Of a stretch of DNA of 60,502 nucleotides, positions 1 through 60,502 are shown piece by piece; positions within the stretch are counted from its first letter, which is position 1; every line of letters starts with the position of its first letter. The notes under the pieces are model-generated. The model made no database searches and had not been told where the DNA came from. It was given only the letters and a program-made list of their open reading frames with translations. The stretch is from an uncultured virus (IMG/VR IMGVR_UViG_2061766007_000271) (lineage: Duplodnaviria; Heunggongvirae; Uroviricota; Caudoviricetes). The DNA lies in IMG/VR virus record IMGVR_UViG_2061766007_000271, one strand, 5' to 3'. Both the position numbers and the translations under genes were made by a program.

Positions 1-41
1 CTAGGAAATGAGCCGTGTTTTCAAAGTATTTCAGCATGGTG

Positions 42-293
42 TCAGTCTCCCTCGACTTCGACTGTGAAATCCTCGCCATTTGGGAATGTGTAGGTCAGGA
101 TGAACTTCCAAGAACTTTCATTCTCGAAGGCTATGTCGGTCAGTTCGCCATGTCCGTATTCGACCAGTTCATCGTAGTCCATGCAGACCTGCAACTTGTC
201 GTAAATCTGCGTGTATTCGGAGGTGTAGATTCCGTTTTTTGAACCGCCATTGAGAAAGTCGATGAAATCCTTGAAAGATGAAAAATGCTTCAT
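42..293 (-). CDS. hypothetical phage protein (acidic)
   Basis: ORF with AGGAGA SD, downstream of class A promoter. Confidence 0.75.
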   Translation of the reverse strand: MKHFSSFKDFIDFLNGGSKNGIYTSEYTQIYDKLQVCMDYDELVEYGHGELTDIAFENESSWKFILTYTFPNGEDFTVEVEGD

Positions 294-343
294 GGTAGAA
301 TCTCCTATATTGGTTAAATGGTGAACTTCGTTGTCACATCATA

Positions 344-371
344 AATATACATCAAAACGCCACGAATGCAA
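344..371 (-). promoter_or_regulatory. class A promoter TTGCAT-N12-GATG-TATATT
   Basis: one of 6 copies with identical spacing in 1-6 kb. Confidence 0.7.
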
Positions 372-462
372 CACGCACACTCGCATTTTTCCTACTTTTT
401 CCATCCATTTCCAACCAGCCAGCGAATATGATATTCAATATCTCATGGCTGGCGCGGACAAC

Positions 463-490
463 AAAAAAGGCAGGAGCAAATGCTCCTGCC
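463..490 (-). terminator. intrinsic terminator (representative; most cassettes in 1-35 kb end with one)
   Basis: GGCAGGAGC/GCTCCTGCC stem plus T-run on minus strand. Confidence 0.8.
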
Positions 491-497
491 ATGCGTA

Positions 498-845
498 TCA
501 GATTTCGACCTCTCCGTTCTTCATCCGTTTCAGTTTGATTTCAAGGTACTTCTTTTCATCCTGCATTTCCTTGATTTTCTGCTTCAATTCGTCAATCTCA
601 ATCTTGACCTTGTAGCATTCTGCTTCTCGCTGGTTGTTAAAGAGGTACTTTTTGTTGGCTTGCGGATTGCTGGACGAGTAGTAGGCAAAGCCCCATGTGC
701 CATCGTCATGGAAAGAAATGCCGTACTTCACGTTTACAATCCACGTCCAGCCACAATCCATCCAAATCGTCTCCAAGACGTAGAATTTCGGTGACGATTG
801 AAATGCCTTGCGTTGCTTGTCGGTTTTAACCAAGTCGTATCTCAT
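498..845 (-). CDS. hypothetical protein, C-terminal coiled coil
   Basis: ORF track; ATGA overlap with upstream ORF. Confidence 0.75.
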   Translation of the reverse strand: MRYDLVKTDKQRKAFQSSPKFYVLETIWMDCGWTWIVNVKYGISFHDDGTWGFAYYSSSNPQANKKYLFNNQREAECYKVKIEIDELKQKIKEMQDEKKYLEIKLKRMKNGEVEI

Positions 846-1006
846 TTCCTGCCCTTTTTGTTATTGCCCTTGCCATGCTTCTGCTTCGGATGCTTCTTGC
901 ACCATGCAACGTACACGGCAAATGGAGTACCCAAGTCAAGCCGTTCGATTGCCCTCATGTCGTAGGGTGAGTAAGTTGCGCTGAAAATCATGCTGTTTCC
1001 GTACAT
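842..1006 (-). CDS. small basic hypothetical protein (54 aa, MYGNSMIFSA...)
   Basis: manual translation; AGGAG SD; stop overlaps next ATG. Confidence 0.65.
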   Translation of the reverse strand: MYGNSMIFSATYSPYDMRAIERLDLGTPFAVYVAWCKKHPKQKHGKGNNKKGRK

Positions 1007-1052
1007 TGTCGTTCACTCCTTTGAGTTTTGGATTTTTGATTGTTGTACCATA

Positions 1053-1080
1053 AATATACATCTGTTTTCCATGAATGCAA
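1053..1080 (-). promoter_or_regulatory. class A promoter
   Basis: TTGCAT-N16-TATATT. Confidence 0.7.
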
Positions 1081-1210
1081 ATCCGCCTGATGATTTTTCT
1101 CCAAGCCATCCAACGTGCAGTACATATTCAATATCATATATGGGTTCGTGGCAAAAAATCAGGCGGTATGGGAATTACTCCCATACCGCCATTTGTGGTT
1201 TCCTTACGCC

Positions 1211-2407
1211 TTACCGATTGACCACCATTTTCGTAAAGTTCTTCTGATGCTCTTTTTTGAGATTCATGAAAAAGACAGGGAAGAAGCCACGCATTTGGTA
1301 GTATTTGCTTTCAGCGTCCTTTATGTCAACGGTGTCCGTACCGATGACCTTGCCGTAGTCATGGATGAAATCATCCATGCTGACGTTGCAGGCGTACTTC
1401 ATGACCTTTTCAAGTATCTTGACGCTTTGGCTGATTTCCTCGTCTTTCTTTTCGTCAATCTTGTCCAACGCCTTGCTCATTCCCGAAAGGAATTCGTTTG
1501 ACGTGTAATTGGCATCCATCTTCTTTTCATCGGTCTTGACCGTTGGATTGCCAATCAACTTGTTGAACTTGACCGCCAACGCCTTGTCGGTGAACTGATG
1601 CAGGACTTCACCTGTTTTGAATTCGACCGCACAAACCGTAGTCTGACCTCTCAGAGCATCGTCAATCAAGTCAAACGAGCAGAACCAAAAGTTCTTTTCA
1701 TCGAACTTGTCAATCACTTCCTGTGCCGAATTGTAAATTGCCATCGCAATCGTTTTCGAGTTTAAAGCGTAGTAATTGTTGGCTTTCACCGTCACGAAAT
1801 CGCCATTCTTGAAGAAAGGCACGTCATTTTTTGCCGTGTAGATGTGAACCGCGTACTTGACCGCTTCATCTTCGTTTGAAAAGCAAATCGCCTTTCCGCT
1901 TTTCTTTTCCGCGACAAAGTAGTATTGACGGAAATCAATCCCATTCTCAATGTCACGCAAGCACTTGAACTTGTACTTGCTTTCATTGTGCTTGTTGATG
2001 TAGTCCAATGCGTATTTGCACTTGGTGAACATCGCCACAACGTAATCATCCGCATTGTAAACCACGTGCAGGTCTTTGTATTCGCCGTAATGGGGGTAAG
2101 CACGATTGCAACCGTTTTCACTCCGCATTTCCGCTTTCTTATTGTCGTAGGGCATGATGCTCATGCAATCCTCGCCATTCGCTTCCTCAATGGTATCGTA
2201 AACCTTGAAAGCGTAATTGTCGTTGGATTCGACCACACGGACGGTCTTTTGACTGTCATAACGTAAATCATTCGGCAAATCTGCCTGTGATTCGTCAAGC
2301 ACCTTAATGAAATCATCACGGTACTTTTCAGCGACCTTTTTTGTATTAAAGCAAACGCCCTCATCGTACATGTCGCCCATCGTAACAACAAAATAATATT
2401 TTTTCAT
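1211..2407 (-). CDS. hypothetical protein with internal repeats (YFVV...F...A)
   Basis: long ORF; start MKKYY after AAGGAG. Confidence 0.85.
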   Translation of the reverse strand: MKKYYFVVTMGDMYDEGVCFNTKKVAEKYRDDFIKVLDESQADLPNDLRYDSQKTVRVVESNDNYAFKVYDTIEEANGEDCMSIMPYDNKKAEMRSENGCNRAYPHYGEYKDLHVVYNADDYVVAMFTKCKYALDYINKHNESKYKFKCLRDIENGIDFRQYYFVAEKKSGKAICFSNEDEAVKYAVHIYTAKNDVPFFKNGDFVTVKANNYYALNSKTIAMAIYNSAQEVIDKFDEKNFWFCSFDLIDDALRGQTTVCAVEFKTGEVLHQFTDKALAVKFNKLIGNPTVKTDEKKMDANYTSNEFLSGMSKALDKIDEKKDEEISQSVKILEKVMKYACNVSMDDFIHDYGKVIGTDTVDIKDAESKYYQMRGFFPVFFMNLKKEHQKNFTKMVVNR

Positions 2408-2449
2408 GATGCAAGCTCCTTTGTTTGTTGATAAAATCGTTGTACCCAT

Positions 2450-2477
2450 AATATACATCCGTTCGCCACAAATGCAA
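2450..2477 (-). promoter_or_regulatory. class A promoter
   Basis: TTGCAT-N16-TATATT. Confidence 0.7.
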
Positions 2478-2647
2478 CCAAAACCAAAACAAATTTTTCA
2501 TTTTTGCCAGCCCACGCACCAGCCCATCCGACCTGCGGTGGCATACATATTCAATATCATGAACCTTTCAGGACGTGGGCACAAAAAATGGCGGGAGCCA
2601 GCAACCAACCAACTGACTTCCGCCACGGAAGAAGAACTATTATTCGC

Positions 2648-2896
2648 TTACTTCTTCCTGTTGTTCCAACCACAAGAACAACTCGCACTATGAATCATGC
2701 AAACTCCGTTTTTTGTACAAGCTACGAGGTACTGATGACCCTCATGCTCGATGGCATGAAAGTTGATGAAATGCTCGTTCGGCGGAGCGGGTATCGCGAA
2801 TCTCTCACGGAAATTCGTCATCGTAAATCCGCTGAACAGGAACACCGCAATTGCCCCGATGATTATCATCACTAAAAGTTTATTATGATTTTTCAT
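2648..2896 (-). CDS. membrane-anchored hypothetical protein (HSASCSC C-terminus)
   Basis: N-terminal hydrophobic helix; SD. Confidence 0.75.
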   Translation of the reverse strand: MKNHNKLLVMIIIGAIAVFLFSGFTMTNFRERFAIPAPPNEHFINFHAIEHEGHQYLVACTKNGVCMIHSASCSCGWNNRKK

Positions 2897-2908
2897 GGTT
2901 CCTTTTCC

Positions 2909-3049
2909 TCACTGAAAACACATTGAAAACGCCGTCTGAATCCCTTTGACCGTGTAAACACATGTCGCCAACCAGAGAATGAAAGTGACAATTGCCATCA
3001 CATCCATCATGACTTTCGCGAACATGCTGGAAATCATGTCGAAAAGCAT
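2909..3049 (-). CDS. small membrane protein
   Basis: hydrophobic 46-aa ORF after AAGGA; start revised from track. Confidence 0.5.
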   Translation of the reverse strand: MLFDMISSMFAKVMMDVMAIVTFILWLATCVYTVKGIQTAFSMCFQ

Positions 3050-3065
3050 GCTTTCATCACCGTCC

Positions 3066-3245
3066 TTACTTGCTGAACTTCCAACGCCGTGTATTCTTCT
3101 CGTAGCCCTTGCCAGCCTTGCCCGATGCATTGGACTTGCCACGCTTCCTGCCGACATTCCACCAATCACCGTAAGAGACACGTGCTGGTGCTGGAATCAC
3201 TTCGTAACCGTAGTCGCCAAAACCTGTGAACATATCGTAACCCAT
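3066..3245 (-). CDS. small basic hypothetical protein (59 aa, MGYDMFTGFG...)
   Basis: manual translation; AAGGAG SD. Confidence 0.6.
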   Translation of the reverse strand: MGYDMFTGFGDYGYEVIPAPARVSYGDWWNVGRKRGKSNASGKAGKGYEKNTRRWKFSK

Positions 3246-3321
3246 TTTTCAAACTCCTTTGTTGTTTTAAATGTTGTCTATCCACCGTGCCGTCAGCACC
3301 TGCTGACGGCACATTTACAAA

Positions 3322-3591
3322 CTATTCCTTACAGTCCAATTCGCATTCATTGACCTTGTAGTTGGTACCGCTTCCATCGTACCATTCGTTTTCCTCTCCA
3401 AGGTCATGTCTCATCTCGTCCAACTGCTCCTTCAATGTTTCAGTCCAGCCCTCGTCATTGTCGTACCATCCCTTGATTTTCTTTTCCATGTACTTGATGA
3501 GTTTAGCTTTCGTCAAGAAGACTTTTTCAGCCACGTAACCTGGGTCATCATTATCATGCTCGTACATGAGAACAAACACACGTCTTGCCAT
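3322..3591 (-). CDS. hypothetical protein
   Basis: ORF with AGGAGA SD. Confidence 0.8.
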   Translation of the reverse strand: MARRVFVLMYEHDNDDPGYVAEKVFLTKAKLIKYMEKKIKGWYDNDEGWTETLKEQLDEMRHDLGEENEWYDGSGTNYKVNECELDCKE

Positions 3592-3608
3592 TTTGCTTTC
3601 TCCTGTCT

Positions 3609-3854
3609 TTACGCGACCGTCACGATGTACTCGGTGCCTTCCAAGTCAACCCACCGACCGTAGCCCTCGACCGCCTTGGAGCAACGCCCGATTTCCTCTT
3701 CCATGTCTGCGTTGATGGAGTTGTCGCCGAGTTTCGCAAACCAGCGTGCTTTCACATTCTGCTCCCACCATTCGAGGAGTCCTTCCTTGGTGGTAAACTG
3801 GACTTTTCTTATTTGACCCGTGATGTTTTTGATGTTGACGATGAACTTTTCCAT
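3609..3854 (-). CDS. hypothetical protein (resembles N-terminus of 9127-9519)
   Basis: ORF with AGGAGA SD. Confidence 0.8.
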   Translation of the reverse strand: MEKFIVNIKNITGQIRKVQFTTKEGLLEWWEQNVKARWFAKLGDNSINADMEEEIGRCSKAVEGYGRWVDLEGTEYIVTVA

Positions 3855-3916
3855 TGTTGTCTCCTGTGGTTGCTGTTCTGGTTGTTTTTTCTTTCCTCTC
3901 GCCTGCCGACACCATT

Positions 3917-3944
3917 AATATACATCCTGATTCCGAGAATGCAA
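3917..3944 (-). promoter_or_regulatory. class A promoter
   Basis: TTGCAT-N16-TATATT. Confidence 0.7.
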
Positions 3945-4188
3945 TTCTCCTCAGCGTCTTTTCTGAAAAAAGCCCAGAAAAAACCACGTCAAGATAGGTT
4001 CCTTATACATATGGTACACGTGCATTAATTTCTTCTAAGGAAAACACCGCCGTGCTCCAGACGCATCACCACGTCTCCATTAGGAAGATGATATTCAATC
4101 TATCATCATTCATCGCAGGCACAAAAAAGGGAAGAGCGGTGATGCTCTTCCCCAATGTCCTAGTTACTTGTTCAAACTCGCAAGATAA

Positions 4189-4458
4189 TCAATGCTTTTC
4201 AGCAAGTTTCTCACGCTTTCTTTTCAACGTGTTTATCTCTTGTTCAAGCGTCCAAACAAGTTTATCAATCGCTTCAAGCGTACCCTGTTGCGGATTCTTG
4301 GTTCTCGCAGTCTCAAAAGTCGAACCATCATAATAAGCACTCACATGGTAGCAATCCCCTATGTCGTGGATGTTGAGCGTCAGATTGCCCATGTGTGCCC
4401 TGTGCGTGTCGTTGCTGAAACGTTCAAAACCATTAGCGTCTAGCCAATTGTAAAACAT
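4189..4458 (-). CDS. hypothetical protein
   Basis: ORF with AAGGAGA SD. Confidence 0.8.
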   Translation of the reverse strand: MFYNWLDANGFERFSNDTHRAHMGNLTLNIHDIGDCYHVSAYYDGSTFETARTKNPQQGTLEAIDKLVWTLEQEINTLKRKREKLAEKH

Positions 4459-4478
4459 GATTCATTCTCCTTGTCACT

Positions 4479-4880
4479 TCAATGTTGCGTCTTGAAAATC
4501 TCGTCATTCATGAAAGTGCTGATGTTGACTTCTCCCATGAATTCCTCGTTTTCCTTGTTCCAATCACGGCTTTCAACTTGGAGTTCTCGCGTTGCACGTT
4601 GCAACGCTTCAAACCCCTGTTGCGTTCTGAAAACCTGTGCTTCATGCAAGTCGTTGAAAAGGACTTTATCCTTGATGTTCAAACCAAGATTGACACGGAG
4701 CATCATGTCGCTACCAAGACGGTCGCTTCTGAATTCCACGTCTTTCGGTGTCAGTTTGATGATTTCGTGTTTCCACGGATTATGCAAATTTCCATCCAGC
4801 CTTACGACAAGATAGAGTTCCTTTGCATCCGTAAATGCTTCAAGCCCCTTGCCGATGGTCAAGTCGTTGCTGTATTTCAT
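4479..4880 (-). CDS. hypothetical protein
   Basis: ORF with AAGGAG SD. Confidence 0.8.
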   Translation of the reverse strand: MKYSNDLTIGKGLEAFTDAKELYLVVRLDGNLHNPWKHEIIKLTPKDVEFRSDRLGSDMMLRVNLGLNIKDKVLFNDLHEAQVFRTQQGFEALQRATRELQVESRDWNKENEEFMGEVNISTFMNDEIFKTQH

Positions 4881-4921
4881 GATTCCGCTCCTTTTGATTC
4901 GTTTAATTAATCGTTTACCTT

Positions 4922-4949
4922 AATATACATCCGACTTTGCTTTTTGCAA
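4922..4949 (-). promoter_or_regulatory. class A promoter
   Basis: TTGCAA-N16-TATATT. Confidence 0.7.
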
Positions 4950-5058
4950 ATCACGGATGAAATTTTTTCCGCGACACAAATATTGAATATATAATCACAA
5001 GACGGACGCAGACATGAAAAAAGGAGTGGCAATTACGCCACTCCCTTTTGGAATCATC

Positions 5059-5304
5059 TTATTGTTCTACTTTGTCAAGCCAAACCCGATTGTTCCAATG
5101 ACCGCCATTGTATTCATCATGCCACGTAAAGTATTCACGATGAATTTCTATGTCCGTAGGGTTGTCGGGGTCGCTTGGTGTGTTCTCACGGTACGTGTTG
5201 TTCAAGCCTTGTTCTTCCTTGTACTTCTTCCAAGCCTCGGTCATGCTATCGGCTTCAACTGTGGTAAACCCACGATTGTAGTCTTCGATGTTGTATTTGC
5301 TCAT
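5059..5304 (-). CDS. hypothetical protein (VEA.S..EA motif)
   Basis: GGAGG SD, start MSKYN. Confidence 0.75.
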   Translation of the reverse strand: MSKYNIEDYNRGFTTVEADSMTEAWKKYKEEQGLNNTYRENTPSDPDNPTDIEIHREYFTWHDEYNGGHWNNRVWLDKVEQ

Positions 5305-5305
5305 G

Positions 5306-5647
5306 TCAATCCTCCCACACAAATTCCCAGTATTGGTAAGTCATGTCGTATTTCGTGCCGAACAGTTCGTAATCACCCATGTCTTCCCAACGCCCAACGT
5401 TAATCAGCACATCAGCCATCCGTTCAGCCCACTTGTCCAAATCTTTATTATGAAATGCTTTCATGCGTTTAAGCATTTCAACATCAGATGCGTCAACATT
5501 GGCATCATTTGTGCGTTTCTCCAAATCGTCAATCTTGTTTTCGTAGTTTGTCTTGATGCTATCCTTGACAAACGCTTTGACGGAATTGATGGATTGGAAA
5601 GCATGGGGTTCTTTTTCATTGATTAAAACAAGGTAGCCGTCCAACAT
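5306..5647 (-). CDS. hypothetical protein
   Basis: ORF with AAGGAGA SD. Confidence 0.8.
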   Translation of the reverse strand: MLDGYLVLINEKEPHAFQSINSVKAFVKDSIKTNYENKIDDLEKRTNDANVDASDVEMLKRMKAFHNKDLDKWAERMADVLINVGRWEDMGDYELFGTKYDMTYQYWEFVWED

Positions 5648-5679
5648 GGTTCATTCTCCTTTGATGATTGATTGGTTGA

Positions 5680-5892
5680 TTAGCGGTTCACATGAAATTC
5701 AAAACCACAATGACAGTAGCCTGTGTCGTTTGAAATCTCTTCTGAAATGTAGTCCTCGATTTCATCGTCAGACAAATCCTCGTCCACATCGTACTCCATC
5801 TGCTTCGGCAAGGAATCGAGAATTTCCTGCTTGTCTTCACTTTCATCTACATCCCATTCGATGTTCGTCACGGTCACTTTCACGGTCTTCAT
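5680..5892 (-). CDS. acidic hypothetical protein, paralog of 24961-25230 (VTNIEWDVD...LP)
   Basis: shared motif; SD. Confidence 0.8.
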   Translation of the reverse strand: MKTVKVTVTNIEWDVDESEDKQEILDSLPKQMEYDVDEDLSDDEIEDYISEEISNDTGYCHCGFEFHVNR

Positions 5893-5943
5893 GTTTCGTT
5901 CCTTTGTTTTCTAATGATTGGAATCTTTATCATTCACAACAAT

Positions 5944-5971
5944 AATATACATCCATATGCATAAAATGCAA
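5944..5971 (-). promoter_or_regulatory. class A promoter
   Basis: TTGCAT-N16-TATATT. Confidence 0.7.
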
Positions 5972-6034
5972 CAAGCGACCGATGAAAAATTCCCATTCGG
6001 TCGCCTGTCTTTTCGGTGCGGTCTGCATGAATAT

Positions 6035-6220
6035 TCAATCCTTCATACCGTCTTTCTTGTCGCACGATTCGCATTTATCATCAACATGTTTCTGCTGTTC
6101 CATCATCTCAAACATTTTTTCCCATTGTTCCTTTGCGAATGTTTCTTCATCCCTCAATTCTCTGCCAAGAACAAACGAAACCACGGCGACAATCACCACG
6201 AAAACAATAAAAGCACACAT
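6035..6220 (-). CDS. small membrane-anchored protein
   Basis: GGAGG SD; hydrophobic N-terminus. Confidence 0.65.
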   Translation of the reverse strand: MCAFIVFVVIVAVVSFVLGRELRDEETFAKEQWEKMFEMMEQQKHVDDKCESCDKKDGMKD

Positions 6221-6339
6221 TATATACCTCCGTTGTAAAATAAGTTTAAAACAAACATCACAACGTATTATACGGTATTATTCCTGCTTTTTATTCTTGC
6301 TTTTTGAAGCAATTGCAATTCGGACTGTGCAATGTATCT

Positions 6340-6404
6340 ACAGTTATCTAAATCAGCAATTAATCATATAAAATCATATAATTTTACATGACTTCGTTGC
6401 GAAT
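6340..6404 (-). mobile_element. IS607 right-end copy (rest lost in gap)
   Basis: one mismatch versus 10900-10964; abuts 10-N gap. Confidence 0.7.
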
Positions 6405-6414
6405 NNNNNNNNNN

Positions 6415-6750
6415 ACTGATGATGTTGAACTCAAAGAACAGTGGATTTATGGTGCGTGACCGCTTGAGTATCTCCTCGGGTACTGTCATGAACAGTTCCT
6501 TCACCACGAGCATCTTGAGCATGGCTTTCCTGCCCATGTCCACGAGTTCCTTGCAGAGGTCGGACGCCATCTGCTCGTTTGTCCTGCCGTTGCGTTCCTT
6601 CTCCCACTTGTCGCCAAGCCACAGGGAAAGAAACTCAACCTGATGGTCTTTCCACTTTCCACTCTCGACCCACTCCTTCACTCCGTTTATCTCAAATTCG
6701 CTGTCGGATATTTGTCTTTTAAGGAATTCATAGTCATTCGTCTTGAACAT
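6415..6750 (-). CDS. hypothetical protein, 3' end lost in gap
   Basis: start MFKTND after AAGGAGAG. Confidence 0.7.
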
Positions 6751-6781
6751 TTGCAACTCTCCTTGCATGGGGTTTCATCAC

Positions 6782-6853
6782 GCCGAATTGAAGTGCTGGC
6801 AAGCACCAGCCTCTCGGCACTCACATTATATGCCAATTCAAAACAGATTTCAA
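6782..6853 (-). promoter_or_regulatory. class B promoter (TTGAAA-N17-TATAAT) + leader hairpin
   Basis: GTTGAAATC...TGGCATATAAT-N6-GCCGAGAGG...AATTCGGC. Confidence 0.85.
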
Positions 6854-7003
6854 CGGAAAAGCAAAAAATTTGCATATCCAGCGACCAGGACAGATATGCA
6901 ACTGGCACGTATTCAATGTGCATGGCATTCGCATGAATGAAAAAAAGGGTAGTCTTCAAGACCACCCCCAAATCACACGCTGTGCGTCACACTGTATAGT
7001 GCA

Positions 7004-7327
7004 TCACACGTTGTAGTGCCGTTCCAGCCAGCCGAGGCATATCCTCCTCACTCTCGCCCTCGGCATATCCTGCACCCCGTCGTCCTTTGTATAGACCGTC
7101 CTCTTCCAAGGGTGCATGGCATGCTCCATCACCACACGCCTTGACGAGAACGATGGGACTGACGCCTGGCTCGCAACCTCGTCGGCTATCTGCTCCTTGC
7201 ATCTGTTCCACACCACGGCTTCCTTTTCATCTGGCGGTATTGACACACCGTGCATCTGGATTAATTCACGCCACGCCATTGAGAACAACGGCTTCACCGT
7301 CATGTACACTTCCTGCTTGTGCCACAT
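7004..7327 (-). CDS. hypothetical protein
   Basis: ORF with AAGGAGA SD. Confidence 0.65.
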   Translation of the reverse strand: MWHKQEVYMTVKPLFSMAWRELIQMHGVSIPPDEKEAVVWNRCKEQIADEVASQASVPSFSSRRVVMEHAMHPWKRTVYTKDDGVQDMPRARVRRICLGWLERHYNV

Positions 7328-7349
7328 CTTTCATTTCTCCTTTTTGTTT

Positions 7350-7751
7350 TCAGTCTTCCATGCTGTCGTTGAGCAAGTCCCTTTTCTCGTTGAAGCGAGG
7401 GAGTTGCATATATACTGGCTTCGTGCAGTCGAAGTCATCGTCGTCGGTGCGAGCCCAGGGTTCAACGGCATCGGTGCTGAACGCAAGGAACTCGTGCCTG
7501 TCAAAGTCAATGAGATAGAAATACTCTATGTCGGCATGTCTTTCAAATGTAATTTCATACCTCTTGTCGTCAAGCACCTCCCTCACGAATGCCCTCTCAT
7601 CCCATGAGTCAAGGCTCTCCCTGTCGCCAATGTATTTCTGCAACAGTTGTTGTAGTTCCGCCCCCACTCCAGAGAAATATCCGTCGCAGTGGTGGTAGAG
7701 GTTGAGGGGATAGCCATACCTAACTATCCTTATCTGGCATCTTGTGCTCAT
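7350..7751 (-). CDS. conserved phage protein (MSTR...YHHCDGY..GVG.EL type)
   Basis: motif I recall from many phage hypothetical proteins; SD. Confidence 0.8.
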   Translation of the reverse strand: MSTRCQIRIVRYGYPLNLYHHCDGYFSGVGAELQQLLQKYIGDRESLDSWDERAFVREVLDDKRYEITFERHADIEYFYLIDFDRHEFLAFSTDAVEPWARTDDDDFDCTKPVYMQLPRFNEKRDLLNDSMED

Positions 7752-7789
7752 TTTTCACTCTCCTGTTTTCGGTTCATGCTGTGCCATGT

Positions 7790-7843
7790 CCAGCACTCGC
7801 TGGCTGGCACACTCATTATATGCCAGCATGGTCTGGATTTCAA
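7790..7843 (-). promoter_or_regulatory. class B promoter with alternative leader (GCCAGCCAGCGAGTGCTGG)
   Basis: same -35/-10; leader shared with 10361-10414. Confidence 0.8.
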
Positions 7844-8114
7844 CAAAGATAAAGGATTTTTCCGTCACAGCCACATGTATTCAATATGCCACTGGCATTA
7901 TCGTGCAAAAAAGAGGGCTTTCCCTCATTCATCCAGAGGACAATTGCATACAGGGACTTGCACTTGTGCGATTTCACCTCACACGCAGAACGGGGGGTGC
8001 ATCTGGTTCAATCGTTTTTTCCCATGCGCCTCTGGAGAACGGAAAAGCCCTCCACCATGGTGGGAACGGCATAAACACAAATTGAAAATCCGCCGTTCCC
8101 ACCAGCAATGCAAC

Positions 8115-8900
8115 TCATGCATTCTGCTCAATGTACGAGCGAAGTTTCACAAGTGCGTTGTCCTTTATCTGGCGTACACGCTCTGCACTTAGGCGCAACG
8201 CCTCGCCCAGTTCCATGAGTGTCACACGCTCTCCGTTGAGGCTGAACAGACCGCTCACGATTGTGCGTTCCTTTTCGGTCAGCGAGCACAGCCCTTCCCT
8301 CATGAGGTCGAACATTTCATTCCGTTGCCTTGTGCCATAGGATTCATCCTCTTCCTCTTCGCTCACCTTGTCAAGGTAGGTGGTTTCGCTGTCATTGTCC
8401 ATCTTCGCATTCAGCGAGACCTTGGAGTTCCCGCCACTGCGCAGCACCGAAGCCACGATTTTCTTGTTGTAGCCACCGCATGCCTTGGCGATTTCGTCAG
8501 CCGTGGCTGATTCGCCGAGTTCCTCCTTCTTCCTCATGATGTTGCTTGTCCTGTTGTATTTGCCTATGGATTTGGCGATTGCCCCCGACAGGCTGGACAG
8601 GGTGTCCTTTATCTGATGGCGTATGTAGAACTGTGCGAATGTCCCGAACTTGGAACCCATTCCAGGCTTGAAGTTGTTGGCAGCCTGCACCAGACCGAGA
8701 TTGCCAGCACCGATGAGCTCCTCGACTTCAACTCCGTTGTTCTTGTACTGGTGTGCGATTTTCATTACAAGACCAAGATTTGACGAGATGAGTTCGTTGA
8801 TGGCGGTCTTGTCGCCTTCCTGTATCCTCTTCGCAAGTTCCTGCTCCTGCTCTTCAGTCAGCACCTCGTGCCTTTTCATTTCCTCTGCGTAGTTCAGCAT
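8115..8900 (-). CDS. RNA polymerase sigma factor, sigma70 RpoD/RpoH-like
   Basis: region 1.2 LTEEQEQELAKRI, region 2 NLGLVMKIA...GNLGLVQAANNFKP..GSKFGTFA, region 4 LSAERVRQIKDNALVKLR. Confidence 0.95.
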   Translation of the reverse strand: MLNYAEEMKRHEVLTEEQEQELAKRIQEGDKTAINELISSNLGLVMKIAHQYKNNGVEVEELIGAGNLGLVQAANNFKPGMGSKFGTFAQFYIRHQIKDTLSSLSGAIAKSIGKYNRTSNIMRKKEELGESATADEIAKACGGYNKKIVASVLRSGGNSKVSLNAKMDNDSETTYLDKVSEEEEDESYGTRQRNEMFDLMREGLCSLTEKERTIVSGLFSLNGERVTLMELGEALRLSAERVRQIKDNALVKLRSYIEQNA

Positions 8901-8935
8901 GTTTCTTCAAACTCCTTTGTCAAGATTGTGGTTTC

Positions 8936-9008
8936 GCCACTGGGGGCAATGCACTTTGCATTGTCCTCTCGGCACCGACATTATATGCCACTTCAAGACG
9001 GATTTCAA
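8936..9008 (-). promoter_or_regulatory. class B promoter + leader hairpin (drives sigma gene)
   Basis: consensus match. Confidence 0.85.
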
Positions 9009-9126
9009 CGAGAATCGCAAAAATTCCAGAGAAAATCCATTCAATCACATGTGCAATGCAACTGGATGAAAAAAAGCCACGCACTCCCCCTCTTCTTGTG
9101 CGTGGCTCTTCAATCGTGCGATTCGG

Positions 9127-9519
9127 CTAGATTCTGTAGATTCGTGGCTGGACGAACTCCCATTCCACGTTGAAACTGTCCATTATGTCAGTCACGACAT
9201 CCTCATACTCCACATCTTCATCCACGTCATATGATGAGATTGCGTCCTCAATGACGTTGCCGATGTCCCTGCACGACCTGTACTTGACGATGAATGTCAT
9301 TTCCTCGAACTGGAACATGGCGTATCTCTCGTCAAAGCCGACGAACTCGTAGTCACGACCATAGCCGTCAGACCATCTGCCATTCCTTGCCATTGCAGTT
9401 GAGATTTCCTCAAGCCTGTCCTTGCCATACGAGTCTGCGATGAACTTCACCATTTCCGCCTTTGACTTGAATGTGGCAGTCTCCTGCACCTCGTCATTTA
9501 GTCTCACCACCAGTTTCAT
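9127..9519 (-). CDS. hypothetical protein
   Basis: ORF with SD. Confidence 0.8.
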   Translation of the reverse strand: MKLVVRLNDEVQETATFKSKAEMVKFIADSYGKDRLEEISTAMARNGRWSDGYGRDYEFVGFDERYAMFQFEEMTFIVKYRSCRDIGNVIEDAISSYDVDEDVEYEDVVTDIMDSFNVEWEFVQPRIYRI

Positions 9520-9537
9520 GTGTCCATTCTCCTTTGG

Positions 9538-9792
9538 TTAGAGTTCAACTTCGCCTGCGATTACAATGTCGTTCTTGTACCAGTTGTCCACAAGGTCGCA
9601 CAGATACTCCTCGTTGTCGTCGCCCTCGGCATCCAGCGTGCATTCGTAGAGGAACTTGTCGCTTTCAGCCATGTGGTCTATTATGTCAAGCAGTTTCTCA
9701 ACCTGCTTCTGGTTGAACTCGTCAATCTCATGCCTCATTCCATTCACGACAACTCCGTAGCAGGGATGTGGCTGGCATTTGTACTGTTCCAT
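9538..9792 (-). CDS. acidic hypothetical protein
   Basis: ORF with GAGGAG SD. Confidence 0.8.
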   Translation of the reverse strand: MEQYKCQPHPCYGVVVNGMRHEIDEFNQKQVEKLLDIIDHMAESDKFLYECTLDAEGDDNEEYLCDLVDNWYKNDIVIAGEVEL

Positions 9793-9825
9793 ATGATGTA
9801 TCTCCTCTCATTGGTGGAAACCTCT

Positions 9826-9897
9826 GCCGAACTGGGGACATGGCACTTGCCAGCCTCTCGGCACTTGCATTATATGCCAGTCCAACAAGGATTTCAA
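9826..9897 (-). promoter_or_regulatory. class B promoter + leader hairpin
   Basis: consensus match. Confidence 0.85.
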
Positions 9898-10020
9898 CAC
9901 GAATGCGAAAAAAATCTTCTGCGATGCATGGTGATTGAATACATGTGGCGAATGCGGTGCAGACAAAAAAGAGAGCGGTGGACATGAAATCCACCGCCCT
10001 CTGTGATTCAAAAACGGCTG

Positions 10021-10260
10021 TTAGAGTTCAGCCACTCCGTCCTCTATTGCATCCTGTGCAGTGCCGTACACGGGACTGTCGCCCACTTCGGACTCCGTGG
10101 CTTCCTCAACCTCAAAGCATGCGTCCACGTCCTCCTCGCCATCCTCAAGCATCTGGAATTCCAGATAACTGCGAAAGTCCTCGGCTTCGCTCTTTGCCTT
10201 GAAGAAAACAAGAACGTCATATTCGCCTTCGTGCGAAACAACTTTATAAAGCTTGTCCAT
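10021..10260 (-). CDS. acidic hypothetical protein
   Basis: start MDKLYK (or MQMDK) after AGGGA. Confidence 0.75.
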   Translation of the reverse strand: MDKLYKVVSHEGEYDVLVFFKAKSEAEDFRSYLEFQMLEDGEEDVDACFEVEEATESEVGDSPVYGTAQDAIEDGVAEL

Positions 10261-10360
10261 TTGCATTTCCCTTTCTGTTTGCCTTGGAGAAAACCGCCCA
10301 TTCATGTTTTGCCATGAATGGGCGACCCTTACAAGGAGTTAAAAATGACAGTCGCCAAAT

Positions 10361-10414
10361 CCAGCACTCGCTGGCTGGCACACACATTATATGCCAGTTT
10401 TCCTCGCTTTTCAA
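10361..10414 (-). promoter_or_regulatory. class B promoter with alternative leader
   Basis: leader shared with 7790-7843. Confidence 0.8.
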
Positions 10415-10483
10415 CGAAAAAGCAAAAAATTCCTGAAAAAAGCCACGCGCAGTGCACAATGCCACATGTGGCATTCAATGCCT

Positions 10484-10894
10484 TCACTCCATGAATGCAT
10501 GACCTATTCTTATGCATATGCCATTCGCCCTGTCCACCATCACTGGCTTGTAGCCGTTGTCAAGCAGTCTGCACACCACGATTCCAAGCACCTTGTCCAC
10601 CTGCGAGTCATCCAGCAGTTCCAGCACGTCAAGTGCATACACTCCCTCTGGCTTGCCACAGTCAATCTCATTGGAAAGCCATCGCATGACTGCCTCGGCA
10701 TACTCGTCGCTGGTCGCATTCCTCGCCTTCATTCTGAACAGGCATGTGAACAGGGCGTGGTTGTGAATGGTCACCCCATAGCCACGGAGTATCATGTTCG
10801 TCAGCAAGGCAGACATGGCAACGGCAAATACAACAATCATCGCACAGGACATTGGGCAGTTCCTCTCTCTTTCGGTTTTCTTGATGAATGGCAA
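10484..10894 (-). CDS. hypothetical protein, start uncertain (IS end adjacent)
   Basis: ORF track. Confidence 0.55.
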   Translation of the reverse strand: MPFIKKTERERNCPMSCAMIVVFAVAMSALLTNMILRGYGVTIHNHALFTCLFRMKARNATSDEYAEAVMRWLSNEIDCGKPEGVYALDVLELLDDSQVDKVLGIVVCRLLDNGYKPVMVDRANGICIRIGHAFME

Positions 10895-10923
10895 TCTTCA
10901 CAGTTATCTAAATTAGCAATTAA

Positions 10924-12231
10924 TCATATAAAATCATATAATTTTACATGACTTCGTTGCGAATNNNNNNNNNNNNNNNNNNNNNNNNNNNNNNNNNNNN
11001 NNNNNNNNNNNNNNNNNNNNNNNNNNNNNNNNNNNNNNNNNNNNNNNNNNNNNNNNNNNNNNNNNNNNNNNNNNNNNNNNNNNNNNNNNNNNNNNNNNNN
11101 NNNNNNNNNNNNNNNNNNNNNNNNNNNNNNNNNNNNNNNNNNNNNNNNNNNNNNNNNNNNNNNNNNNNNNNNNNNNNNNNNNNNNNNNNNNNNNNNNNNN
11201 NNNNNNNNNNNNNNNNNNNNNNNNNNNNNNNNNNNNNNNNNNNNNNNNNNNNNNNNNNNNNNNNNNNNNNNNNNNNNNNNNNNNNNNNNNNNNNNNNNNN
11301 NNNNNNNNNNNNNNNNNNNNNNNNNNNNNNNNNNNNNNNNNNNNNNNNNNNNNNNNNNNNNNNNNNNNNNNNNNNNNNNNNNNNNNNNNNNNNNNNNNNN
11401 NNNNNNNNNNNNNNNNNNNNNNNNNNNNNNNNNNNNNNNNNNNNNNNNNNNNNNNNNNNNNNNNNNNCTTGAAGCATAATTTTTCTTGCTGTCAAAATCA
11501 TTAAGTTCTTTTACATTATAAACGATTTTATCAATAATTTGATTTTCATCTTGTATGACAAGTGCTACATAATTTGGATTTAAATCAATTGAAGCAATTC
11601 TATTTTGAATTCCATGATAATCATGGTTGGCAAAGATAGATTCATCAAAAACAAGATAAATATAATCTTCGTCAATTTCAATTGTGAATTCAATTGATTT
11701 CTTGTTTTTATCATGCATTTCTTGCAATTTGAAAAGAAGATTTTCGTCTTGTTTTGAATATGAGTTCAATAAAATATCATAATGATGGCTTTTATCTCTT
11801 TTAAAAATGATTTTATGATTCTTTAAATCAATATCAAATTTTCTGTTTCCATTGTCATTTTTACTTCCTGTATATCTAATTGGAAGCAAAACATTTTTCT
11901 GAAATTGTTCTTGTGTGATATTCAATTTATTTCTTTGCAGAAAATTATATCTTCCACCAAATACCACTTTTCCACATGTTCCATCATCATTCTTATTAAC
12001 TTTATATATTGCCTTTGCCTTTAATACGGCTTGTTTAATAAATGAAGCGTCCAACAAATCAATATGATTCATATTTGTTTTTACAAGTTGCTCAATTATG
12101 GAATCTTTTAAAGAACCTTTTGAATCCACATATTTATTGAAAGCATAATGTATCACATGATTAAATTGAGCATAAAATTGCTTCAATTCATCATCAAAAA
12201 TAAAATTATGCTTTAATTTCTTCGTTATCAT
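10924..12231 (-). CDS. tnpB: IS607 TnpB RNA-guided endonuclease (gapped)
   Basis: RuvC-I IASIDLNPN; follows serine recombinase. Confidence 0.85.
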   Translation of the reverse strand: MITKKLKHNFIFDDELKQFYAQFNHVIHYAFNKYVDSKGSLKDSIIEQLVKTNMNHIDLLDASFIKQAVLKAKAIYKVNKNDDGTCGKVVFGGRYNFLQRNKLNITQEQFQKNVLLPIRYTGSKNDNGNRKFDIDLKNHKIIFKRDKSHHYDILLNSYSKQDENLLFKLQEMHDKNKKSIEFTIEIDEDYIYLVFDESIFANHDYHGIQNRIASIDLNPNYVALVIQDENQIIDKIVYNVKELNDFDSKKNYASXXXXXXXXXXXXXXXXXXXXXXXXXXXXXXXXXXXXXXXXXXXXXXXXXXXXXXXXXXXXXXXXXXXXXXXXXXXXXXXXXXXXXXXXXXXXXXXXXXXXXXXXXXXXXXXXXXXXXXXXXXXXXXXXXXXXXXXXXXXXXXXXXXXXXXXXXXXXXXXXXXXXXXXXXSQRSHVKLYDFI

Positions 12232-12352
12232 TGCTCAAGTTCTTCCTTAATCTTTTTTGCTTTATTATGACCTCGTCTTAATCCATATAATCTGCAACAA
12301 AAACTCGTTACTATTGAAATCATGTCTTTCATTAAATCTTCTTCGTCATTGT
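12228..12352 (-). CDS. tnpA: IS607 TnpA serine recombinase, C-terminal fragment
   Basis: manual translation EEDLMKDMISIVTSFCCRLYGLRR matches the IS607 TnpA C-terminus. Confidence 0.85.
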
Positions 12353-12975
12353 NNNNNNNNNNNNNNNNNNNNNNNNNNNNNNNNNNNNNNNNNNNNNNNN
12401 NNNNNNNNNNNNNNNNNNNNNNNNNNNNNNNNNNNNNNNNNNNNNNNNNNNNNNNNNNNNNNNNNNNNNNNNNNNNNNNNNNNNNNNNNNNNNNNNNNNN
12501 NNNNNNNNNNNNNNNNNNNNNNNNNNNNNNNNNNNNNNNNNNNNNNNNNNNNNNNNNNNNNNNNNNNNNNNNNNNNNNNNNNNNNNNNNNNNNNNNNNNN
12601 NNNNNNNNNNNNNNNNNNNNNNNNNNNNNNNNNNNNNNNNNNNNNNNNNNNNNNNNNNNNNNNNNNNNNNNNNNNNNNNNNNNNNNNNNNNNNNNNNNNN
12701 NNNNNNNNNNNNNNNNNNNNNNNNNNNNNNNNNNNNNNNNNNNNNNNNNNNNNNNNNNNNNNNNNNNNNNNNNNNNNNNNNNNNNNNNNNNNNNNNNNNN
12801 NNNNNNNNNNNNNNNNNNNNNNNNNNNNNNNNNNNNNNNNNNNNNNNNNNNNNNNNNNNNNNNNNNNNNNNNNNNNNNNNNNNNNNNNNNNNNNNNNNNN
12901 TCTCACATGGCTGAATGAAAAAAGAGCCAGTGGCTCAATTTTTGCCACTGGCTCTGCAAGGAACGCCTGTGCCTG

Positions 12976-13164
12976 TCAATATGGTGCTTTGCACATGGAT
13001 GCCTCAAGTTCACGCAGGAACTTCTTATAGTCGTCATCCAGTGGCTCAAGGCACTCCGCCTCGTCTGGATGCCAGACGTCATTCGGCAAGCCGAACACCA
13101 TCTTCTCCTTCATCGCCCTCTCAATGAGAGAGGACTTCAGTTCCTCGAATTCCCTTCTCGTCAT
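12976..13164 (-). CDS. hypothetical protein
   Basis: GAGGAG SD; followed by terminator. Confidence 0.7.
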   Translation of the reverse strand: MTRREFEELKSSLIERAMKEKMVFGLPNDVWHPDEAECLEPLDDDYKKFLRELEASMCKAPY

Positions 13165-13384
13165 ATGAGTGCACTCCTCTTATCTTGTAAAAAAGTCCAT
13201 GATGAAAAAACCAGCCAGTATCTGAAGCCACTCCATGCTCAATCACCTCCTTTGTCAAAGAACAGTGTCAGCAGGAAAAAATACGCAAGGATCCATTTCA
13301 TTTTTCATTCTCCTATTTTGGGGTTGGGGGTTGTGGCAGGGTCTTGCNNNNNNNNNNNNNNNNNNNNNNNNNNNNNNNNNNNNN

Positions 13385-13503
13385 GTCGCCGACCAGCCAA
13401 GTGCCTCCTTTGCCTTCGCACATGCCTCGGCACTGGAGCTGGCATGGACATTCATCTGTTCGTCACGCCCATCCTTCGTGTAGTACACCACCAACTTGCT
13501 CAT
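13385..13503 (-). CDS. small hypothetical protein, 3' end in gap
   Basis: AGGAGA SD after class B promoter. Confidence 0.6.
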
Positions 13504-13536
13504 TCTTTCATTCTCCTATTTTGGGGTTGCGTCTCC

Positions 13537-13609
13537 GCCAAACTGAGGAGTGGCAGGTGTGCCATCCTCTCGGCACATACATTATAAGCCAACTGGACAG
13601 GAATTTCAA
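13537..13609 (-). promoter_or_regulatory. class B promoter + leader hairpin
   Basis: consensus match. Confidence 0.8.
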
Positions 13610-13958
13610 CGGAAATGCAAAAAATCTTCATTCCAGTGGAATCCACAACATGCCTGCATATTCAATCTCATATCCAAAGCCACCAGTAAAAAGAAAAAAG
13701 CCACGCAGGGGAAGAATTGTAGAACCCTGCGTGGCTTGAGGAAACCAGACGGCAAGAGGGAAAACACTTGAAAAACCCCTGCCTCTGGTGATGAAGACGC
13801 TGGTGGAACGTGAACAAAAAAGCATTTCCAGCGTCTTCGGCGATAAGAACAGCAACAAGGAAAAGGTAATGGGGAAACCCTGTCGCTGGCTTTTGTGAAA
13901 GAGCCACACGCAAGAGGCAAACAACGGAAATCCCCCTGCGTATGGCTGGAAGATGATA

Positions 13959-14273
13959 TTAGAACTCCGTGGTAATCACGTTGCCCATTTTCTTGTCAAG
14001 GAAGACCACTTCCACTTTGGGTGAAAGGTGGAACCCGAAAGAGGGACGGACTGTTGCGACTGTCCACTTCCTGCCGTCGCCACGCTCCTTGTCAGTCCAG
14101 TTGCGTGGGACTGCGATGGTAGCCACGACCTTGCCATTCACCGACTTGACAAGTCGGTTGTTGTCCCAGTCACGGTACACACGCACGTCATATTCCTTCT
14201 TGCTGAACATACGGCGGAAGCCTGTGGTTGCGAACAGGGTCTGGCAGTTGGCTGTAATGTCTTTCTTTGTCAT
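13959..14273 (-). CDS. basic hypothetical protein
   Basis: AAGGAGAG SD. Confidence 0.8.
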   Translation of the reverse strand: MTKKDITANCQTLFATTGFRRMFSKKEYDVRVYRDWDNNRLVKSVNGKVVATIAVPRNWTDKERGDGRKWTVATVRPSFGFHLSPKVEVVFLDKKMGNVITTEF

Positions 14274-14308
14274 AAGGCAAACTCTCCTTGCTAGGGGTGA
14301 AACTCCGT

Positions 14309-14385
14309 GCCGATTTTGTGTGAGTGGAGCAAGTGGCTCTTCCTCTCGGCACTCACATTATATGCCAGTCGGAACTGGATTTCAA
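14309..14385 (-). promoter_or_regulatory. class B promoter + leader hairpin
   Basis: consensus match. Confidence 0.85.
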
Positions 14386-14435
14386 CGATTTTTGAAGATT
14401 TTCTTGAAAATCCCCAAAAAAGCGAAATCCGATTT

Positions 14436-14479
14436 CCTTTCGGCACTCACATAATATGCCATTTCAAAACAAATTTCAA
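14436..14479 (-). promoter_or_regulatory. tandem class B promoter with truncated leader
   Basis: TTGAAA-N17-TATTAT then GCCGAAAGG, no ORF. Confidence 0.75.
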
Positions 14480-14608
14480 AGATGATTGAAGATTTTCCGT
14501 TTTTCCACGCATATGACCAGCCAGAATGATTGAATACCATCGCAGAATGAATGAAAACAAAAAAAGACTGGTCGCAACCTGCGACCAGTCCACAATTCAT
14601 GCCGTTGC

Positions 14609-14932
14609 CTACTGGTGGACGTCATACAGTTTGAGCCATGTGTCATCCTCGTATGCATCCAGTATCTCCTTCACCTGCTCGATGGTGTCTATTTCACGAT
14701 ACTGTCCATATTCCAGCACTGCACCACACTGCTCAAATACCGCCTGTGGATTGCGTTTGAACGCCTTCTTCACGTCCCCTATTGTGAGAAACTCGTCTAT
14801 CCCCTTGCGTCCTATCTTCTGCTTGGTTTCGTTGTCAAAGTCCACATAGTCCCATAGTTCGCCAGTCAGGGCATTCATTACAGATTCACAGTCCCTTGAA
14901 ATGCACATTACAGTAATATGGCTCATCTTCAC
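14609..14932 (-). CDS. hypothetical protein
   Basis: AAGGAGAG SD. Confidence 0.8.
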   Translation of the reverse strand: MKMSHITVMCISRDCESVMNALTGELWDYVDFDNETKQKIGRKGIDEFLTIGDVKKAFKRNPQAVFEQCGAVLEYGQYREIDTIEQVKEILDAYEDDTWLKLYDVHQ

Positions 14933-14956
14933 TCTCCTTGCTATGGTTCAGCCTAT

Positions 14957-15029
14957 GCCGAATTGAGGACAAGGCAAATGCCCTGCCTCTCGGCACTGAC
15001 ATTATATGCCAGTTGGACCTGGATTTCAA
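14957..15029 (-). promoter_or_regulatory. class B promoter + leader hairpin
   Basis: consensus match. Confidence 0.85.
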
Positions 15030-15103
15030 CAAAAACAGACAAAAAAATTAAAGGCAATTGGCGATGGCATGCATATTCAATCTTCACGGCAAATGCAGGA
15101 ATG

Positions 15104-15695
15104 AAAAATGCCCCTGCTGGAAAGGAAGATAACGGCTTCAATTCCAGCAGGGGCTACTCCACAACCCTTAACTAGGAGTAACAAATAAGGAGAAAATTTC
15201 CAAATGCCGATTTCGGTCTGCAAGGGGCTTACTCTCGGCTGATGTATTGCAGATGGCTGTCTTCCACCTGCGTTGTGATTTCCCTGCATTCACAACAATA
15301 TTGACTGCTTCAAGAGGAAGGGTCTGCCCCAAAGCACAGTCCTCTTCGGCGTGGCTGTAGAGAAAATTGACCAGCCTTTCCTTGTGAGGTCAAGCCGATG
15401 ACCTCATGGTGGCGAAACCCCGTTCTGCCAATTCCACCAGTGGCTCTTATTTGACTTCCCCATCATGGGGAAAGCCCTCCTTTTCAGCCACGAGGGACTG
15501 CATGCCCATCATTTTCGCCATCACCACGCATCGTCCCATGCATGGCAACCCCTGCTGGCACAAGACCCAAGAGAACAGGCAGTCCTGTGCCGAGACCCCG
15601 CCATTTGAATTGTGGAAAAGTGCAAACCACAACTGAACTCTGGCGTCATTCCTCGCACTAGGTCTGCAAGGCAATGTCGCAGGATTTCGTTTCAA
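15104..15695 (-). ncRNA. candidate large structured ncRNA (~590 nt)
   Basis: own promoter and terminator, no credible ORF, >=8 hairpins. Confidence 0.5.
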
Positions 15696-15700
15696 CGCCA

Positions 15701-15730
15701 ATAATATGGCGTGTGTTTAAGAAATTTCAA
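15701..15730 (-). promoter_or_regulatory. promoter TTGAAA-N18-TATTAT followed by TGGCGTT (as in class C)
   Basis: hybrid of class B -35 and class C start region. Confidence 0.6.
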
Positions 15731-15861
15731 ATCGCCATTCAAAAAAATTTTTCACATTGCCACCAGATTATTCAATCACCCATGGAATCAAGGCAATCAG
15801 TCTGTCAATGCGACAAGGATAATGAAATCAGTGCTGGCACTCGGATAAGGCATGGAGAAAA

Positions 15862-15909
15862 CCGATTAATCGGCACGAAACCGATTAATCGGTGCTTCAC
15901 CGATTATCG
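15862..15909. repeat. palindromic CCGATTAATCGG x2 + partial third, 19-bp period
   Basis: 15862-15873, 15881-15892, 15900-15909. Confidence 0.75.
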
Positions 15910-16040
15910 TGTGGACTGGATGATTCCAGTCCACGATTTTTCAATTGCATGGCACAAGCATGTATTCAATCACCTGACTGCTGACATGAAAACAAAAAAA
16001 TGCGGAGCCGAATGGCTCTGCATTCTGTCTCACGCTGGTG

Positions 16041-16232
16041 TCAGTCCACTTTCGTTTCCTGCACTTCCACTATTGCCTTGCATTCGCTTTTGAGAAGTTG
16101 TGCCTCCGTTATGTGCAGTTTGCCAGAGCAAAGCATCTCCAGCATCTTCTGCTCTGCATCTTCCTCGCTGTCGGCTTCTATCTGCCTTTCAAGGCAGTTC
16201 GTCTCAATGTACTGGACAATGTATTTCCTCAT
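16041..16232 (-). CDS. DpnD/PcfM-like small protein (IEADSEEDA)
   Basis: motif; GGAGGTG SD. Confidence 0.7.
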   Translation of the reverse strand: MRKYIVQYIETNCLERQIEADSEEDAEQKMLEMLCSGKLHITEAQLLKSECKAIVEVQETKVD

Positions 16233-16246
16233 TCCGTCCACCTCCG

Positions 16247-16576
16247 TTAAAGTCCAAAGCCATACTGCTTGTCGCCAGTCTGGACAATGCCGATGGTTTC
16301 GCAGGTGCTTATGAGGTCATCCATGCCAATGCCCCACTCGTGGAGTTGCTCCTTTAGGTCTCGGTCTGTCCAAGGCTCTTCAAAGTTCGGCACAAGCAGG
16401 GACGCCTGTATCCCGTCAACGCCCTCGCTCCTTTCGTGCTGTGGACGTGCGAGAAGCACATAAGGCACGTTGTCAATGCTGACACGCACCTCATTGCCCT
16501 CATACAGAAAGTCAAGAAGTTCCTCTTCGCTGGCGAAGGTGTAAAGTTCCGTAAAGTAACTGGTGATTTTTTCCAT
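16247..16576 (-). CDS. acidic hypothetical protein
   Basis: start MEKITSY after leader. Confidence 0.75.
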   Translation of the reverse strand: MEKITSYFTELYTFASEEELLDFLYEGNEVRVSIDNVPYVLLARPQHERSEGVDGIQASLLVPNFEEPWTDRDLKEQLHEWGIGMDDLISTCETIGIVQTGDKQYGFGL

Positions 16577-16607
16577 TGTTGCTCTCATGTCAAGGGGTTG
16601 CGTCTCT

Positions 16608-16680
16608 GCCGAACTGGGGAGTGGCAGATGTGCCATCCTCTCGGCACATACATTATATGCCAGTCCAAGACCGATTTCAA
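16608..16680 (-). promoter_or_regulatory. class B promoter + leader hairpin
   Basis: consensus match. Confidence 0.85.
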
Positions 16681-16957
16681 CGAAATCAATGAAAAAATCC
16701 TGTGGCACAAATATATTCAATGCATGTGGGAAAATAACAACTAACAAAAAATCTATCAAAATCTACAATTTTCTGCTAAAATCTCCTCTTTGAAAAAAAT
16801 TGATTTAACTTTTTGTTTATATAGTATAATATAGTGTAAGAACAAGATTTTTCAGTGATTGATTGCGCCTTTCATTGAAGATAAACCATATTAGATTTAG
16901 ACCTCCTTTTGAGTGATGGCGCAATCATCCTCATCTGGAGGTTTTCTTTTTCCAGAA

Positions 16958-19499
16958 ATGAAGCAAACAAGCAGATACAGCAAGAGTTTTTATAGTGATG
17001 GATTGACTGATAAGAAGTATCAGGAAATCCATAAACTTGCTGTTTCTATTCAAAGTGCTAAGAACAAGATTTCTGGAATTGTCAATCAGGACTTGTTCAA
17101 ATATCTGGAAATNNNNNNNNNNNNNNNNNNNNNNNNNNNNNNNNNNNNNNNNNNNNNNNNNNNNNNNNNNNNNNNNNNNNNNNNNNNNNNNNNNNNNNNN
17201 NNNNNNNNNNNNNNNNNNNNNNNNNNNNNNNNNNNNNNNNNNNNNNNNNNNNNNNNNNNNNNNNNNNNNNNNNNNNNNNNNNNNNNNNNNNNNNNNNNNN
17301 NNNNNNNNGGTCATTAATTCCTTTGCAAACATCTCGTGGCATCTCAAGGATAGGAAGAAAATGACGATTCCGATGAAATACTCGAAGGATTTTCATGGTG
17401 AATTGAAGAGATATACCAACGGTACTGATACAGCATATACAATTTGTCTGGAAGATAATAATCAAATCAGAATGATTCTGTCATACGAAGATGAGCGAGA
17501 ATTTCCTGACGCAAGAAATAGAATCGTTGGTATAGATGTCAATTCCAAACACAATCTTATGACCTGCTCGAATGGATATGAGATAGATTTTGACAGGGAA
17601 CTAGTAGAAGAATTATCCAGAGAACTCAAAAAGATAGATGAATTAAAGAAAAGAAATTCAAATTATGAGATTGGTAAAAGGAAACAAAACAAGATAAATC
17701 ATCTGAACAGGGAGCTTATTTCTAAAATCAGAGAGGAAATAGCGAATCTTTGCAAAAGATTAAAGAAGCATCATTATCATCATGCAGTCTTTGAGGATTT
17801 GGATAATCAGTTTGGTTCTACATTTGCAAAAGACGAGAATGACTTAAATTACAATAGAAGATTGAGGATTTTACATCTTGGCGATTTGAAAAATGAATTT
17901 GAGCATATAGCAAGGAAATATGGAATAGCAGTTTCTCTGGTACAAAGTTTCTACACCAGTCAGACTTGTCCTAAATGTGGTTGCGTTGATAAAGAGAATA
18001 GAAAAGACCAGGAGCATTTCGAGTGCGTGGATTGTGGCTATAAAGCAAACGCAGACTTGAATGCTTCCAGAAACATCAGAAACAGAGTTGTCCAAGCAGT
18101 GCTTTGTGACTCGCTTCTCAAGAAGGACTNNNNNNNNNNGTCGAAGCACATGTTTCAGCAAGCGTTATGTGATATTGCAAAAGAGCAAAAGATAAGCAAT
18201 CATTTTATTTGGCAATTGTTGGATGATGTCTATGTATCCTATCAAAACAAATTCAATAATGTCAAGAGAAGACTAAAATTCCAGCATATCAGCGAATATC
18301 ATTTCAATTACTACAAGAGAAGTGGAAAAACAAAGAATGGAAGAGAATATCATTCAGGTGATTTCAAGAGCATCACAATCAAGCATGATGAAACACCTTT
18401 GAGCATTACTCTTACATATCTAGCCAGATACGGCTATTTTGGAATCGTGGATTATCTTCTTGAAAAGTTTGTTCAGGAAACAAATCCTGATAAAGAGAAA
18501 TTCTATGCTGATGTCCTTGACACGATTTACAAGTTTGGATTCACTAGACTGTTTGCCATTGCAATGAACAAAAGAAACAGAATAATCAAGCATTATTCAG
18601 AACGTCCTATTGAATTCCAGTCATTGAGTTTCAGAGGAAGAAGCCGTCTTTCTGAAGATATTGTTTCCATGAATGAAAATATGAAATCNNNNNNNNNNNN
18701 NNNNNNNNNNNNNNNNNNNNNNNNNNNNNNNNNNNNNNNNNNNNNNNNNNNNNNNNNNNNNNNNNNNNNNNNNNNNNNNNNNNNNNNNNNNNNNNNNNNN
18801 NNNNNNNNNNNNNNNNNNNNNNNNNNNNNNNNNNNNNNNNNNNNNNNNNNNNNNNNNNNNNNNNNNNNNNNNNNNNNNNNNNNNNNNNNNNNNNNNNNNN
18901 NNNNNNNNNNNNNNNNNNNNNNNNNNNNNNNNNNNNNNNNNNNNNNNNNNNNNNNNNNNNNNNNNNNNNNNNNNNNNNNNNNNNNNNNNNNNNNNNNNNN
19001 NNNNNNNNNNNNNNNNNNNNNNNNNNNNNNNNNNNNNNNNNNNNNNNNNNNNNNNNNNNNNNNNNNNNNNNNNNNNNNNNNNNNNNNNNNNNNNNNNNNN
19101 NNNNNNNNNNNNNNNNNNNNNNNNNNNNNNNNNNNNNNNNNNNNNNNNNNNNNNNNNNNNNNNNNNNNNNNNNNNNNNNNNNNNNNNNNNNNNNNNNNNN
19201 NNNNNNNNNNNNNNNNNNNNNNNNNNNNNNNNNNNNNNNNNNNNNNNNNNNNNNNNNNNNNNNNNNNNNNNNNNNNNNNNNNNNNNNNNNNNNNNNNNNN
19301 NNNNNNNNNNNNNNNNNNNNNNNNNNNNNNNNNNNNNNNNNNNNNNNNNNNNNNNNNNNNNNNNNNNNNNNNNNNNNNNNNNNNNNNNNNNNNNNNNNNN
19401 NNNNNNGAAAATTCCAGTGCGTTCATTCCCAAAGTCAATTCGAAGGAAAAGGTGAGGGAAATACTGGAAAGGTTGCGTAACAGCTTGATTTGTGTATAA
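16958..19499 (+). CDS. tnpB: TnpB/Cas12f-like RuvC nuclease (~540 aa visible; contigs probably mis-ordered)
   Basis: GIDVN, VFEDL, YTSQTCPKCG..CVDCG, ADLNASRNI. Confidence 0.9.
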
Positions 19500-19568
19500 T
19501 AAATCAAGTAAAGAATCTAATCCAGAATTTACTATGGTTGTAGATTTTGGTAGATTTTAAGTTACGCA
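19474..19568 (+). ncRNA. omega-RNA-like 3' scaffold of TnpB element
   Basis: closing stem TGCGTAAC/GTTACGCA enclosing two hairpins at right end. Confidence 0.55.
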
Positions 19569-19631
19569 TGAAAACAAAACAAAAAAATTGGTCGGGATGC
19601 AAAAAAATCCCGACCATATATTTATTGACGG

Positions 19632-19979
19632 CTAATACCTGTCGTCATCCCTGTCGTCGTAGTCCCTCGGGTCGTATACTTCCTGCTCGGAGCAATACTG
19701 CTCAAGCCCTTCCCTTTCCTCTTCGGTGAGCCTGTCAAGCCAGTCCTCGCCCTTGTCATCCTTCGCATAATCCACGTCATCCACGACAAAGCCCATCTGC
19801 CTGTCAACGCCCTTGAAACCCCAGTATTCATATGCACCTATGCCAAAGTCCTCCCAATGACCATCATAGCCCACGTCAACAAGGTCTATGTCCACCTCGG
19901 TGCGACCAGCCTTGTCCTCAACATGGTACTCGCTGTTGGCATCCCGATACCTTGTGATGGTGTAGCAGAAATTTGACAT
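19632..19979 (-). CDS. highly acidic hypothetical protein
   Basis: GGAGA SD, start MSNFCY. Confidence 0.8.
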   Translation of the reverse strand: MSNFCYTITRYRDANSEYHVEDKAGRTEVDIDLVDVGYDGHWEDFGIGAYEYWGFKGVDRQMGFVVDDVDYAKDDKGEDWLDRLTEEEREGLEQYCSEQEVYDPRDYDDRDDDRY

Positions 19980-20009
19980 CTTCAATTCTCCAAGCAAAAA
20001 TCACAGCCA

Positions 20010-20081
20010 GCCGAATTGAGCCATTGGCGAATGCCAGCCTCTCGGCACTCGCATTATATGCCAGTCGGAACTGGATTTCAG
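20010..20081 (-). promoter_or_regulatory. class B promoter + leader hairpin
   Basis: consensus match (-35 CTGAAA). Confidence 0.8.
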
Positions 20082-20208
20082 CAACGCCGAATGAAAAAAT
20101 CCAGCCAGCATGCATTATACATATTCAATCCCATGCATCCACTGGCGAATGAAAAAAAGCCAGTATGGGGAACAAACTCCCCCCATACTGGCTTGCACCT
20201 ATGCCCCT

Positions 20209-20430
20209 TTATTTCGCCAGACTGCTCCACACGAGGGTGTCATTGTCCTTGTGGTAGCCTCTATGCCTCATCCAGTTGTCAAAGCACCTCGCCTGCGTGG
20301 CGTTATGGTCGCACTGCCAGTCGAAGTCCATACGTAGTTCGTCAACCTGTGCCTCCGTCAAGGCGACCAGCCTCTTTGCGATTCTGCTCTGCTTCTTGCC
20401 GATTAACGTCCTGTAGTTCATCTTCTTCAT
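20209..20430 (-). CDS. hypothetical protein
   Basis: AGGAGAG SD. Confidence 0.75.
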   Translation of the reverse strand: MKKMNYRTLIGKKQSRIAKRLVALTEAQVDELRMDFDWQCDHNATQARCFDNWMRHRGYHKDNDTLVWSSLAK

Positions 20431-20448
20431 TGTCTGCTCTCCTATGTT

Positions 20449-20778
20449 TCAGTCCCACATTTCGCCCTTCGGCATCCAAGCCTTGCCATCCATAGCATAG
20501 CCGATACGCCCGAGCCTGTCCTCAAAGTCCCACCTGTTAGTGCCACCATTCCAGTCTTTCCTGTGCTGTGCCGTGCGATACATTACACTGGGACAGCCAC
20601 CAAGAGGCGATGGACTGTATGCCACATAGTACAGTTGCCCATTCTCAAAGCCATTCTGCCCACCACCCACGAAGAAACCAGACTGGTCTCTCGCAGCACG
20701 ACCTCCATTCCAGTGAAGTTCAATTTCCCTGCAACCCAGTTTCTGCAACGCTCCACGCAAGCCGATTTTTTTAGCCAT
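20449..20778 (-). CDS. hypothetical protein (YRTA...D..GG.N)
   Basis: GGAGAG SD. Confidence 0.8.
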   Translation of the reverse strand: MAKKIGLRGALQKLGCREIELHWNGGRAARDQSGFFVGGGQNGFENGQLYYVAYSPSPLGGCPSVMYRTAQHRKDWNGGTNRWDFEDRLGRIGYAMDGKAWMPKGEMWD

Positions 20779-20811
20779 TATGCACTCTCCATTGTAAGGG
20801 GGACACACTCT

Positions 20812-20884
20812 GCCGACTTGAGGAGTGGCGTGTGTGCCATCCTCTCGGCACTCACATTATATGCCAACTTGACAGGGATTTCAA
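20812..20884 (-). promoter_or_regulatory. class B promoter + leader hairpin
   Basis: consensus match. Confidence 0.85.
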
Positions 20885-21027
20885 CAAAAACACGCAAAAA
20901 AATGAAAAAAGCGACCAGGGCGACTGGACTGGCTGGGCATGGTGTATTCAATACAGTCAGCCATGTGCAGAATGAAAAAAGGGGGAACGACACCGTGATG
21001 GTCGCTCCCCAATATGCCGTTGCTGGC

Positions 21028-21240
21028 TTAATTCCAGCCTATGCCCTTGAAGTTGTAGTTGCCTTGCCTTATCTGCTCATGGTCGGCTTGCACCGCCTTG
21101 CGATAGTCGGCACGTTGCATTTCCTTCTTCTTGCACTCCATGCAAATGCAGTCCGTGTTGTACATGGACATGATGCGTCCGTGTGCAAGACTGCCACCAC
21201 ATCTGTCGCAAGTGGTCTGTGTGAAAAACTTGTCAGCCAT
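21028..21240 (-). CDS. C4 zinc-finger phage protein (CDRCGG...CMEC)
   Basis: Cys motifs; SD. Confidence 0.85.
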   Translation of the reverse strand: MADKFFTQTTCDRCGGSLAHGRIMSMYNTDCICMECKKKEMQRADYRKAVQADHEQIRQGNYNFKGIGWN

Positions 21241-21274
21241 AGTTTCCTCTCCGTTGTCAGGGGTTGCATTTCAC

Positions 21275-21347
21275 ACCGAATTGAGGAAAGGGCAAATGCT
21301 CTCCCTCTCGGCATTTATATAATATGCCATTTTCAAAAAAATTTCAA
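21275..21347 (-). promoter_or_regulatory. class B promoter + leader hairpin
   Basis: consensus match. Confidence 0.85.
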
Positions 21348-21494
21348 CGTCAGCAACAAAAATAGTTGAAACTGCCGTTTTCCAGGCACATGTATTCAAT
21401 GTGCATCCCCCATGGGGTGAAAAACAAAAAAAGAGGGGAGTGGCAGGCAGTGCCACTCCCCTCGCATGGAGTTCGACTATGAGAAAGAAAATCC

Positions 21495-21767
21495 TTAACG
21501 CTTCGGCTGGCAATGTGGCGAGAGCATGATGTAGCCGTCTATTGCCTCCCATATATCCAAGGCACTGTCGCCACCAGCCTCGTCCATGGCTTTTTCCAGT
21601 ATTTCACGCTTTTCATCCAGCGTGATTCCAGAGGTGTCGTAGTCATCCTTGATTACATCCAGCCTCGTGTCAACATGCTCCACATCCCATAACGCCTGCA
21701 CCACGATGTTCTTGAGTTCTTCTTCGGTCATGGATTCCAGTTTCTTCTTCAGTTCAAGTCCGTTCAT
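21495..21767 (-). CDS. acidic hypothetical protein
   Basis: AGGAGAG SD, start MNGLEL. Confidence 0.8.
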   Translation of the reverse strand: MNGLELKKKLESMTEEELKNIVVQALWDVEHVDTRLDVIKDDYDTSGITLDEKREILEKAMDEAGGDSALDIWEAIDGYIMLSPHCQPKR

Positions 21768-21797
21768 CTTCGCTCTCCTGTCAAGGGGTTGCACTCT

Positions 21798-21871
21798 GCC
21801 GAATTGAGGAAAGAGCAAGAGGCTCTCCCTCTCGGCACTCACATTATATGCCAGTCCAAGACCGATTTCAA
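21798..21871 (-). promoter_or_regulatory. class B promoter + leader hairpin
   Basis: consensus match. Confidence 0.85.
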
Positions 21872-22005
21872 CGAAACCGAATGAAAAACACGAATATTTT
21901 CCCCAGACCAAGCCATCAAGTATTCAATCCATGCAAGACGCCAGCGAAAACAAAAAAAAAGAGGGAGTGCGTCATGCACTCCCTCTCCATATTACTCGCC
22001 CGTGC

Positions 22006-22146
22006 CTACTTCTCGGCTGACTTCCTGCTTTCTTCCTGTTTCCTGTTCCAGTCCATCACCTTCTTCCTCGTCTCATCGTACTGGGTGATTGGACACGAGA
22101 ACTTCTGCACCGACCTAATGTATTCCTGCATTTCCTTTCTGTCCAT
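22006..22146 (-). CDS. small hypothetical protein
   Basis: AGGAGAG SD, start MDRKEM. Confidence 0.7.
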   Translation of the reverse strand: MDRKEMQEYIRSVQKFSCPITQYDETRKKVMDWNRKQEESRKSAEK

Positions 22147-22172
22147 AACTCTCCTGCAAGTGGTTGCACTCT

Positions 22173-22245
22173 GCCGAATTGAGAACAAGGCAAATGTCCT
22201 GCCTCTCGGCACTGACATTATATGCCAACTGGACAGGGATTTCAA
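22173..22245 (-). promoter_or_regulatory. class B promoter + leader hairpin
   Basis: consensus match. Confidence 0.85.
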
Positions 22246-22362
22246 CAGGACTGAATAAAAAACTCCTACAATCTCAGAAGCATGTATTCAATCAAGACGC
22301 CATGCCAGTGGAAACAAAAAAATCTGGGAGCCATGCATTCGCACGGCTCCCCGACTGTCCAG

Positions 22363-22602
22363 TTACTTGCCAAGTTTGAGGAACCCACGCTTGTCAAGTC
22401 CACAGAATGACTTGATGTGAGTGCAGGTGGTCATGCTTGGGTCTCCGTCATAGAGCCTCGCCAGAGTGCCATCCTTGGCACGTTTCATTATTGGAGTGCC
22501 ATAGGAAAAGAGGGTTTCAGTGCCGTCGTCGTCAATGCCGACCTGTGCCTTGCCATAGAAGCTTTTGCGTCCGTTGGTCGGTGTGAGTTCGTAGATTTTC
22601 AT
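22363..22602 (-). CDS. conserved phage protein (KSFYGKA...LxSY.T type)
   Basis: motif; GGAGA SD. Confidence 0.8.
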   Translation of the reverse strand: MKIYELTPTNGRKSFYGKAQVGIDDDGTETLFSYGTPIMKRAKDGTLARLYDGDPSMTTCTHIKSFCGLDKRGFLKLGK

Positions 22603-22632
22603 AGTGCAGTCTCCAAAAAAGGTGATACATCT

Positions 22633-22703
22633 GCCGAATTGAAGCACAACAAGTGCAGTGCCTCTCGGCACTCACATTATATGCCATTTCAAAAAAATTT
22701 CAA
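22633..22703 (-). promoter_or_regulatory. class B promoter + leader hairpin
   Basis: consensus match, 16-bp spacer. Confidence 0.8.
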
Positions 22704-22906
22704 CAAAAAAAATCAAAAAAAATGTCAAAGCAACAAGCAGTCAAAGTCCTCTCCTCCCATTAGATATACTATATAAGATTTTCAAGGTGGAAATGAAAAA
22801 GTTTTTGCCATTCTGCCGACACCTCCATTCAATCACATGGGACATGCCACTGGCAACAAAAAAAGCCAGCAGGATGAAACCTGCTGGCTCTGGACACGCC
22901 CTCTTT

Positions 22907-23137
22907 CTACTTCGCCATCCACACCTCTATGCTCTCGCCGTTGTCAAACGCCATCCTCTTCTTCACGTTGCCTGTGGTCAGGCTCACATTCGTTGATACA
23001 TCGGTGCAATGCAAACCACGCCTGCAAGCACTGAATTCACGGATTCTCTCGTCTGCATATGAACGTGCCTTGTCGCTGGTCTTGAACATACGCACCTTCT
23101 CCTGCACTCCGTTGATTGTAGTCGCCACTCTAACCAT
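22907..23137 (-). CDS. hypothetical protein
   Basis: AGGAGA SD, start MVRVAT. Confidence 0.75.
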   Translation of the reverse strand: MVRVATTINGVQEKVRMFKTSDKARSYADERIREFSACRRGLHCTDVSTNVSLTTGNVKKRMAFDNGESIEVWMAK

Positions 23138-23168
23138 TGCTGTGTCTCCTGTGCTGTCAATGCAACAA

Positions 23169-23241
23169 GCCGAATTGAGGCATGGCGTGTGTGCCATCCT
23201 CTCGGCATTGGGATTATATGCCAGTATGGACTGGATTTCAA
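23169..23241 (-). promoter_or_regulatory. class B promoter + leader hairpin
   Basis: consensus match. Confidence 0.85.
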
Positions 23242-23368
23242 CAGAAACGAATGAAAAGCATCAAGGCAGACGCCATCTGGCATTCAATGCCAGACAGTCG
23301 GCGGTGAATGAAAAAAAGCAAGGGGGCATGGTGTGGAAACCACGCCCCCTGTTTCACGCAAAAGCCGA

Positions 23369-23539
23369 CTATGCCAGTGCAAGGCACATACCGAACAGTG
23401 TGCATATTAGGAACACAGGAAAGCCTATGAGCATAGCCAGTCCCACGTTGCCTGCGTTGCTTTCGTCATATGCCCTGCACTTCACGTCATATGCATTCTT
23501 TATTGCATTGTAGATTTCGTTCTTCGCTTCTTCGCTCAT
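23369..23539 (-). CDS. small protein with C-terminal TM helix
   Basis: GGAGA SD, start MSEEAK. Confidence 0.65.
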   Translation of the reverse strand: MSEEAKNEIYNAIKNAYDVKCRAYDESNAGNVGLAMLIGFPVFLICTLFGMCLALA

Positions 23540-23639
23540 TCTCTGCCTTATTCTCCAGTTTGGGGGGTTGTGGTTTGAAAACAAAAAAGGGAACGGACAA
23601 CAGACTGCCACGTTCCCCAAACGTCCGTTGATGATGTTG

Positions 23640-23960
23640 CTACTTTTCAGCAATATGCTCAAGTGCGTGTGCCACGCTGGTCTTGAGGTTGTCTATGTAT
23701 TCGCCCCATTCCTCGCACCATTCGTCAAGTGCGTTTGACATTAGTTCCGCCACCTTGCCATTCGGGACATTAAGTATCCTCTGGTACTTGCCATTCTCGT
23801 CATCCACGTCATCCACGCCAGACGCATTGTTCGCCACCTCGCTCTTGAGGATTTCATATTCCTCGTCGTCAAAGAAGCCTGGGAACACGCACCTTGCACG
23901 TTCCTCTTCCGTCATCTTCTCCAGCATTTCGTAAACTTCCTTGCCAGTAAACCTGCTCAT
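23640..23960 (-). CDS. acidic hypothetical protein
   Basis: GGAGA SD, start MSRFTG. Confidence 0.8.
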   Translation of the reverse strand: MSRFTGKEVYEMLEKMTEEERARCVFPGFFDDEEYEILKSEVANNASGVDDVDDENGKYQRILNVPNGKVAELMSNALDEWCEEWGEYIDNLKTSVAHALEHIAEK

Positions 23961-23992
23961 CTGCATTTCTCCGTTGTTAAGGGTTGCACGTT

Positions 23993-24064
23993 GCCGAACT
24001 GGGGTGGAGCAAGAGGCTCTCCTCTCGGCACTGACATTATATGCCAACTGGACACGCATTTCAA
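23993..24064 (-). promoter_or_regulatory. class B promoter + leader hairpin
   Basis: consensus match. Confidence 0.85.
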
Positions 24065-24221
24065 CAGAAACACGCAAAAAACATCAAGAAAGGCACACGC
24101 ATGTGCCAGGTGCGACCACCACATACCAGCAGTGTATTCAATCCCTTCCATGTGGGCGTGGAAACAAAAAAAAACAGGGGAAAGCACCAGTGTACCTTCC
24201 CCTTGCCTGTCGGCAACCTCA

Positions 24222-24728
24222 TCAATTCCGTTGCCATATCCTGTCAGGCGATTTGAACTGGCAGTAGTCCTCTCCAAAGCCACCTTCCTCTATCGGCTCG
24301 TCCAGTTCGTTGCCGTCCTCATCTTCGTATATCCTAGACCATTCACGTATGTCGCTGACCAAGTTGCCATTGTGGTCGCAGGCTATCCACTCCTGGAATT
24401 CATTCCCGCATTCCTCGGAGTACAGTTCCACAGCCACGTCCAGTTTGGGGCAGAGCAGGTCAAGCGATATGAAGTGGGCACCATTGAGAATCTGCCCCTC
24501 GTTCTCAACGTTGCAGAACAGGTCTATGCAGTTCCAAGCACTGTCGCCCTCTATCTCGACCACGCAGAAGCCATCCTCTGTCCTCTGTATTTCGCCACAC
24601 ATTCTTGCATAGAATATGCGTCCAGCGTAGAATTCGCCGTCCTCTGCATTCATTATGGACACAAGACGCCTGATTGCGTCCTCGTTCTTCGCAACAACTT
24701 TCATCAGAAAATAGCAGTCATTCGCCAT
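24222..24728 (-). CDS. hypothetical protein, possibly YubB/DUF1281 ferredoxin-like
   Basis: MANDC start, SAW and YSEECG..F motifs (family call tentative). Confidence 0.7.
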   Translation of the reverse strand: MANDCYFLMKVVAKNEDAIRRLVSIMNAEDGEFYAGRIFYARMCGEIQRTEDGFCVVEIEGDSAWNCIDLFCNVENEGQILNGAHFISLDLLCPKLDVAVELYSEECGNEFQEWIACDHNGNLVSDIREWSRIYEDEDGNELDEPIEEGGFGEDYCQFKSPDRIWQRN

Positions 24729-24762
24729 AAGCCAGTTCTCCATTGTCAAAGGTGTGGGACAC

Positions 24763-24836
24763 GCCGAATTGAGGTACAGGCACATATACCAGCCTCTCGG
24801 CACATACATAATATGCCAATTTCAAACGGATTTCAA
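24763..24836 (-). promoter_or_regulatory. class B promoter + leader hairpin
   Basis: consensus match. Confidence 0.85.
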
Positions 24837-24960
24837 CTCACACGATGAAAAAAACTGGAAAACATCATTTTGTCCAGTATGATTGAATACCGTGTCCATA
24901 TGGCTGAATGAAAAAAAGAGGCAGGCGTGAATGCGTCTGCCTCTAATGTGGACTGGACTT

Positions 24961-25230
24961 CTATACCTTGACCACTGTGCATTCCACGATGTGCGTGGTT
25001 GTCCTGTTGTCATTCTCTGGCATCCAGGTGAAGCCCTTGTTGCAGAAAGCGGTCTCGTCCGTGATTTTGTCGGATATGAGGTCTGCGATTTCGCTTTCGT
25101 CATTGATGTCATCCACCTCATTCTCGTCGATTTCAACAGTCATCTGCGTCGGTAGCGAGGCAAGTATTTCCTCTGCCTCTTCCTCTCCGTCCACGTCCCA
25201 TTCTATGTTCGTCACGATGTACTTCGCCAT
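24961..25230 (-). CDS. acidic protein, paralog of 5680-5892
   Basis: VTNIEWDVD...EIL.SLP.QM shared. Confidence 0.8.
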   Translation of the reverse strand: MAKYIVTNIEWDVDGEEEAEEILASLPTQMTVEIDENEVDDINDESEIADLISDKITDETAFCNKGFTWMPENDNRTTTHIVECTVVKV

Positions 25231-25264
25231 AAGCCAGTTCTCCATTGTTGAGGATTTGAAACAC

Positions 25265-25335
25265 GCCGTCTTGAGGCATGGCACACGCCAGCCTCTCGGC
25301 ATTCACATTATATGCCAGTTCAAGACCGATTTCAA
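25265..25335 (-). promoter_or_regulatory. class B promoter + leader hairpin
   Basis: consensus match. Confidence 0.85.
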
Positions 25336-25462
25336 CGAAATCAACGAAAAAACTGGATTCCATCATAGCCATATTCAATGCACAGCCCCTATGGGTAGAA
25401 ACAAAAAAAACGGCAGGACTGGACAATTCCAGTCCTGCCCCTTTGCTCCCCCCTTCGTATGG

Positions 25463-25852
25463 CTATTTCACCACGATGTACTCGTTGCCGTCAAAGGCGA
25501 TTTTGAGTATCTTGTCAAGGTGGCATTCACGATAGCCTTGAGCCTGCGAGTCATAGAACCCGAAGATTCCCTTCGTCCTGCGTTCGGCAAAGGTCTCGCC
25601 CACACCTTTCGGTGCGATTGACTTGTCTTTGGGGTTATGCACTCCAGTCTGTGCGAGTGCCTCTCTCTCATATGAGATTGCCCCGCCACAATAAGGGCAG
25701 ACGGCAGGGTGCGAGGCAACCCACTTCTTGCTTGTCCTGCCACAGGACGTGCATTTGGGCAACGTGCGTTCAAATGTCAAAGAAAAGAAACGTCCATGCT
25801 GGATTGATTTTACGAGACTGGCGATTTCAGAAGAGGTGATGTTCTTTTTCAT
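25463..25852 (-). CDS. WYL/SH3-like protein with zinc-ribbon insertion (paralog 1)
   Basis: PKCTSCG...CPYCGG; FSLTF...YD....YR....I..I. Confidence 0.7.
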   Translation of the reverse strand: MKKNITSSEIASLVKSIQHGRFFSLTFERTLPKCTSCGRTSKKWVASHPAVCPYCGGAISYEREALAQTGVHNPKDKSIAPKGVGETFAERRTKGIFGFYDSQAQGYRECHLDKILKIAFDGNEYIVVK

Positions 25853-25886
25853 CTGCGTTGCAATGTGGAGAAAGAGAGTGTGTTTC

Positions 25887-25970
25887 GGCGGAAATCCAGC
25901 ACACGCTGGCTCTGCCATGGTTTCTTTCTCTCGGCACATACATTATATGCCATTTCAAGACCGATTTCAA
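25887..25970 (-). promoter_or_regulatory. class B promoter with divergent leader
   Basis: -35/-10 consensus; GCCGAGAGAAAG. Confidence 0.8.
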
Positions 25971-26153
25971 CAAAAAAAGCGAAAAAAGTTGAAAATCGTC
26001 AAAAAAAATACAGACCAGGTGCAGACAAGGCGTGGACAATGCATTCAATCATGCCATGCATTCAATGTCGCATGATGACTTGAATGAAAAAAAGGGGAGC
26101 GGACTGGATTTTCCAGTCCGCTCCACTTTGCCTATGCCCTTGCCTGTATCCTA

Positions 26154-26486
26154 CTATACAAGATAGAACTCAAGTCCGTTATGCTCCAGCGACACCACGT
26201 TGCGTAGTATGCACTGTTTCATATGCCTGTCTGCGAAGTAGTAGAAATTCCCTTCCTCGCCAATGCCGTTGCTGATGTAGCAGTCCACGTCGCCCTCATA
26301 GGCTATAAGTCCGCCACAATGGGGGCAAATGGCTGGCTTCGTCTTGAGCCAAGCCGAACTCTTGCGACCGCAACTTGTGCATTTGGGCGTTGCCCGCCTG
26401 TATTTCATATGCCATAGTGTCTGCCTCGTGTCGCAGGAATTCACGATTTCCTTCAGTTGCGTTGCAGTGACCAGTTTTCTCTCCAT
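26154..26486 (-). CDS. zinc-ribbon WYL/SH3-like paralog 2
   Basis: PKCTSCG...CPHCGG. Confidence 0.75.
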   Translation of the reverse strand: MERKLVTATQLKEIVNSCDTRQTLWHMKYRRATPKCTSCGRKSSAWLKTKPAICPHCGGLIAYEGDVDCYISNGIGEEGNFYYFADRHMKQCILRNVVSLEHNGLEFYLV

Positions 26487-26519
26487 AGTGCATTCTCCTG
26501 TAAGGGGGGTGATACATCT

Positions 26520-26592
26520 GCCGAATTGAGAGCAGGGCAAGTGCCTCGCCTCTCGGCACTCACATTATATGCCAGTTGGACACGCATTTCAA
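26520..26592 (-). promoter_or_regulatory. class B promoter + leader hairpin
   Basis: consensus match. Confidence 0.85.
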
Positions 26593-26727
26593 CAAAACCG
26601 AATGAAAAAGTCAACTGGCGTCCACATTATGCCAGACATGTATTCAATCACGACGTCCGTACTGCAGATGCGAAAAAGCCCGACCTCATTCATCATTCGG
26701 TCGGGCTTGCGTGGCTTGATTCAGCCG

Positions 26728-27045
26728 TTATTTCTCGGCTACCTTTGCGTCTCCATAGAAGTCATCCACATTGTAGGCTTCTGCGAATTCCTCGTCAAGT
26801 GGGTTGCCATTCTCGTCAAAATATTCCCCAAGCCAAGTGCATTCACCATATTCTGTGCCTGGGCAGGAGTCAATGTAGAATGCCTCCTTGTCTGGCATTG
26901 GAGTGCCATCCCATTTCTGCGTCATGACAAGACCTATTCCGTCCCTGCCGACGATTCTCCTGTTGCCTACATCTTCCTTGAGGAAGGCTACCATTTCGCT
27001 AAAGGTGTCAAAGGAAAAGCGTTCAAAAGTACCAGTTTTCCGCAT
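26728..27045 (-). CDS. acidic hypothetical protein
   Basis: GGAGA SD, start MRKTG. Confidence 0.8.
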   Translation of the reverse strand: MRKTGTFERFSFDTFSEMVAFLKEDVGNRRIVGRDGIGLVMTQKWDGTPMPDKEAFYIDSCPGTEYGECTWLGEYFDENGNPLDEEFAEAYNVDDFYGDAKVAEK

Positions 27046-27077
27046 AGATGAATTCTCCATTAAGGGGTTGCGTCTCT

Positions 27078-27151
27078 GCCGAATTGAGGAACAGGGCAAA
27101 TGCCTCGCCTCTCGGCATTGACATTATATGCCAAAAGAATCGTGATTTCAA
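27078..27151 (-). promoter_or_regulatory. class B promoter + leader hairpin
   Basis: consensus match. Confidence 0.85.
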
Positions 27152-27293
27152 CGCACACGATGAAAAAACACGGAATGCAATCACAGCCACAGGACGGATG
27201 CCATGCAGGATTGAATACACATTCCCCCGTCAATGAATGAAAAAAGGGGGTATGGTGGCTTTGCCACCAGACCCCCTGCCTACACGTCTTCGC

Positions 27294-27611
27294 TTATTCG
27301 CCTACCACTTCCACATTGTACTGCTCTCCTATTGAGCATTCCCACACGCCTTCAAGCGTGTCGGCACACGCATCCGAACAGGACATTTCATATCCGTCCT
27401 TGTCAAACCAGACCATTTCGCACCAGAGATTGGTCTGCCCAGAACAAACACGCAGGTCGGCAAAGCACCCGTCCTCAAACTGGACTGTCCTGCTGAACAG
27501 GGTCTCATCCTCACGGACATCTTCCTTCTCAAAGTCAATGTCCTCGCCAAGTTGCAGAAGCCTGTTCCACCTGTCCGCCTCTGCCTTGCTGATTGTGATT
27601 CTCTTCGCCAT
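27294..27611 (-). CDS. hypothetical protein
   Basis: AGGAGA SD. Confidence 0.8.
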   Translation of the reverse strand: MAKRITISKAEADRWNRLLQLGEDIDFEKEDVREDETLFSRTVQFEDGCFADLRVCSGQTNLWCEMVWFDKDGYEMSCSDACADTLEGVWECSIGEQYNVEVVGE

Positions 27612-27649
27612 GGTCGCTTTCTCCTGTTGGTTATGGGTTATGGATTGTC

Positions 27650-27904
27650 CTAATCTTCCTCGTCAATGTCCTGTGCCATGGCAGAACAAGCCTCCCAATA
27701 GGGATTTTCCTCGTCATATTTGTCGTTGAACTGGCTGATTACCTCGTCATCGGTCATTCCGTCCAGTCTGTCGCTGTCCTCGACATATGACGACACGCTT
27801 TCACGAATGTCGTCTGCCGTGTAGATGTTGTAGAGAACCTTTGCGTTCTTGTCAAGTTTCTTGAGGTCTGCGATAACCTCGGCTACTGTCTTTACTAGGC
27901 TCAT
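27650..27904 (-). CDS. acidic hypothetical protein
   Basis: GGAGA SD. Confidence 0.8.
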   Translation of the reverse strand: MSLVKTVAEVIADLKKLDKNAKVLYNIYTADDIRESVSSYVEDSDRLDGMTDDEVISQFNDKYDEENPYWEACSAMAQDIDEED

Positions 27905-27935
27905 CTGTCATTCTCCATGTCAGGGGTTGCACTCT

Positions 27936-28008
27936 GCCGAACTGGGGAGTAGCGGGTGTGCCATCCTCTCGGCACATACATTATATGCCATTTCAACAAA
28001 GATTTCAA
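27936..28008 (-). promoter_or_regulatory. class B promoter + leader hairpin
   Basis: consensus match. Confidence 0.85.
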
Positions 28009-28166
28009 AGCAACAGACAAAAATAGTCAAATTTCCATCATTTTTCGCTGGATGTGGGCGACCAGGTGTTCCACAGGTGGCATCATATATTCAATCACAA
28101 CGACAGGACTATAGGCACGAAAAAAGCCTGGCTTCATTCAGTCAGGCTTTCGTGGTTCGCAGAATC

Positions 28167-28358
28167 CTACGGCAGTTTCCACACATTCATCTTCATATAC
28201 GATGACGTGAATGTCTTTTTCGCCCTTAGATATGCGTCCATTATGTTCAGTTGTTGCAGTTTGCCCATTTCCTTCAGCTTCCTGCACTTGCGTATAGCCT
28301 CTGCCATTCTGTACTTGTAGATTTTATAGACAGGTGTGTTGTGCGTGATTGTCCTCAT
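28167..28358 (-). CDS. basic hypothetical protein
   Basis: GAGGAG SD, start MRTITH. Confidence 0.7.
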   Translation of the reverse strand: MRTITHNTPVYKIYKYRMAEAIRKCRKLKEMGKLQQLNIMDAYLRAKKTFTSSYMKMNVWKLP

Positions 28359-28388
28359 TTCATTCTCCTCTCTTCCAGTTGCGTTCCA

Positions 28389-28459
28389 GTCGAATTGAGC
28401 CACAGGGACTTCCTGCCTCTCGGCACAGGGATTATATGACAGTCAAGACAGGATTTCAA
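28389..28459 (-). promoter_or_regulatory. class B promoter + leader hairpin
   Basis: consensus match. Confidence 0.8.
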
Positions 28460-28579
28460 CGGAACTGAATGAAAAAACACCAGTTGTGAATGGACGGCTG
28501 TATTCAATGCATCTGCCATGCGAATGGACATAAAAAACAGGCGTGGCAGAAATGCCACACCCTATTCCTTTATTTATGA

Positions 28580-28789
28580 CTACTTGTAGTGCCTTTCCCC
28601 ATTCTCATCTTCCTCTCCACTCACTTCCACCTCGTAGTCATCTGTGAGGTGGTCGGTCAGTTTCCATTGGATATTGCCGTTCTCCACCATTGAGGACGCC
28701 TTTTCCTCTGCCTCTTCCTCTGTATTCGCCTCTACCACGATGCTTTGTGCGATAGTACGGAAAACATCTACAACAAACTTCTTCGCCAT
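28580..28789 (-). CDS. DpnD/PcfM-like small protein (VEANTEEEA)
   Basis: motif; SD. Confidence 0.75.
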   Translation of the reverse strand: MAKKFVVDVFRTIAQSIVVEANTEEEAEEKASSMVENGNIQWKLTDHLTDDYEVEVSGEEDENGERHYK

Positions 28790-28817
28790 AAGCCTATCTC
28801 CATTTTAAGGTGGGACT

Positions 28818-28890
28818 GCCGAACTGGGGAGTGGCAGGTGTGCCATCCTCTCGGCACTCACATTATATGCCATTTTCAAACAGATTTCAA
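28818..28890 (-). promoter_or_regulatory. class B promoter + leader hairpin
   Basis: consensus match. Confidence 0.85.
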
Positions 28891-29047
28891 CAGGAACAAC
28901 AAAAAAACACGGAATGCAATCACAGCCATATTCAATGCATACCCAGTTGAGGAAAACAAAAAAATGAGTGGTCTGGACACAAACGCCAATAAATGTCCAG
29001 ACCACCCGAGACGCACTTGCCAAAAAAGTGCGTCCAAGACCTTATTC

Positions 29048-29233
29048 TTATTGTTCAGCCTCGCCAATCACCTCGTAGCCACTGTCGCCAAGTTCAAGGT
29101 TGGAAAAGTCCACCTCTCCATTCTCCACCTTGTTCTTGAGGATTTCCACTGCCTCTTCAGCAGTTTCCGCCTCTATGTTCTCAAACAGAGCCGAATGCTC
29201 CCAGTACTCAACCGTGAAGATTTTCTTTGCCAT
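29048..29233 (-). CDS. DpnD/PcfM-like small protein (IEAETAEEA)
   Basis: motif; SD. Confidence 0.75.
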   Translation of the reverse strand: MAKKIFTVEYWEHSALFENIEAETAEEAVEILKNKVENGEVDFSNLELGDSGYEVIGEAEQ

Positions 29234-29265
29234 AAGTTCACTTCTCCATTATAGGTTCAGCCTCT

Positions 29266-29338
29266 GCCGAATTGAGGAAAGAGCAAATGCTCTCCCTCTC
29301 GGCACATACATTATATGCCATTTTCAAACGGATTTCAA
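29266..29338 (-). promoter_or_regulatory. class B promoter + leader hairpin
   Basis: consensus match. Confidence 0.85.
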
Positions 29339-29471
29339 CAGAACTGAATGAAATATCTTCATCAGCCACCATACCTAGGCACAAGCTAATATTCAATCAC
29401 CAATGCCTTTGCCTGTGAATGAAAAAAGGGGGCGGTGGTCTTATGAACCACCGCCCCACGATGTTGCGGAA

Positions 29472-29816
29472 CTATCTCATGACGAAATACTCGTCCTCGT
29501 CCAGCGAGAACCAGATGAGATTTCCTGTGAGGCAACACCTCTTCTCGTAATGCTCATTCCAGTATGTAATGTGCCTGTCATAAGTGCCGATATACTCTAT
29601 ATCCGTAGGCTTTACATTAGCCACATACTCCACTTCCACGCCACATTTGTCGCACACGGCGTTGCTTGTTCTGCTCCACACGGTGCTTTGCTTTCCACAC
29701 CTGGGGCACTTGGGTGTCTTCCTCTTGAAGACGATGCGGATTTTCTTTCCGTCTGCACGACTTGCGTGGTGGTTGATGAGATTGATTGCGTCTGTCTGCG
29801 TGATGATTTTTCTCAT
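29472..29816 (-). CDS. zinc-ribbon WYL/SH3-like paralog 3
   Basis: PKCPRCG...CDKCG; close to 30018-30365. Confidence 0.75.
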   Translation of the reverse strand: MRKIITQTDAINLINHHASRADGKKIRIVFKRKTPKCPRCGKQSTVWSRTSNAVCDKCGVEVEYVANVKPTDIEYIGTYDRHITYWNEHYEKRCCLTGNLIWFSLDEDEYFVMR

Positions 29817-29854
29817 TGTGTGGCTCCTGTTTGCTGGGGGTGTGGTGTAAAAAG

Positions 29855-29909
29855 GGCAAACCCATTCTCTGGGCATATATATAATATGCCATTTCCAGAC
29901 GGATTTCAA
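29855..29909 (-). promoter_or_regulatory. class B promoter, degenerate leader
   Basis: TTGAAA-N17-TATTAT, GCCCAGAG. Confidence 0.75.
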
Positions 29910-30017
29910 CGCCTGTCGAAGAAAAAACCCACACGAAAACGCAAGTGCCACGGCATCACATTCAATGCATCATTCCTTTCCTTGAATGAAAAAAGACAAT
30001 GAACGCCATCATCGCTG

Positions 30018-30365
30018 TCACATCACGAAATATTCGTCCTCGTCTATGGAGAACCACATCAGATTTTCAATGAGGCAATGCCTCTTCTGGCAATGTTCGT
30101 CAAGGCATGTAACCCACTTGTCATAATTGCCTATGGAATATATTGTCATTGGCTTTACGTCAGCCACATACTCCACTTCCACGCCACATTTGTCGCATAT
30201 GGCGTTGCTCATTCTGCCCCATGCGATGCTTTGCTTTCCGCAACTGGGGCACTTGGGGTATTGTCTCCTGAACATGATGTGCAGTTTTCTTCCGCTGAAA
30301 TACTGGTCTCTGGCGTATTCGTTGAGAATGCCGACCGCCTCATTCCGCAAGATGATCTTCCTCAT
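30018..30365 (-). CDS. zinc-ribbon WYL/SH3-like paralog 4
   Basis: PKCPSCG...CDKCG. Confidence 0.75.
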   Translation of the reverse strand: MRKIILRNEAVGILNEYARDQYFSGRKLHIMFRRQYPKCPSCGKQSIAWGRMSNAICDKCGVEVEYVADVKPMTIYSIGNYDKWVTCLDEHCQKRHCLIENLMWFSIDEDEYFVM

Positions 30366-30413
30366 GTGCTTTCATGCTCCCTGTCTGATTTGAAAATGTT
30401 TTTGTCTGTACGC

Positions 30414-30442
30414 ATTATATGCCAACTGGACACGGATTTCAA
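30414..30442 (-). promoter_or_regulatory. class B promoter without leader hairpin
   Basis: TTGAAA-N17-TATAAT. Confidence 0.8.
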
Positions 30443-30547
30443 CAGGACTGGATAAAAAAAGCATCCATGTGATTGAATACAACTGCACATGCCAGTGGAA
30501 CAAAAAAACAGGCGTGGCAAATGCCACGCCCACAGTCCAATGCCGAC

Positions 30548-31033
30548 CTATTTCCCAGTGTTGATGATTTCCACTATCCTCTTGAGGTCTGCCTCGCTGA
30601 TTTCCCTGTATACCCAGCCACTTCCATAGACATATCCGTTGTCGTCGTACACGCCTGCCTTCTTCAACGCCTCGCAAGCCATCTGGTAGTCGTATTCGCC
30701 GTTGCCGAATGCACGTTCCAGTTCCTGCTCCTGCCGTTCAGTCCCGCTGTGCATTCCGTTGAGGTGGTTCCTCTTCCACAAGCCGACTATCTCGTTGTAG
30801 AGCCTGTTGTACTTCAGCGAGCAATGCTCCTGTATGTAGTCAAGGCACTGACCACACAGGATGCAGTCGGTGTGCCTCGCATTCCAGACAACTCCGTGTG
30901 CGGAGAATTCCAGCCTGCCATCGTCCTTTGTACACAGTTGAAGGACAACATCGACCTCGTTGAGTTTGCGTCCACTGTTGGACAACGCTTTCTTTCCAAA
31001 GGAAATTATCCGTTTCAGTTCAACATTCTGCAT
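30548..31033 (-). CDS. conserved phage protein (GQCLD...W...HLN.M..G...GY.YGS.W)
   Basis: motif; GGAGA SD, start MQNVEL. Confidence 0.8.
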   Translation of the reverse strand: MQNVELKRIISFGKKALSNSGRKLNEVDVVLQLCTKDDGRLEFSAHGVVWNARHTDCILCGQCLDYIQEHCSLKYNRLYNEIVGLWKRNHLNGMHSGTERQEQELERAFGNGEYDYQMACEALKKAGVYDDNGYVYGSGWVYREISEADLKRIVEIINTGK

Positions 31034-31066
31034 TGTGCGAATTCTCCACGTTAAGGGTTGCACTCT

Positions 31067-31140
31067 GCCGAATTGAGGAACAGGGCAGATGCCTTGCCTC
31101 TCGGCACTTACATTATATGCCAATTCAACAAGGATTTCAA
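31067..31140 (-). promoter_or_regulatory. class B promoter + leader hairpin
   Basis: consensus match. Confidence 0.85.
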
Positions 31141-31622
31141 CACGAATGCGAAAAAAATCCAAACCAGTCCAGTCAACGGTGATTGAATAACTGACCCATT
31201 CTCTCAAGGGTGATGGTCTTTCCAATCTGCGATTCACGCCCATTCGGCTTTCGCCATATGAGGCACAGTCCCATGCAACCGAACAGAGGCGTCCTGCTTC
31301 TGCGTATCCTGCCGACAATCACTGATTCCACATCGTCTGAAGTCAGAATGCTCTCTGTCTGGAATTCAAGTGCGTCAAGCCAGCAGTTCCGTTCCAGTTT
31401 CCTTATCACATACGAATTCATCTGAACAACGCTCCAAAACAGAAAAGAAAGGCACGCACATTCATAAGGCACAAGGCAAATGTATTTTTCATTTCATATG
31501 CTCCAATTCACATCAAACCATCGTTTCTTCGTATTATACCACATGCATATTCAATCCCAAGGCAACCAATGCAGGCATGAAAAAAAGAGTGTCCGATTGG
31601 ACACGCCCTTTGCTTCACCTGC

Positions 31623-31844
31623 CTATTTGCTTTTCCATTTCAGCATGCCCTGCACGTTAAGTGCGATGTACACGATGAACATGGCGATTTGCGACCAGTT
31701 GGGTGTTCCAAGCAGATTCACCGCTATCCACAGCAGGTTGGAGATTATCCACACCATGAAGCCCATACGCTTCTGGTAGTTTATGAGGACGTTTCCACCG
31801 AGTGAAAATGCAAGTGCGACTAGCGAAACGATGTTGAGTGCCAT
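31623..31844 (-). CDS. small multi-TM membrane protein (half-PnuC-like)
   Basis: GF.VWIISN.LW...Y..LNV.G..KW. Confidence 0.7.
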   Translation of the reverse strand: MALNIVSLVALAFSLGGNVLINYQKRMGFMVWIISNLLWIAVNLLGTPNWSQIAMFIVYIALNVQGMLKWKSK

Positions 31845-31896
31845 AAGTGTTGTCTTTTCTCCTTGTTTTGGGGTTCCTCTCTCTTGAAACGCCAAT

Positions 31897-31924
31897 AATA
31901 TAGCACAAGTGCGGGATTATGCAA
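31897..31924 (-). promoter_or_regulatory. class C promoter TTGCAT-N12-GTGC-TATATT-AT-TGGCGTTT
   Basis: shared with both sigma-pair promoters. Confidence 0.7.
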
Positions 31925-32179
31925 ATAGGTTTTTCACATTTTCTTGAAAAAAGTGCGTTTTCCCTGCAAGGGAATGCCACATGTATTCAATCAGCACGGA
32001 CATGGAGAACGAAAGAGGGCTGGACACCTATATCCAGCCCTCTGTGGCAGACGGAGACACAAATGCCTNNNNNNNNNNNNNNNNNNNNNNNNCGAATGTA
32101 TTCAATATGACCATCCCCTGTGTGGAAACAAAAAAACGAGGGACTGGCGAAAACCAGTCCCTCTATTTGGTGGCAAGCG

Positions 32180-32407
32180 TTACTTGCCAAAACTCTTCTC
32201 TTGGCACTTGAGGCAAAGCCCGCTTATGAGCGTTTCACGCTTTTCAGTGGACAGGTTGGGGAATGCGTCCTGCATCAACGCTCCATTCCGCCTTTTCTCA
32301 ATGCCCTCGTTGGGGACTTCCACAACGGTCTGCTCTCCGCAGAAGGGGCAGACGATTGTGAGGACGGTTGTGGTGGCGTTTTCGGTTACGTTTGCGATGT
32401 TAAGCAT
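32180..32407 (-). CDS. zinc-binding phage protein (CPFCG...QDAFP.LS...RE.LISG.C..CQ)
   Basis: motif; start MLNIAN. Confidence 0.8.
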   Translation of the reverse strand: MLNIANVTENATTTVLTIVCPFCGEQTVVEVPNEGIEKRRNGALMQDAFPNLSTEKRETLISGLCLKCQEKSFGK

Positions 32408-32442
32408 TTTTGTTCCTTTTGTTGGGGGGTGTGGGGGTTTAT

Positions 32443-32515
32443 GCCGAATTGAGGAAAGGGCAAATGCCCTGCCTCTCGGCACATACATAATATGCCAATT
32501 CAAGACGGATTTCAA
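32443..32515 (-). promoter_or_regulatory. class B promoter + leader hairpin
   Basis: consensus match. Confidence 0.85.
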
Positions 32516-32572
32516 AGCACACGATGAAAAAAGACCAAAAACAATGAAATTTTTTCCGCAACAGGAAAAGAC

Positions 32573-33067
32573 GAATGGGGTGTGGGGAGCAAGCGACCAG
32601 AAAAGCGACCAGAACGCATTTGATTGCAAGGGGGTATGGGTGATAAGGGGACAAGCCATTGTTGCGAATACAGAGGCTCTGGAAAGGGAATATGCAAAAG
32701 CCAGACATGCAAGGGGGTGTCTGGGGAATAAGTCAGCCAGAATGCAATCGCCAATCTGTGGGCAGGCGAATGCAACCAGAAAGCCGAATGGGGGTCTGGG
32801 GAGCAAGGTGGCAAGAAACGGGCATGTATTCAATACCAGAACTGCTACTGAAAAAACACAAATGGGCGTATGGGTGGAAAGCGGTCATTCAAGACAAGGG
32901 TTGCGAGTGCATTGATGGTCGCCTGTTGATGCGACTGGGGGTGTGGGGTGAAAGACAGGTTTCGCATTTCCAATGCATTCGTGCAGTCGAGATGCAAGGG
33001 GGCATATGGGTGGAATGAATGAGAGCCGTTGCAAGGCAAGCAAAAAAACGCAACACTGGGTATGGGT
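32573..33067 (+). repeat. non-coding array of ~8 GGGGTRTGGG-like motifs at 53-83 bp spacing
   Basis: copies near 32577, 32630, 32713, 32790, 32864, 32937, 32998, 33058. Confidence 0.65.
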
Positions 33068-33200
33068 GCAAAAACGCATTCATGCAATGGATTGAATATG
33101 CATGAATGGACAAGAGCGGGGTGTCCCCACAGGTGGAAACAAGACAGGTGGTATATGACGTGGACTGTGGTGCAGACGCAATAGGCGGTCCAAAGTCAGC

Positions 33201-33273
33201 TCCGTAACAACTTGAGAAATCAAGCAAAGAATCTTATCAGAATTGTAGATTTTGGTAGATTTTAAGTTACGGA
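33201..33273 (+). ncRNA. orphan minimised TnpB omega-RNA-like scaffold / IS right-end remnant
   Basis: aligns to 19474-19568 with compensatory closing stem. Confidence 0.55.
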
Positions 33274-33347
33274 CATTCGCAGACACAGAAAAATCCCCTG
33301 TCGCTCCACAATGCGACAGGGGATTCCACACGCCTGTTTCCAATCCG

Positions 33348-33704
33348 CTATGGATTGGTCTTGGAAACGAGGCTCTGCACCAGTTCACATCCCTCTTTCG
33401 TCAAGGAATGCACTGGTATTTCATAAAACTGGTTGTCTTCATGACCCATTCCATAAAGCACCACCTTCTTCTCAATTATGCCAGCGTCAATGAGGAATTC
33501 CTCTATCCAGCAGTCGCCGAACCTGTTGTTCACGGCAATCATCGTGTCTGGCAGAATGCCGAAGTCGCAGGTGAGCGTAGCCATGATAACGCCTGTCTTC
33601 ACATCAACTGCCCACAGCAGAAGCGTGTTGTGCCTGATGTGCCTGTCCACAAGCAGTTCCACCTTCGCTCCGTTCAACGCACCCACTATGAATTCGTTTT
33701 TCAT
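33348..33704 (-). CDS. hypothetical protein (DUF4313-like, tentative)
   Basis: ATLT.....L......V.N......EFL...GI; start MKNEFI. Confidence 0.7.
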   Translation of the reverse strand: MKNEFIVGALNGAKVELLVDRHIRHNTLLLWAVDVKTGVIMATLTCDFGILPDTMIAVNNRFGDCWIEEFLIDAGIIEKKVVLYGMGHEDNQFYEIPVHSLTKEGCELVQSLVSKTNP

Positions 33705-33729
33705 GTTTCTCTCTGCCTCCGTCAATGAC

Positions 33730-33758
33730 ATTATATGCCAAAACAATAGTGATTTCAA
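33730..33758 (-). promoter_or_regulatory. class B promoter without leader hairpin
   Basis: TTGAAA-N17-TATAAT. Confidence 0.8.
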
Positions 33759-34257
33759 CAAAGGCACTTGATATTTTCCACGCCATTGGTGAAAAAGGCA
33801 ACCGCTTGGACTCCAAAGCCACGCATGCATTGAATGCATTCGCATTCCTTGATCAAATATTGAGACACGCCTTTGAGGGGCAACACGCCTGTCTGCAAAA
33901 GCCATTTGCTTCAATACGAAAGCCACGCACGAAATCTCGTCCACGATTTCCAGACTGGCGAGATAAAGCCATGTTCGTGATGATGTGCCTTGCTTCACAG
34001 CCGAAATGCAGACCTCTGCTTCCTTAATGGCGAGTACAGTCTCTGTCTTTCATAAGACGAGGAATGTGCGTCGCCAGTCCCATATGCATTGCGTATTCAA
34101 TGCCGATGCCATGGATGGAAAAACAAAAAATGAGGACTGGCAGAAACAGAGCCTTCAGCCGAAGCAAGCCACCACAACCTGCGTATGATACGGCTTTNNN
34201 NNNNNNNNNNNNNNNNNNNNNNNNNNNNCCAATTCATTCCACGCACAAAACCTGACT

Positions 34258-34431
34258 TCAACCGAAAATCATCTTGAACAGCATAGCCACCAGTCCACGC
34301 TTTCCGTCCACGCTTTCCACTGGCTTGGCTGTCGGCTTCTCGGCAACAGCCACCACGCTGTCCTTGCTTTCCTGACACGCCACATTCCTTGTTGCGTCAC
34401 GGAACGATTTATTGACATTGCCGATATACAT
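34258..34431 (-). CDS. small hypothetical protein
   Basis: AAGGAGG SD, start MYIGNV. Confidence 0.6.
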   Translation of the reverse strand: MYIGNVNKSFRDATRNVACQESKDSVVAVAEKPTAKPVESVDGKRGLVAMLFKMIFG

Positions 34432-34432
34432 A

Positions 34433-34735
34433 TTATTCAGCCTCCTTCTCCGCCGTTGCGAAGATTTCCTCTCGCCTGTCCTCTTCGTCAAGGCAGTCCA
34501 TTGCGTTGCGGAACATTTCGCCAAAGCCGATGTTCTCCTCCATATATTCTATGACCTCCTCCATCATCAGCGAAAGCAGTCTCTCCTGTTGCCTCTCATT
34601 CAGCTTTGCGAACCTGTCCCTGAAGTCCTCGTCTGCGTATGCCTCCACATCATCAGCCTCAATGGAAACGAGGCTGTATCCTGCCACAACGTCTTCCTGC
34701 CTTTCAAGTTCCTGCTTCACTTCCTCTCTTGTCAT
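34433..34735 (-). CDS. acidic hypothetical protein
   Basis: AGGAGA SD. Confidence 0.8.
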   Translation of the reverse strand: MTREEVKQELERQEDVVAGYSLVSIEADDVEAYADEDFRDRFAKLNERQQERLLSLMMEEVIEYMEENIGFGEMFRNAMDCLDEEDRREEIFATAEKEAE

Positions 34736-34773
34736 TGTCAAAGTCTCCTATTTTTGGGTTAAGGGTTTCAGTT

Positions 34774-34813
34774 TCGGCACTTGCATTATATGCCAGTCGG
34801 GACTGGATTTCAA
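34774..34813 (-). promoter_or_regulatory. class B promoter, truncated leader
   Basis: consensus then GCCGAAAC. Confidence 0.8.
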
Positions 34814-34872
34814 CGGCTGTGCCGATTTTTTTCCACGCCCGACTGGATTTTTCCAGTCGGGCAGGATTTGTG

Positions 34873-35520
34873 TTAGCGTTCCATATACGCCATCACCTTT
34901 GCTACTGCGATACGCTTGATTTTGCGTATATGTTCGTGGGAACAGCCGATGATGTCAGCCAGTTCCTCAAGTGTCCCGCCATTAGCCACGCCTTCTATGA
35001 CTGTCCTCTCTACATTGTCAAGGGTGGCAAGTGCATTGACCACTTCACGCCTGTCCTCTCTTGCAAGCACGATTTCCTGCGTGGTAGGCTCCGTTGCGTC
35101 ATATACGCTGTCGGCAAGGTCATTGCCGTTTTCGTCGGTTTCGTCAATGCTTATGCCTCTTGTTATGCCACGTTCCTCTTCAGTCATACGGCTGTACCTC
35201 TTTGTATGGACTGGATAGTATTTCGGCATAGTGTCCATGAGGTGATACCTTATTCTCGTATAGGCGTGGTTTGAGAAAAGCCCTCTTTCGGGGTCGAAAG
35301 TCCTGATTGCGTCCATAAGGGCGATTATGCCTTCTGACTGGACATCTTCCATTGGGAATATGCCGAAGTCTATGTCCAGCGACATTGCGACTTTGTAGAT
35401 AAGTCCCATATTGCCAGTTACCAGTTTGTCAAAGACCGCCTGACTGCCAGTTTGACGGTACTCCATTACCAGTTCGGCATTCTGTGCATTTGTGTTGTTG
35501 GCGTTTGTGTTTGTTGTCAT
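34873..35520 (-). CDS. sigma70-family sigma factor (regions 2 and 4)
   Basis: NMGLIYKVA...EDVQSEGIIALMDAIRTFDPERG.FSNHA; TLEELADIIGCSHEHIRKI. Confidence 0.9.
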   Translation of the reverse strand: MTTNTNANNTNAQNAELVMEYRQTGSQAVFDKLVTGNMGLIYKVAMSLDIDFGIFPMEDVQSEGIIALMDAIRTFDPERGLFSNHAYTRIRYHLMDTMPKYYPVHTKRYSRMTEEERGITRGISIDETDENGNDLADSVYDATEPTTQEIVLAREDRREVVNALATLDNVERTVIEGVANGGTLEELADIIGCSHEHIRKIKRIAVAKVMAYMER

Positions 35521-35605
35521 TTGCTTTTCCTTATGGTTAAGGGTTGCACCTGTCGGGAGTTTTGGCAGGTCAGCCATTCGGCGTTCCTCTCCCGAAAACG
35601 CCTAT

Positions 35606-35633
35606 AATATAGCACGAATACAAGAATATGCAA
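35606..35633 (-). promoter_or_regulatory. class C promoter
   Basis: TTGCAT-N16-TATATT-ATAGGCGTTTTC. Confidence 0.75.
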
Positions 35634-35773
35634 ATAGGCAAACCGCATTTTTTTGAAAAATATGCGTTTTTTATGAAAAAAGCATAAAAACGCCAGAAAC
35701 AAGCATACAAGCAAGCATATCCAAAAGCATATATGATGTATAGGGACGTTTCTAAATGCCCTGTATTCGCCTT

Positions 35774-35828
35774 TATAGAGCCTGTATAGAGCCTGTATAA
35801 AGCCTGTATAGAGCCTGTATAAAGCCTG
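35774..35828. repeat. tandem 11-bp repeat TATARAGCCTG x5
   Basis: direct reading. Confidence 0.9.
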
Positions 35829-36100
35829 TTATCCAATGCCCTATCTTCCAGGAACACCTATATGCATTCAATTTCCCGAATCCAAGACACGCCCGTTGAA
35901 TGTGCATGGCATATTCAATCCAGGGCAATTGCATAAAATGCGATTGCATTGAAATTGCACATTCAATGCATTCATGCTATTCAATATGAATGCACATTCA
36001 ATCATTTTTCGCCTGTCAAACGCATTCAATCATGTGCCAGACCGTCTATCCAGAACAAAGCAAAAAAATGCGTTTTTTCAAAAAAATGCGAACAACCAAT

Positions 36101-36128
36101 TTGCACAATCAAAAAATCGTGCTACATT
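36101..36128 (+). promoter_or_regulatory. class C promoter
   Basis: TTGCAC-N16-TACATT-ATAGGCGTTTTC. Confidence 0.75.
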
Positions 36129-36216
36129 ATAGGCGTTTTCAGAAAAGAACTGACCAATTGCAGTTCGCCACCAATTTCTGAAAAAACCTTAACGCTTAAC
36201 CATAAGGAAAAAGCAA

Positions 36217-36855
36217 ATGAAGTACACCGAAACACTCTCAAACGAAAAGAATGTGGAACTGGTAGCACTGGCACAAAACGGAAACAAAACGGCTATGGAT
36301 ACTCTAATCAGTGCTAATATGGCACTTGTGGAATACGTTGCCAAAAAGTACGAATACGCCATACCACTTGAAGATGCCATAAGTGAAGGCGTAATCGCCC
36401 TTGTAGATGCCATCAGCACTTTTGACAGTGAAAGAAATGTGAAGTTTTCATATTATGCCTGCACTAAAATAGCCAATCAAATAAAGAATGCCATACCAAA
36501 ATACACGCCTGTCAAGACGAAAAGATACTGCCGTATGACTGAAGATGAAAGAACTGCACTGTATGCCGTTTCACTTAACGAGGAAGATGAAAACGGAAAT
36601 GAACTTGAGGACAGTGTATATAATGAAAACGAAAGTTCTTTAAGTGAAATCATTTTCCATAAGGAAGATATAAAGACAATCTATCTTGCTATGGAAAAAG
36701 TGCTAGACGAAACTGAAAGGCAGGTGTTTCAGGGACTTGTAATAGACGACAAGACGTTGCAGGAAATGGGCAGGATAATAGGTTGCTCCCACGAGCATAT
36801 AAGGAAAATAAATGAAAGAGCCGTTGCAAAGATAAGGCAGTATATGTCTTGCTAA
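36217..36855 (+). CDS. sigma70-family sigma factor, paralog of 34873-35520
   Basis: NMALVEYVAKKY...EDAISEGVIALVDAISTFD; IIGCSHEHIRKI. Confidence 0.9.
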   Translation: MKYTETLSNEKNVELVALAQNGNKTAMDTLISANMALVEYVAKKYEYAIPLEDAISEGVIALVDAISTFDSERNVKFSYYACTKIANQIKNAIPKYTPVKTKRYCRMTEDERTALYAVSLNEEDENGNELEDSVYNENESSLSEIIFHKEDIKTIYLAMEKVLDETERQVFQGLVIDDKTLQEMGRIIGCSHEHIRKINERAVAKIRQYMSC

Positions 36856-36868
36856 TGGAATAGGCAAT

Positions 36869-36900
36869 AGGGGCTACCTTTCAAGGTAGCCCCTTTTTTT
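36869..36900 (+). terminator. intrinsic terminator
   Basis: AGGGGCTACC/GGTAGCCCCT + T-run. Confidence 0.85.
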
Positions 36901-37074
36901 GTGCCTATATGAAACGAAACAATACGGGCAGTACATAGATGCCTGCCACAATGGAAATGCCTTTGAATCGCATTTATGCACGTCCTATGGCAAACACCTA
37001 AAAACCACTGACCAGCTATCAGCCAACGCACACGCCTGTTTCCACCCACCATATTCAATATCAAATGCACTTCG

Positions 37075-37297
37075 GTAAATACACCTCGTCGCTCGACCAC
37101 TGGTATTTACATCACTATCCGTGTATTTACATCACTTCCCGTGTATTTACACCCTTGCAGACAACACAGGGTATTTACCCTCATTTACACCCCATTGAAT
37201 ATTGTGAAAAACACATGGGGGTATTTACACCCCTTTTACACCCCTGTCAAACGCCACCGAAACCATATGGGGTATTTACACCCGTTTTTCACCCCCT
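37075..37297. repeat. iteron-like GTATTTACA(Y)C repeats (~9, three at 20-bp period, one inverted)
   Basis: direct reading. Confidence 0.75.
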
Positions 37298-37610
37298 TGG
37301 AAAACACCAGAAACCATCTAGGGTTCCTATAATGGTTTCCAGGGACTGGAAATAGGTCGTTATAAAAAGCAGATGATGCAATTCGCATGTCTTCGGCAAT
37401 GTTCCGTCATCATATTATTGCAATCGAGCATGTCATCGCTGTTGCAATCGATTGGCAATTTATCTTATTCCACAATGGTTTCGTATCCATCAATCCACAA
37501 TGTGCCGTTTTGCAATTGATTATTGGTCTTGCACATGCCTGGAAAATAGCGTGATTAAGATTTTCGTTTTTTCGTTGCTTGAAAACTGGGTGTCCAGCCC
37601 CGTGCACGCG

Positions 37611-37690
37611 ATTTTGAAAATTTCGATTTTTTGAAATTTTGGATTTTTGAAAATTTTGAAAATTTTGAAATTTTGGATTTTCAGAATTCT
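37611..37690. repeat. AT-rich TTTTGAAAA-type tandem repeats
   Basis: ~8 copies at 8-10 bp period. Confidence 0.7.
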
Positions 37691-37827
37691 GTGGATTTCC
37701 TGTTTTTCAAGTTTTTGCTTATATGACGCAAGTATAATAGAGCGTGAATGAGGCAACTCCTTTTTTGATGGAACTGTGGCAACAAGGACTCCTTCTGCCA
37801 CAACTTGTTTAAAAAGGAGAAAATGAA

Positions 37828-38598
37828 ATGAATAAGAACATTAAGATTGCGAAAGAACTAGTCAAGATTGCCAAAAGCCTTGTTGCTCTTGACGAAGAGG
37901 GAGACGGAAGTGGATTTCAAGTGATTCATGACATGGAGAATTCGGGCATGCATCCTCTTGACAACGAATTGGAGATAGGCAGGTTGAAATGGGAACGACT
38001 TGACAATGCCGAAAAACAAGGAAAGAAGTACATACTTTATAATTACAATAATTATCATGGTTTATCGAGAATTTGTGCCTGTAAGAATTTTGGCGATGTG
38101 AGAAAAGGTCATTTAGGTGGATTCGTTGAATCGGAAAATAATCTTTCACACGATGGAGACTGCTGGATATATGACGATGCAGCAGTTTATGAAAATGCTC
38201 AAGTTTCTGAAAATGCACATATTCGTGACAATTCTAAGATCTATGGCAATGCGAAGGTCTATGGCAAGGCTTCCATTTCTGGCAATGCCGAAGTTTGTGG
38301 CAATGTCAAGATATATGACACTGTTTATATTATTCAAAATGCGAATATTTGTGGCAATTCTGAGATTTATGGCAATGCAAGGGTTTATCAAAATGCTATG
38401 GTTTGTGGCGATGCGAAGGTCTATGGCAATGCCAAGATTTCTGAGCATGCATATGTTACTGGTGGTGAAGTCTATGACCATGCCAGTATCTATGGCAATG
38501 CAGACGTTAGTCAAAGTACAATCCATGGCACGGCTCGCATTTCTGGCGAGGCAATGATTTCTGGCGATGACGTTTCCGAAGGTGAAATCACCGAATAA
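37828..38598 (+). CDS. hexapeptide-repeat (left-handed beta-helix) protein with shared N-terminal peptide
   Basis: GDV.KG.LGGFVESE.NLS..G.CWIYD.A.V then VYGNAK repeats. Confidence 0.85.
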   Translation: MNKNIKIAKELVKIAKSLVALDEEGDGSGFQVIHDMENSGMHPLDNELEIGRLKWERLDNAEKQGKKYILYNYNNYHGLSRICACKNFGDVRKGHLGGFVESENNLSHDGDCWIYDDAAVYENAQVSENAHIRDNSKIYGNAKVYGKASISGNAEVCGNVKIYDTVYIIQNANICGNSEIYGNARVYQNAMVCGDAKVYGNAKISEHAYVTGGEVYDHASIYGNADVSQSTIHGTARISGEAMISGDDVSEGEITE

Positions 38599-38647
38599 TC
38601 AGATGCAACGGCGATAGCCATCCTTGTTCAGGAGCATGTGCCAATAG

Positions 38648-38678
38648 AAAAGCCACTGGGTTTCCAGTGGCTTTTTTT
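38648..38678. terminator. bidirectional terminator
   Basis: AAAAGCCACTGG/CCAGTGGCTTTT between convergent genes. Confidence 0.85.
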
Positions 38679-38735
38679 CATGTCAATGTATCGAGGATGC
38701 CTTTGATTCGGCGTGCATGGGCTGGCTGTTCTGGT

Positions 38736-39098
38736 TCACCTTGTCATCAGATTGTTGACTTCATCCATCTTCGTCTTCGCTTTCGGCAAGGAATCCAGAA
38801 GCTCTTTTGTCTTGTCGGCATCCAGGTTCTTGTAGTCGTCGCTCAACTGAATCATGGCATAAGGGCTGATGGATTTTTTATTTTTGCCCGTATGAAAGAC
38901 CCATGCCGCGACCACCACGTCATGAATTCCAGCGACAACGCATTCCATTTTTGTGGAAAACCTGTAATCGTCCTTTTCCGTAAAGCCCATTCCTTTCAGC
39001 TTTTCTATCATGGCTTCATCCCGCCCGTTGTCATCCGTGCCTTGAAGTTCTTTCGCCAGCTTGATGAGTTCCCTTGCGATTTTAATGTTTCTGTCCAT
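38736..39098 (-). CDS. hypothetical protein with shared N-terminal peptide
   Basis: MDRNIKIARELIKLAKEL; AAGGAGG SD. Confidence 0.85.
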   Translation of the reverse strand: MDRNIKIARELIKLAKELQGTDDNGRDEAMIEKLKGMGFTEKDDYRFSTKMECVVAGIHDVVVAAWVFHTGKNKKSISPYAMIQLSDDYKNLDADKTKELLDSLPKAKTKMDEVNNLMTR

Positions 39099-39236
39099 TT
39101 TTCATTTTCCTCCTTGAATAATTAGAATTAATGACAATGACTAATTCATCCAGAATCATGTTGGTCATGGGACTTCTTCAATATGCCAGGATGATTCTGA
39201 ACACCGTGGGGCATTCATTTATTCATCTGCCACTCG

Positions 39237-39701
39237 CTATTGTAGAAGTGAACTGTTTTCTTGTATTCCCGCCAAATCCCAATAGGCATTCGAAGATGCT
39301 TGGGAATTATTGTAATTTTCATCTGCAATACTATCTATCAGTTCAAAGTCATTTTTGCCATCATTTGTTTTACTGCATTTGTATGTTTCAAAAAATTGAA
39401 ACTTATCCCAAGGCAAAGAGTTGCTTTCTCCCCAGCTGCTGAATGATTCCATTTCCTCTTTCGTGTTTCCACAGGAATAAAGTGTTCCCCTCTTATCATG
39501 TTTATCTTTGATTGCAATGGCTATGTATTTGTTATTTTCACAAAGATAGTTGCTTATGTCTTCTATTTCATTTTCATTCAGCTTCTTCAATTCAATTGGA
39601 AGAGGTGGCAATCTATACTGCTTAGTATTTTGTTCAGAATTGCTTGCCAACAATTTCGCCAGCTTCACCAGTTGCTTCGCGATTTTAATGTTTCTGTCCA
39701 T
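39237..39701 (-). CDS. hypothetical protein with shared N-terminal peptide
   Basis: MDRNIKIAKQLVKLAKLLA. Confidence 0.85.
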   Translation of the reverse strand: MDRNIKIAKQLVKLAKLLASNSEQNTKQYRLPPLPIELKKLNENEIEDISNYLCENNKYIAIAIKDKHDKRGTLYSCGNTKEEMESFSSWGESNSLPWDKFQFFETYKCSKTNDGKNDFELIDSIADENYNNSQASSNAYWDLAGIQENSSLLQ

Positions 39702-39998
39702 CGTTGAAACTCCTTGTCTTTAAAACAGATGTGGCGAAGAGGACTTCTCTTCGCCACGGTTCCATTGAAAAGAAGAAGTTGCCTTTTTTTACATTATTGT
39801 ACCATATAAATGAAAAATGGCATGCTTGATTCGAGGCAGTGCATGATTATGTCCAGTTGCATGTCATCTTGGGGGAGGAAAGAGATTTGCCATTATTGGA
39901 AACCAATGTATATAATTCCCCTTTTTTAACATTCTGTTTATGGATGAAGTGTATAATATACGATGGATTTGCTTTTTGTTTTTACTGGGAGAACCGAT

Positions 39999-40193
39999 AT
40001 GGATGAGAATGTGAGACTGGCTGGGGAGCTTCTTCGCTGTGCGAGGGGCATCGTAGCGTGGAAGAAATTCCCCGTCGACTACAGGATGCAGGACATGCCT
40101 AGGCGTGATGCCGTATTGGAGAGGATTTCCGGCTATGTCACGCAACTGGAGACGATGGAGAGGTTGCTTGAAAGCGACGGCTCGGTCTGCTAG
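39999..40193 (+). CDS. hypothetical protein with shared N-terminal peptide (possibly split gene)
   Basis: MDENVRLAGELLRCARGIVA; GGAGA SD. Confidence 0.65.
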   Translation: MDENVRLAGELLRCARGIVAWKKFPVDYRMQDMPRRDAVLERISGYVTQLETMERLLESDGSVC

Positions 40194-40230
40194 ACGGGGA
40201 TGCTTGAGGTGCTGAGGGAGTTCGAGGACT

Positions 40231-40587
40231 ATGTGCAGGGGAATCTGTGAAAGGGTCGCGAAGAGGATTGTCGGCAGGTCGCAGATGGACAAGACCTGCA
40301 CCGTGAATGGCGACAGCCTTGTTCTGAGGATAGAGGAGTCCATCTTCATCCAGTTCGACGCCTACAGGCTTGACAAGCTGGATGCCGACGCAAATGGCTT
40401 CCAGCAGGATGTCGACATGGAAATGGAGATGATTGGCTGCAACGCACGTTGCGAGCACGACGAGATAAACATAAGGGTCGACAAGGAGAGCAACCTGTTC
40501 GTGTTCTCATATGAGTTCACGTTGCCGAACAACGGCGTGTTGCTTGAGAGCGTGAAGACCCACGAGTGGCTGGTGAAGGAGGTTTGA
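40231..40587 (+). CDS. hypothetical protein
   Basis: ORF track, operon position. Confidence 0.7.
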   Translation: MCRGICERVAKRIVGRSQMDKTCTVNGDSLVLRIEESIFIQFDAYRLDKLDADANGFQQDVDMEMEMIGCNARCEHDEINIRVDKESNLFVFSYEFTLPNNGVLLESVKTHEWLVKEV

Positions 40588-40590
40588 TTC

Positions 40591-41430
40591 ATGTCTATAA
40601 ACGCATGCATACGTGACGGAAGGGGCGTTCTCGCAGGGTGCATAACGGACTCTGCAGTGGAGGCGTTCAAGGAGGCGTTCCTCGAGCTGAAGGGGAAGTA
40701 CTTCGGGGATGCGGTGGCGCCCGTGGTGGGCGTGATGGAGAAGTCATTGGTGCAGACTGTCGACAAGAGGACTGCCGACTTCCTGAACTGCCTGAAGTTG
40801 CTGTCGAGGAAGTACAGGGATGACGCACCGATTGGCTTCGTGCAGGATGTGAGCAGGAGATACCACGAGCTGGTGAGATACTGTTGCTCGCAGGTGGTGT
40901 ACGACGAGGTGCTGGATGAGACCATAAGCCAGTTCAGGTCGGCTGGTCTGGAGTACGTGGGGGCGAATGCGAGGGGCTTTGATCAAAGCTCGTGCCTCTT
41001 CGAGTACCGTGGCTGGAAGGTGTCGGTGAGAATGAGGGAGAAGGGCGACCTGTACCGGATGTGGGATGCCAACGCCGAAGGCGGGACTGTGGCGGTCGTC
41101 TCGCACGACGGGGACGAGTACACCGACGAGATACCTGGCGACGCCGTGGACGTGGCTGAGGAGATAGTCGCGTTCATAGACGAGAGGGAGAGGGAACGCA
41201 ACCTTGATGAGGGCGTGCCCGAGGAGGAGCTGGACAGTGTCCTTGACGACGACGGGCTTGACATGGATGAGCTCGATGAGCTTGACGAGCAACTGGATGA
41301 GCTCGACGGGCGGAATGGCATCGGCGACCTCGACGAGGACATCGGCGATGCGCTGGATGAGGCGTCTGGAGACGACGACGGCGTGTTGCAGGGCATACTC
41401 GACGTCATCAGGGAGCTTGTGGAGGGCTGA
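40591..41430 (+). CDS. hypothetical protein with very acidic C-terminus
   Basis: GGAGG SD; strong codon bias. Confidence 0.85.
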   Translation: MSINACIRDGRGVLAGCITDSAVEAFKEAFLELKGKYFGDAVAPVVGVMEKSLVQTVDKRTADFLNCLKLLSRKYRDDAPIGFVQDVSRRYHELVRYCCSQVVYDEVLDETISQFRSAGLEYVGANARGFDQSSCLFEYRGWKVSVRMREKGDLYRMWDANAEGGTVAVVSHDGDEYTDEIPGDAVDVAEEIVAFIDERERERNLDEGVPEEELDSVLDDDGLDMDELDELDEQLDELDGRNGIGDLDEDIGDALDEASGDDDGVLQGILDVIRELVEG

Positions 41431-42026
41431 TGTACATATCGCCGATAAACATAATCAAGGGTCTTCATGGCGTGATAGAGGCGAACAGGGAGAACATAGA
41501 GCGTGTCATAAGGCACTACAGGTCGAATGACACGCTGCACATATTCGACGGTCTGAGGAAGACGTTGCCGATGAGTGCGTATCCCTCTCTGGAGTTCGAC
41601 CCCGTGTCGGCGAGCGTGGAGTGGACGCACACGTCGGCACAGACTGGCGAGTACCAGATTGAGTGCTACCTCACCGTGAAGAACAGCGACGAGGAGTACT
41701 CCGCCGAGTACGTGAGCGAGGTGGCGAGGAGCATCCTGAAGGTGCTCAACTACCCCGACAGCATGTGCTTCAGGATACCCAACGAGTACTACCAGAGCGA
41801 CGACGAGAACAATCCGCACAAGTACCCCATATGGCTCCAGTTCGGGAACGTGTCGAGCGTGAACTACAGGAACACCATCGACGGCTCGCTCACGGTGGCG
41901 ATGTTCACGTGGTCGGGGCGTGTGCTGGAGTACTTCGACTACAGGGGTGACGGACCGCACAGGATAGACTGGAAGCACGACATCCTCATTGGCACGGACG
42001 AGGATGACAGGCAAGAAGAGCCGTGA
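41430..42026 (+). CDS. putative tail completion/terminator-like protein
   Basis: YPSL motif, beta-rich, precedes tube-like gene (function inferred). Confidence 0.45.
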   Translation: MYISPINIIKGLHGVIEANRENIERVIRHYRSNDTLHIFDGLRKTLPMSAYPSLEFDPVSASVEWTHTSAQTGEYQIECYLTVKNSDEEYSAEYVSEVARSILKVLNYPDSMCFRIPNEYYQSDDENNPHKYPIWLQFGNVSSVNYRNTIDGSLTVAMFTWSGRVLEYFDYRGDGPHRIDWKHDILIGTDEDDRQEEP

Positions 42027-42086
42027 CAGGTTTTTTAATTTCCATTTATATGGAATCATAATGTAGAATGGGAGTTTCTTTTCACA

Positions 42087-42287
42087 ATGGCAGTCAAATC
42101 GGAACAAATCGAATATCTCAAGTTCAGGAAGTCGCTGGACAAGGCGCTTCGTGACAACGAGTTGCTCAAAGTCGACTACGAGTACGACCTCGGCAGGAAG
42201 GATGTGCTGGATGATTCAAAGTCTCTTCTCGGGCATCTTGAGGAAATCGACGATGCCCTCAGAAAAATAAGGGAGATGATGAGATGA
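42087..42287 (+). CDS. hypothetical protein
   Basis: ORF; ATGA coupling. Confidence 0.7.
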   Translation: MAVKSEQIEYLKFRKSLDKALRDNELLKVDYEYDLGRKDVLDDSKSLLGHLEEIDDALRKIREMMR

Positions 42288-42499
42288 CACCGGGGAAAGG
42301 GAAGTACAACGCACTTGACGCCGACAGGAAGCTGATGGAGCTTGTGAAGCTGGAACTGGCGATGAAGAAACATTTTGTTTATGTCGACCACATAGATGAA
42401 CTGAGGCACAAGACGCTTGTGATAAGGGACTTCGACAATGCGATAAGTATTGTCGGCGAGATGATAAAGAGATTGAAGGAACTTCGGAGAAATATTTAA
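42284..42499 (+). CDS. hypothetical protein
   Basis: ORF; ATGA coupling. Confidence 0.7.
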   Translation: MTPGKGKYNALDADRKLMELVKLELAMKKHFVYVDHIDELRHKTLVIRDFDNAISIVGEMIKRLKELRRNI

Positions 42500-42526
42500 A
42501 CCAATACAAGAGAGGAGAATTGGATT

Positions 42527-43456
42527 ATGGCAGGTATCATGAGTTTTTCACACGCGGTTGGATACCGTGGGAAGGCAGCGGTTGGCGGAGCCACATTGCT
42601 CTGCACAGGTGGCAACATCAGCCTCAACCAAGACCCGATAATGTCTGGTGGCGTCTGGGGCGCTGGCTATCAGAATGCAGCGCCTATCGCATATGCATTC
42701 AACTACCTTTCCTTGGAAGGCAGTTGCAACTTCGAATGGGTAGTTCCCAAGTCAGGTGGCACAAGCACCACGGTGTGGTCGGCATTGAAGAAATTCGCCA
42801 TCACAGACAGGACGACGGCGACTTCCATTTCATTGCTTCCAGACGGGAAGAATGGATTCTCTGGAGACGGCTGGTGCTCTTCATTGTCATTCGAGGCTTC
42901 AGAAGGAGCAGCACTTACTGGCTCGTTCAACTTCAAGGGAGATCCAAGCGATGAGGTTGGCGGAATCATAGCTTCAGGTGAAGGCGACACTTCCAAGAAG
43001 GGAACTGGCACACCAGTAGAAAGCGGGCTTGTCGGTGCAGTGCTGATTCCATATTGGCAGACATTGGTTCAATCAAAAAAAGCAAGCGAAACCACATACA
43101 GCAACATGTCCAACATCATCAACTGGTCATGCTCATATAATTCAGACCTTCAAGTCCTGAAATGCTGCAACTATCAGGCAACTGCCCCAATCGCCCCCGA
43201 CTACATCCTGTGTGGCGAAATGTCTGGCGAAGGAAGCTACACCGTGTTCACGATAAAGGGTGATTTCAATCCCAAGTCATATCACGAGGTGAAAGGACTT
43301 TCATTCAAAATAGGCGACGCAGGATCGGTCACCATAGCAAAGGTACTTGTGAGCAGTGGCTCCACTTCAATGACCACTGGTGCCTCATATGTGACATGCG
43401 ACTTCTCATTCACCGCCATTGGCGACGGCGTGAACCCGATACTGCAGATGAGCTGA
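42527..43456 (+). CDS. putative major tail tube protein
   Basis: G/S/T-rich beta pattern, strong SD, own terminator; paralog of 43621 and 46076. Confidence 0.55.
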   Translation: MAGIMSFSHAVGYRGKAAVGGATLLCTGGNISLNQDPIMSGGVWGAGYQNAAPIAYAFNYLSLEGSCNFEWVVPKSGGTSTTVWSALKKFAITDRTTATSISLLPDGKNGFSGDGWCSSLSFEASEGAALTGSFNFKGDPSDEVGGIIASGEGDTSKKGTGTPVESGLVGAVLIPYWQTLVQSKKASETTYSNMSNIINWSCSYNSDLQVLKCCNYQATAPIAPDYILCGEMSGEGSYTVFTIKGDFNPKSYHEVKGLSFKIGDAGSVTIAKVLVSSGSTSMTTGASYVTCDFSFTAIGDGVNPILQMS

Positions 43457-43491
43457 TATTTGCTGATTGAAGTTCATTCGGATTCTGTTTC

Positions 43492-43526
43492 AAGGCTCCA
43501 CATCATTCTTTGATGTGGAGCCTTTT
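43492..43526 (+). terminator. intrinsic terminator
   Basis: AAGGCTCCACATCA/TGATGTGGAGCCTT + T. Confidence 0.8.
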
Positions 43527-43620
43527 GCTATGCAAACTGAATCGTCATGGATTTGCAGAAGTATAATAAGTCAATGCATTGTCTTTACATATAATACATT
43601 TCAATAAAATCCATATCATC

Positions 43621-44601
43621 ATGTCAATAGGCTTTATATTAAACGGATATACTGGGTATGCCTTTATCGGTGGCATACAGGTGTTGCTTACTTCCTATTC
43701 GCTGACAAGTTCGGAAAACATAATCGGCAATGACGCTGTTGGCAACATCATCAACTCAAGTGGCAAATTCACGAGGACGAAGTTGAATTCCGTGCGTGAC
43801 TATCCGACGCATGAGATTTCAATGAGCTTCGACGTGCAGAAGAAGATACTCAGAAAAATACTCAAGAAGGCGACAAGCAAGTACTATTCATTCACACCTG
43901 TTTCATTCAAGGATGAAGCCAACGGCATCAACCTTTCCTGGAACGACGCATGCCTTACCTCCTTCTCGCTGTCCGTTTCAAATAATTCGCAGGCTAGCAT
44001 GTCAGTGAGTTTTTCGTGCTATTCAGATTCTGCTGACATTTCATTCGGAACGCACAACAAGTCGACAAAGCACAATGCCCCGGTAAGATTTAGGGGTGAA
44101 GTGCTGATGCCATATTACAAATGGGGTGTGTCCTATCCATTTTTCAAAGATGGCGACCTGTATGAATTCACAATTTCATACAGCAGGTCTGTCACTCCGA
44201 AATTCGGTTGCGAAGGCAAGACGAACAATAACAACGCAATTGCCCCGAAATATGTGATTTTCGGAGTGCCAGACATAAAATACGAATTGACATATCTGGT
44301 ATGTCATGCGACAACCACGTCATGGCACAATATAAACGCAAATGAAATAGCAAATAGAAATGCGAATTTTGATCTAAGCACTTTCAAGAGCAACGAACTT
44401 GTTGTAAAATACAACGACGGGGTCAAATTCAAATTGACCAACTGCTATCCTGATTCATATTCGCCAAGCTATGGAAATTCTGGAGATTTCAACAAAATCA
44501 CCATGTCAGGAACATGCTATGGTGCCTTGACGGACATAAACATACAGCTTGACGAAGATGATGAATACGAAGAAGATGATGACGAAAAAGACAAAAACTG
44601 A
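43621..44601 (+). CDS. tail-tube-like paralog
   Basis: GY.G.A.IGG, LMPYY motif. Confidence 0.5.
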   Translation: MSIGFILNGYTGYAFIGGIQVLLTSYSLTSSENIIGNDAVGNIINSSGKFTRTKLNSVRDYPTHEISMSFDVQKKILRKILKKATSKYYSFTPVSFKDEANGINLSWNDACLTSFSLSVSNNSQASMSVSFSCYSDSADISFGTHNKSTKHNAPVRFRGEVLMPYYKWGVSYPFFKDGDLYEFTISYSRSVTPKFGCEGKTNNNNAIAPKYVIFGVPDIKYELTYLVCHATTTSWHNINANEIANRNANFDLSTFKSNELVVKYNDGVKFKLTNCYPDSYSPSYGNSGDFNKITMSGTCYGALTDINIQLDEDDEYEEDDDEKDKN

Positions 44602-44618
44602 GTAAAACGAATTGACAC

Positions 44619-45356
44619 ATGGGAACTGCAAAATTCAATGAGGATGGCTTGCTGGTTGATTCTGAAACAGGCATGCCCATTGGCACGAAGCACGGGAACA
44701 CGACGGTCATTGATTCATCGGGTGCAGAAATGAAGACTCTCGAGGACTATGGAGTGCTGTTACCTGATTTCCCTGAGGATGAATCAACCGACAATGATGA
44801 CAAGGATGACGACGAGGATTTCAAGATGGTTGGAGGAGGAAAGAACATTCCCGTCAATGAAAAGAAGCATGTCGATTCCAGTCCAGCAAATTCCAATCAT
44901 ATTGATAATGGAATCACTTCGTACAAGGTGAAAAGGACAAAGTATGAAATCACCAAGGATTCTTATTTCATAATAAGATTCGGTCTTGTGCAGAAGGAGG
45001 ACGGTCGGTTCGTCCCAATCAGGCATGACGCCGTGGATGAGACGCCCAAGGCGGAAAGCCACTGGGTCAAGTTCAGGATGTGGAGCTATGACGAGGAACT
45101 TCAATGGAAATCGGATTTCATGGAATACAACAGCTCCTCCAAGATGCAGATGATAAATCAGGACAAGCTGAATGAATGCAAGCTGAAGCATCTCATGCTG
45201 GACTGGTCATTCGGTGGCTATGACGATCGTCTGAAGCTGTTGCACTGCGACGGAGTGCTGTCCGACGAGTCATATGGCATCATCAAGGGCATGTACCCCT
45301 CCATTGTGGTGACGATAATAGACCTGATGAATCTTGTGCTGGAGAGCAACCAATGA
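44619..45356 (+). CDS. putative tail assembly chaperone-like protein
   Basis: L.DW...LSDES...I..M.P motif shared with 45353 and 47024. Confidence 0.45.
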   Translation: MGTAKFNEDGLLVDSETGMPIGTKHGNTTVIDSSGAEMKTLEDYGVLLPDFPEDESTDNDDKDDDEDFKMVGGGKNIPVNEKKHVDSSPANSNHIDNGITSYKVKRTKYEITKDSYFIIRFGLVQKEDGRFVPIRHDAVDETPKAESHWVKFRMWSYDEELQWKSDFMEYNSSSKMQMINQDKLNECKLKHLMLDWSFGGYDDRLKLLHCDGVLSDESYGIIKGMYPSIVVTIIDLMNLVLESNQ

Positions 45357-46054
45357 AGGACAATTCTTCCATAAGCGAGCATGACATACGGAAATACATA
45401 AATCCCGAGACGGAAAAATACTCCGTCTGGGTATATGGCGACGGCGAAGACCTCAAGGTATATGAGAAGGAGATGCCCAACACCACGGAAATATGGTTCA
45501 GATTCAACAAGTTCAGCCATATCTACTGGAAACTGTTCGAGGATGAATGCATCGACGAAATCCACAACGCATTGTTCTACAATTTCACGAAGCTCAAGAG
45601 GTTCATGCTGACGAGACTGCTCTGCGAGACGAATTTCTCCGACATCGAGATATCATATGATTCCAACGGCATGCTGTCGAAGGAATCATATGAGCAGGTG
45701 ATGTCGTTGCATCCCAGAATACTCCGTTGCCTGATGAACAAAATCGACGTGTTCCCAAGAAAGATGAAGAAAAATGAGGAAAAGGAATTCGAGAAGCAAT
45801 GCCACAAGCTGTTCGGAAAGGGAGAGGGCGTGCAGAATCCACATCCGTACATAACAACCTACTGCAATCTTGTGGCTTTCTGGGACAAGTTCGGGCTCAA
45901 CTATTTCGACATAATGAGTCTTCCTCAGGATTTGTTCATCATTCTGAAACGGGTGCTTTCAATGGAGTCCAATTCCAAGAGCGAGGAAATTACCAGCATG
46001 AAGGCAAGTTCGCAAGGGACTGGCAGGCGTGGAAGCAGGGCAATGAGATTCTGA
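45353..46054 (+). CDS. putative tail chaperone-like paralog
   Basis: LSKES...LHP; C-terminal FG....IMSLP. Confidence 0.45.
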   Translation: MKDNSSISEHDIRKYINPETEKYSVWVYGDGEDLKVYEKEMPNTTEIWFRFNKFSHIYWKLFEDECIDEIHNALFYNFTKLKRFMLTRLLCETNFSDIEISYDSNGMLSKESYEQVMSLHPRILRCLMNKIDVFPRKMKKNEEKEFEKQCHKLFGKGEGVQNPHPYITTYCNLVAFWDKFGLNYFDIMSLPQDLFIILKRVLSMESNSKSEEITSMKASSQGTGRRGSRAMRF

Positions 46055-46075
46055 TTTCAATCGAGAGACAGACAA

Positions 46076-46936
46076 ATGGACAGCAACAATACATTTGCAA
46101 TCGGATATGGAGCCTGGGCGAAGATAGATTTCAAGGAAAGCAAGACTAACTATCACAATGGCACTTCCATGGAGTCGAAAGGCAAGCTTCTGCAAGTGAC
46201 CAACGCCAGCATTTCGAGGACAAGGAACATACCGACTGTCAATTCATATTATCTGCCATATCTGTCCAGCGACGGGGCGACCAGTCCGATTAGACTTGGC
46301 GACGGCACGTATACTTTCACTGGTGAGCTGTCATTCCAGATGACAAAGGGCGTTGTCGACAATCTGTTCAAATCAGATCTTTTCAGCAGGAATTCATGGT
46401 TCTCGCTTTCATTGTACGACGGCAGGAAGGAAATCGGAATCTCCAATTGCGTATGGTCTGGCATAAACATCAATTGCGCCCCTGGTGGAACCGTGACAAT
46501 GAGCATTTCGTATTCAAGCAACAATGGATATCACACAGATTTCATGATAAGCAAAAACGTCTCCAGCATTTCATATGACGACAACGATTTTCTCATTCCG
46601 TATTGGCAATGTGGACATGAGAATTTCCTTGATTTTTCCATTTCATTCAGCAGAAACGTAACGCCAGTGTTTCTCAACAACGACCTGTATGTTCCGTCGT
46701 ATCTGAGACCTGGTCTTGCTGAAATCAGCCTCAATGCGACAACATTGACATACATAAGTTCATGGGGTTCGGAAATAGACGTGAAAATAGGCAAGAGCCA
46801 TGGGATAAAACTGCTCAAGGCTGCGTTGCAGTCATGCCAGTACAACATGTCGTCGATGAATGATGTCGGTGCAATCACTTATACTTGGAATTCAATCGGC
46901 ACCTCGGCGACGACAAGCATCTTTTCCATATACTGA
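46076..46936 (+). CDS. tail-tube-like paralog
   Basis: GYGA.A.I, LIPYWQ motif. Confidence 0.5.
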   Translation: MDSNNTFAIGYGAWAKIDFKESKTNYHNGTSMESKGKLLQVTNASISRTRNIPTVNSYYLPYLSSDGATSPIRLGDGTYTFTGELSFQMTKGVVDNLFKSDLFSRNSWFSLSLYDGRKEIGISNCVWSGININCAPGGTVTMSISYSSNNGYHTDFMISKNVSSISYDDNDFLIPYWQCGHENFLDFSISFSRNVTPVFLNNDLYVPSYLRPGLAEISLNATTLTYISSWGSEIDVKIGKSHGIKLLKAALQSCQYNMSSMNDVGAITYTWNSIGTSATTSIFSIY

Positions 46937-47023
46937 AAGCCAAATGGTATAATAACGGAAAACAGCATTTTCTACATTGCAGTTTATAGTAAACTGTCGG
47001 TAAAAAAAAGGAGTAATAGAATT

Positions 47024-47608
47024 ATGGATGAGGAAAAAAACGAAGCAATGACGGCACCAGTCGCCAGTCAGTCAACCGAGGCAAAGCAGGAGGAAATCAA
47101 AGTGGAAGACAACAATCAGAATGCAGAGCAATCAGCAACCGTTGAAAAGAAGAAAGTAGTGCCACGCATTTTCTTCAAGCAGGATTCAAAGGTCGAGATT
47201 TCAATCAACGGCTATCACAACAACGAGACAGGCGAGCTTGCATTCGCATTGCCTGTTGAAGACAAGGAAGCCAACGACGAAACATTCACCGATCTGTTCA
47301 CAAAGGTGAACTACAAGTTCTGGTTCAGCCGTTGCCCATACGACAAGTACAACCGCTACCGTTCACGCTCGATGATATACAACAGTGAAGACCAGAACAA
47401 CACAATCAACGAGCTCAGATTGCGTGAGTTCTTTCTCGTGTTCCATCTGGTGGACTGGAACCTCACCGACGAGGATGGCAACAAGGTGGAATTGAAGTTC
47501 GACCCGAACAAGGCGTTGAGCGACGAGTCGCTGAAGCTCATCTATACGTTGCCCAATACGTTGCTGGATGTCGTGCTGTCGCAGTATGAGAAGAAGATGT
47601 CGCTGTAA
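47024..47608 (+). CDS. putative tail assembly chaperone
   Basis: LVDWNLTDEDG...LSDESL..I..LP. Confidence 0.55.
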   Translation: MDEEKNEAMTAPVASQSTEAKQEEIKVEDNNQNAEQSATVEKKKVVPRIFFKQDSKVEISINGYHNNETGELAFALPVEDKEANDETFTDLFTKVNYKFWFSRCPYDKYNRYRSRSMIYNSEDQNNTINELRLREFFLVFHLVDWNLTDEDGNKVELKFDPNKALSDESLKLIYTLPNTLLDVVLSQYEKKMSL

Positions 47609-47627
47609 TAATAGTCATTCATGAAAC

Positions 47628-47662
47628 AAAAAGCGACGCTGGAAATCCAGCGTCGCTTTTTT
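47628..47662. terminator. bidirectional terminator
   Basis: AAAAAGCGACGCTGGA/TCCAGCGTCGCTTTTT. Confidence 0.85.
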
Positions 47663-47700
47663 ATTAAAGTTAATTAAAATTCAATAGTTTTATTTTAATC

Positions 47701-48096
47701 TTATGAAACCATTCCTTCTTTTTCCAATTCAATTTTGACTTGACTCACAATGTTTTGCCCAAATTCGTCATAAATAATATCATAATTGTTGGAATAGTCT
47801 TCGTTTATAGTTTTTAGCGTTGTTTCTTCAAATAGATTGTTTTTGTTGAAGAAATCTTTCATTGGTGAGAGCATCTTTTCTTCAATTTTCCAGCCGATTT
47901 CTATCATTTTAGAACCAAGTTTATCTTGGCTTATCCTCTTAAATTTTCCATTCCCATCCATTATGTCGTCCATTGCTTCATTCATCATGCTTCGGATAAA
48001 TCTTTTAACGATTTTCTTTATCACAAAATCATCGGCAGCAACAAGATTTTTTGCAATTCTTATCAATTCCTTCGCAATTTTCACATTCTTGTCCAT
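47701..48096 (-). CDS. low-GC hypothetical protein with shared N-terminal peptide
   Basis: MDKNVKIAKELIRIAKNLVA; AAGGAGA SD. Confidence 0.85.
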   Translation of the reverse strand: MDKNVKIAKELIRIAKNLVAADDFVIKKIVKRFIRSMMNEAMDDIMDGNGKFKRISQDKLGSKMIEIGWKIEEKMLSPMKDFFNKNNLFEETTLKTINEDYSNNYDIIYDEFGQNIVSQVKIELEKEGMVS

Positions 48097-48305
48097 AAAT
48101 CAAATCTCCTTTTATTCTTGTTTGACAAATAAAACATCGTCATTAACATTATACATTAAAATATAAAGAAAATATAAGAAGATTGTGATTTTTGGTTAAG
48201 TTGACTATTTTTTTGAAAAATAAATCGAATAAAAAGAATTTTATTTCCTCTTGGCTTGAATTCGCATATAAGACGAACCATATTATTATCACGGAGAATA
48301 ATGTC

Positions 48306-48722
48306 ATGGGAACCAACTACTATTGCGAAACTGGTCGAATGCTGGACGTGGAGTGCGACTGTGGATTCACGCACAGAATGCCAGAGGTGTTGCACATCGG
48401 GAAGGATTCATATGGCTGGAAATTCATGTTGCACACAATTCCAGAGAAGGGACTCCTTGATTTTAGGAAATGGAGCATGTTGCTTGATTCAAGCCCGAGG
48501 ATATTCGACGAATATGGAGAGGCATTGAGCGTGGACAGGATGAAGAGGCTTATCCTTAAAAAGCCAGCCCGTAGGATGAAGAAAGCCGACAAGGAGCATA
48601 TGAAGGAGACTGCACAGAAGCATGGCTATCTTCTTGACGAGGACTGCTGGCTTTTCAGCGGAAGAAGTGAAAGGCAGGGCAATGACGGGAACTATGCCAT
48701 GGTGGAGGGAGACTTCTCATGA
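48306..48722 (+). CDS. conserved phage protein (MGTNYY...LHIGK.S.GW.F...FS)
   Basis: motif; GGAGA SD. Confidence 0.8.
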   Translation: MGTNYYCETGRMLDVECDCGFTHRMPEVLHIGKDSYGWKFMLHTIPEKGLLDFRKWSMLLDSSPRIFDEYGEALSVDRMKRLILKKPARRMKKADKEHMKETAQKHGYLLDEDCWLFSGRSERQGNDGNYAMVEGDFS

Positions 48723-48961
48723 GCGACGTGTACAAAAAATGGAAGTGGTGCTCCAACTGCAAATACAGGGAGACCCATATAGTCAAAGAGGGAATGGGCG
48801 TCATAATGGGCGTTGACAAATGCTGGGTCTCTGGAAAATGGAGCGACACGCAGTGGGTATATCCATTCATGGATGGCGACCACATTCCCATGGACGAATC
48901 GTGTCCGTACTATGCAGAGGCACTGGTCGAGGAACTGAATTCGAAGGACAGCATGCAATGA
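48719..48961 (+). CDS. Cys-bracketed small protein (CxxC...CPYYAE)
   Basis: family motif; ATGA coupling. Confidence 0.75.
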   Translation: MSDVYKKWKWCSNCKYRETHIVKEGMGVIMGVDKCWVSGKWSDTQWVYPFMDGDHIPMDESCPYYAEALVEELNSKDSMQ

Positions 48962-49299
48962 ACATGGATATATGCAGAAAATGCCCGAAATGGACTGAAA
49001 CAATAGGAGACTGCAACGACTCGATATTCCTCGCAGTCGGATGCTACAGGACAAAGGTCATTCCAAAGGTGCTGTTCACATGCGTTTCAGAAGTCAGGGG
49101 CGTAATGAAAGCCAATCCTGGAATGTGCCTTCCGAAATCCGATTCGCATTTGAGCATTCTCAACGAGAAGATTCTTGCCATACCAGAAGTGGAGAGGGCA
49201 TATGCCACCATCGTCGACGAATTCAGCAATGCCGTCGTCGGCAAGGAATGCGAAAGATATGCGGAGCAGTTCATAACGGAGTGCAACGATGGAGATTGA
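48958..49299 (+). CDS. Cys-bracketed small protein (DICRKCP...CERYAE)
   Basis: family motif. Confidence 0.8.
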   Translation: MNMDICRKCPKWTETIGDCNDSIFLAVGCYRTKVIPKVLFTCVSEVRGVMKANPGMCLPKSDSHLSILNEKILAIPEVERAYATIVDEFSNAVVGKECERYAEQFITECNDGD

Positions 49300-49636
49300 C
49301 TTCTGCAGGAAATGCCCGCACTGGGAGGAATTCATATGCGTTGACAAGAACAGTGCATTTTCCATCATGAGCATGGGATGCAGATGCGATGCCGACAGCT
49401 TCAGTCACATCATCGAGAAGGACAGTTCCTTCATGGAGGAGGCATTGCACATGCATCACAGGAAGTGGTCTGCCTCGTTCAGGAGCAGGGACTTCCACAG
49501 GATTGCTGAAGAGCCATGCATACGCAAGTGGTTCCGCAAGCTTGAAAAGGGCATGCGAAAAAGGAAAGTCCCGAAGGAATGCGAAAGATACGCCGAGCAC
49601 ATGTTGCACAAATGGAACAGGAGCAATGAAGATTGA
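49289..49636 (+). CDS. Cys-bracketed small protein (DFCRKCP...CERYAEH)
   Basis: family motif. Confidence 0.8.
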   Translation: MEIDFCRKCPHWEEFICVDKNSAFSIMSMGCRCDADSFSHIIEKDSSFMEEALHMHHRKWSASFRSRDFHRIAEEPCIRKWFRKLEKGMRKRKVPKECERYAEHMLHKWNRSNED

Positions 49637-49883
49637 AATATGCAGAAACTGCCCGTGCCACTACGGGAGTGCCAAAAAGATGGATGATGGACGCTGGCTC
49701 GTGATGAGCGGATGCAGTGCCATCGGCTATGCATGCGGGTCGAGCCTTGCGTCTGGCAAGGATGAACTGGTGGATGCCGAAAGGCACAGGCTCGACAGCC
49801 AGTTCCTCAACCTTGCGTCCAGCATAGCCAATCTCAAGGACTCGTGCAATTTCTATGCAGAGCACATCGTATGCGGGGAATGA
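49626..49883 (+). CDS. Cys-bracketed small protein (EICRNCP...CNFYAEH)
   Basis: family motif. Confidence 0.75.
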   Translation: MKIEICRNCPCHYGSAKKMDDGRWLVMSGCSAIGYACGSSLASGKDELVDAERHRLDSQFLNLASSIANLKDSCNFYAEHIVCGE

Positions 49884-49886
49884 ACA

Positions 49887-50474
49887 ATGAATGGCTGGAT
49901 GAAAAGATGGCTCACCTGGGTCTGGTGCATCGACACATTCTTCTATTCGCTGGCGTTCCCGATTGTGCACTGCGTGGTCAACAGGCAACTCGACATGATG
50001 CAGTATGCCGTGCCATCCCTGATATTCTCGGCATGCGGAGGACTTCTGAACCTGAAGATAACCGAAAAAGCCACCATGAGGAGAATGTACGACAGGTGGT
50101 TCCTGCAAATCACGCTTCTTGACATGGGGGTGTGGCTGGCGTACTTTTCACTGTGGATGGCTGGCTTCGTGCCAGACAGGTGGTATCCAGTGGCATGCGC
50201 CATAATGCATGTCAGCACCGTGGAGCTGTCGAGGGCAGTGAGAATGGAATTCGAGAACAGACTGTTCCCCAAGTCGGAGGACAGGACGGAATTCGGGAAT
50301 GCATGTGGCATTGCGACGAGGCTGTACAACTCGGTGGCGTGCGTGATATTGATGCTCGCTTGCCTGAAGTCGATGAAACTGGGGCAGGCGATACTGATGT
50401 TCGCAATGATTGTGGACAATCTCGTGTTCATGTGGCTGTGGAGAAGATTCGAATCTGGAAAGCTTGTGATATAA
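49887..50474 (+). CDS. multi-pass membrane protein
   Basis: ~6 hydrophobic segments. Confidence 0.75.
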   Translation: MNGWMKRWLTWVWCIDTFFYSLAFPIVHCVVNRQLDMMQYAVPSLIFSACGGLLNLKITEKATMRRMYDRWFLQITLLDMGVWLAYFSLWMAGFVPDRWYPVACAIMHVSTVELSRAVRMEFENRLFPKSEDRTEFGNACGIATRLYNSVACVILMLACLKSMKLGQAILMFAMIVDNLVFMWLWRRFESGKLVI

Positions 50475-50490
50475 ACCAATTGGAGGATTT

Positions 50491-51219
50491 ATGAAGACGG
50501 CGTATTTTTGCGACAGATGTGGAAGGCAGTTCGATGCGAAAAAGGAGTGTCTTGAGCATGAGGCGAGGCATGCCATGGTAGACAGACTGGAGAGGGAGAA
50601 TCCCCCATTGCACAAAATCGGAGAGCACATTCCCATTCTTGGCAGAATGAGGAAGATATGCTCCATGTCATATGACATCGACAGGGGCTGGCTGTACAAT
50701 CTCGGCTATGACGAGTATCTGCATCCAGTCGACGTGGCTGAAAATGAAGTCGTCGGTTGCATCGCAGATGAAGACGGCATGAATGGCATGGTCAAAATCA
50801 TGGACAGGCAGTTGCTAAAAAGTGGAAAGAAGCAAATGTACGCCGTCGTGGACAAGGATGACGACGGTGAACTGTCATTCCATGTGCGACATGACGAAAA
50901 GTTGCCGTTTGCGTTGAAGCTGGCGAAGACAAGGCTTGCCACACAGAAAAGGGAGGCGCCGAATGAAAGGACGGAGCACATATTGTACTTCCCCGATGTG
51001 CCTGATGTGATCGTTCTGGTCGAATTCTGCACAGATGCACACGATACTGGGAATGCCAGCTTCTTCTGCTATGAGACCGACGGGAAGAAATTCCCGTATC
51101 CGATGAAAATCGCATTGTGCGGGGCAGGAATGTATAATGACATCATGAATGGCAAGACAAAACTTCCAGACGGGCTGGATGTGTCTGGTGCGATAGACCT
51201 GATGGATTTCATATCATGA
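50491..51219 (+). CDS. hypothetical protein with N-terminal C2H2-like finger
   Basis: CDRCG...C..HE..H; GGAGG SD. Confidence 0.8.
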   Translation: MKTAYFCDRCGRQFDAKKECLEHEARHAMVDRLERENPPLHKIGEHIPILGRMRKICSMSYDIDRGWLYNLGYDEYLHPVDVAENEVVGCIADEDGMNGMVKIMDRQLLKSGKKQMYAVVDKDDDGELSFHVRHDEKLPFALKLAKTRLATQKREAPNERTEHILYFPDVPDVIVLVEFCTDAHDTGNASFFCYETDGKKFPYPMKIALCGAGMYNDIMNGKTKLPDGLDVSGAIDLMDFIS

Positions 51220-51599
51220 AAAAAGACAGCAAAAGAAAAGGCGATGTCTGGAAGAGAAAGGGCGGTCCCATGGTGGTGGGGAAGGATGACTCCAGATACG
51301 AGGCATACAGGGAGCATTGGAAAAGGACTGGCATCAGTCCAGACGAGACATGGAACCTGTACTTCACATTCGCATTGATTGCGTTGCCACGCCTGAAGCT
51401 GTTCAGGGAGCAGACCATATGCTGTCCTGCAGACCTCGGCACCATGGACAGATGGCACGAGGTGCTGGACAAGATGATACATGCATTCGAACTGATTGCG
51501 GACGACGAGCATCCATATTCGGAAAAAGAGAATGGATTGCAGGAGGTGGAGGAAGGACTGGACTTGTTCAGGAAATACTATCTTGCGCTGTGGTGGTAG
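51216..51599 (+). CDS. conserved phage protein (W.E.LDKMI.AFE...GLDLF.KYY..LWW)
   Basis: motif. Confidence 0.8.
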   Translation: MKKDSKRKGDVWKRKGGPMVVGKDDSRYEAYREHWKRTGISPDETWNLYFTFALIALPRLKLFREQTICCPADLGTMDRWHEVLDKMIHAFELIADDEHPYSEKENGLQEVEEGLDLFRKYYLALWW

Positions 51600-51630
51600 A
51601 ATAAAAATGCATCAAGGAGGATTGTGAAAT

Positions 51631-52719
51631 ATGGCTGTTGATGAAAGGAACATACTCCAGCTTGCGTTGGAAGGACGGCTCAATGAGGAGCAGGCTGTCG
51701 AATACATAAACAACGCATGTGGCGACGACAGGGAGCTTGCAAGCGAGATTATACAGCGTCTTGCGTCTGCGAGCGTCATGGGCAGGGATGTGCGTGTGGC
51801 AGGGAATCTGCTGGAATGGCTGAAGCAGAAGTGCTCTGGCAACACGGCGTTGAAAGCCGGCATAATCGCATTGATGCTGTCGAATGGAATGCTCAGTGCA
51901 TATGAGGTGCAAAAGGGCGACACATTGTGGAAACTCGGCGGAGGCACTGGTGCTGGCGTGCAACAACTGCTTTATCTGAACCCGTCCGTTTCCGCAGACA
52001 CGGTATTGAAGCCAGGAATGAAGCTGGCATTGCCATCCGAGAAGAAGAATGATGCCACTGAAAAGAAGGATGCAGTCAAAGGCAACACGTACATCGTGGA
52101 GAAAGGCGACACATTCTCTGGCATAGCGAAGAAATTCGGCTTGAAGCTGGAAGAGCTGAAGGCACTCAATCCACAGATACAGAACTATGACAGGCTGGGC
52201 ATAGGGCAGAAATTGAATGTCGAGAAGAAGCAACAGGCGGTCCAGACAAAGACCGACCCGAAGACCGACTATGTGGCGAGGGTGATATACGCCGAGTCTG
52301 GCAATTCCATAGACGAGATGGAGATGATAGCACATCTCATAGTCAACAGGATGAAAAGTGGAATTTTCCCATCCGACGCATACTCCGTCGTCACCCAGCG
52401 CAGGCAGTTCTCATGCACGTCTGGATCCGACGGGAATGTGAAATGGCAGAACTATTCACGCAACCTGAACAAAGCCACGAAAAAGTGCTACGAGCTGGCG
52501 GAAAAGGTGATGAAGGGCGATTCATCTGGAATGAAAGGCGAAGACGGAGCGACATTCTACTGCACGAAAAGCCTTGCCAAAAAGGGCGTAGGCATCGATG
52601 AAGGGGCAGAGGGATTGTCTGGGCAATACGGGCATCCCGAAGCATGGGGGGAATACTCCACATTCACGCCAGTCTGCACTTCGGCGAACCATGTCTTCTA
52701 CAAATGCGACCAGTCATAA
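51631..52719 (+). CDS. LysM x2 + SleB/Hydrolase_2 cell wall hydrolase
   Basis: YEVQKGDTLW, YIVEKGDTFSGIA; ARVIYAESG...VNR...FP...VV.Q..QFS. Confidence 0.9.
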   Translation: MAVDERNILQLALEGRLNEEQAVEYINNACGDDRELASEIIQRLASASVMGRDVRVAGNLLEWLKQKCSGNTALKAGIIALMLSNGMLSAYEVQKGDTLWKLGGGTGAGVQQLLYLNPSVSADTVLKPGMKLALPSEKKNDATEKKDAVKGNTYIVEKGDTFSGIAKKFGLKLEELKALNPQIQNYDRLGIGQKLNVEKKQQAVQTKTDPKTDYVARVIYAESGNSIDEMEMIAHLIVNRMKSGIFPSDAYSVVTQRRQFSCTSGSDGNVKWQNYSRNLNKATKKCYELAEKVMKGDSSGMKGEDGATFYCTKSLAKKGVGIDEGAEGLSGQYGHPEAWGEYSTFTPVCTSANHVFYKCDQS

Positions 52720-52743
52720 AAGATTTATTCATTTTATGAATGC

Positions 52744-52784
52744 AAAAAAAAGAGGTCTGGATTTAATTCCAGACCTCTTTTTTT
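52744..52784. terminator. bidirectional terminator
   Basis: A-run, AGAGGTCTGGA/TCCAGACCTCT, T-run. Confidence 0.85.
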
Positions 52785-52800
52785 AATGGCTATCTATGTT

Positions 52801-54132
52801 TTACGCCTGCTCCCTGTATCCGTACTGGACTATGCAAGTCCATGTGCCAGTTAGGTCGTATCCCTGCTCGAATGTAACCTGGAATGTGCTGTTGGTCAGG
52901 TACTTCACGGTCGGTGCCGTAAGCTCCATCTGGTTGTCATAGACAATCACATTCGGTATGCAGTCCAATGTGTGCGTGAATGTGGCGGTGCTTCCATTCC
53001 ATGACACATTCGTGCCGTTGTTGGCGGTGAACTGAATCTTCTCGCTCGGGGGAAGGAATGTGCTCGGAGTATCTGACAGGTCATTGTAGCTTCCAGTGAA
53101 TGCAACCTGAGAAAGGTCGGCGTTGTCAGCCTTGGTCTGCAATGCAGTGTATATCGCACTTCCTGCCACTGGGCTTGCACTGTTGGAAGTGATTGTGCTG
53201 TCCACGGCGACCTGTGCGTCTGGCGACACGCTGATTGTAATGGATTCATTCGATGCGTCGCCTGCGAGGACGATGCCAGCACCTGCTATGAATGTGACCG
53301 TGGCTGTCTTGGATGATGCAACTACATTGGTCGTCCCGCCGCCTGCAGAGCTCACGGTGATTGTGTTGTACGCATTCTGGTTGACCTCTGCATTCGAGGC
53401 GATGCCATTCAGCTTGGTTTGCAATGCAGTCGTGAAGTCCTCTGTCGAAAGACCCTTGCCTTCCACCTTGTCCACCTTGCCATTTAAGGCGGTATTTACC
53501 GTGGCAGCGACTGCATAGTCGGAAAGGTCGATTGTTCCTGCCAGCACATCCCATGCGGTGCCATTCCATGCAACATTGTCGCCAGCCTTGATGCCATTCG
53601 TGCTGTCGGCACTGACTATGTTGTATACATCGCCCACATTCATTCCCGAATCAGGCAACGCAGAATACGTGTCGACCGAGCTCTTGTACTTGTACACGCC
53701 AGTCAGCTTGGCATTCACCGAGGAAATCTGGCTGTCTACCTCATTCTTGGTGTATGCGACTTCCGAGACTATCGTGCTCACATTGGCTGAAGTGATTTTG
53801 GTGTATCCCCAGCCAGACACGGTGGATGACGTGACATTGGTCGCATTGGAGGCGATTCCATTCAGCTTGGTCTTGAAATCAGTGGTGAAGTCCTCTGTCG
53901 AAAGACCCTTGCCTTCCACGGCATTCACCTTGCTGGACAATGCACTGTATATCGCCTTGCCCTGCACGGCATTGGTGCCATTGGAAGTGATTGTGGAGTC
54001 AATTGTAACGGCAGCGCTTGTGATGGCTTCATTCACAATCGACTGCACATTGGTGGTGAGGGCATAGCTCTCAAGATCGGTTTCGGTGACGTACCTGACA
54101 TTCGCCAGTGTTCTTGCATCGGCAATTTTCAT
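52801..54132 (-). CDS. virion fibre protein (head/tail fibre-like)
   Basis: 2x KV..VEGKGLSTEDFTT..KTKLNGIA; YK.SV.TY..LP...VGD.Y...WNG..WD.L.G. Confidence 0.75.
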   Translation of the reverse strand: MKIADARTLANVRYVTETDLESYALTTNVQSIVNEAITSAAVTIDSTITSNGTNAVQGKAIYSALSSKVNAVEGKGLSTEDFTTDFKTKLNGIASNATNVTSSTVSGWGYTKITSANVSTIVSEVAYTKNEVDSQISSVNAKLTGVYKYKSSVDTYSALPDSGMNVGDVYNIVSADSTNGIKAGDNVAWNGTAWDVLAGTIDLSDYAVAATVNTALNGKVDKVEGKGLSTEDFTTALQTKLNGIASNAEVNQNAYNTITVSSAGGGTTNVVASSKTATVTFIAGAGIVLAGDASNESITISVSPDAQVAVDSTITSNSASPVAGSAIYTALQTKADNADLSQVAFTGSYNDLSDTPSTFLPPSEKIQFTANNGTNVSWNGSTATFTHTLDCIPNVIVYDNQMELTAPTVKYLTNSTFQVTFEQGYDLTGTWTCIVQYGYREQA

Positions 54133-54224
54133 AAGTTGGATTCTCCTTTAAAGAAGTGATTTGTTTCAATTTCAGCAGAATAAAAAATTTCATTCTATTC
54201 TACGATTTAAAATAAATGGAAAAT

Positions 54225-54257
54225 AAAAAAGAGGTGGCGAATTATATTCGCCACCTC
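54225..54257 (-). terminator. intrinsic terminator
   Basis: GAGGTGGCGAA/TTCGCCACCTC + T-run. Confidence 0.8.
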
Positions 54258-54277
54258 CACGGCAAGGAGAATGAATA

Positions 54278-55307
54278 TTATTGCAAATCGGTCAATGCCT
54301 CGGTCGTCATGTTGCCCAACGGCACGCCCATTTCCCTGAATGTCCTGTCAAGCTTCGTCCAGTCTGGCGTCGGGTCGGCAAGCTCCACCGGCAGGAANNN
54401 NNNNNNNNNNNNNNNNNNNNNNNNNNNNNNNNNNNNNNNNNNNCTCGTTGTATGCAAGCACGGACAATTCCTTCTTGTGGTGCGTCAGCTTGTATGACTT
54501 GTCCTTGACATGAGAGAGCAGTTCCTTCGCATCGTTGTTGAACTTCAACATGTCTGGCGCCAACGCCATGGCTGACTCCTCAATCAACTTGTCGAGAGTG
54601 CCGTATTGCGAAATCAGCTTCGCTGCCGTCTTGTATCCGATTCCAGGCACGCCGTATATGGTGTCTGATGTCGCTCCCGACTCGCCAGCAAGAGCACCTA
54701 CGTCAATCCACTGGCTCGCCCTGTCCAGATCGTATTCCTGCTTCAGATACTGCAAGTCCCTGTATTCGTTCTTTCCAGAGTTGTACATCCTCACCTTGTC
54801 CGTCAGCAACTGGAAATAGTCCCTGTCCGTGGTGACAAGCAGAATCTCGTCGAAGTCATCTGCGTATTTCACCGAATAGCTTCCGATGAGATCGTCGGCT
54901 TCCTCGCCCTGCATCCACATCTGGCACACCACGGTCATGTCCGTGAGCTCACGTGCCTTCTTCATCTGCCTGAGGAATTCTATCGCCTTCGCCTTCTCCT
55001 CCTCATCCTCTATCTCATGTGATTCACGCCTCTCCTGCTTGTATGCTTTCGGTATAATACCAGCATTCACCGCCTCGGATGAGATTCTCAGCCTCTCGTC
55101 ATATCCTCCGTCCCAGCAGATGACATACCTGTTCTCGTCGCCATATAGGTTGAAATGGCTTATCAGGTTAGCAAGGTTCCTGAAATACGCAAGAACATAT
55201 GTCATGTCCTCGCCATGTATCGTCCTCATGTCGTTGCTTGTCCCTCCCCATGCACCACGGTAGAAGAAATTTATCCCGTCTATCAGAACCAGTCTTTTCA
55301 TCTTCAA
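54278..55307 (-). CDS. 5'-3' exonuclease / flap endonuclease (PolI N-terminal domain-like), gapped
   Basis: LIDG, WDGG, YK..R, EADD, TTDRDY.QL, SD...GVPGIG.KTA..LI; stop after gap re-read as 54278. Confidence 0.9.
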
Positions 55308-56053
55308 TTATTCTCCTTCTTTTCAAGACCATGCATGTAATGCTCCATGTAGAATGGGCAGTCCCTGTCCACATACAGCGACAGCGATTCAGGAGCATTG
55401 TCGAATGAGGCTCCTATCTCGTCTGGTATGTATATGCTGTTGTCATTTTTGTTCTTCGCCACGATGCCGTGCTGGATGGACAACGCCACGTCATATCTCG
55501 ACGAGATGCTGGAATATCTTTGCATGTTCAAGCCAATGCACTTCCCGCATCTTCTGCATATCGAGAAATCCCCCATCGCATGACCCTGTGGCTCCTCGAA
55601 TTCCTCCAGCTCGAATCCACCGTCGTTGATGGCGACCACCTTGTCTATGACTTCATCCCATATCCTCGAGCAGTCCACCGTGGCAAAAAAGCCCTTCCAT
55701 TTTCTCCAGCCACTGAAGAAGTCCATCATTCTCCGATATGCCATGCCACGCCATTTCCAGTCCAGCTCGCACGCATAGACAACCGTATCAGCATCTGGTT
55801 TTAGTTTCGACGCATCGCTGAAATTCATGAACTCCACGGTTGAACTGCCCGAATGAATCATATTCCTCGCAGTCTTTTCGAATGGGACATGCCTCTGCTC
55901 AAGGAATTTCATCAGCATCGACATCAGCAGTCCATGCCTCCCCTTGGACACGACCAGAAGCCTCTCCGCATTTCCAATGCCGTCAGCCACCCATTCCACG
56001 CACTGACCGACATGACTGCGTCTGTCGCCTATTATCTTCAGTCTCATTCTCAC
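55304..56053 (-). CDS. hypothetical protein with C-terminal Cys-bracketed domain
   Basis: FSICRRCG...CPFYMEH. Confidence 0.75.
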   Translation of the reverse strand: MRMRLKIIGDRRSHVGQCVEWVADGIGNAERLLVVSKGRHGLLMSMLMKFLEQRHVPFEKTARNMIHSGSSTVEFMNFSDASKLKPDADTVVYACELDWKWRGMAYRRMMDFFSGWRKWKGFFATVDCSRIWDEVIDKVVAINDGGFELEEFEEPQGHAMGDFSICRRCGKCIGLNMQRYSSISSRYDVALSIQHGIVAKNKNDNSIYIPDEIGASFDNAPESLSLYVDRDCPFYMEHYMHGLEKKENN

Positions 56054-56799
56054 TGCCTCTTGTTGGCTTCCTTCAGAAGCCCCTCGTAGTCCAGTTTTTT
56101 CTTGCCATCCTTCCTGTAGAGGACATACTCGTCGCCCTCACGCATGTACACGGAATTCCCTATCACATAGCATTCAGCCTTCGACGGGATCTGCCTCTTC
56201 ACATATTCGGAGTAGTCTTTTATCGCACCACGCCTGATAAGCTCCGCACCAGTCAGCCATACCTCGGATGTCTCGCCAAGCTTCAGCTCCTCGTCGGTCA
56301 GGACATTCCTCGTGTCCGTCCTGTCGAACAGTTCCTTCCACCACTTCGCAGTGAATTCATTCTGGTTCCGCATCTCCACCGTCTTGCCCCATGCACCACT
56401 GCTCATCTCGTGGTACATGTAGTCGCAGAATGGGGAGCCATACCTCTCCTGGCAGGCGAATGTAAGCATCCATCCACACGAGTCAGCCATGCCCATGTTG
56501 ATGGCAATCCTGTGCTTGAACTCGAACACCTGCTGGAATATCATGTTCAACGCATGCGCAGCACCGCCATATGAGGCGATGAATATGTGCAGTTCCTTGT
56601 CGTGGTTGGCATTCCTCATGTCTGTGACTATGTCGGTTATCAGCGTGTACGGCTTGCTCCCTGGCATCATGTTGCCAGAAGTCGGCACGTTGAATTCATC
56701 AGTGAATATCAGCTCATAGTGATCTCCCTTGTCCTCGAACCTCATCGGCTGGCTCTTGTACTTGATGTCAGCCAAATCAATCTTTCTTTCCTCTGCCAT
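56050..56799 (-). CDS. clpP: ClpP-like (S14) serine protease
   Basis: IFIASYGG, GMADSCG, YMYHE, VWLT..E....G. Confidence 0.8.
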   Translation of the reverse strand: MAEERKIDLADIKYKSQPMRFEDKGDHYELIFTDEFNVPTSGNMMPGSKPYTLITDIVTDMRNANHDKELHIFIASYGGAAHALNMIFQQVFEFKHRIAINMGMADSCGWMLTFACQERYGSPFCDYMYHEMSSGAWGKTVEMRNQNEFTAKWWKELFDRTDTRNVLTDEELKLGETSEVWLTGAELIRRGAIKDYSEYVKRQIPSKAECYVIGNSVYMREGDEYVLYRKDGKKKLDYEGLLKEANKRQ

Positions 56800-56988
56800 G
56801 CCATTCTCCGTTTCTATATGACCATTATTTTAAAACAACTATGACATAATATGACATGACTTTATCCATAATTCAAGTACGAACAGGATGTTTTCCGCAA
56901 CATAATCGCATGGATTTGATTTTTCGCTTATTTTCCACAGCCATATGCGACAACTGCTTTTGGCACATTTCAAACGGAGACGAAAAAG

Positions 56989-57702
56989 ATGACTTCAAGA
57001 TTCACATGCATGGTACTTGCTGTGGCGATGGCATTCCTTTGCGGATGCGGTCACAACATAGCAGTATATTCCAAGGGAGTCGGATTCGAACTGGCTTGGC
57101 GTCCCAACACGGTGATGCCGTCGGTCAGGTTCGGCTCATATGAGAACCTCGACCTTGTGCAGAAGGAGAACAACCAGGTCAGGTACACGAGCAACAACGG
57201 GGTCGGCTTCGACTGGTTCGGTCTGAGGGCATTGTTCACTGGGGCGAAGACCAACGACGTCGGAATGGGAACAGTCCTCGAAGTAAAGACGGGACCGCAG
57301 ATAAACGGCTATGTCGCCGACGTGCTGATGAACAAGGATGTCAAGCCAGAGCATGTGGAGATAGCAAGGGCTGTCACCAATGTGAAGACCGACCTCGGCG
57401 ACAGGGAGACAAAGGTCAGCCTTGACGGTGCGAAAACCAACCTCACGCCAGTCGTGACAACGGAGAAGGGTGCTTTCGGAAGTGTGACGGTGACTACACC
57501 GACCAACCAGTATACGGAAAAGGCGATACGTGAGCAGGTGAAGACGAACGGGGTGTACGACGTGGCAAGGGCATATGGCTTGTATATCATATGCGGGGTG
57601 ATTGTCCTGATACTGGCTCTGGCATTCGTGATAGTGCATCTCCTTGAGAGGACTGGAGACCTGAAGGAGATGATACGTGACATAAGGGCGATGGTAAAAT
57701 AA
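56989..57702 (+). CDS. lipoprotein with C-terminal TM (u-spanin-like architecture)
   Basis: lipobox FLCG-C, TM LYIICGVIVLILALAFVIV. Confidence 0.6.
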   Translation: MTSRFTCMVLAVAMAFLCGCGHNIAVYSKGVGFELAWRPNTVMPSVRFGSYENLDLVQKENNQVRYTSNNGVGFDWFGLRALFTGAKTNDVGMGTVLEVKTGPQINGYVADVLMNKDVKPEHVEIARAVTNVKTDLGDRETKVSLDGAKTNLTPVVTTEKGAFGSVTVTTPTNQYTEKAIREQVKTNGVYDVARAYGLYIICGVIVLILALAFVIVHLLERTGDLKEMIRDIRAMVK

Positions 57703-57750
57703 AATAAATTTAATTTAATTTTTTATATAATCAAAAGAGGAATTGTCATC

Positions 57751-60099
57751 ATGAAAGAAATCGAAGCTGTCTATAAAATGAAAAAACCAGGAAAGTTCAT
57801 GTCCATGGTAATGACTACACTTACTGGAGAGGAATGCACTCCGACGACGCTCGGGGATTTTGAGCAACAGTACCCAAATGAATTCAAGCAGATGAAAAAA
57901 CTACTTGACATTGATTTCCCACGTGAAGTGAGAAACTACAATAACACATTCGGAGTTACTGGGAACCCCATTGACGAATTTGCAAAATATGTTTGGACAC
58001 GTGTTTCCGAAAACAAGGAAGACTTCGACCTTATGTTTGACAAGGGCTTGAACGGAATCGAAATCAAAAGGAACACGTTGCTTGCCATTCAGGTAGCCAC
58101 ATATCAAGTGATAGACCTGAAAGAAACATCACAGGACAATGGCATTAAGAATGCAGCCAAAGCTCTTTATACGAGTTTTGCCAACTGCTCCATATCATTT
58201 ACGGATTTTGCAGAAAAAGCCCATGCATTGAATGAAAGGGAAAACAAGAACAACAACAAGAATCTTGTTCCATCGGCGAATTCCCAGATGCAGGATGCAG
58301 ACCAGAGCTACAGACAGACTTCATCCAACGAAGTCGGTTGGGAAAAGCTGAAGAAGGACTGCCTGTACGACAGAAAATATGGATTTACCGTATATGAAAT
58401 AAATGATCAGGAAGACCTTGCTGCCGTGGCAGATGGCGAAGGTTGGTGCGTTGCACACAAGGGAAATTCAGGAAAAACCATGTTCTATGATTGCTACCAT
58501 GGCGGTCCTTATTTCCTGATATGCCTTGGAGATGAAAAGCCGTACATCCTGATGCATCCGAAATCGCATCAGTTCAAGACTCCTCACAACAGCAGTCCAT
58601 TCTCTGGACAAAACAAGGCTGACAGACCAAGCAGGGCGAAGATATTCGAGTATGCAAAGCAGATTCTTGAGGACACAAAAGGCAGAAGTGGCTGGGATGG
58701 ACAATATTCCGGTGATTTCGTCAAGCTTCAGAATCCAGAGGAACTTGAAGTGCTCGACTATGACTTCACCCAGATAATCGCCAATGCCAACTGCCCGAAA
58801 GACACGCTGGAGAAAGCGGTTCAAAGCACGGATGAAAACATTATCATAAATGTCGTGAAAAACGAGAAGATTCCATATGACAACCTTGTCAAACTGGCAG
58901 AATCCGTCAATCCGACAACGCAAATCGACATTCTGAACACAATAGCCATGAGCTCTCAACTGGATGACAATCTGGCGAATCTTCTGTTAAAGAAAAATCG
59001 CTACACCTCAATCAACATCGCAAAGAACGACAAGTGCTCCGTTGCGATAATGAAGAAAATCATCACTGGAAAATACGATCCAAGTGGAACTGCCATGATT
59101 GCCTTTCTTGGAAAACCGTATTGCACAGAGAAGATTCTTGAAAAGTACATCGAAAACAACAAGTTCTACCAAAATGAAGAGATGTACAGAAGTCTTTTGA
59201 CCAATCCCAAATTAACGCCAAAGATGATTCAGACTGTGATGGACAAGGTTGAAAAGATGCCAGAAGGCTCGACGAAGATAAACATACAGGCACTTTGCTA
59301 CAAGCATCCGAATCTTCCTGTTTCATATCTGAAGGAGTCAATATCTAAAGTCGACAGACTCAAGAAGGAATACGAGGAGATTCACAAGAACGAAGAGCAT
59401 CCTACGCCATTTAATCTGTCAGGCGAAGAGGAGAAGAACCTCGAAATGGTTCTGAGAAATCCAAAATGCTCACCTGACATGCTGGCTCAGGTGACAAACA
59501 TGTTCTTCAAGCAGGCTGACCAGGCAAGGATACTCGTGGCAGTCGCAGAGAATCCATCGACGCCGGAACGTTCGTTGCTGAAAATCGCAGAAAGAGTGAG
59601 GAAGAACATAGACCTTGCCGTTGCACTTGTCAACAACAGGAACTGCCCGTTCAATGCATTGATGGCTTCTGCCAAGGTGCTCGATGAGGCTCAGGACAAG
59701 AAAAAGGACAGAAGTGCTCTTCTCAACGCAATCATGAAGAACCAGTACTGTACTGATAAGCTCAAAGAGGAAGTATTGTACAGAAAGACATTCGAGAACA
59801 TACGGGACACCATCTTCCCTGAAGAACTGCTGTATCCTCTTGTCATTGACGAAGACATGGACATCGCCCATGTCGCAAGACAGCAACTGTTGAAAGTTCA
59901 TCACAAGACGGTGGACGAGAATGGAAACATCATAGACGAAAATGGGAACATTGTCTATAGGAACAAAGCTTCCAATGCATTGCCCGCTCAGGATGCGACA
60001 TCAGAAAAGACGTCATCAAAAAGGAACAAGTACAACAGAATCGTCGCCTCAGTCATTGAAAGTGAAATAGCATTGAGAATCACAAGAGAATTCTGCTGA
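57751..60099 (+). CDS. large protein with WCVA domain and LRV/HEAT-like repeats
   Basis: GWCVA...Y...GPY; repeats NPxxP..L..L. Confidence 0.75.
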   Translation: MKEIEAVYKMKKPGKFMSMVMTTLTGEECTPTTLGDFEQQYPNEFKQMKKLLDIDFPREVRNYNNTFGVTGNPIDEFAKYVWTRVSENKEDFDLMFDKGLNGIEIKRNTLLAIQVATYQVIDLKETSQDNGIKNAAKALYTSFANCSISFTDFAEKAHALNERENKNNNKNLVPSANSQMQDADQSYRQTSSNEVGWEKLKKDCLYDRKYGFTVYEINDQEDLAAVADGEGWCVAHKGNSGKTMFYDCYHGGPYFLICLGDEKPYILMHPKSHQFKTPHNSSPFSGQNKADRPSRAKIFEYAKQILEDTKGRSGWDGQYSGDFVKLQNPEELEVLDYDFTQIIANANCPKDTLEKAVQSTDENIIINVVKNEKIPYDNLVKLAESVNPTTQIDILNTIAMSSQLDDNLANLLLKKNRYTSINIAKNDKCSVAIMKKIITGKYDPSGTAMIAFLGKPYCTEKILEKYIENNKFYQNEEMYRSLLTNPKLTPKMIQTVMDKVEKMPEGSTKINIQALCYKHPNLPVSYLKESISKVDRLKKEYEEIHKNEEHPTPFNLSGEEEKNLEMVLRNPKCSPDMLAQVTNMFFKQADQARILVAVAENPSTPERSLLKIAERVRKNIDLAVALVNNRNCPFNALMASAKVLDEAQDKKKDRSALLNAIMKNQYCTDKLKEEVLYRKTFENIRDTIFPEELLYPLVIDEDMDIAHVARQQLLKVHHKTVDENGNIIDENGNIVYRNKASNALPAQDATSEKTSSKRNKYNRIVASVIESEIALRITREFC

Positions 60100-60134
60100 C
60101 GGAATTCAAACTATTTGTAGCATACAGGCAGGTC

Positions 60135-60497
60135 TTAAATACCTGCCTGTTTTTTATTTATGCTGTCAAGAAAATACGCATCATACATCATGCATTTCCT
60201 TGATATGGTTCCATTTCTCAATATTTCCTCATTATAATCTTTTGGAACAACCCCCTTGAATGAATGCCTGAAATCCTCTTTCGTGAATATGCGTCTTGCA
60301 ATCATTTCTCCATTTGCGACATCAATCTCGCATTCCGTCTTTCTTCCATAGTTTAAAATGTCTGCAGTGAATTTAAGGAAAAAATGAGATTTTTCTCCAT
60401 CAAAATACATGGTCATTCCATTAAAGGTGAATTTTCCATTCTCATGAATGGATGAATGCTGAAGGCATTCGTTGCAGATGTTGAAATCAAGTTCCAT
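60135..60497 (-). CDS. Cys-bracketed small protein (NICNEC...CMMY)
   Basis: family motif. Confidence 0.7.
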   Translation of the reverse strand: MELDFNICNECLQHSSIHENGKFTFNGMTMYFDGEKSHFFLKFTADILNYGRKTECEIDVANGEMIARRIFTKEDFRHSFKGVVPKDYNEEILRNGTISRKCMMYDAYFLDSINKKQAGI

Positions 60498-60502
60498 AAT
60501 TT

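Follow-up and report, generated by a model that had tools for sequence, protein, structure and literature searches.

Two described systems resemble the locus reported here: the PeSL cassettes of T4-type phages, whose anatomy is set out in PMC4122927, and the host-takeover module of phage SPO1 (PMC6873191). Both had been named as analogues in the original prediction, and both proved to be the right ones. The window, a 60,502-nucleotide stretch of DNA from an uncultured tailed virus (IMG/VR IMGVR_UViG_2061766007_000271) sequenced in a run of bovine gut metagenome, carries between positions 1 and 36216 a minus-strand arm in which approximately 58 small ORFs are distributed over 41 or more transcription units. 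The arm probably extends past the left end of the window. Its minus-strand promoters comprised 33 of class E, six of class M and two of class S (Table 1). The predicted run of self-contained expression units, with small and mostly unrelated ORFs, is upheld. It had been placed at 331..35640, with a single promoter type implied; the class E promoter does occupy 6.8-34.8 kb, but 331-6800 uses six copies of another promoter and three classes (E, M and S) were found. The phage setting is evident from three sigma-factor genes and from genes for a 5'-3' exonuclease, a Clp/head-protease-like protein and an endolysin bearing LysM and Hydrolase_2 domains. The genome is that of a large, probably virulent tailed phage of the cattle gut, whose host is probably a Clostridium of the Lachnospiraceae or Oscillospiraceae type. 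Taken as a whole, the locus is quite likely the early, leftward-transcribed arm of a large rumen phage of Clostridia, driven by host sigma-A and working like PeSL cassettes and the SPO1 module, with an added hairpin and box.

The putative order of the cassettes was read from a short-read metagenome assembly containing 33 repeats, in which the longest near-exact blocks common to the repeat copies were shorter than approximately 50 nt. The window holds ten masked N runs. Low-GC islands were discounted as an artefact of N runs, and long ORFs at 10924-12231 and 17037-19499 are only apparent, having been created by the masking.

Table 1. Promoter units, sigma-factor genes and regulatory repeats of the arm. 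Class E units are designated P followed by the position of the first T of TGGCA, from 34795 down to 6835.
Feature	Position	Strand	Leader or description	ORF(s) served
P34795	34736..34814	-	degenerate, no class A hairpin	34433-34735, 34258-34431
P33740	33705..33759	-	short, no hairpin	33348-33704
P32497	32408..32516	-	class A	32180-32407
P31122	31034..31141	-	class A	30548-31033
P30424	30366..30443	-	no hairpin	30018-30365 (Zn-ribbon paralogue)
P29891	29817..29910	-	degenerate hairpin	29472-29816 (Zn-ribbon paralogue)
P29320	29234..29339	-	class A	29048-29233
P28872	28790..28891	-	class A	28580-28789
P28441	28359..28460	-	class A	28167-28358
P27990	27905..28009	-	class A	27650-27904, 27294-27611
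P27133	27046..27152	-	class A	26728-27045
P26574	26487..26593	-	class A	26154-26486 (Zn-ribbon paralogue)
P25952	25853..25971	-	long composite hairpin	25463-25852 (Zn-ribbon paralogue; start inferred from paralogue alignment)
P25317	25231..25336	-	class A	24961-25230
P24818	24729..24837	-	class A	24222-24728
P24046	23961..24065	-	class A	23640-23960, 23369-23539
P23223	23138..23242	-	class A	22907-23137
P22686	22603..22705	-	class A	22363-22602
P22227	22147..22246	-	class A	22006-22146
P21853	21768..21872	-	class A	21495-21767
P21329	21241..21348	-	class A, apical stem a hybrid of two types	21028-21240 (phrog_27033)
P20866	20779..20885	-	class A	20449-20778, 20209-20430
P20063	19980..20082	-	class A	19632-19979
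P16662	16577..16681	-	class A	16247-16576, 16041-16232
P15011	14927..15030	-	class A	14609-14926
P14461	14415..14480	-	truncated, ending in short hairpin + T6	no gene
P14367	14274..14386	-	class A	13959-14273
P13591	13504..13610	-	class A	13255-13503, 12976-13164
P10396	10261..10415	-	class B + second terminator-like hairpin; 119 nt	10021-10260
P9879	9793..9898	-	class A	9538-9792, 9127-9519
P8990	8901..9009	-	class A	sigma-1
P7825	7752..7844	-	class B	7350-7751, 7004-7327
P6835	6751..6854	-	class A	6364-6750, 6035-6220
Class M promoter	5944..5971	-	GATG just before -10	
Class M promoter	4922..4949	-		
Class M promoter	3917..3944	-		
Class M promoter	2450..2477	-		1211-2407 (398 aa)
Class M promoter	1053..1080	-		
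Class M promoter	344..371	-		42-293
Class S promoter	31897..31924	-	within array	31623-31844
Class S promoter	35606..35633	-		sigma-2
Class S promoter	36101..36128	+	mirror partner of sigma-2 promoter	sigma-3
sigma-1	8115..8900	-	RpoD/RpoS-like; regions 1.2, 2, 3, 4 (Pfam; PHROG 351 at 1.9e-41)	
sigma-2	34873..35577	-	regions 2 and 4	
sigma-3	36217..36855	+	divergent from sigma-2	
3' module (example)	21394..21463	-	13-pair terminator hairpin 21463-21433, T-run, box 21394-21400 19 nt on	
Box cluster	35866..36030	.	six ATTGAAT boxes; sigma-2/sigma-3 divergent control region	
Tandem repeats	35777..35832	.	approximately five 11-bp repeats adjoining box cluster; read directly	

The 33 class E copies predicted at 6.8-34.8 kb were confirmed by motif search of the window. 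Allowing up to two mismatches, TGGCATATAAT matched 42 times on the minus strand and 10 times on the plus strand; 33 of the 42 minus-strand matches carried GTTGAAATC, or a one-base variant of it, exactly 10 nt upstream, and none of the 10 plus-strand matches carried the -35 block at that distance. The strict pattern GTTGAAAT-N11-TGGCATATAAT occurred 22 times, only on the minus strand, compared with 0.00 in 100 shuffles, and GTTGAAATC alone at no more than one mismatch yielded 73 against 26.9 ± 5.5 expected. A scanner using the sigma-70 consensus with a 17-bp spacer scored the copies as TTGAAA-17-TATAAT, at 11/12. The T-rich, UP-like tract was also borne out, a run of at least five T ending 9-12 nt ahead of the -35 hexamer in 26 of the 33 units.

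On phage entry, host RNA polymerase carrying its housekeeping sigma factor would initiate at every one of the 33 class E promoters. Conservation exceeds the hexamers, extending to a G ahead of the -35, an ATC following it and TGGCA in front of the -10. This is more than host sigma-A would need and makes it possible that the promoters are served by a dedicated phage sigma factor; such extra conservation could also reflect mere concerted evolution. The extended promoter was found singly in 32 prokaryote genome contigs, where approximately four were expected by our own arithmetic assuming 19 fixed bases and 596 Gb searched. Names of gut Clostridia were attached to 19 of these contigs, and at six Lachnospiraceae loci the promoter drives a small RNA of approximately 100 nt. 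For the class E promoters we infer early timing, the start site and the sigma factor used from sequence.

The leftmost 6 kb uses the class M promoter, TTGCAT-N16-TATATT with GATG immediately preceding the -10, in six copies. Of the phage's three sigma-factor genes, two (sigma-2 and sigma-3) are preceded by class S, which shares TTGCAT-N16-TATATT and has three copies. Matches of sigma-1 to NCBIfam models fell below the cut-offs. In the proposed order of expression, a single class E unit (P8990) would make sigma-1, and the promoters of class M (six) and class S (three) would probably come next, yielding sigma-2 and sigma-3.

Terminator hairpins with T-runs were expected between units, and a fold test placed one upstream of 31 of the 41 promoters, two of the 31 being doubtful (33740 and 14367). 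A separate scanner detected 39 terminator-like sites at 19.5-36.3 kb against 15.4 ± 4.4 expected, and 21 at 1-19.5 kb against 14.2 ± 3.4, among them two real terminators (7926 and 4153) that the fold test had missed. These intrinsic terminators would insulate the units from each other. The predicted upstream box was equally evident: ATTSAAT matched 64 times against 22.6 ± 4.7 expected, and 31 of the 33 class E units had one or more boxes no further than 170 nt upstream of the -35. Between 1 and 36300 there were 55 boxes, 45 of them in the transcribed (minus) sense and 49 intergenic, though 59% of this stretch is coding. The distance from box to -35 was loose (36 to 150 nt), while 36 of the 55 lay 17-28 nt past a T-run, 30 of these at 21-24 nt. 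This fixed spacing to the T-run shows that the box belongs with the terminator rather than with the promoter. The three-part code of the original prediction falls into two modules, a 3' module of terminator and box at fixed distance and a 5' module of T-tract, promoter, hairpin and ribosome site. The oriented ATTGAAT(A) box may bind a phage DNA-binding protein at the end of every unit and in the sigma-2/sigma-3 control region, where it could act as a roadblock or silencer resembling stoperators, the comparison system described in PMC9283540.

The leader hairpin was present as predicted. Its class A form, GCCGAGAGG-variable stem-CCTCAATTCGGC, was found in 25 of the 33 class E units; the remaining eight comprised two with a different hairpin (class B), one composite and five in which it was degenerate or absent. 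The hairpin of every class A unit (25) and every class B unit (two) begins exactly 17 nt past the T of TGGCA, so that its first base is the seventh after TATAAT, the predicted +1, which leaves a 6-nt discriminator. Class A fold energies ranged from -11 to -23 kcal/mol. Shuffling confined to the variable inner part weakened the fold (mean z -1.92; z < -1.64 in 14 of 25). A model-fitted alignment of the hairpins gave 87.1% paired cells, with compensatory change at three of 14 pairs, and a covariation score of 0.119 against 0.094 in shuffles, matched by three of 500 shuffles. Helices 1 and 2 are near-invariant and thus uninformative about structure. Exchange of halves between units reduced the fold merely from -16.6 to -15.0 kcal/mol, and the antisense strand folded equally well (-17.2 against -16.6 kcal/mol sense). 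The evidence for the fold is modest. The hairpin ranged from 36 to 42 nt in length, which suits an RNA stem more than a rigid two-half-site operator.

Folded as an RNA stem, the hairpin has no unpaired nucleotides at its 5' end and so would shield short mRNAs from 5'-end-dependent decay by RppH and RNase J; BsRppH depends on a minimum of two unpaired 5' nucleotides, according to PMC3997798. It would also give each gene an identical translation context. It is not required for expression as such, since the class A form is missing from eight of the 33 class E units and the nine class M and S units are all without it. Leaders of the 5' module measured 64-77 nt. The frequent C-rich tract that had been described was recovered as the exact GCAACCCC in six units and, read from the unit table, as a run of at least three C in 15 of 25. 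The GGAG ribosome site likewise held: of the 32 class E units having a gene, 28 carry it in the 16 nt that precede the start codon, as read from the tables. P14461 stands 94 nt ahead of P14367 as a tandem pair.

The 58 minus-strand cargo ORFs have a median length of 89 aa, and 52 do not exceed 135 aa. They had been described as small and acidic; small holds, but acidic applies to just over half (31 of 58 with pI < 5.5), 18 having pI > 8.5. As expected of mostly unrelated cargo, 50 of the 58 lacked any paralogue within the array at E < 1e-3. The expectation of mostly one gene per cassette also agrees with the count: of the 32 class E promoters that are productive, 22 have a single ORF behind them. 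No Pfam curated cut-off was reached by any of 55 scanned ORFs; one of the 55 gave a strong PHROG match, to a family of unknown function.

Shuffling through the shared repeats had also been proposed, and recombination between the repeats is shown at the sub-unit scale. Five variable sub-blocks of the unit were uncorrelated over 25 units (p > 0.05 in nine of ten Mantel tests), and the invariant repeat blocks act as crossover points, making the units mosaic. The sole contiguous relative compared, metagenome contig L004, was 93% identical over 1087 nt and conserved the P10396 unit. Its spacer and discriminator match P24046 and P26574 and differ from the orthologue, P9879; this promoter patch is a conversion tract copied from another unit. 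L004 is colinear across its two promoter units and two genes, and no whole cassette was observed to be gained, lost or moved there. Joints in contigs from four other cattle-gut runs were rejected as rearrangements and attributed to multi-mapping of the repeat, because they lay inside it with a shorter side of only 24-68 nt in contigs of 150-550 nt. Genes may be exchangeable between units, as in PeSL cassettes.

In comparison with the PeSL cassettes of T4-type phages, the units of start, folded leader, gene and stop are alike, whereas the array of this phage is denser. The proposed passage from class E to class M and S promoters may be likened to the sigma cascade of SPO1. To both systems this phage adds a hairpin at the 5' terminus, putatively a stabiliser, and a box that would act in the manner of a stoperator.

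Thirty-three minus-strand sites of the array share GTTGAAATC, ten variable bases and then TGGCATATAAT; these are termed class E promoters and named P followed by the position of the first T of TGGCA. The exact form GTTGAAAT-N11-TGGCATATAAT occurred at 22 of the 33 sites and in none of 100 shuffles, confirming the original prediction of a 33-copy TGGCA-TATAAT repeat through which each unit possesses its own promoter. A promoter scanner scored the class as TTGAAA-17-TATAAT or a one-base variant, 11 of 12 consensus positions, and bases beyond the canonical hexamers were invariant. The copies are packed at a density of 33 in 28 kb. A T-run ends 9-12 nt upstream of the -35 hexamer in 26 of 33 units, and 28 of 32 have GGAG ahead of the start codon. 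Units had been expected to hold mostly one gene, and a single ORF was indeed found downstream of 22 of the 32 productive class E promoters. The array had been drawn from position 331; its leftmost 6 kb is devoid of class E and carries class M instead. Class M consists of TTGCAT, 16 bases ending in GATG, and TATATT, and is present in six intergenic regions, with GATGTATATT in six exact copies, all on the minus strand. Class S combines the class M hexamers with longer shared flanks in three copies. Classes M and S both score 9 of 12 against the consensus, to which class E is nearer.

A terminator was found in approximately 30 of 41 units, 60-150 nt upstream of the -35 hexamer; between it and the promoter lie a conserved box and a linker that differs from unit to unit in length and sequence. 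The box, ATTSAAT, occurs at 64 sites against 22.6 expected. Between positions 1 and 36300, 36 of 55 sites sit 17-28 nt behind a T-run of five or more, 30 of them at 21-24 nt; 45 of the 55 are in the transcribed (minus) sense and 49 fall between genes, in a stretch that is 59% coding. Terminators of class M units are also trailed by a box. The box-to-(-35) distance, in contrast, varies from 36 to 150 nt, and a role of the box as an activator site at fixed distance from the promoter was rejected on these grounds. The box is tied to the terminator and not to the promoter. The bracketing of units by terminator, box and promoter was correct as to its parts; the tie of the box to the terminator had been missed. 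Given a fixed spacing to the terminator and a variable distance to the promoter, the cassette is best described as a 5' module (T-tract, promoter, hairpin and ribosome site) and a 3' module (terminator and box), which connect to the adjacent cassette through a linker variable in length and sequence. The parts of the cassettes, their order, geometry and copy numbers are established; the observation behind the proposal of modular cassettes is confirmed and its interpretation partly supported.

The terminator-coupled, oriented box is the most interesting open point of the array and may reveal a new mode of termination control. It would be bound by a putative phage protein. That the box acts as a programmed roadblock, at which this protein meets RNA polymerase as the active site reaches the U-tract, is a speculative proposal that we rate as improbable. 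If true, one factor could tighten, or later silence, termination and read-through at about 40 units together, and the box would represent a counterpart of eukaryotic RNA polymerase I pause-plus-release terminators as well as a terminator-coupled form of stoperators. Roadblock and 5'-hairpin leader would then define a plug-and-play cassette of promoter, leader, gene, terminator and box, with its junction in the variable linker that leads from the box to the next T-tract.

Downstream of the promoter, 25 of 33 units have GCCGAGAGG, which starts exactly 17 nt beyond the T of TGGCA and forms the opening of a hairpin; this spans 36-42 nt and is closed by CCTCAATTCGGC or a near variant (class A). P10396 and P7825 have a different hairpin in the same place (class B), P25952 has a long composite hairpin, and in five units the hairpin is absent or degenerate. 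All 25 class A hairpins and both of class B have as their first base the seventh after TATAAT, the transcription start that the promoter geometry predicts. The class A leader measures 64-77 nt from the predicted +1 to the start codon.

The evidence that the hairpin is an RNA structure is moderate. Shuffling the variable inner segment alone weakened the fold (mean z -1.92; below -1.64 in 14 of 25 units). In the covariance-model-fitted alignment 87.1% of cells pair and compensatory changes occur in 3 of 14 pairs, with a covariation score that beat all but 3 of 500 shuffles and every slid control; the two lower helices are uninformative on structure because they hardly vary. Swapping hairpin halves between units cost a mean of only 1.7 kcal/mol, and the antisense strand folds as well as the sense. 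The apical length varies between fixed ends, which argues against a rigid DNA operator of two half-sites. The leader covariance model recovered only its own 25 source copies, antisense matches being weak. Sequestration of the ribosome site by the C-rich tract was rejected, as folds gave at most 3 base pairs. The P10396 leader contains a second strong hairpin after class B, with a T-rich tail, ahead of the ribosome site; it is conserved in L004, a 1087-nt metagenome contig from a relative, and may be an attenuator.

The hairpin might serve mainly as a recognition site instead of a passive stabiliser, a view that we consider rather unlikely. It would either direct RNase III-type processing, by which read-through transcripts acquire one and the same 5' end, early mRNAs of SP82 and T7 being the precedent, or be bound by a phage protein with affinity for RNA or DNA that turns the early genes off jointly. 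The lower nine base pairs are conserved in sequence as well as in pairing, suggesting a sequence-specific reader, although gene conversion among copies could yield the same invariance. A 3-nt bulge interrupts the stem. Read-through is likely, since units are closely packed and terminators weak or absent in 10 of 41, and Bacillus RNase III sites are reportedly on record for SP82 early mRNA. However, the paired length of approximately 14-16 bp is short for RNase III, and an exact start at the predicted +1 in every copy suits a 5'-end protector and is not needed for processing.

The extended class E motif was present once each in 32 genome contigs of the species collection, where by our own arithmetic about four chance occurrences are expected. 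Nineteen of the 32 are named as Lachnospiraceae, Oscillospiraceae or related gut Clostridia, part of the genus names being ones that we take to belong to this group. The presence of the motif in these genomes supports recognition of class E by the host housekeeping sigma factor and points to the host group. At six Lachnospiraceae loci (L010, L011, L019, L027, L028 and L035) the extended motif lies ahead of a small RNA of approximately 100 nt ending in a terminator. This RNA is conserved, with a 5'-proximal GCCG...CGGC hairpin before the terminator, and matched no Rfam family; several of the loci also have a convergent small hydrophobic ORF with its own promoter, and the two together look like a type I toxin-antitoxin pair.

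Alternatively, class E may be read by a phage sigma factor and not by host sigma-A, which would make the array a set of middle rather than immediate-early genes. The factor would be either the RpoD/RpoS-like sigma-1, whose own promoter P8990 would then be under feedback, or else sigma-2 or sigma-3, if class S produced these first. The window does encode three sigma factors, of which sigma-1 has regions 1.2 to 4, as do primary-type sigmas, and the class E bases invariant outside the canonical hexamers would suit such a factor. Moreover, class S is mirrored at a dedicated 470-bp region between the sigma-2 and sigma-3 promoters that, as expected of an immediate-early hub, is equipped with six ATTGAAT boxes and about five tandem repeats of 11 bp; this divergent region could be a regulatory hub or a replication origin. 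Yet class E fits the housekeeping consensus and its 17-bp spacing, the motif stands as single promoters in the same 32 genome contigs without such a phage, and the unmodified host enzyme must transcribe something, class E being nearest to consensus. Reading by a phage sigma is thus judged unlikely.

With the host enzyme preferred as the reader and the hairpin as a stabiliser, RNA polymerase with sigma-A would fire the 33 class E promoters at entry, yielding short mono- or bicistronic mRNAs. Their 5'-terminal hairpin would leave too few unpaired nucleotides for RppH-type decapping, so that 5'-exonucleolytic decay would be blocked; BsRppH depends on no fewer than two unpaired 5' nucleotides (PMC3997798). 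Terminators would insulate the units. Sigma-1, expressed from P8990, would turn on the TTGCAT/TATATT promoters, which would in turn yield sigma-2 and sigma-3. Motifs resembling a -10 element (RWGTATAATA), with no evident -35, precede rightward (+) genes starting at 37828, 39999, 43621 and 47024 (37.7-47.0 kb) and may be a class of late promoters served by sigma-2 or sigma-3.

As cargo the array has 58 minus-strand ORFs, of median length 89 aa. These had been described as mostly unrelated, small and acidic, of which the first two apply and the third holds in part: 50 of the 58 are without a paralogue in the array, and 31 are acidic against 18 basic. Paralogues are confined to a four-member Zn-ribbon family, one further pair and the two minus-strand sigma factors. 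Pfam and PHROG scans of the cargo were nearly blank. PHROG scans identified no named host-takeover family, except for one weak PnuC-like match, and no homology of the cargo to SPO1 genes. One protein matched phrog_27033 (3e-34) and shares 65% identity with a protein that a Monoglobales phage of human faeces encodes within an ordinary operon. For an acidic protein of 168 aa the stored model was confident (pTM 0.85); its similarity to viral clusters and, at TM 0.55, to the DUF1281_C / YubB-like ferredoxin-fold family may be taken as a lead only. A Zn-ribbon ORF yielded a poor structural model. Two adjacent Zn-ribbon paralogues are 58% identical, and contigs of relatives in two runs switch between them (joints at 29.6-30.3 kb), which may reflect either conversion or mis-placement of reads.

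Relatives of this phage are scarce among the collections searched. A phage collection of 50,697 records yielded no match to 12 kb of the window in megablast or to the 398-aa ORF in tblastn, and protein-guided searches of viral_contigs with the 782-aa and 398-aa ORFs yielded no relatives. The promoter pattern was absent from viral_contigs, and the promoter-plus-leader pattern from both viral_contigs and genome_contigs, with a single match in metagenome_contigs. A search of viral_contigs guided by sigma-1 returned three loci of 30-46% identity, none with a match to TTGA[AC]A-N16-18-TATAAT. Relatives are present as fragments in four other studies; contigs from four other cattle-gut runs, in pieces of 150-550 nt, were placed at a likeness of at least 80%, and stretches that they left uncovered are uninformative.

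Shared regulatory repeats had been proposed to allow gain, loss and shuffling of cassettes. Exchange between repeats was supported at the sub-unit scale. Five sub-blocks (upstream flank, spacer, discriminator, hairpin apex and post-hairpin tract) combine almost independently across the 25 class A units, 9 of 10 Mantel tests among them giving p > 0.05. P31122 and P9879, for example, have common flank and spacer types and different hairpins, while P28872, P27990, P16662 and P13591 share one hairpin type and differ in their spacers. L004 is colinear with 9326-10407 at 93% identity over two promoter units; its spacer and discriminator, from the -35 hexamer to the hairpin, are of the P24046/P26574 type and not that of the orthologue P9879. 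Over its 1087 nt L004 contains no change of a whole cassette, only this conversion within the element. P14461 and P14367 stand in tandem, separated by 94 nt without a gene, an arrangement that resembles the remnant of an unequal exchange. P14461 itself has a truncated leader that ends in a short hairpin and T6, and could be the source of a tiny transcript or the scar of a lost cassette. Contig joints that resembled cassette rearrangements were rejected as multi-mapping, since they lie in the repeat with a shorter side of 24-68 nt. A joint from 23243 to 20100 was an artefact of the stretch start, its 16 inserted letters being the window bases just left of 20100.

The window originates from a metagenome assembly, and with repeat units 60-96% alike over 47-107 nt the array or its cassette order might be a product of short-read assembly across 33 similar repeats. 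This is extremely improbable: exact shared blocks are shorter than about 50 nt, 99% of sampled words of 20.1-30.0 kb are present in each of two runs of the source, one bovine-gut sample, the independent contig L004 has two promoter units in the same order, and unique coding sequence with normal coding statistics lies between the repeats.

It is very unlikely, too, that the repeats are selfish or recombinase-driven mobile elements, integron-like or MITE-like, with terminator hairpin and box as the recombination site. As in an integron, unrelated small genes stand in a tandem row, each followed by a hairpin-forming element; the box closes the unit on its 3' side with constant spacing to a variable hairpin, which is the place of attC in an integron cassette, and the linker from box to next T-tract varies in length and sequence. 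However, no integrase or recombinase family, IntI-type recombinases included, was found among the 81 ORFs scanned (26 larger and 55 smaller), nor an integrase or attI in the window, and the sole transposase-like gene is TnpB, on the opposite strand. With T-runs behind them, the hairpins are fully accounted for as intrinsic terminators, and neither terminal inverted repeats nor target duplications were seen. Unlike integron cassettes, each unit has its own promoter. The integron reading was rejected on the promoter in each unit and the lack of an integrase, and a CRISPR-like reading on the lack of repeat-spacer logic.

Features of the array and of the surrounding phage genes in the window
Feature	Position (strand)	Remark
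Sigma-1, sigma-70 family	8115-8900 (-)	
Sigma-2, sigma-70 family	34873-35577 (-)	
Sigma-3, sigma-70 family	36217-36855 (+)	
Class S promoter, copy 1	(-)	before sigma-2
Class S promoter, copy 2	(+)	mirrored, before sigma-3
Class S promoter, copy 3	31924	inside array
Sigma-2/sigma-3 inter-promoter region	35634-36100	
ATTGAAT boxes of that region	35866-36030	
11-bp tandem repeats of that region	35777-35832	
P10396 leader	10261-10380 (-)	
P14461 unit without gene	14387-14480 (-)	
phrog_27033 protein	21028-21240	
Acidic 168-aa protein	24222-24728 (-)	
Adjacent Zn-ribbon paralogues	29472-29816 and 30018-30365 (-)	
TnpB/Cas12f-like gene	17037-18200 (+)	N runs 17113-17308, 18130-18139
Duplicated 65-nt A/T-rich sequence	6340-6404 and 10900-10964	
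Region without convincing minus-strand gene	32440-33347	
Endolysin	51631-52719	LysM and Hydrolase_2 domains; Pfam/PHROG-type scans
5'-3' exonuclease	54348-55307	
Clp/head-maturation-protease-like protein	56050-56799	

The window contains 10 masked N runs. Low-GC 'islands' considered as foreign insertions were ruled out as runs of N, and long ORFs at 10924-12231 and 17037-19499 were only apparent, being produced by these runs. No tRNA gene was identified in the window, where Rfam at gathering score also gave no matches; at up to E = 1, five matches were obtained in 20-32 kb, all far below gathering and none on the leader hairpin. Neither repressor nor integrase was seen in the window, and a temperate lifestyle is therefore not indicated. 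The genome ends lie outside the window. The TnpB/Cas12f-like gene (PF07282 at 1.4e-17, together with PHROG transposase families) is situated between cassettes P20063 and P16662 and interrupted by N runs, its apparent length of 820 aa being an artefact of masking; it looks like an IS200/IS605-type insertion into the array. The duplicated A/T-rich sequence has 99% identity between copies, each abutting an N run, and may mark an end common to two paralogous genes or to copies of a repeated element. Approximately 900 nt of the array are without a convincing minus-strand gene and show a reversed GC skew; plus-strand ORFs of this region (e.g. 32226-32915) had no family matches.

Taken together, the array is among the most regular natural arrays of apparently insulated expression units, in which one promoter-leader design serves unrelated genes in 33 places; the phage belongs to a rumen lineage of which hardly any relatives have been sequenced. 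Its new parts are a leader hairpin exactly at the predicted transcript start and the terminator-coupled oriented box. Promoter, leader and terminators represent ready-made, potentially strong and standardised parts for Clostridia, which are hard to engineer, and the approximately 58 tiny, presumably early proteins a pool of candidate host-takeover and counter-defence factors.

Several known systems resemble individual parts of the array. The 5'-terminal stem-loop stabilisers of mRNA, ompA- and papA-type in E. coli and the 5' stabilisers of B. subtilis, have, as is predicted for the array, a hairpin at the very 5' end with fewer unpaired nucleotides than decay-initiating enzymes need (PMC3997798). 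The hairpin here differs in that its position is predicted from promoter geometry only, that it is common to 25 different genes and that its lower stem is conserved in sequence. The stoperators of cluster A mycobacteriophages such as L5 (PMC9283540) are short asymmetric sites present more than 20 times per genome in short intergenic spaces, oriented with transcription and found also in a promoter-region control locus, all of which recalls the box. Stoperators are occupied by the phage repressor, which stops elongation. In contrast, the site here is a near-palindromic 7-mer locked 21-24 nt behind an intrinsic terminator, which is not among the features of stoperators.

At the level of the whole array, analogues had been sought in the SPO1 host-takeover region and in the promoter-early stem-loop (PeSL) cassettes of T4-type phages. 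The analogy stands in logic. The SPO1 module comprises 26 genes in 12.4 kb of a terminal region (PMC6873191). Common to it and the array are small genes (here probably early) grouped into short operons whose promoters and ribosome sites are strong, and a Firmicute phage that encodes its own sigma factors for later classes. The array is similar to this module in logic and not in sequence, and differs in having about 58 ORFs in 36 kb and much more uniform promoter and leader units. PeSL cassettes (PMC2839356; PMC4122927) are, like the units here, composite repeats that combine a stem-loop terminator with an A/T-rich tract, an early promoter of sigma-70 type (17-bp spacer), a Shine-Dalgarno sequence and a start codon; in both systems the repeats front small orphan genes and serve as recombination substrates, and cassette indels and minicircles are documented for PeSL (PMC4122927). 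The present phage is unrelated, with a Gram-positive-type gut setting, and is not T4-like by the matches of this window, no T4 core family being among the Pfam and PHROG matches. Its array is far denser, the terminator lies 60-150 nt from the -35 hexamer where that of PeSL is directly upstream, and an oriented box at a fixed 21-24 nt behind the terminator and a conserved hairpin at the predicted mRNA 5' end are added. The array works like PeSL cassettes but, given an unrelated phage, a terminator set apart from the promoter and two additional conserved parts, is not a member of that group; it extends the PeSL principle, in which regulatory repeats double as crossover points, to phages of gut Clostridia.

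Follow-up and report, generated by a model that had tools for sequence, protein, structure and literature searches.

Why would one phage place the same strong promoter, followed by a small RNA hairpin at the predicted transcription start (+1), ahead of about 25 tiny early genes? The window, by which we mean the whole stretch of 60,502 nucleotides (60 kb) analysed, is part of a genome of probably ~290 kb, and a homologue at 87% identity sits on a 293-kb contig. Its source is an uncultured cattle-gut phage that probably belongs to the jumbo phages and infects a Gram-positive bacterium; it encodes three sigma factors, a LysM+Hydrolase_2 lysin and a ClpP-like protease, and among the 31 lysin matches 28 are in phages named for Gram-positive genera and three in fecal phages. 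Apart from a sigma-factor gene (8115-8900) behind the hairpin copy at 8936-8973, none of the small array proteins scanned reached a Pfam cut-off, and we therefore refer to their genes as orphans.

The repeat, GCCGAGAGG-[stem-loop]-CCYC-ARU-UCGGC, is a single element of 36-42 nt that occurs 25 times on the minus strand, with a chance expectation of 0. This is the number reported in the initial annotation, whose first and last coordinates (6782 and 32480) proved exact and whose five examples of distal-stem pairing were all found as written. The strict pattern GCCGAGAGG-N8-30-CCYCARTTCGGC gave 13 matches, on the minus strand only (0.00 expected, 100 shuffles), and a looser pattern gave 18 (0.01 expected). 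A mismatch-tolerant regular expression returned 24 minus-strand matches, comprising 23 promoter-linked copies and an orphan at 15206-15239 that is possibly a remnant; the promoter-linked variants at 8936-8973 and 25265-25300 were added from flank listings to give 25 promoter-linked copies. A covariance model, a check proposed at the outset, was built from 12 gap-free copies and recovered 23 minus-strand copies in the window at E<0.01, missing those at 8936-8973 and 14309-14350, and its plus-strand matches were only reverse complements of the same sites (11-17.5 bits). The hairpin matched no family in the Rfam search that had likewise been proposed.

Table 1. Hairpin copies, their promoters and related minus-strand features in the window.
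Feature	Position	Strand	Promoter (-35 to -10)	Remarks
leader hairpin	6782..6818	-	6825-6853	looser pattern; 26.6 bits; z -3.0
variant hairpin	8936..8973	-	8980-9008	distal CAAUGC/GCAUUG; 3' end ..CAGUGGC; z -3.2; missed by covariance model
leader hairpin	9826..9862	-	9869-9897	strict pattern; orthologous copy in L021
leader hairpin	13537..13574	-	13581-13609	mismatch regex; gap-free set
variant hairpin	14309..14350	-	14357-14385	enlarged 3' bulge (ACACAAAA); missed by covariance model
leader hairpin	14957..14994	-	15001-15029	strict pattern; gap-free set; 60.1 bits; z -5.0
leader hairpin	16608..16645	-	16652-16680	strict pattern; gap-free set
leader hairpin	20010..20046	-	20053-20081	looser pattern
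leader hairpin	20812..20849	-	20856-20884	mismatch regex; gap-free set
leader hairpin	21275..21312	-	21319-21347	mismatched hybrid distal stem; mismatch regex; gap-free set
leader hairpin	21798..21836	-	21843-21871	strict pattern
leader hairpin	22173..22210	-	22217-22245	one distal mismatch; looser pattern; gap-free set
leader hairpin	22633..22669	-	22676-22703	16-nt spacer; looser pattern
leader hairpin	23169..23206	-	23213-23241	strict pattern; gap-free set
leader hairpin	23993..24029	-	24036-24064	strict pattern
leader hairpin	24763..24801	-	24808-24836	strict pattern
variant hairpin	25265..25300	-	25307-25335	3' end ..CCUCAAGACGGC; 26.8 bits
leader hairpin	26520..26557	-	26564-26592	looser pattern; gap-free set
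leader hairpin	27078..27116	-	27123-27151	strict pattern
leader hairpin	27936..27973	-	27980-28008	strict pattern; gap-free set
degenerate hairpin	28389..28424	-	28431-28459	3' end UCGAC; weakest fold; 19.5 bits; z -1.1
leader hairpin	28818..28855	-	28862-28890	strict pattern; gap-free set
leader hairpin	29266..29303	-	29310-29338	strict pattern; gap-free set
leader hairpin	31067..31105	-	31112-31140	strict pattern
leader hairpin	32443..32480	-	32487-32515	strict pattern; gap-free set; 59.7 bits
different hairpin	7783..7808	-	7815-7843	GCCAGCCAGCGAGUGCUGG..; also from predicted +1; same promoter type; -15.2 kcal/mol
second copy of alternative +1 hairpin	10354..10379	-	10386-10414	-14.6 kcal/mol
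terminator-like leader hairpin	~10286-10324	-		follows alternative hairpin 10354..10379
promoter without canonical hairpin	14451..14479	-		leader start GCCGAAAGG; short stem, then T-run
promoter	25942..25970	-		leader start GCCGAGAGA; no matching 3' arm
promoter with short hairpin	29881..29909	-		5 bp at +1 (GCCCA/UGGGU)
promoter without leader hairpin	30414..30442	-		
promoter without leader hairpin	33730..33758	-		
promoter without leader hairpin	34785..34813	-		leader start GCCGAAAC
orphan hairpin-like sequence	15206..15239	-		GCCGAGAGU...AAAUCGGC; no upstream promoter

The initial annotation had treated the hairpin by itself, but it belongs to a larger repeated cassette that includes the promoter. 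The promoter, TTGAAAT-N12-GGCATATAAT, is of a near-consensus sigma-70 type (TTGAAA-17-TATAAT), with 11/12 or 10/12 hexamer matches and a 17-nt spacer in a consensus scan. It was listed 35 times on the minus strand; leaving aside two poor matches, 33 good copies lie between 6.8 and 34.8 kb, and the plus strand has 0 of that class. In 25 of the 33, exactly 6 nt separate the -10 box from GCCGAGAGG, and because each hairpin copy starts at this distance it is predicted, from promoter geometry, to form the 5' end (+1) of a short transcription unit beginning with GCCGA. Read along the minus strand, the cassette has first the intrinsic terminator that ends the previous unit, then an ATTGAAT-type heptamer and a T-run, which precede the sigma-70/sigma-A promoter. 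After 6 nt, GCCGAGAGG occupies the predicted +1 to +9 and is followed by the distal stem-loop, which varies, and by the 3' arm CCYC-ARU-UCGGC; beyond a C-rich spacer come GGAGA as ribosome-binding site and, at +64 to +77, the start codon. Leaders are thus 64-77 nt long, with GGAGA 7-9 nt upstream of ATG. The units mostly hold one or two orphan genes and then an intrinsic terminator; terminator-like sites number 38 in total against 14.7 ± 4.1 in shuffles, and 15 with stems of at least 10 bp lie on the minus strand within 19.5-35.5 kb. An unrelated hairpin, likewise beginning at +1, follows two promoters (7808 and 10379); two others have a short stem whose first base is +1 or +2, and three have no leader hairpin at all.

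Within the hairpin, the sequence itself, and not merely the pairing, is fixed in the basal 9 bp and in the 3-nt bulge. Across the 25 copies conservation is 97% in the -35 box, 98% in the -10 box, 77% in the discriminator and 100% from +1 to +9; the basal 5' arm is identical at 9/9 positions in 25/25 copies and the A-R-U bulge is present in 22/25 (A1 has an invariant A in column 30). None of the nine basal pairs shows two-sided changes. In the 12 gap-free copies 91.7% of cells were paired, compared with 81.6% after shuffling (0/500 shuffles reached 91.7%) and 35-50% with slid partners, and two-sided changes occurred in five pairs, all of them distal. The 23 model-aligned copies gave 311/339 paired cells versus 272 ± 4.6 shuffled, in an alignment that leans towards structure, and distal half-stems of the 25 copies paired better with their own partners (-6.6 kcal/mol) than when swapped (-4.84 kcal/mol; 0/10,000 permutations). 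Covariation is real but limited to the distal helix, with statistics that are not phylogenetically independent among paralogues and shuffle tests that overstate independence, the copies being related by duplication. The compensatory changes noticed in the initial annotation are supported; that the basal stem shows no covariation at all was missed there.

Folded by themselves, the hairpins reach -11.1 to -22.6 kcal/mol, with z-scores of -1.1 to -5.0 in the eight copies tested, the copy at -1.1 being no better than shuffles. When the leader was folded in full together with 30 nt of the coding sequence, the terminal pair had a probability of at least 0.89 in 15/25 copies (mean 0.70), and in 4/25 the hairpin was not predicted (P<=0.05). 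Wobble cells comprised 16 G.U and 21 A.C, a count that does not favour sense RNA and that antisense RNA or ssDNA would fit equally.

Our preferred reading, to which we give an even chance, is that the 5'-terminal leader hairpin acts on the mRNA, most likely by blocking 5'-end-dependent decay. The RNA polymerase of the host would transcribe about 25 short mRNAs, most of them with one or two genes. Each would start directly with the hairpin, leaving no 5' nucleotide unpaired, and most would end in a terminator hairpin. The hairpin would then act in cis, as RNA and not as DNA, to block decay by pyrophosphohydrolase and RNase E or, in a Gram-positive host, by RNase J1/Y. Such stabilisation by 5'-terminal stem-loops is described for E. 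coli and B. subtilis in a review (PMC7509114) that cites Emory 1992, Hambraeus 2002 and Sharp & Bechhofer 2005. If end protection is indeed what the hairpin provides, early messages would be long-lived. Against this reading stand the three promoters without a leader hairpin, the four hairpins not predicted in the full-leader fold, the copy with a z-score of -1.1 and the wobble count. A further objection is that compensatory drift, absent from the basal helix, would be expected if protection alone mattered. Since the basal helix, unlike the distal one, lacks such drift and lies beside a varying discriminator, its invariance points to sequence-specific reading that simple protection would not need. 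A specific factor may also recognise the basal 9 bp and the bulge or, alternatively, RNA polymerase may read them as initial transcribed sequence.

The first of these options leads to a competing view that we regard as possible, if clearly less likely, and that can coexist with end protection: the basal helix (GCCGA/UCGGC plus GAGG/CCYC) and the ARU bulge may be a sequence-specific RNA tag, bound or cleaved by a protein of the phage or the host. This could be a nuclease of the RNase III type, a regulator of translation, or a factor sparing phage messages or jointly silencing early genes. Besides the identity of the 5' arm next to a less conserved discriminator and a varying distal stem and loop, it would account for bulge positions that are kept without any need for pairing, and for the co-occurrence of U29C (3' arm) and A32G (bulge), AGU being found in 6/6 CCCC copies with four distal-stem types and in only 1/19 non-CCCC copies. 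It would also fit the drift of the 5' arm in leaders without the 3' arm (GCCGAAAGG, GCCGAGAGA, GCCGAAAC). However, the loop, a usual recognition site, is not conserved, nothing demands that a tag lie exactly at +1, and the 60-kb window yielded neither a candidate RNA-binding protein nor a candidate RNase. Classical RNase III sites are longer than this bulged helix of ~15 bp, and the invariance could instead stem from a role of +1 to +9 at the DNA level, in initiation and promoter escape.

That DNA-level role is the core of another view, which we consider unlikely: +1 to +9 would serve as initial transcribed sequence and the palindrome as a site of PeSL-like cassette recombination, through homology or secondary structure, while the RNA hairpin would have little function. 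The wobble count, which shows no preference for RNA, is compatible with it, and so is the evidence for exchange between copies. One related contig of 1,087 nt (L021), ~95% identical in its flanks, carries the orthologue of copy 9862, but its promoter core matches window copy 24029 at 34/35 positions and its positional counterpart at 26/35; this promoter is a mosaic whose core was exchanged between copies. Contigs of related strains also join different cassettes, with joints inside the cassettes (e.g. 20841>25928, 31078>25278 and 24802>30414); these contigs are short metagenome pieces placed at 80% likeness, and some of the joints may be due to repeats. In PeSL cassettes recombination takes place in the stem-loops or next to them, and their authors speculate on targeting by a DNA-binding protein (PMC2839356). 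Yet homology alone leaves distal pairing through two-sided changes unexplained, the conserved bulge and 37 wobble/mismatch cells would disfavour cruciform extrusion, and the promoter needs no GCCGAGAGG hairpin sequence because eight promoters carry other leaders.

It is very improbable that the nascent RNA carries a processive antitermination signal, put- or nut/boxB-like, for read-through of downstream terminators. A promoter-proximal hairpin of conserved sequence and strong terminators behind the units would suit such a signal, and HK022 put, a promoter-proximal RNA acting on polymerase (PMC9378689), offers a precedent. However, a position exactly at the predicted +1, in about 25 units that each have their own terminator, speaks for a role in the individual mRNA (end protection or a factor-binding tag) and against processive antitermination, terminators would be pointless were read-through wanted, and Rfam gave no match. 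To our knowledge antitermination systems have one or two sites per operon, the opposite of this array, where each of some 25 copies has a promoter and a terminator to itself, and put is a two-stem fold, unlike this one hairpin. The cis-regulatory RNA motif of the initial annotation is partly supported, as a structured element with compensatory changes in the predicted 5' leader, directly behind a conserved promoter; of the RNA functions listed there, antitermination is made unlikely. The other suggestion made there, an ssDNA hairpin for a recombinase or transposase (attC-like, REP/RAYT-like or IS200/IS605-type), is the least probable of all: imperfect palindromes with extrahelical bases, orphan cassettes between copies and a TnpB-like ORF (Cas12f1-like TNB domain, E 1.4e-17) in a low-GC island inside the array would suit it, but orientation and promoter distance are fixed in 25/25 copies, the 3' end ARTTCGGC does not match a GTTRRRY box, and the search proposed for an integrase or HUH/Y1 nuclease found none among the ORFs scanned in this 60-kb part of the genome, whose islands are partly masked as N.

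The L021 mosaic and the contig joints also fit the preferred reading, in which exchange among the ~125-190-bp repeats is a side effect and the genes between them are probably shuffled too, like PeSL cassettes in T4-type phages. The initial annotation, which did not recognise the hairpin as a known family, agrees with the Rfam result but missed this close conceptual precedent: the whole unit resembles the PeSL promoter/stem-loop cassettes, which are known portable phage expression units. Unlike these, the present cassette occurs outside the T4-type lineage, has its hairpin fixed at the predicted +1 and carries separate terminators.

Pattern searches of the window returned 13 matches to a strict description of the repeated hairpin and 18 to a looser one, against 0.00 and 0.01, respectively, expected from shuffles. 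A mismatch-tolerant regular expression gave 24 minus-strand matches, 23 of them behind a promoter and one without, and two promoter-linked variants were added from flank listings, which brings the total to 25 promoter-linked hairpins, all on the minus strand. A covariance model trained on 12 gap-free copies and run with filters off found 23 of the 25 at E<0.01, while its plus-strand matches (11-17.5 bits) were solely reverse complements of known sites. Upstream, the consensus TTGAAAT-N12-GGCATATAAT comprises TTGAAA, a 17-nt spacer and TATAAT and is preceded by a T-run. Searching with it yielded 35 minus-strand matches, two of which were left out as poor, and zero copies of this promoter class on the plus strand of the window. 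Behind 25 of the 33 promoters, GCCGAGAGG begins after a fixed 6-nt gap from the -10 box, at the predicted +1. Conservation across these 25 copies was 97% in the -35 box, 98% in the -10 box, 74% in the spacer, 77% in the 6-nt discriminator and 100% from +1 to +9. The promoters of 7808 and 10379 (copies are named by the upper coordinate of the hairpin) carry an unrelated hairpin that likewise begins at +1, giving 25 canonical and two alternative leader hairpins. On the 3' side of the hairpin, a semi-conserved spacer resembling AGAGUGCAACCCCUUGACA is followed by GGAGA and then by an ATG at +64 to +77. The TGGCA ahead of the -10 box was not taken for a sigma-54 element, as direct reading showed no TTGC element at the right spacing.

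The copies share a fold in which the basal helix P1 (GCCGA/UCGGC) is followed by a 3-nt bulge on the 3' side (AAU, or AGU in the CCCC subtype), a second helix P2 (GAGG/CCYC), a 1-nt bulge or mismatch, a distal helix of 5-6 bp and a loop of 4-6 nt. Folding energies of the isolated hairpins range from -11.1 to -22.6 kcal/mol, with z-scores of -1.1 to -5.0 against dinucleotide shuffles in the eight copies tested. RNAalifold on a plain MAFFT alignment of the 25 copies recovered the 5-bp basal stem alone, a shortfall due to the alignment not being structure-aware, and we replaced this alignment by the gap-free subset and a model-based alignment. Pairing reached 91.7% of cells in the 12 gap-free copies, compared with 81.6% when 3' partners were shuffled (0 of 500 shuffles as high) and 35-50% when partners were slid by 1-3 columns; two-sided changes occurred at five pairs, every one in the distal helix. 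The 23 model-aligned copies, whose alignment is itself fitted to the structure, had 311 of 339 cells paired (272 ± 4.6 after shuffling), and 113 of 138 in the distal helix (73.8 ± 4.6). When distal half-stems were swapped among all 25 copies, own partners gave -6.6 and foreign partners -4.84 kcal/mol (0 of 10,000 permutations). Since the copies are paralogues, these covariation tests overstate independence. The distal stems fall into about seven types, with 21312 and 22210 as mismatched hybrids.

The nine basal pairs of P1 and P2, by contrast, showed zero two-sided changes: the 5' arm is the same in every copy and variation is confined to the 3' arm, where it amounts to six G.U cells and a few mismatches. 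This invariance belongs to the hairpin and not to the promoter alone, because the 5' arm drifts in leaders that lack the 3' arm. A change in the 3' arm, U29C, goes with A32G in the bulge, such that AGU is present in all six CCCC copies, which span four distal types, versus one of the 19 others. With 30 coding nucleotides included in folds of the entire leader, the hairpin's terminal pair had a probability of at least 0.89 in 15 of the 25 copies (mean 0.70) and was lost (P<=0.05) in four. Rfam searches of the whole window at gathering thresholds gave no hits, and at E<=1 those of 20000-33000 gave chance-level matches only, with PhotoRC-I (18.1 bits against a threshold of 45) as the sole hit to the hairpin. 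Assignment of the bulge to a K-turn, a boxB-like or a coat-protein-operator-like element was dropped because the needed GA pairs or loop are absent. The initial annotation had described a covarying hairpin repeated 25 times and recognised no known family in it. The count and the span were borne out by pattern, regular expression and flank listings, and the Rfam result agrees on the family; covariation holds for the compensatory changes of the distal helix, but the basal stem is conserved without any.

Terminators are separate from the hairpin: stems of 10-16 bp with T-runs lie upstream of the promoters, and the sequence 3' of the hairpin (UCGGCAGAG..) contains no U-tract. In all, 38 terminator-like sites were found, whereas shuffles gave 14.7 ± 4.1; the interval from 19.5 to 35.5 kb contains 15 on the minus strand with stems of 10-16 bp, and a consensus scan places 23 promoters of this class in the same interval. 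The array is thus a succession of short, self-contained units, each with a promoter, a hairpin, a ribosome site, one small gene or two, and a terminator. Short motifs, TTTTTTCATTC or TTTTTTTGTTTCCAC, follow the terminator T-runs, and because they recur 3' of minus-strand terminators the conserved cassette reaches ~190 bp, the terminator of the preceding unit included. None of the 56 small proteins scanned reached the Pfam cut-off, and neither PHROG nor Pfam assigns a function to the genes between cassettes, except for one sigma factor gene behind a variant hairpin; the array genes are otherwise orphans. Some encode small paralogues that match zinc ribbons weakly, below threshold, and two of these are joined in contigs of related strains.

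Features of the cassette array and neighbouring regions
Feature	Position	Strand	Remark
Promoter-linked hairpins	6782-32480	minus	25 copies
Hairpin variant 8973	8936-8973	minus	added from flank listings
Hairpin variant	25265-25300	minus	added from flank listings
Hairpin without promoter	15206-15239	minus	regular-expression match
Promoters	6825 to 34813	minus	33 copies
Promoter matches left out	15701; 56846	minus	
Tandem cassette promoters	14357-14479	minus	94 nt apart
Leader with alternative hairpin 10379	10286-10379	minus	promoter 10386-10414
Motifs after terminator T-runs	21425-21433; 24165-24176; 30495-30508		examples
Zinc-ribbon-like paralogues	29472-29816; 30018-30365	minus	joined in contigs of related strains
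Zinc-ribbon-like paralogues	25463-25870; 26154-26486	minus	
Sigma-70-family factor	8115-8900	minus	behind hairpin 8973
Sigma-70-family factor	34873-35577	minus	
Sigma-70-family factor	36217-36855	plus	
ATTSAAT heptamers	21922-21928; 26043-26066		examples upstream of cassettes
ATTSAAT cluster	35866-36030		six copies
Tandem repeats	35769-35829; 37103-37151; 37218-37324; 37612-37681		units 11 nt x 5.5 (GCCTGTATAGA), 20 nt x 2.5, 51 nt x 2.1, 17 nt x 4.1
Low-GC islands	about 10.4-13.9 kb; 16.8-19.6 kb		both partly N-masked
Beta-solenoid/hexapeptide-repeat protein	37828-38598	plus	PHROG 5070, E 2.9e-55

Several local features accompany the array. From the upstream member of a tandem promoter pair, the predicted RNA is no longer than ~30 nt and terminates at a short stem and T-run. 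In the leader of 10379, the alternative +1 hairpin is followed by a strong terminator-like hairpin and T-run before the ribosome site, and this leader could act as an attenuator of transcription. For the quasi-palindromic heptamer ATTSAAT, 64 occurrences were counted versus 22.6 ± 4.7 expected. Of 32 cassettes examined, 28 have it between terminator and promoter; for most cassettes it lies about 65-125 nt upstream of the start, and it is often embedded in a longer palindrome with CAYATG flanks. It also clusters in a divergent intergenic region adjoining two sigma-factor genes and is a candidate binding site for a regulator of early promoters. Tandem repeats in and near this divergent control region are iteron-like, and the region might be where replication starts or is controlled. 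No further promoter-like repeat class emerged when 35.5-60.5 kb was searched for direct repeats; a gene for a beta-solenoid protein there has an 18-nt periodic DNA repeat. The array is broken by two islands of low GC content (26-36% versus ~48%), which are probably inserted IS/TnpB-type elements; on the plus strand of the second, an ORF encodes a Cas12f1-like/TnpB TNB domain (E 1.4e-17).

The only related DNA that we read is L021, a metagenome contig of 1,087 nt that is about 95% identical to 9400-10480, with differences clustering in promoter spacer, discriminator and hairpin loop. Its promoter core agrees at 34 of 35 positions with window copy 24029 versus 26 of 35 with its positional counterpart 9862, which at the level of sequence is a gene-conversion pattern. 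The entire leader of 10379 is identical in this contig. Short contigs from four other cattle-gut runs, at 80% likeness, have joints inside cassettes (20841>25928, 21792>23991, 24802>30414 and 31078>25278); these joints would fit cassette-mediated shuffling and could partly be a repeat artefact. L021 was the one related locus among seven from a scan of metagenome_contigs, and the four matches in genome_contigs were due to chance. In viral_contigs, exact-pattern scans gave either 0 loci or 19 matches to unrelated coding sequence, the promoter pattern gave 29 matches, all unrelated, and protein-guided scans gave only sigma factors of ~30% identity or nothing, including one locus (L028) that has no comparable repeats. 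GenBank phages provided no DNA match to the window.

The window encodes three sigma factors, one of them behind a cassette promoter, which suggests a sigma cascade for middle and late genes. It further encodes a LysM + Hydrolase_2 lysin and a ClpP-like protease, and most other proteins have no family match; N-masked stretches could conceal features. Among GenBank phages, the lysin matched 31, of which 28 are named after Gram-positive genera and three are unnamed fecal phages, and the strong GGAGA ribosome sites fit a Gram-positive host. A 398-aa protein has an 87%-identical homologue on a 293-kb contig, and DNA of the window occurs in cattle-gut metagenome runs. The phage is probably an uncultured jumbo phage with a Gram-positive host.

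The case for the hairpin acting as RNA rests on its context, as it would be transcribed from a conserved promoter and is co-oriented with the genes, and we give roughly even chances to the prediction that it controls the fate of the mRNA as a 5'-end RNA element. By analogy, end protection would most likely be the core of such a role. The predicted transcript would have no unpaired 5' nucleotide and one hairpin per short terminated unit, which is the layout of a 5'-terminal protective hairpin, and the unrelated hairpins at +1 of 7808 and 10379 fit a structural need at the 5' end. Because simple protection leaves the invariant base, the conserved bulge and the link between U29C and A32G unexplained, we hold a combined reading. 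A specific reader of the basal stem is a serious, if rather unlikely, rival or addition to end protection, and the invariant base as opposed to the covarying tip is a concrete hint of it. More doubtful is the proposal that a dedicated protein of phage or host recognises the invariant basal helix together with the ARU bulge as a phage-specific 'self' tag at the 5' end. If so, about 25 early messages would share one fate, for example by being spared phage-induced mRNA decay or by being jointly translated or silenced at the early-to-middle switch.

We consider it improbable that the element works at the DNA level, as initial transcribed sequence and recombination site. A wobble strand test on the 23 model-aligned copies counted 16 G.U versus 21 A.C cells, which gives sense RNA no advantage over the antisense strand or single-stranded DNA; the bulges and wobble pairs tolerated by the hairpin would hinder cruciform extrusion. 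The initial annotation had favoured a cis-regulatory RNA, with a stabiliser or an antiterminator among its possible forms, and the promoter-linked structured leader partly supports that reading, with a stabilising role as its most likely core. A put- or nut-like antitermination signal is highly unlikely in view of 25 copies with one promoter and one terminator each, where such systems typically have one or two promoter-proximal sites per operon that let polymerase pass the terminators downstream. The attC/REP-like single-stranded DNA site named as its alternative fares worst and is extremely unlikely: the 3' end ARTTCGGC has C at the first R position of the integron motif GTTRRRY, no integrase or HUH protein was found among the ORFs scanned in the window, and, against REP/BIME or IS200/IS605 elements, all copies share one strand and a constant distance to the promoter, and the hairpins are not at the ends of the TnpB-like island.

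With promoter and leader otherwise constant, the 25 natural variants of one 5' hairpin are a ready test series, which could be used to test the effect of 5'-terminal structure, basal sequence and bulge on mRNA life and translation. Repeats of this kind disrupt the assembly of metagenomes and may promote the shuffling of genes in accessory regions of phages. A limited literature search found no description of this element, nor any report of such cassettes from jumbo phages or phages of the cattle gut. In early mRNA of phage T7 and early RNAs of SP82/SPO1, RNase III processing hairpins set mRNA ends and stability. Like them, the present hairpins recur in the (here predicted) early transcripts of a phage and combine structure with internal loops or bulges, but the T7 and SP82/SPO1 hairpins are longer and are located between genes within polycistronic transcripts, whereas those described here lie at the predicted start of separately promoted units. 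In the available part of a review (PMC7509114), 5'-terminal stem-loops are cited as stabilising mRNA in E. coli ompA-type and B. subtilis ermC/aprE leaders. The arrangement here is similar, with a stable hairpin at the predicted 5' end, then a spacer and a ribosome-binding site, and the expected effect would by analogy be protection from 5'-end-dependent decay. The known cases, however, are single genes with experimental half-life data that need neither a conserved bulge nor an invariant base, whereas the present element is repeated 25-fold and conserved in sequence.

The closest described system is the promoter-early stem-loop (PeSL) cassettes of T4-type phages. According to the accessible text of Arbiol et al. 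2010 (PMC2839356) and Comeau et al. 2014 (PMC4122927), PeSLs are ~100-bp units in many copies that combine a strong sigma-70-like early promoter and AT-rich upstream tract with a stem-loop and a Shine-Dalgarno site, sit before orphan genes in a plastic region, recombine mutually and mediate modular shuffling. Their stem-loops vary in position, lying downstream of the -10 box in one subclass (PMC2839356), and were shown to work as terminators or attenuators (PMC2839356, PMC4122927). The present array shares with them a predicted sigma-70-like promoter with AT-rich upstream tract (33 copies), a stable stem-loop within the cassette, a ribosome site and a placement ahead of orphan genes in what appears to be a plastic region. 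It differs in that the hairpin is always at the predicted +1, has no U-tract and is accompanied by separate strong terminators before the promoters, and in that basal stem and bulge are invariant in sequence; there is no sequence similarity between the two systems, and no T4-type core gene was found among the 33 large ORFs scanned in the window. As judged from its sequence, the array would thus work like PeSLs, as an expression unit that is portable and may recombine, with the exception of two features, the terminator role and the T4-type phage. The idea of a PeSL 'portable expression plug' would thereby reach beyond T4-type coliphages to a cattle-gut phage that is uncultured, unrelated to them and probably infects a Gram-positive host, and in which the stem-loop is placed at the predicted start of the message rather than in a terminator role.

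Follow-up and report, generated by a model that had tools for sequence, protein, structure and literature searches.

A candidate gene for a stable and strongly folded non-coding RNA, standing alone amid early small-gene cassettes of a huge, uncultured cattle-gut phage

The minus strand of positions 15104-15730 in a 60,502-nt window (the whole stretch of viral DNA analysed, IMG/VR record IMGVR_UViG_2061766007_000271) forms a self-contained unit, in which a promoter and a terminator enclose about 590 nt that have no usable coding potential. With a probability of roughly 0.72, this unit encodes, as a gene on its own, a non-coding RNA that is stable and highly folded, and it is located amid early small-gene cassettes in the genome of an uncultured cattle-gut huge phage; the broader claim, a functional non-coding RNA gene of whatever mode, is judged quite probable. 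The reading draws on promoter and terminator motifs, an absent coding signal, the recovery of exactly this piece from the RNA libraries of three studies, and a strong, strand-biased predicted fold; the strand of the RNA, its trimming and any function are inferred. In the proposed mechanism, a sigma-70-type promoter (15730-15701) would start a transcript of ~590 nt ending at a strong intrinsic terminator (15154-15104), and trimming would then proceed from both sides until halted by the first stable helices, P1 on the 5' side (15676) and a long-range helix on the 3' side (15224); the remaining ~453-nt core would accumulate. By analogy with what is supposed for ROOL and GOLLD, the folded core may act as RNA, serving as a scaffold or decoy during host takeover, a suggestion that we regard as tentative. 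Within its huge phage the candidate belongs to the host-takeover region; it is seen in public rumen RNA data as a discrete piece, and its defined ~450-nt sequence makes it an experimentally tractable example of a large phage RNA.

A first-pass annotation, made from the letters alone, had described a unit with promoter and terminator around a stem-rich, non-coding stretch; the observation was confirmed and its interpretation gained support. The promoter, placed by that annotation at 15701-15730, is present there as a sigma-70-type TTGAAA-18-TATTAT sequence (CCATATTAT type) agreeing with 10 of 12 consensus positions. In its extended form, TTGAM-N16-CCATATTAT, it has a single match in the window, where chance predicts 0.06. 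Two related huge phages contain 17 and 21 copies of this extended form and none of the reversed control pattern. Among 29 fetched instances of the CCATATTAT-type promoter in these relatives, 8 are followed by tRNA genes of the same strand (in one of the 8, a tmRNA precedes the first tRNA), while the remaining instances lead to an SD-led ORF of at least 40 aa within 700 nt. Upstream of the RNA-gene promoter, on the same strand, cassette-type elements occupy 15741-15780, namely GGTGATTGAATAA (15780-15768) and an A/T tract (about 15753-15741), in a layout like that upstream of other early promoters, and nhmmer matches them weakly to the cassette profile (E 0.72); the cassette profile search also placed a second copy of the GATTGAATA motif at 15974-15952 (E 0.021).

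At the other end, the intrinsic terminator (15104-15154, minus strand) comprises the proposed 13-bp stem, GCCCCUGCUGGAA/UUCCAGCAGGGGC (15154-15142 / 15122-15110, pairing probability 1.00) and, nested within it, a stem of 4 bp; the sequence then runs on with one A and five U. A simple terminator scan did not pick up this stem because its loop exceeds 8 nt. Since the predicted start lies ~7 nt past the -10 element and the RNA contigs of all three aligned runs end at 15676, a 5' leader of ~20 nt (15677-15697, minus strand) would be absent from the accumulated RNA. Likewise, the primary transcript would have a 3' tail (15155-15223, minus strand) that is not in the RNA contigs, which end at 15224.

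RNA libraries make up 10 of the 20 runs listed, each containing 12-17% of the words of a 1651-nt query. Contigs were aligned for three RNA runs, one from each of three studies, the source being bovine gut, and in these assemblies whole contigs are restricted to 15224(34)-15676 at 98-99% identity. Run X5 has one whole 453-nt contig (15224-15676), X12 a 443-nt contig (15234-15676), and X10 two contigs (15224-15462 and 15464-15676). Thus, the contigs of all three runs end at 15676 and those of two at 15224, without loose ends, and these positions correspond to the base of the P1 hairpin and the final pair of the long-range closing helix, respectively; assembled contigs cannot show strand, true ends or expression level, and shared contig ends are a weak hint only. 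Contigs of DNA run X3 cover the entire 14000-16900 stretch (2.9 kb examined), and in the three RNA runs the flanking genes are represented by a single 210-nt X10 contig lying partly on 14085-14249. This sparseness on the flanks argues against even DNA carry-over, without proving that the flanks are silent. Lack of transcription, which the first-pass annotation had named as grounds for abandoning the RNA, is thus countered by contigs of exactly 15224/34-15676 in the RNA libraries of three studies. Because the contigs end at 15224 and 15676, the accumulating species would measure ~453 nt; the ~590 nt originally proposed remain appropriate for the primary transcript and not for the RNA that accumulates. 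No back-joint or loose end indicative of circular or permuted RNA was found in the contigs, each of which is collinear throughout, in a check that can miss rare forms.

The stable core (15224-15676, minus strand, ~453 nt) has a predicted folding energy of -184.1 kcal/mol and a z of -4.20, compared with -4.26 for a 597-nt stretch, -1.40 for the plus strand of the core, and a mean of -1.22 (sd 1.51, minimum -3.99) for 30 control tiles, the core having both the lowest z and the lowest energy among the 32 sequences folded. One control tile, at z -3.99, comes near the core's fold strength. The predicted structure is ornate. It begins with P1, a 5'-terminal hairpin (15647-15676) of CAUU/AAUG and CCUUGCA/UGCGAGG with loop GACCUAG, which holds copy 1 of CCUUGCAGACC (15671-15661), followed by the P2 hairpin (15600-15644) of GCCA/UGGC and AGUUGUGG/CCACAAUU, both with P 0.97-0.99. 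The hairpin GGCACAGGAC/GUCUUGUGCC (15557-15591), with a 15-nt pyrimidine-rich loop (UGCCUGUUCUCUUGG), reaches P 0.98 in the primary-transcript fold and has an alternative pairing in the core fold. The closing helix joins the 5' strand GGGGU.CUCGGC (15589-15599) to the 3' strand GCCGAG..GCCCC (15239-15224), whose final base marks where the RNA contigs stop on the 3' side, with partition-function probabilities of 0.99 for CUCGGC/GCCGAG and 0.96 for GGG/CCC. A variable central domain (15406-15503) contains an SD-like AAGGAGGG (15481-15474), a CCCC/GGGG hairpin, a 20-codon ORF, and the helix GUGGCU/AGCCAC (15491-86 / 15445-40, P 0.99); beyond it come the hairpins UGAGGUCA/UGACCUCA (15385-15406, P 0.98), GUUGUGA/UCACAAC (15296-15272, P 0.97), and GCAGGUGG/CCAUCUGC (15271-15249, P 1.00), all on the minus strand. 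The MFE structure differs between the 453-nt and 594-nt versions. Eight stems had been picked out by eye from the letters, and six were recovered with a mean pair probability of at least 0.79 (partition function, mature or primary RNA), namely UUGUGG/CCACAA, GGCACAGGAC/GUCUUGUGCC, CCCC/GGGG within UUCCCCA/UGGGGAA, UGAGGUCA/UGACCUCA, GUUGUGA/UCACAAC, and GCAGGUGG/CCAUCUGC, whereas GGGAC/GUCCC and AAGAGGA/UCCUCUU were not.

Natural variants are concentrated in the central domain, which takes 12 of the 18 substitutions and all three indels among the RNA variants listed. Four C>U variants opposite G (15467, 15469, 15487, 15592) keep the minus-sense helices as G.U pairs, as in strain X3, where C15592>U retains a closing-helix pair as U.G; in the plus sense the same four sites give A.C mismatches. 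Two variants disrupt predicted pairs, one in a 3-bp helix (15495) and one at a terminal pair (15406). Divergence from X3 amounts to ~1-4% inside the RNA and 1.4-9.7% in the flanks, and is not clearly lower than in all flanks. Only four near-identical variants and no diverged homologue were found; the structure is therefore a prediction, and the absence of covariation and of any sign of long-term selection counts against the reading.

Codon scores are those of non-coding sequence in all six frames (-0.32 to +0.04 bits/codon); each of 11 small genes nearby, scored in frame, reaches coding values (0.19-0.51 bits/codon). ORFs of 84, 76, 70 and 54 aa score from -0.16 to -0.03. Coding conservation of the 84-aa ORF (15447-15701), the other finding that had been singled out as fatal to a non-coding RNA, was not detected: its codon score is -0.03 bits/codon, two separate 1-nt deletions interrupt it in one natural variant, and a word-index search yielded no homologue. 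Compared with 1.84 billion representative proteins, it gave two matches at E <= 0.001, one of 18 residues (44% identity) inside a 4064-aa protein, the other a 30-aa fragment identical to the ORF's own C-terminus and present on one contig. Moreover, its TTG start (15701-15699) directly adjoins the -10 hexamer, upstream of the predicted transcription start. None of seven ORF-like segments matched PHROGs, and Pfam returned a single weak match for one of the seven (E 0.15). The first-pass statement that the region has no SD-led ORF has to be corrected, as AAGGAGGG-N8-AUGAUG opens a 20-codon ORF (15466-15404), which is not conserved in variants, having lost its start (15464), its frame (deletion at 15431) or its stop (15406). 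The third minus-strand frame (frame 2) has five stops, all TGA, with no TAA or TAG; recoding was considered and rejected, given that the other five frames have only 2-4 TAA/TAG each, which makes zero unremarkable, and that the residues of frame 2 are non-protein-like (codon score 0.04).

To our knowledge, large stable protein-free phage RNAs such as ROOL and GOLLD are among the least understood bacterial RNAs, and few families have been catalogued. The candidate appears to be a new family of this known kind, with no catalogued relative. Like ROOL and GOLLD, it is phage-borne, several hundred nt long, and a stand-alone non-coding transcription unit, and it resembles ROOL in its bovine gut origin and in size (a primary transcript of ~590 nt with a core of ~453 nt); several hairpins and a long-range closing helix are predicted for it. 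PMC5737381 describes ROOL as first seen in cow rumen data and averaging 581 nt, and both ROOL and GOLLD as often lying near tRNAs, and PMC12286853 reports homo-oligomeric cages for the two. The candidate, too, has a phage context; its 60.5-kb window contains no tRNA gene (ARAGORN), and it matches no Rfam model, even at E 10. Rfam cmscan returned nothing at gathering score over the whole window and no credible match at E <= 10 with 1201 and 601 bases, only chance-level rows being listed from Rfam 15 (FTX_2 E 0.68, sroC 2.1, RybB 4.7-9.4, Rhino_CRE 8.9). The ROOL covariance model (RF03087) was unmatched both in the whole window and at E <= 10 on 1201/601 bases, and no match was found to the Rfam 15 models for GOLLD, OLE, HEARO/omega-RNA, raiA, 6S, RNase P, group I/II introns or self-cleaving ribozymes, in keeping with the initial remark that the RNA could not be assigned, for which Infernal against Rfam had been proposed as the check.

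Homologues were also sought, and not found, among INPHARED phages (blastn with 751 and 3101 bases), in PLSDB plasmids, and in IMG/VR with exact patterns and degenerate six-pattern scans (stop-free frames, 3' and 5' halves). One IMG/VR locus (L044) proved to be a chance match of 27-33 nt inside unrelated GC-rich DNA, and the exact and six-pattern scan of GTDB contigs gave two chance loci, in a Desulfobulbus MAG and in Sphingomonas. A neighbouring 105-aa protein found a single, uninformative locus in JGI metagenomes (41% identity). The best BLAST match in the two related huge phages had E 0.007 and spanned 27 nt, and a single-sequence covariance model of the 5' 177 nt found only itself in the window and nothing in these phages. 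As both relatives are without it, the RNA gene is lineage-specific, and the clade can do without it.

The surrounding early protein cassettes are recognised by a class-A promoter, a GCCGAGAGG stem-loop leader, an SD-led ORF with phage codon bias, and a terminator. The candidate is not one of them, its promoter type being different from class-A and no frame exceeding 0.04 bits/codon; it has only the terminator and the upstream motifs in common with them. The window holds 27 cassette promoters on the same strand (6853-34813), and the 5'UTR profile built from 22 of the 27 cassettes, those with the GCCGAGAG leader, matches the plus strand at 15135-15194 (E 0.0026), so that the minus-sense RNA carries the antisense of a cassette 5'UTR. 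The 3' tail contains a second repeat copy (15225-15215), an anti-SD-like UUCUCCUU (15194-15187, borne out as noted near the 3' end), and a 27-nt putative anti-RBS core (15186-15160), and a cassette-5'UTR-like GCCGA...UCGGC element (15239-15205) extends into it; on the sense strand there is a weak match to the GCCGAGAG...UCGGC stem-loop (E 0.49). The tail resembles recycled cassette sequence, as might be expected of an element that is young or in decay.

Trans-acting antisense or anti-Shine-Dalgarno RNAs are a general class, and typical base-pairing sRNAs are much smaller than the candidate. A role of this sort, unlikely as we consider it, is suggested by segments apparently complementary to the ribosome-binding region common to many mRNAs of the same genome. 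The pyrimidine-rich segments, located in the core of the tail (15186-15160) and in the hairpin at 15591-15557 (its loop and 3' arm), would pair with the 5'UTR/SD motif (CAACCCCUUGACAGGAG) common to early cassette mRNAs, pairing would stop translation of these mRNAs or trigger their cleavage, and the distinct promoter type would time the switch. Besides the plus-strand profile match and the 27 same-strand cassette promoters, the mean duplex energy of the 27-nt core with 24 cassette ribosome-binding sites is -17.8 kcal/mol, compared with -12.0 +/- 1.3 for shuffled cores (observed value met by 0 of 300) and -14.1 +/- 1.4 for CUCC-keeping shuffles (5 of 300), and just 2 of 250 natural minus-sense 27-mers of the window attain -17.77. 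A second region, within the stable core (27-nt windows starting at 15580-15562), scores -18.0 to -19.2. On the other hand, the signal is erased with the whole 69-nt tail and long UTRs (-29.1 vs -28.0 +/- 2.3, not significant), the best antisense segment lies in the tail that is missing from the RNA contigs and thus from the accumulated species, the antisense match could be a relic of an inverted cassette fragment, and a 450-nt folded core far exceeds the needs of an antisense function. The computed complementarity to the phage's own early-mRNA ribosome-binding motif is a concrete, testable hint of function. A speculative and distinctly improbable combination, which would amount to a new class of large phage RNA, is a two-part precursor of a helix-bounded ~450-nt core and exposed pyrimidine-rich segments including the excised 3' tail, in which the core would accumulate to high levels in rumen communities, possibly as a scaffold, decoy or self-assembling particle in the manner of ROOL and GOLLD, and the segments would pair with the ribosome-binding motif of some two dozen early mRNAs; if so, the phage would leave its early programme with the help of this one RNA gene.

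It is distinctly improbable that the stretch is a decayed or rearranged cassette, transcribed as debris without function and persisting in RNA pools only through tight folding. The 3' part does hold cassette fragments, comprising the inverted 5'UTR/RBS and the weak sense stem-loop described above, the element is absent in the two related phages, and its central domain is variable, with indels. Nevertheless, there is codon bias in no frame and protein similarity in no segment, both promoter and terminator have stayed intact, none of the other sequences among the 32 folded has so strong a predicted fold, and RNA with discrete, helix-bounded contig ends recurs, nearly identical, in the libraries of several studies.

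As contigs are blind to strand, the RNA could in principle be a plus-strand transcript whose start would follow the 5'UTR of cassette type (15135-15194) and whose ATG would be the one at 15205; the cassette-like leader AAGGAGA-N10-ATG and a terminator-like site at 15910-15935 lie on that strand. This has a low probability, since no promoter is found in 14915-15250 (the sole plus-strand match is a weak 9/12 at 14885-14914), the ATG opens 12 codons only, the plus-sense fold is far weaker, the four C>U variants would break its helices, and the contigs end at 15676, 234 nt short of the terminator-like site.

Descent from a tRNA or tmRNA-type gene by divergence is very improbable. In the two relatives this promoter type precedes genes for tRNAs, tmRNA and tRNA-like elements, each has a tmRNA gene in its tRNA region (56.5-57.7 bits), and downstream of one TTGA-N-CCATATTAT-type promoter in G002, one of the two, lie first a tmRNA and next a tRNA, the tmRNA filling most of the 515 nt between promoter and tRNA; such genes are, like the candidate, stable RNA genes of 350-450 nt. 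Furthermore, a 27-nt stretch (15443-15417) resembles a class II tRNA D-arm and matches a sub-threshold tRNA-like element of the relatives (89%/86% over 27 nt, E 0.007/0.21), an element scored as tRNA by Rfam (24 bits, E 0.011) and also situated ~265 nt behind a same-type promoter. However, the candidate lies among early protein cassettes and not in a tRNA region, and it lacks a tRNA-like domain, a tag reading frame and a tmRNA-model match, although the same Rfam model detects tmRNAs in the relatives and so works on this phage group. ARAGORN found no tRNA or tmRNA gene in the window, no tRNA or tmRNA model matched the stretch at E 10, T-arm and acceptor pairing are absent, the D-stem complement is lost through a 1-nt gap, and variants change the motif (15439, 15432, deletion at 15431).

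Hardly credible is a small protein as the product, whether encoded by the 84-aa ORF, by the 20 codons that follow the SD or by the 12-codon ORF on the plus strand: the strong SD 8 nt ahead of AUGAUG at 15466 and four longer ORFs exist, but the latter have negative codon scores and no homologues found, the 84-aa start precedes the predicted transcription start, and variants frameshift that ORF and ruin the 20-codon one.

The repeat CCTTGCAGACC, described early on as occurring near both ends, is exact on the minus strand at 15671-15661 and 15225-15215, GCAGACC is likewise present where it had been reported (15327-15321), and with up to one mismatch the repeat has six matches in the window against 1.25 expected. 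An IMG/VR search for the spaced pattern CCTTGCAGACC-N420-450-CCTTGCAGACC returned 14 loci, none with a match to the candidate of more than 22 nt, and all were rejected: one (L048) is AT-rich non-repeat DNA, and the other 13 consist of 9-nt-periodic CCTTG-type repeats, which probably represent the antisense of Gly-X-Y collagen-like genes.

At 15104-15730 on the minus strand lies a real gene for a non-coding RNA, which is expressed, has a predicted fold and represents a new family. A 1651-nt query matched 20 runs from 13 studies, 10 of them RNA libraries, each holding only 12-17% of the query words. The stretch 14000-16900, both flanking genes included, was compared with one DNA run (X3) and with the RNA runs X5, X10 and X12, each from a different study. 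The DNA run spans 30 of 30 bins of this stretch, as a variant differing by ~1-10% depending on the piece. Transcription, the check proposed by the first-pass annotation, is seen in all three RNA runs examined, which hold contigs of 15224/34-15676: in X5 a single 453-nt contig that lies whole on 15224-15676, in X12 a single contig of 443 nt on 15234-15676, and in X10 two contigs, 15224-15462 and 15464-15676. The latter run has an additional short contig partly on 14085-14249, and the otherwise empty flanks are not counted as proof of silence. The RNA-run contigs are 98-99% identical to the window and none extends into unlike sequence or shows joined ends. The stop at 15676 is found in 3/3 RNA runs and that at 15224 in 2/3, a weak hint that stops shared by two studies, where the DNA continues, are real ends. 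Assembled contigs carry no information on strand or expression level; they are unlikely to derive from evenly carried-over DNA, since the compared stretch took in both flanking genes.

Both ends of this core lie at the feet of predicted helices, as would be expected from exonucleolytic trimming of a folded RNA. A 5' hairpin (CAUU/AAUG and CCUUGCA/UGCGAGG, P 0.97-0.99) begins with base 15676, and a long-range helix (GGGGU.CUCGGC 15599-15589 with GCCGAG..GCCCC 15239-15224, P 0.96-0.99) ends with base 15224; when the 594-nt primary transcript is folded, GCCCC instead pairs with another GGGGU, at 15552-15548. The core folds at -184.1 kcal/mol on the minus strand (z -4.20, 60 shuffles) and at -147.2 on the plus strand (z -1.40), while 15 of 20 planned control tiles, taken on both strands with 20 shuffles each, gave 30 values with a mean of -1.22, sd 1.51 and minimum of -3.99; one of the five tiles left out contained N. 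One of the control tiles used, 11500-11952 (453 nt), has ~24% G+C vs 40-58% in the others and lies inside a minus-strand 435-aa ORF (10924-12231) without Pfam or PHROGs match, a region that is possibly recently acquired DNA. The 533-nt stretch without the terminator scores z -2.99 on the minus and -1.39 on the plus strand. Six of the eight stems listed in the first-pass annotation are recovered at P >=0.79 and two are not, and the 11-nt repeat it reported is exact at both positions.

Natural variants favour the minus strand as the RNA, by evidence that is far from a covariation test. In robust helices, C>U changes opposite G at 15467, 15469, 15487 and 15592 preserve minus-sense pairing, as does a G.U>A-U change at 15475; the same four C>U changes would create A.C mismatches in the plus sense. 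Two variants disrupt pairing, one at 15495 within a helix of 3 bp and one at 15406 in a terminal pair. Among the changes listed, 12 of 18 substitutions and 3 of 3 indels inside the RNA fall in 15406-15503 (98 of 453 nt), which leaves the outer 5' and 3' domains as the conserved parts.

The RNA gene scores as non-coding. Codon usage in 17 long ORFs of the window served as the training set; on that scale the six frames of the RNA gene score -0.32 to +0.04 bits/codon and its 84-, 76-, 70- and 54-aa ORFs -0.16 to -0.03, while all 11 small cassette genes outside the training set reach 0.19-0.51 in frame. Among seven ORF-like segments PHROGs gave no match and Pfam a sole match at E 0.15. The 84-aa ORF (15447-15701), singled out earlier for a test of coding conservation, shows none: it carries two 1-nt deletions in X3, at 15499 and 15501, and a word-index search returned zero homologues. 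Against 1.84 billion proteins it had two matches at E <= 0.001, one of 18 residues at 44% identity within a 4064-aa protein and one an identical 30-aa fragment known from one contig. The statement that the region lacks an SD-led ORF holds only in part, because AAGGAGGG-N8-AUGAUG starts 20 codons (15466-15404); variants undo its start (first AUG altered at 15464 in X3 and X12), its frame (deletion at 15431 in X3 and X10) and its stop (lost at 15406 in X5, X10 and X12).

The gene has its own signals, as first proposed: the promoter holds up as a motif (TTGAAA-18-TATTAT, 10/12 consensus positions), and the 13-bp terminator stem (P 1.00, then AUUUUU) is real. The extended promoter form occurs once in the window vs 0.06 expected, and 17 and 21 times in two related huge phages (reversed control pattern, 0). 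At 8 of 29 examined instances in these relatives tRNA genes lie downstream on the same strand, and the remaining instances have an SD-led ORF of at least 40 aa within 700 nt; a 515-nt 'gap' behind one such promoter is a tmRNA gene. This tmRNA type (~396 nt; Rfam RF00023, 56.5-57.7 bits), missed by ARAGORN, is present in both relatives (L005 1758-2153, minus; L013 780-1175, plus; L033 1830-2225, plus), and in one of them, G002, it sits behind a CCATATTAT-type promoter inside a tRNA cluster. Upstream of the RNA promoter by 130-190 bp, in a gene-free slot between two GATTGAATA motifs, the 12-bp palindrome CCGATTAATCGG has two exact copies 19 bp apart (15862-15873 and 15881-15892) and a half-degenerate third (~15897-15907), adjoined by a hairpin (15910-15935) that is terminator-like on the plus strand. 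Strain X3 is divergent there; the palindromes may be an operator or protein-binding site.

At 6853-34813 the minus strand carries 27 strong promoters that are nearly identical (TTGAAATCC...TGGCATATAATG), and the RNA gene fills one slot of this array. At 22 of the 27 there is a conserved leader, a GCCGAGAGG...CCUCAAUUCGGC stem-loop, then a CAACCCCUUGACAGGAG RBS motif and a small ORF; this leader looks like a regulatory or stability element common to the early mRNAs. The window belongs to an uncultured huge phage, and among its products, assigned in part with PHROGs, are a sigma-70-family factor (8115-8900), a LysM hydrolase of the cell wall, a 5'-3' exonuclease and a protein with a TnpB/Cas12f-like domain. 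The ORF with this last domain (~17037-19499, plus strand; TNB zinc-finger E 1.8e-18, OrfB_IS605 sub-threshold at E 0.002) breaks into the array and is partly N-masked, and the downstream half of its long N-spanning frame extends past the matched TnpB domains. Relatives of the neighbouring 105-aa protein, 69% and 61% identical to it, are encoded on two IMG/VR contigs that carry terminal repeats and measure 255,236 and 329,058 bp; in the larger, the homologue (L002 3970-4307) is split over two frames, either by a frameshift or by an assembly error.

As in the first-pass annotation, the RNA could not be assigned: Rfam 15 gave no match at gathering score, with chance rows only at E up to 10, and ARAGORN found no tRNA or tmRNA in the whole window. 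Neither BLAST nor a covariance model built on the 177 nt at the 5' end found a copy in the two relatives, and phage, plasmid, IMG/VR and GTDB collections held zero homologues. In size, phage setting, origin in the rumen and lack of an assigned role it comes closest to the large phage-borne RNAs ROOL and GOLLD (PMC5737381; PMC12286853), but their covariance models, the one defining feature that could be checked, do not match it. Keyword searches of open-access text for an RNA of this kind in phages of the rumen or in jumbo phages brought up nothing relevant. The 27 nt at 15443-15417 look like the D-arm of a tRNA-like element that scores below threshold in the relatives; they have lost the D-stem complement and differ between strains. 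That element is class II (L003 1450-1531, minus; L007 ~1498-1579, plus; 24 bits with the Rfam tRNA model, E 0.011), its anticodon loop is shortened and its acceptor has mismatches. It ends an ORF-free ~340-nt transcript that has a promoter of its own, and two tRNA-Ser genes follow shortly downstream; this transcript may be another uncatalogued RNA in the relatives.

When a profile of the 22 cassette leaders was searched against 1.8 kb, it matched 15135-15194 on the plus strand (E 0.0026), so that the minus-sense transcript is antisense to the CAACCC..AGGAG ribosome-binding region that the cassettes share. As the main rival or add-on mechanism, the RNA could pair with this region. Predicted duplexes of its 27-nt core 15186-15160 with 24 cassette sites average -17.8 kcal/mol, a value reached by 0 of 300 shuffled cores (-12.0 +/- 1.3) and 5 of 300 CUCC-keeping shuffles (-14.1 +/- 1.4), while 2 of 250 natural 27-mers of the window reach -17.77; within the stable core, around hairpin 15591-15557, a further region gives -18.0 to -19.2. 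However, a cruder whole-tail duplex test was not significant and the 3' tail is missing from the RNA contigs, so pairing is kept as a rival or addition and not as the best explanation. A cassette-like leader on the plus strand (15205-15243; hairpin, CACAACCCTTAACTAGGAG, AAGGAGA-N10-ATG) opens 12 codons only; it seems to be a piece of a cassette that was inverted and now serves the RNA gene as tail and terminator.

What the first reader, a model, noticed from the sequence alone, without database searches (positions are those of the whole stretch)
33201..33290. Orphan, minimised TnpB guide-RNA scaffold 14 kb from its nuclease
Seen: 33201-33273 aligns with the TnpB element's right end (19474-19568), with 29 identical nt (TTGTAGATTTTGGTAGATTTTAAGTTACG). 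The closing stem is compensated (TGCGTAAC/GTTACGCA vs TCCGTAAC/GTTACGGA). Hairpin 1 is shortened to CTTGA-GAAA-TCAAG and hairpin 2 is shortened but still paired. No tnpB or left end is visible upstream. Known: TnpB omega-RNA is the right-end scaffold plus ~16-20 nt flank, and can act in trans. Inference: a stand-alone guide (flank CATTCGCAGACACAG...) reprogramming the phage TnpB against a rival phage or host, or a remnant of a related IS.
Basis: partly seen in the sequence, partly recalled or inferred. Interest (0 to 1): 0.75.

Follow-up and report, generated by a model that had tools for sequence, protein, structure and literature searches.

The report
Gene-less TnpB guide-RNA module in phage
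A 73-base stretch in a large rumen phage is a real copy of the folded guide-RNA tail of the phage's own jumping-gene nuclease (TnpB) without the nuclease gene; such stand-alone guides are already known, and whether this one is used is untested.

Summary
Window 33201-33273 (+) is a tnpB-less copy of the structured right end of the TnpB element at 16742-19569: 29 nt exact, 67 of 73 shared columns identical, covariance-model score 74.2 bits, E 6e-16. All 6 known copies fold into the same three-way junction, with 7 of 34 pairs changed on both sides.

The element is IS607-derived. A relative carries a serine recombinase next to tnpB. The left end carries an inverted copy of the GTAGATTTT repeats. 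The scaffold matches no Rfam family, RAGATH-18 included.

The orphan starts at the first base of the closing stem and ends at the transposon end. No tnpB, leader or left-end sequence lies upstream. Contigs from other rumen samples show a second minimised variant with a different short hairpin, and an apparently empty site that breaks at the right end.

Best reading: a stand-alone omega-RNA / solo right end. If transcribed, it would guide TnpB in trans to the uninserted allele of its own site. No promoter, RNA data or foreign target was found, so an inert relic remains a strong rival. It is a new member of a known kind.

The parts
33201..33273 (+). Orphan guide-RNA scaffold / solo right end. 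It has a closing stem P1 (TCCGTAAC/GTTACGGA), a short hairpin P2 (CTTGA-GAAA-TCAAG) and a hairpin P3 that carries two GTAGATTTT repeats.
33274..33293 (+). Candidate guide: the flank read out of the right end (CATTCGCAGACACAGAAAAA). The true first base may be 33275 if the element ends one base later, as in the tnpB-linked copies. It overlaps the T-tail of the minus-strand terminator.
   Evidence: All copies diverge right after CGGA/CGCA(+T). The site is unique in the window.
33291..33325 (-). Terminator-like hairpin (13-bp stem, then TTTTTCTGTG on the minus strand) of the converging gene 33348-33704.
   Evidence: The consensus scan did not call it.
33348..33704 (-). Converging 118-aa gene with no Pfam family; its promoter repeat is at 33730-33758.
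33111..33200 (+). About 90 nt between an ATTGAATATGCAT motif and the scaffold, absent from the apparent empty-site contig of run X5. It contains a hairpin (about 33160-33195). It has no similarity to the tnpB element. Whether it belongs to the inserted unit is unresolved.
16742..16790 (+). Left end of the tnpB element: three inverted GTAGATTTT-like repeats. Its reverse complement matches the right end at 24 of 27 positions and aligns with the orphan over 41 nt.
16826..16957 (+). tnpB promoter-proximal leader with a covarying long-range helix and a terminator-like hairpin just before the ATG.
16958..19499 (+). tnpB, broken by runs of N and with its pieces out of order relative to the 537-aa relatives: aa 1-51, then 235-505, then 53-234, then 509-537. 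RuvC D/E/D and the zinc finger are present.
19474..19569 (+). tnpB-linked right-end scaffold. P2 holds the last tnpB codons and the stop codon. The element ends at ...GTTACGCAT.
19570..19589 (+). Flank (guide) of the tnpB-linked copy, followed by a bidirectional terminator hairpin at 19589-19616.

Best explanation
33201-33273 is a gene-less, stand-alone copy of the right-end module of an IS607-derived TnpB element. That element is multi-copy in a clade of large rumen phages. The module doubles as the 3' scaffold of the element's guide RNA (omega RNA). That much is shown. The following steps are inferred. If the + strand is transcribed, it gives a 73-nt three-way-junction scaffold followed by a guide of about 20 nt read from the neighbouring DNA (ATTCGCAGACACAG...). 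TnpB made from a full copy would load this RNA in trans. It would then cut genomes of the same phage lineage that lack the insertion at this site, where a TAM directly abuts that flank. Repair from an inserted genome would copy the insertion in (homing), or the uninserted sibling would be lost. The module was probably produced or moved by the serine recombinase TnpA. Its 5' edge (TCCGTAAC) is the complement of the right terminus and so mimics a left terminus. That would explain why the copy begins exactly at the closing stem.
For: Identity. The orphan shares 67 of 73 columns with the window's tnpB-linked right end and 65 of 73 with L014, and scores 74.2 bits. In 5 of 5 tnpB-linked loci (window, L003, L004, L014, L015) the same scaffold overlaps the tnpB stop codon, and homology stops right after CGGA/CGCA+T.

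RNA structure. 94.8% of 192 cells are paired. 7 of 34 pairs changed on both sides (1 of 500 shuffles reach this), and slid controls give at most 1 (the alignment was fitted to the model). G-U pairs and fold z-scores favour the + strand.

IS607 ancestry. A Resolvase-domain ORF (E 3e-24) abuts tnpB in L014. The ends carry subterminal short repeats and an imperfect inverted repeat, as described for IS607 ends in PMC6188088 (passages read).

Exact module boundaries and no other element sequence upstream.

Other samples (Logan contigs). X6 record 23 has the loose end TCAGTTCCGTAGCAGTCTGAATTTTCAGAT followed by 33226-33273 with 2 differences. That is a second minimised scaffold whose short P2 (TCTGA-ATTT-TCAGA) differs from the window's at two stem pairs, both compensated. 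0 of 120 TnpB family representatives have a C-terminus matching that reading frame. X5 record 15 carries 33273-33313 preceded by 110 unlike letters, so it looks like an empty site that breaks at the right end.

An effector is present in the same window.

Stand-alone omega RNAs that work in trans are on record (PMC10691335 and PMC10055086, passages read).
Against: No sigma-70-like + strand promoter lies in 32400-33200, and no RNA run holds the stretch, so expression is untested.

The orphan lacks all tnpB-internal sequence. In other TnpB systems the scaffold extends about 100 nt or more into or beyond the gene (187-nt scaffold for ISFba1, PMC11061315, passages read). Here 45 nt inside the tnpB 3' region are invariant in 4 of 4 relatives, which may be a further RNA part that the orphan lacks. 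The window's own copy differs in that stretch.

Hairpin-tip deletions that keep pairing can arise by replication slippage without selection.

The related 255-kb phage contig has 0 complete orphans and one 31-nt right-end relic, so debris of this element exists.

The evidence from other samples rests on 151-185-nt contigs at depth 2-3, shown only in part. Their locus assignment rests on 4-13 shared bases upstream.

The sequence left of the orphan does not match the left side of the apparent empty site, so the left boundary of the insertion is unknown.

No TAM could be derived.
Confidence: 0.5

Rival explanations
1. Inert relic. A full tnpB element once sat here, or a right end was carried in by recombination, and all but the right end was lost. 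The fold survives only because the copy is young and because deletions in palindromes tend to remove hairpin tips symmetrically. It is neither transcribed nor used.
For: No promoter was found. No upstream omega-RNA portion is present. A 31-nt right-end relic exists in the related phage. The orphan is only 6 of 73 positions away from the resident copy, so it may be recent. It sits in a roughly 780-nt non-coding stretch that tolerates insertions.
Against: The 5' edge coincides to the base with the start of the closing stem, and the 3' edge with the transposon end. No element sequence lies upstream. A second minimised variant has a different, compensated short P2 in an independent sample. No relative shows a full element at the site.
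Confidence: 0.38
2. One reading: a stand-alone guide that re-aims the phage TnpB at a foreign target, either a rival unrelated phage or the host chromosome, like a one-spacer CRISPR array.
For: An effector and an orphan scaffold lie in one genome. Trans use of stand-alone omega RNAs is documented (PMC10691335, passages read).
Against: The guide is ordinary local flank and overlaps the tail of the neighbouring terminator. The window has no second match. The 8 exact 16-mer hits in IMG/VR do not extend, which fits chance. The host genome is unknown and could not be searched.
Confidence: 0.05
3. A DNA-level or other RNA role unrelated to guiding. Examples are a TnpA binding platform or mini-element moved as DNA only, or a + strand structural element such as a transcript stabiliser or insulator between converging units.
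For: The stretch carries the full set of subterminal GTAGATTTT repeats that make up the inverted ends. Both scaffold copies lie about 20 nt from a minus-strand terminator.
Against: G-U pairs and compensated pairs point to RNA, not DNA. No canonical left end lies within 4 kb upstream: the motif scan found 0 hits between 29224 and 33245. No recombinase gene is visible in the window or in the 255-kb relative beside tnpB. Only one such copy is in the window.
Confidence: 0.07

Closest known systems
Stand-alone (effector-less) omega RNAs of OMEGA systems and PATE-like gene-less IS200/IS605 derivatives (Altae-Tran et al. 2021 as summarised in PMC10691335; Meers et al., PMC10055086; passages read)
   Same: It is a transposon right-end scaffold with a flank-derived guide, has no nuclease gene of its own, and has a compatible TnpB elsewhere in the same genome.
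   Different: Here the parent is IS607-derived and resides in a large phage. The copy is only 73 nt and has no recognisable left end, so it is not a two-ended PATE. Trans activity is untested.
IS607-family TnpB with RAGATH-18-derived reRNA, e.g. ISFba1 (PMC11061315, passages read)
   Same: TnpB is linked to a serine-recombinase transposon, the guide RNA sits at the right end, and the guide is read from the flank.
   Different: There is no RAGATH-18 match at any threshold tried. The scaffold overlaps the tnpB stop codon, whereas the reRNA is separate from the coding sequence. The protein is 537 aa against about 390 aa. The ISFba1 scaffold is 187 nt, against 81-101 nt of conserved structure here. 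The flanks are not G-rich AGGAG/GAGGG-like.
IS607 / IS1535 transposon ends (PMC6188088, passages read)
   Same: Short repeated motifs sit inside both ends, and an imperfect inverted repeat lies near the ends.
   Different: Here the inverted repeat runs to the very termini (ATGCG.../...CGCAT). The GG terminus is not conserved (CGCAT in the window copy). The recombinase is absent from 4 of 5 tnpB-linked loci seen.
Cas12f / TnpB solved structures (best match 9nzq_A, E 1.9e-14)
   Same: RuvC plus zinc-finger (TNB) core; PF07282 at E 2e-18.
   Different: Only the C-terminal 200 residues or so match by sequence. There is no CRISPR array. Membership in Cas12f is not claimed.

Membership tests
TnpB omega RNA (right-end guide RNA) | The scaffold lies at or overlaps the 3' end of tnpB and ends at the transposon right end. 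| tested here: met
   The parent family meets it in 5 of 5 tnpB-linked loci. The orphan is homologous to that scaffold.
TnpB omega RNA (right-end guide RNA) | Conserved secondary structure supported by covariation. | tested here: met
   Across 6 sequences, 94.8% of cells are paired and 7 of 34 pairs changed on both sides, against at most 1 in slid controls. The alignment was fitted to the model.
TnpB omega RNA (right-end guide RNA) | A variable guide immediately outside the right end. | tested here: met
   All 6 copies diverge right after CGGA/CGCA(+T/C).
TnpB omega RNA (right-end guide RNA) | Transcribed, bound by TnpB and directing TAM-dependent cleavage. | not testable with these tools
   No RNA holder is listed, and no nucleic-acid docking tool is available.
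Stand-alone omega RNA | No effector or transposase inside the unit, and a compatible effector elsewhere in the genome. | tested here: met
   There is no tnpB remnant outside 16912-19496 and none near the orphan. tnpB has its catalytic residues 13.6 kb away.
Stand-alone omega RNA | Evidently mobilised: several sites, or an insertion polymorphism. | tested here: inconclusive
   One apparent empty-site contig (X5 record 15) and orphan-like variants in X5 and X6. These are short low-depth contigs and the left boundary is unresolved. The window has one copy and the 255-kb relative has none.
IS607 family | Serine-recombinase tnpA next to tnpB. | tested here: inconclusive
   Present in 1 of 5 tnpB-linked loci (L014; PF00239, E 3e-24; only 34 residues precede the catalytic domain). 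Absent beside tnpB in the window, L003 and L004. L015 is too short to tell.
IS607 family | Subterminal short repeats and an imperfect inverted repeat near the ends; no target duplication; GG termini. | tested here: inconclusive
   The repeats and the inverted repeat are met. The termini read CGGAT or CGCAT, so GG is not constant. Possible 5-bp flank repeats (L004 ATCGA, window GAAAA) may be chance.
RAGATH-18 reRNA (Rfam) | A match to the Rfam covariance model. | tested here: not met
   0 matches at gathering score in the window. None at E up to 1 in L003, L004 and L014, or at E up to 10 in 32900-33500.
PATE / MITE-type two-ended mini-element | Both a left end and a right end flank a gene-less core. 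| tested here: not met
   No left-end repeat lies between 29224 and 33245. The best inverted match of the upstream 600 nt to the orphan is 7 nt. Only the 5' arm of P3 and the 5' half of P1 resemble a left end.

The most novel reading that the evidence does not exclude
The 73-nt three-way junction is the complete functional scaffold of this 537-aa phage TnpB. These rumen phages scatter such gene-less guide cassettes through their genomes, so that one nuclease serves several guides. Each guide cuts sibling phage genomes that lack the insertion, which would amount to RNA-guided homing or marker exclusion between co-infecting viruses, and a natural intermediate between a single-guide transposon and a multi-guide CRISPR-like arrangement. 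It would also be one of the shortest natural TnpB scaffolds.
Probability: 0.15. Interest if true: 0.75.

Novelty: new member of a known kind. Interest (0 to 1): 0.4.

Why it matters
Stand-alone omega RNAs are thought to let one transposon nuclease act at more sites, and may be a step towards CRISPR arrays. Few have been described in viruses. If this 73-nt module suffices to load a 537-aa TnpB, it defines a very compact guide scaffold, which is of practical interest for small editors. It would also suggest that large phages use TnpB as an RNA-guided homing or exclusion device against siblings. If it is a relic, it still marks the ends and the guide-RNA structure of an uncharacterised TnpB family: an IS607-derived family with at least 120 protein clusters listed (76-100% identical to the query), on metagenome contigs of up to 413 kb.

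Tried and rejected
- **Phage collection.** blastn of 32400-34190 against the GenBank phage collection gave no match.
- **Whole genome.** None is held for the window, so neither the host nor the rest of the phage could be searched.
- **Rfam.** Nothing at gathering score. Only sub-threshold chance hits (PyrR, mir-459 and others) at lax E-values.
- **tRNA scan.** None found.
- **Collection scans for more scaffolds.**
  - 20-mer in IMG/VR: one unrelated contig (L001) and the 255-kb relative.
  - 5'-half and 3'-half degenerate patterns in IMG/VR: only the two tnpB-linked copies of that same contig.
  - 5'-half pattern in JGI metagenomes: 0 hits.
  - Protein-alignment scan of GTDB genomes: only distant partial TnpBs in an Aquificota MAG and a Clostridium MAG, none with the scaffold.
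- **Guide target search.** Nothing beyond chance.
- **Synteny in the 255-kb relative.** The zinc-ribbon gene 32180-32404 has a 52%-identical homologue with an ordinary intergenic region of about 170 nt and no scaffold. Gene 33348-33704 has no homologue. So there is no true empty-site comparison there.
- **RNA evidence.** No RNA holder is listed.
- **Read laying.** It used assembled contigs only. Parts without cover, and the depth figures, are not evidence of absence or of copy number. The excess depth over 33220-33289 in run X1 (102 against about 15) only says that right-end-like sequence occurs in other contigs of that sample.
- **Model hit at 47618-47707.** It scores 21.7 bits and is an AT-rich stretch plus a terminator, so it was rejected.
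- **TAM.** I tried to derive one from the left flanks of the window and L004 and from the X5 contig, and found no common motif.
- **Cas12a repeat.** The resemblance of AAUUUAC...GUAGAU to the Cas12a repeat is recalled, was not tested, and is not used.
- **Earlier notes of this scan.** None on this window or sequence. A word search returned similar orphan-scaffold cases in other genomes.

Full report
**1. Observation.**
The finding's coordinates and sequence details are correct.
- Window 33201-33273 aligns with 19474-19568.
- The two share an exact 29-mer. The 20-mer core occurs 3 times in the window against 0.01 expected from shuffles.
- Both stretches fold, as + strand RNA, into the same three-way junction: an 8-bp closing stem P1, a hairpin P2 and a hairpin P3.
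- The orphan folds at -24.9 kcal/mol (z -4.76). The tnpB-linked copy folds at -39 kcal/mol (z -7.98). The minus strands give z -0.58 and -4.27.
- The one difference in P1 is compensated: G-C against C-G.

**2. What the parent element is.**
- The window looks like part of a large phage. It encodes a sigma factor, an endolysin and an exonuclease. It also carries about 28 copies of a minus-strand promoter-plus-leader repeat.
- The ORF next to the 19474-19568 scaffold carries the Cas12f1-like TNB domain (PF07282, E 2e-18) and visible RuvC D, E and D residues.
- Relatives are 537-aa proteins. Two copies lie on a 255-kb IMG/VR contig, at 84-85% identity. At least 120 protein clusters, 76-100% identical to the L004 query, were listed (1023 hits in all at E up to 1e-5). 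They are almost all from metagenomes, on contigs of up to 413 kb, and many sit on contigs of about 2 kb, as multi-copy repeats do.
- In the window the gene is interrupted by runs of N. Its pieces lie out of order relative to those relatives: aa 1-51, then 235-505, then 53-234, then 509-537. I cannot tell whether this is mis-scaffolding of a repeat or a real rearrangement.
- The nearest solved structures are Cas12f and TnpB proteins (best 9nzq, E 1.9e-14).
- In the metagenome locus L014, a Resolvase-domain ORF (PF00239, E 3e-24) abuts the tnpB start codon. The family therefore descends from IS607-type elements.
- The ends agree with that. The reverse complement of the left end matches the right end at 24 of 27 positions in the window. 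The L004 left end matches the window right end at 28 of 32 positions, including the terminal CGCAT.
- Both ends carry two or three GTAGATTTT-like repeats. This is the pattern of subterminal repeats plus an imperfect inverted repeat described for IS607-family ends (PMC6188088, passages read).
- L003 and L014 lack the left-end repeats. These copies may be truncated on the left.

**3. The scaffold family.**
- A covariance model built from four copies, the orphan among them, finds exactly two hits in the window: 101.8 and 74.2 bits.
- It finds the two tnpB-linked copies in the 255-kb relative, plus a weak 31-nt relic, and one copy each in L014 and L015.
- In all 5 tnpB-linked loci, the 5' arm of P2 encodes the last TnpB residues (...LICV) and the stop codon. 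Homology ends right after CGGA/CGCA plus T.
- Across the 6 copies, 94.8% of 192 cells are paired. 7 of 34 pairs are changed on both sides (1 of 500 shuffles reach this), and slid controls give at most 1. The alignment was fitted to the model, which favours the structure.
- P3 length varies among the tnpB-linked copies themselves. L003 has a shorter P3 than the orphan. Only the short P2 is specific to the orphan, as expected once the hairpin no longer has to encode protein.
- The scaffold matches no Rfam family, including the RAGATH-18 motif of characterised IS607 TnpBs (PMC11061315, passages read).

**4. The orphan.**
- It is 67 of 73 positions identical to the window's tnpB-linked right end and 65 of 73 to L014.
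- Homology starts at the first base of P1 and stops at the transposon end.
- Upstream there is no tnpB remnant, no leader or left-end similarity, and no left-end repeat for 4 kb.
- It lies on the + strand, in a non-coding gap of about 780 nt between two minus-strand units. It sits about 20 nt from the terminator hairpin of gene 33348-33704. The tnpB-linked right end has the same position relative to its neighbouring terminator.
- The 5' half of P1 (TCCGTAAC) is the complement of the right terminus, so it resembles a left terminus. Recombinase action on this internal mimic could generate or move the module. That would explain the exact 5' edge. This is inference only.

**5. Other samples.**
- The stretch occurs in bovine gut metagenomes, and no RNA run is listed.
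- I laid Logan contigs of one probable source run (X1) and three independent runs (X4, X5, X6) on 32100-34190.
- X6 holds 33331-33536 with 1 difference. It also holds a 185-nt contig whose loose end TCAGTTCCGTAGCAGTCTGAATTTTCAGAT is followed by 33226-33273 with 2 differences. That is a second minimised scaffold. Its P2 is a 5-bp stem with a 4-nt loop whose first two pairs differ from the window's on both sides. Its P1 has an A-to-G change that keeps a G-U pair.
- No TnpB of 120 family representatives ends in the reading frame this would give. The contig is therefore unlikely to be tnpB-linked.
- This P2 resembles the tip of the long P2 of L003, whereas the window's resembles the base of the long P2 of the resident copy. 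The two may have been minimised independently.
- X5 holds an orphan-like piece (33193-33236, 4 differences) with unlike sequence upstream. It also holds a contig with 33273-33313 (2 differences) preceded by 110 unlike letters ending ...ATTGAATATGCATTGC. That looks like an allele without the insertion, breaking at the right end.
- The window has ATTGAATATGCAT at about 33098-33110. About 90 nt plus the scaffold would then be extra in the window, and the left boundary is unresolved.
- All of this rests on short contigs at depth 2-3, and the tool listed only part of them.

**6. Function.**
- For a working trans guide: the intact + strand fold, the exact module boundaries, a structure-preserving variant in another sample, a nuclease that appears intact in the same genome, and the documented trans use of stand-alone omega RNAs (PMC10691335 and PMC10055086, passages read).
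- Against: no consensus promoter on the + strand and no expression data.
- Also against: the orphan lacks everything upstream of P1, whereas characterised omega RNAs are longer. A 45-nt stretch inside the tnpB 3' region is invariant in 4 of 4 relatives, though not in the window's copy.
- Also against: right-end debris exists in the relative.
- The flank has no other target that I could find. By the logic of omega systems, its target is the uninserted allele of its own site.

I put the working trans-guide reading at 0.5, an inert relic at 0.38, a foreign-target guide at 0.05, and another role at 0.07.

**7. Comparison and novelty.**
This is a stand-alone omega RNA / solo right end, which is a known kind of object. 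It is not a PATE or MITE, because no left end was found. It is not a RAGATH-18 reRNA, because the model test was not met. New here are the host (a large rumen phage), the uncharacterised 537-aa IS607-derived TnpB family with a compact scaffold that overlaps its stop codon, and the 73-nt size of the orphan. Earlier notes of this scan describe similar orphan scaffolds in archaea, a giant virus and another phage. I did not test those and use them only as context. I rate it a new member of a known kind, with interest 0.4.

Noticed in passing
window 6780-34830, minus strand: About 28 copies of a 60-95-nt unit: a TTGAAATC-17-TATAAT promoter followed by a conserved 5' hairpin (GCCGAGAGG...CCTC...CGGC). 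Each copy sits ahead of a small minus-strand gene. Many also have a TGTATTCAAT...GAAAACAAAAAAA motif after the preceding gene. It looks like a phage early-gene array with a shared leader.
   Followed up: partly
window 32540-33130: About 600 nt without a credible ORF, holding about 9 irregularly spaced C-rich motifs on the minus strand (CACCCATACCCCCTTGCA-like). They look like iterons or protein-binding sites. The function is unknown.
   Followed up: no
window 16826-16957; L003 3166-3301; L004 3166-3301: The tnpB 5' leader has a 10-bp long-range helix, paired in 30 of 30 cells, with 3 pairs changed on both sides in 3 sequences. It overlaps a terminator-like hairpin followed by a T run just before the ATG. 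This looks like an attenuator or riboswitch-type control of tnpB.
   Followed up: partly
window 16958-19499: The tnpB coding pieces lie out of order between runs of N (aa 1-51, 235-505, 53-234, 509-537 of the 537-aa relatives). This is either mis-scaffolding of a multi-copy repeat or a rearranged gene.
   Followed up: partly
L002 3490-3525 (minus strand) = G001 232023-232053: A 31-nt tip of the right end, 97% identical to the orphan, sits in a gap of about 50 nt between two genes of the related 255-kb phage, just ahead of a ribosome-binding site. There is no tnpB remnant nearby.
   Followed up: partly
L003 4772-4816, L004 4769-4813, L014 4465-4509, L015 322-366 (alignment A4 columns 133-177): 45 nt inside the tnpB 3' region (encoding QRVVSTVLRDELLKK) are identical in 4 of 4 relatives, synonymous sites included, while the neighbouring codons vary. 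The window's own copy differs here. It may be an upstream part of the omega RNA.
   Followed up: partly
L014 2426-2962: The serine recombinase next to tnpB has only 34 residues ahead of its catalytic domain, so the usual N-terminal DNA-binding domain seems to be missing. No left-end repeats are found upstream. This may be a left-truncated element inserted after a DUF7487 gene.
   Followed up: no
window 38160-38575: An 18-nt periodic repeat inside ORF 37828-38598, which matches phrog_5070 and phrog_7964 (unknown function). It is a hexapeptide-like repeat protein.
   Followed up: no
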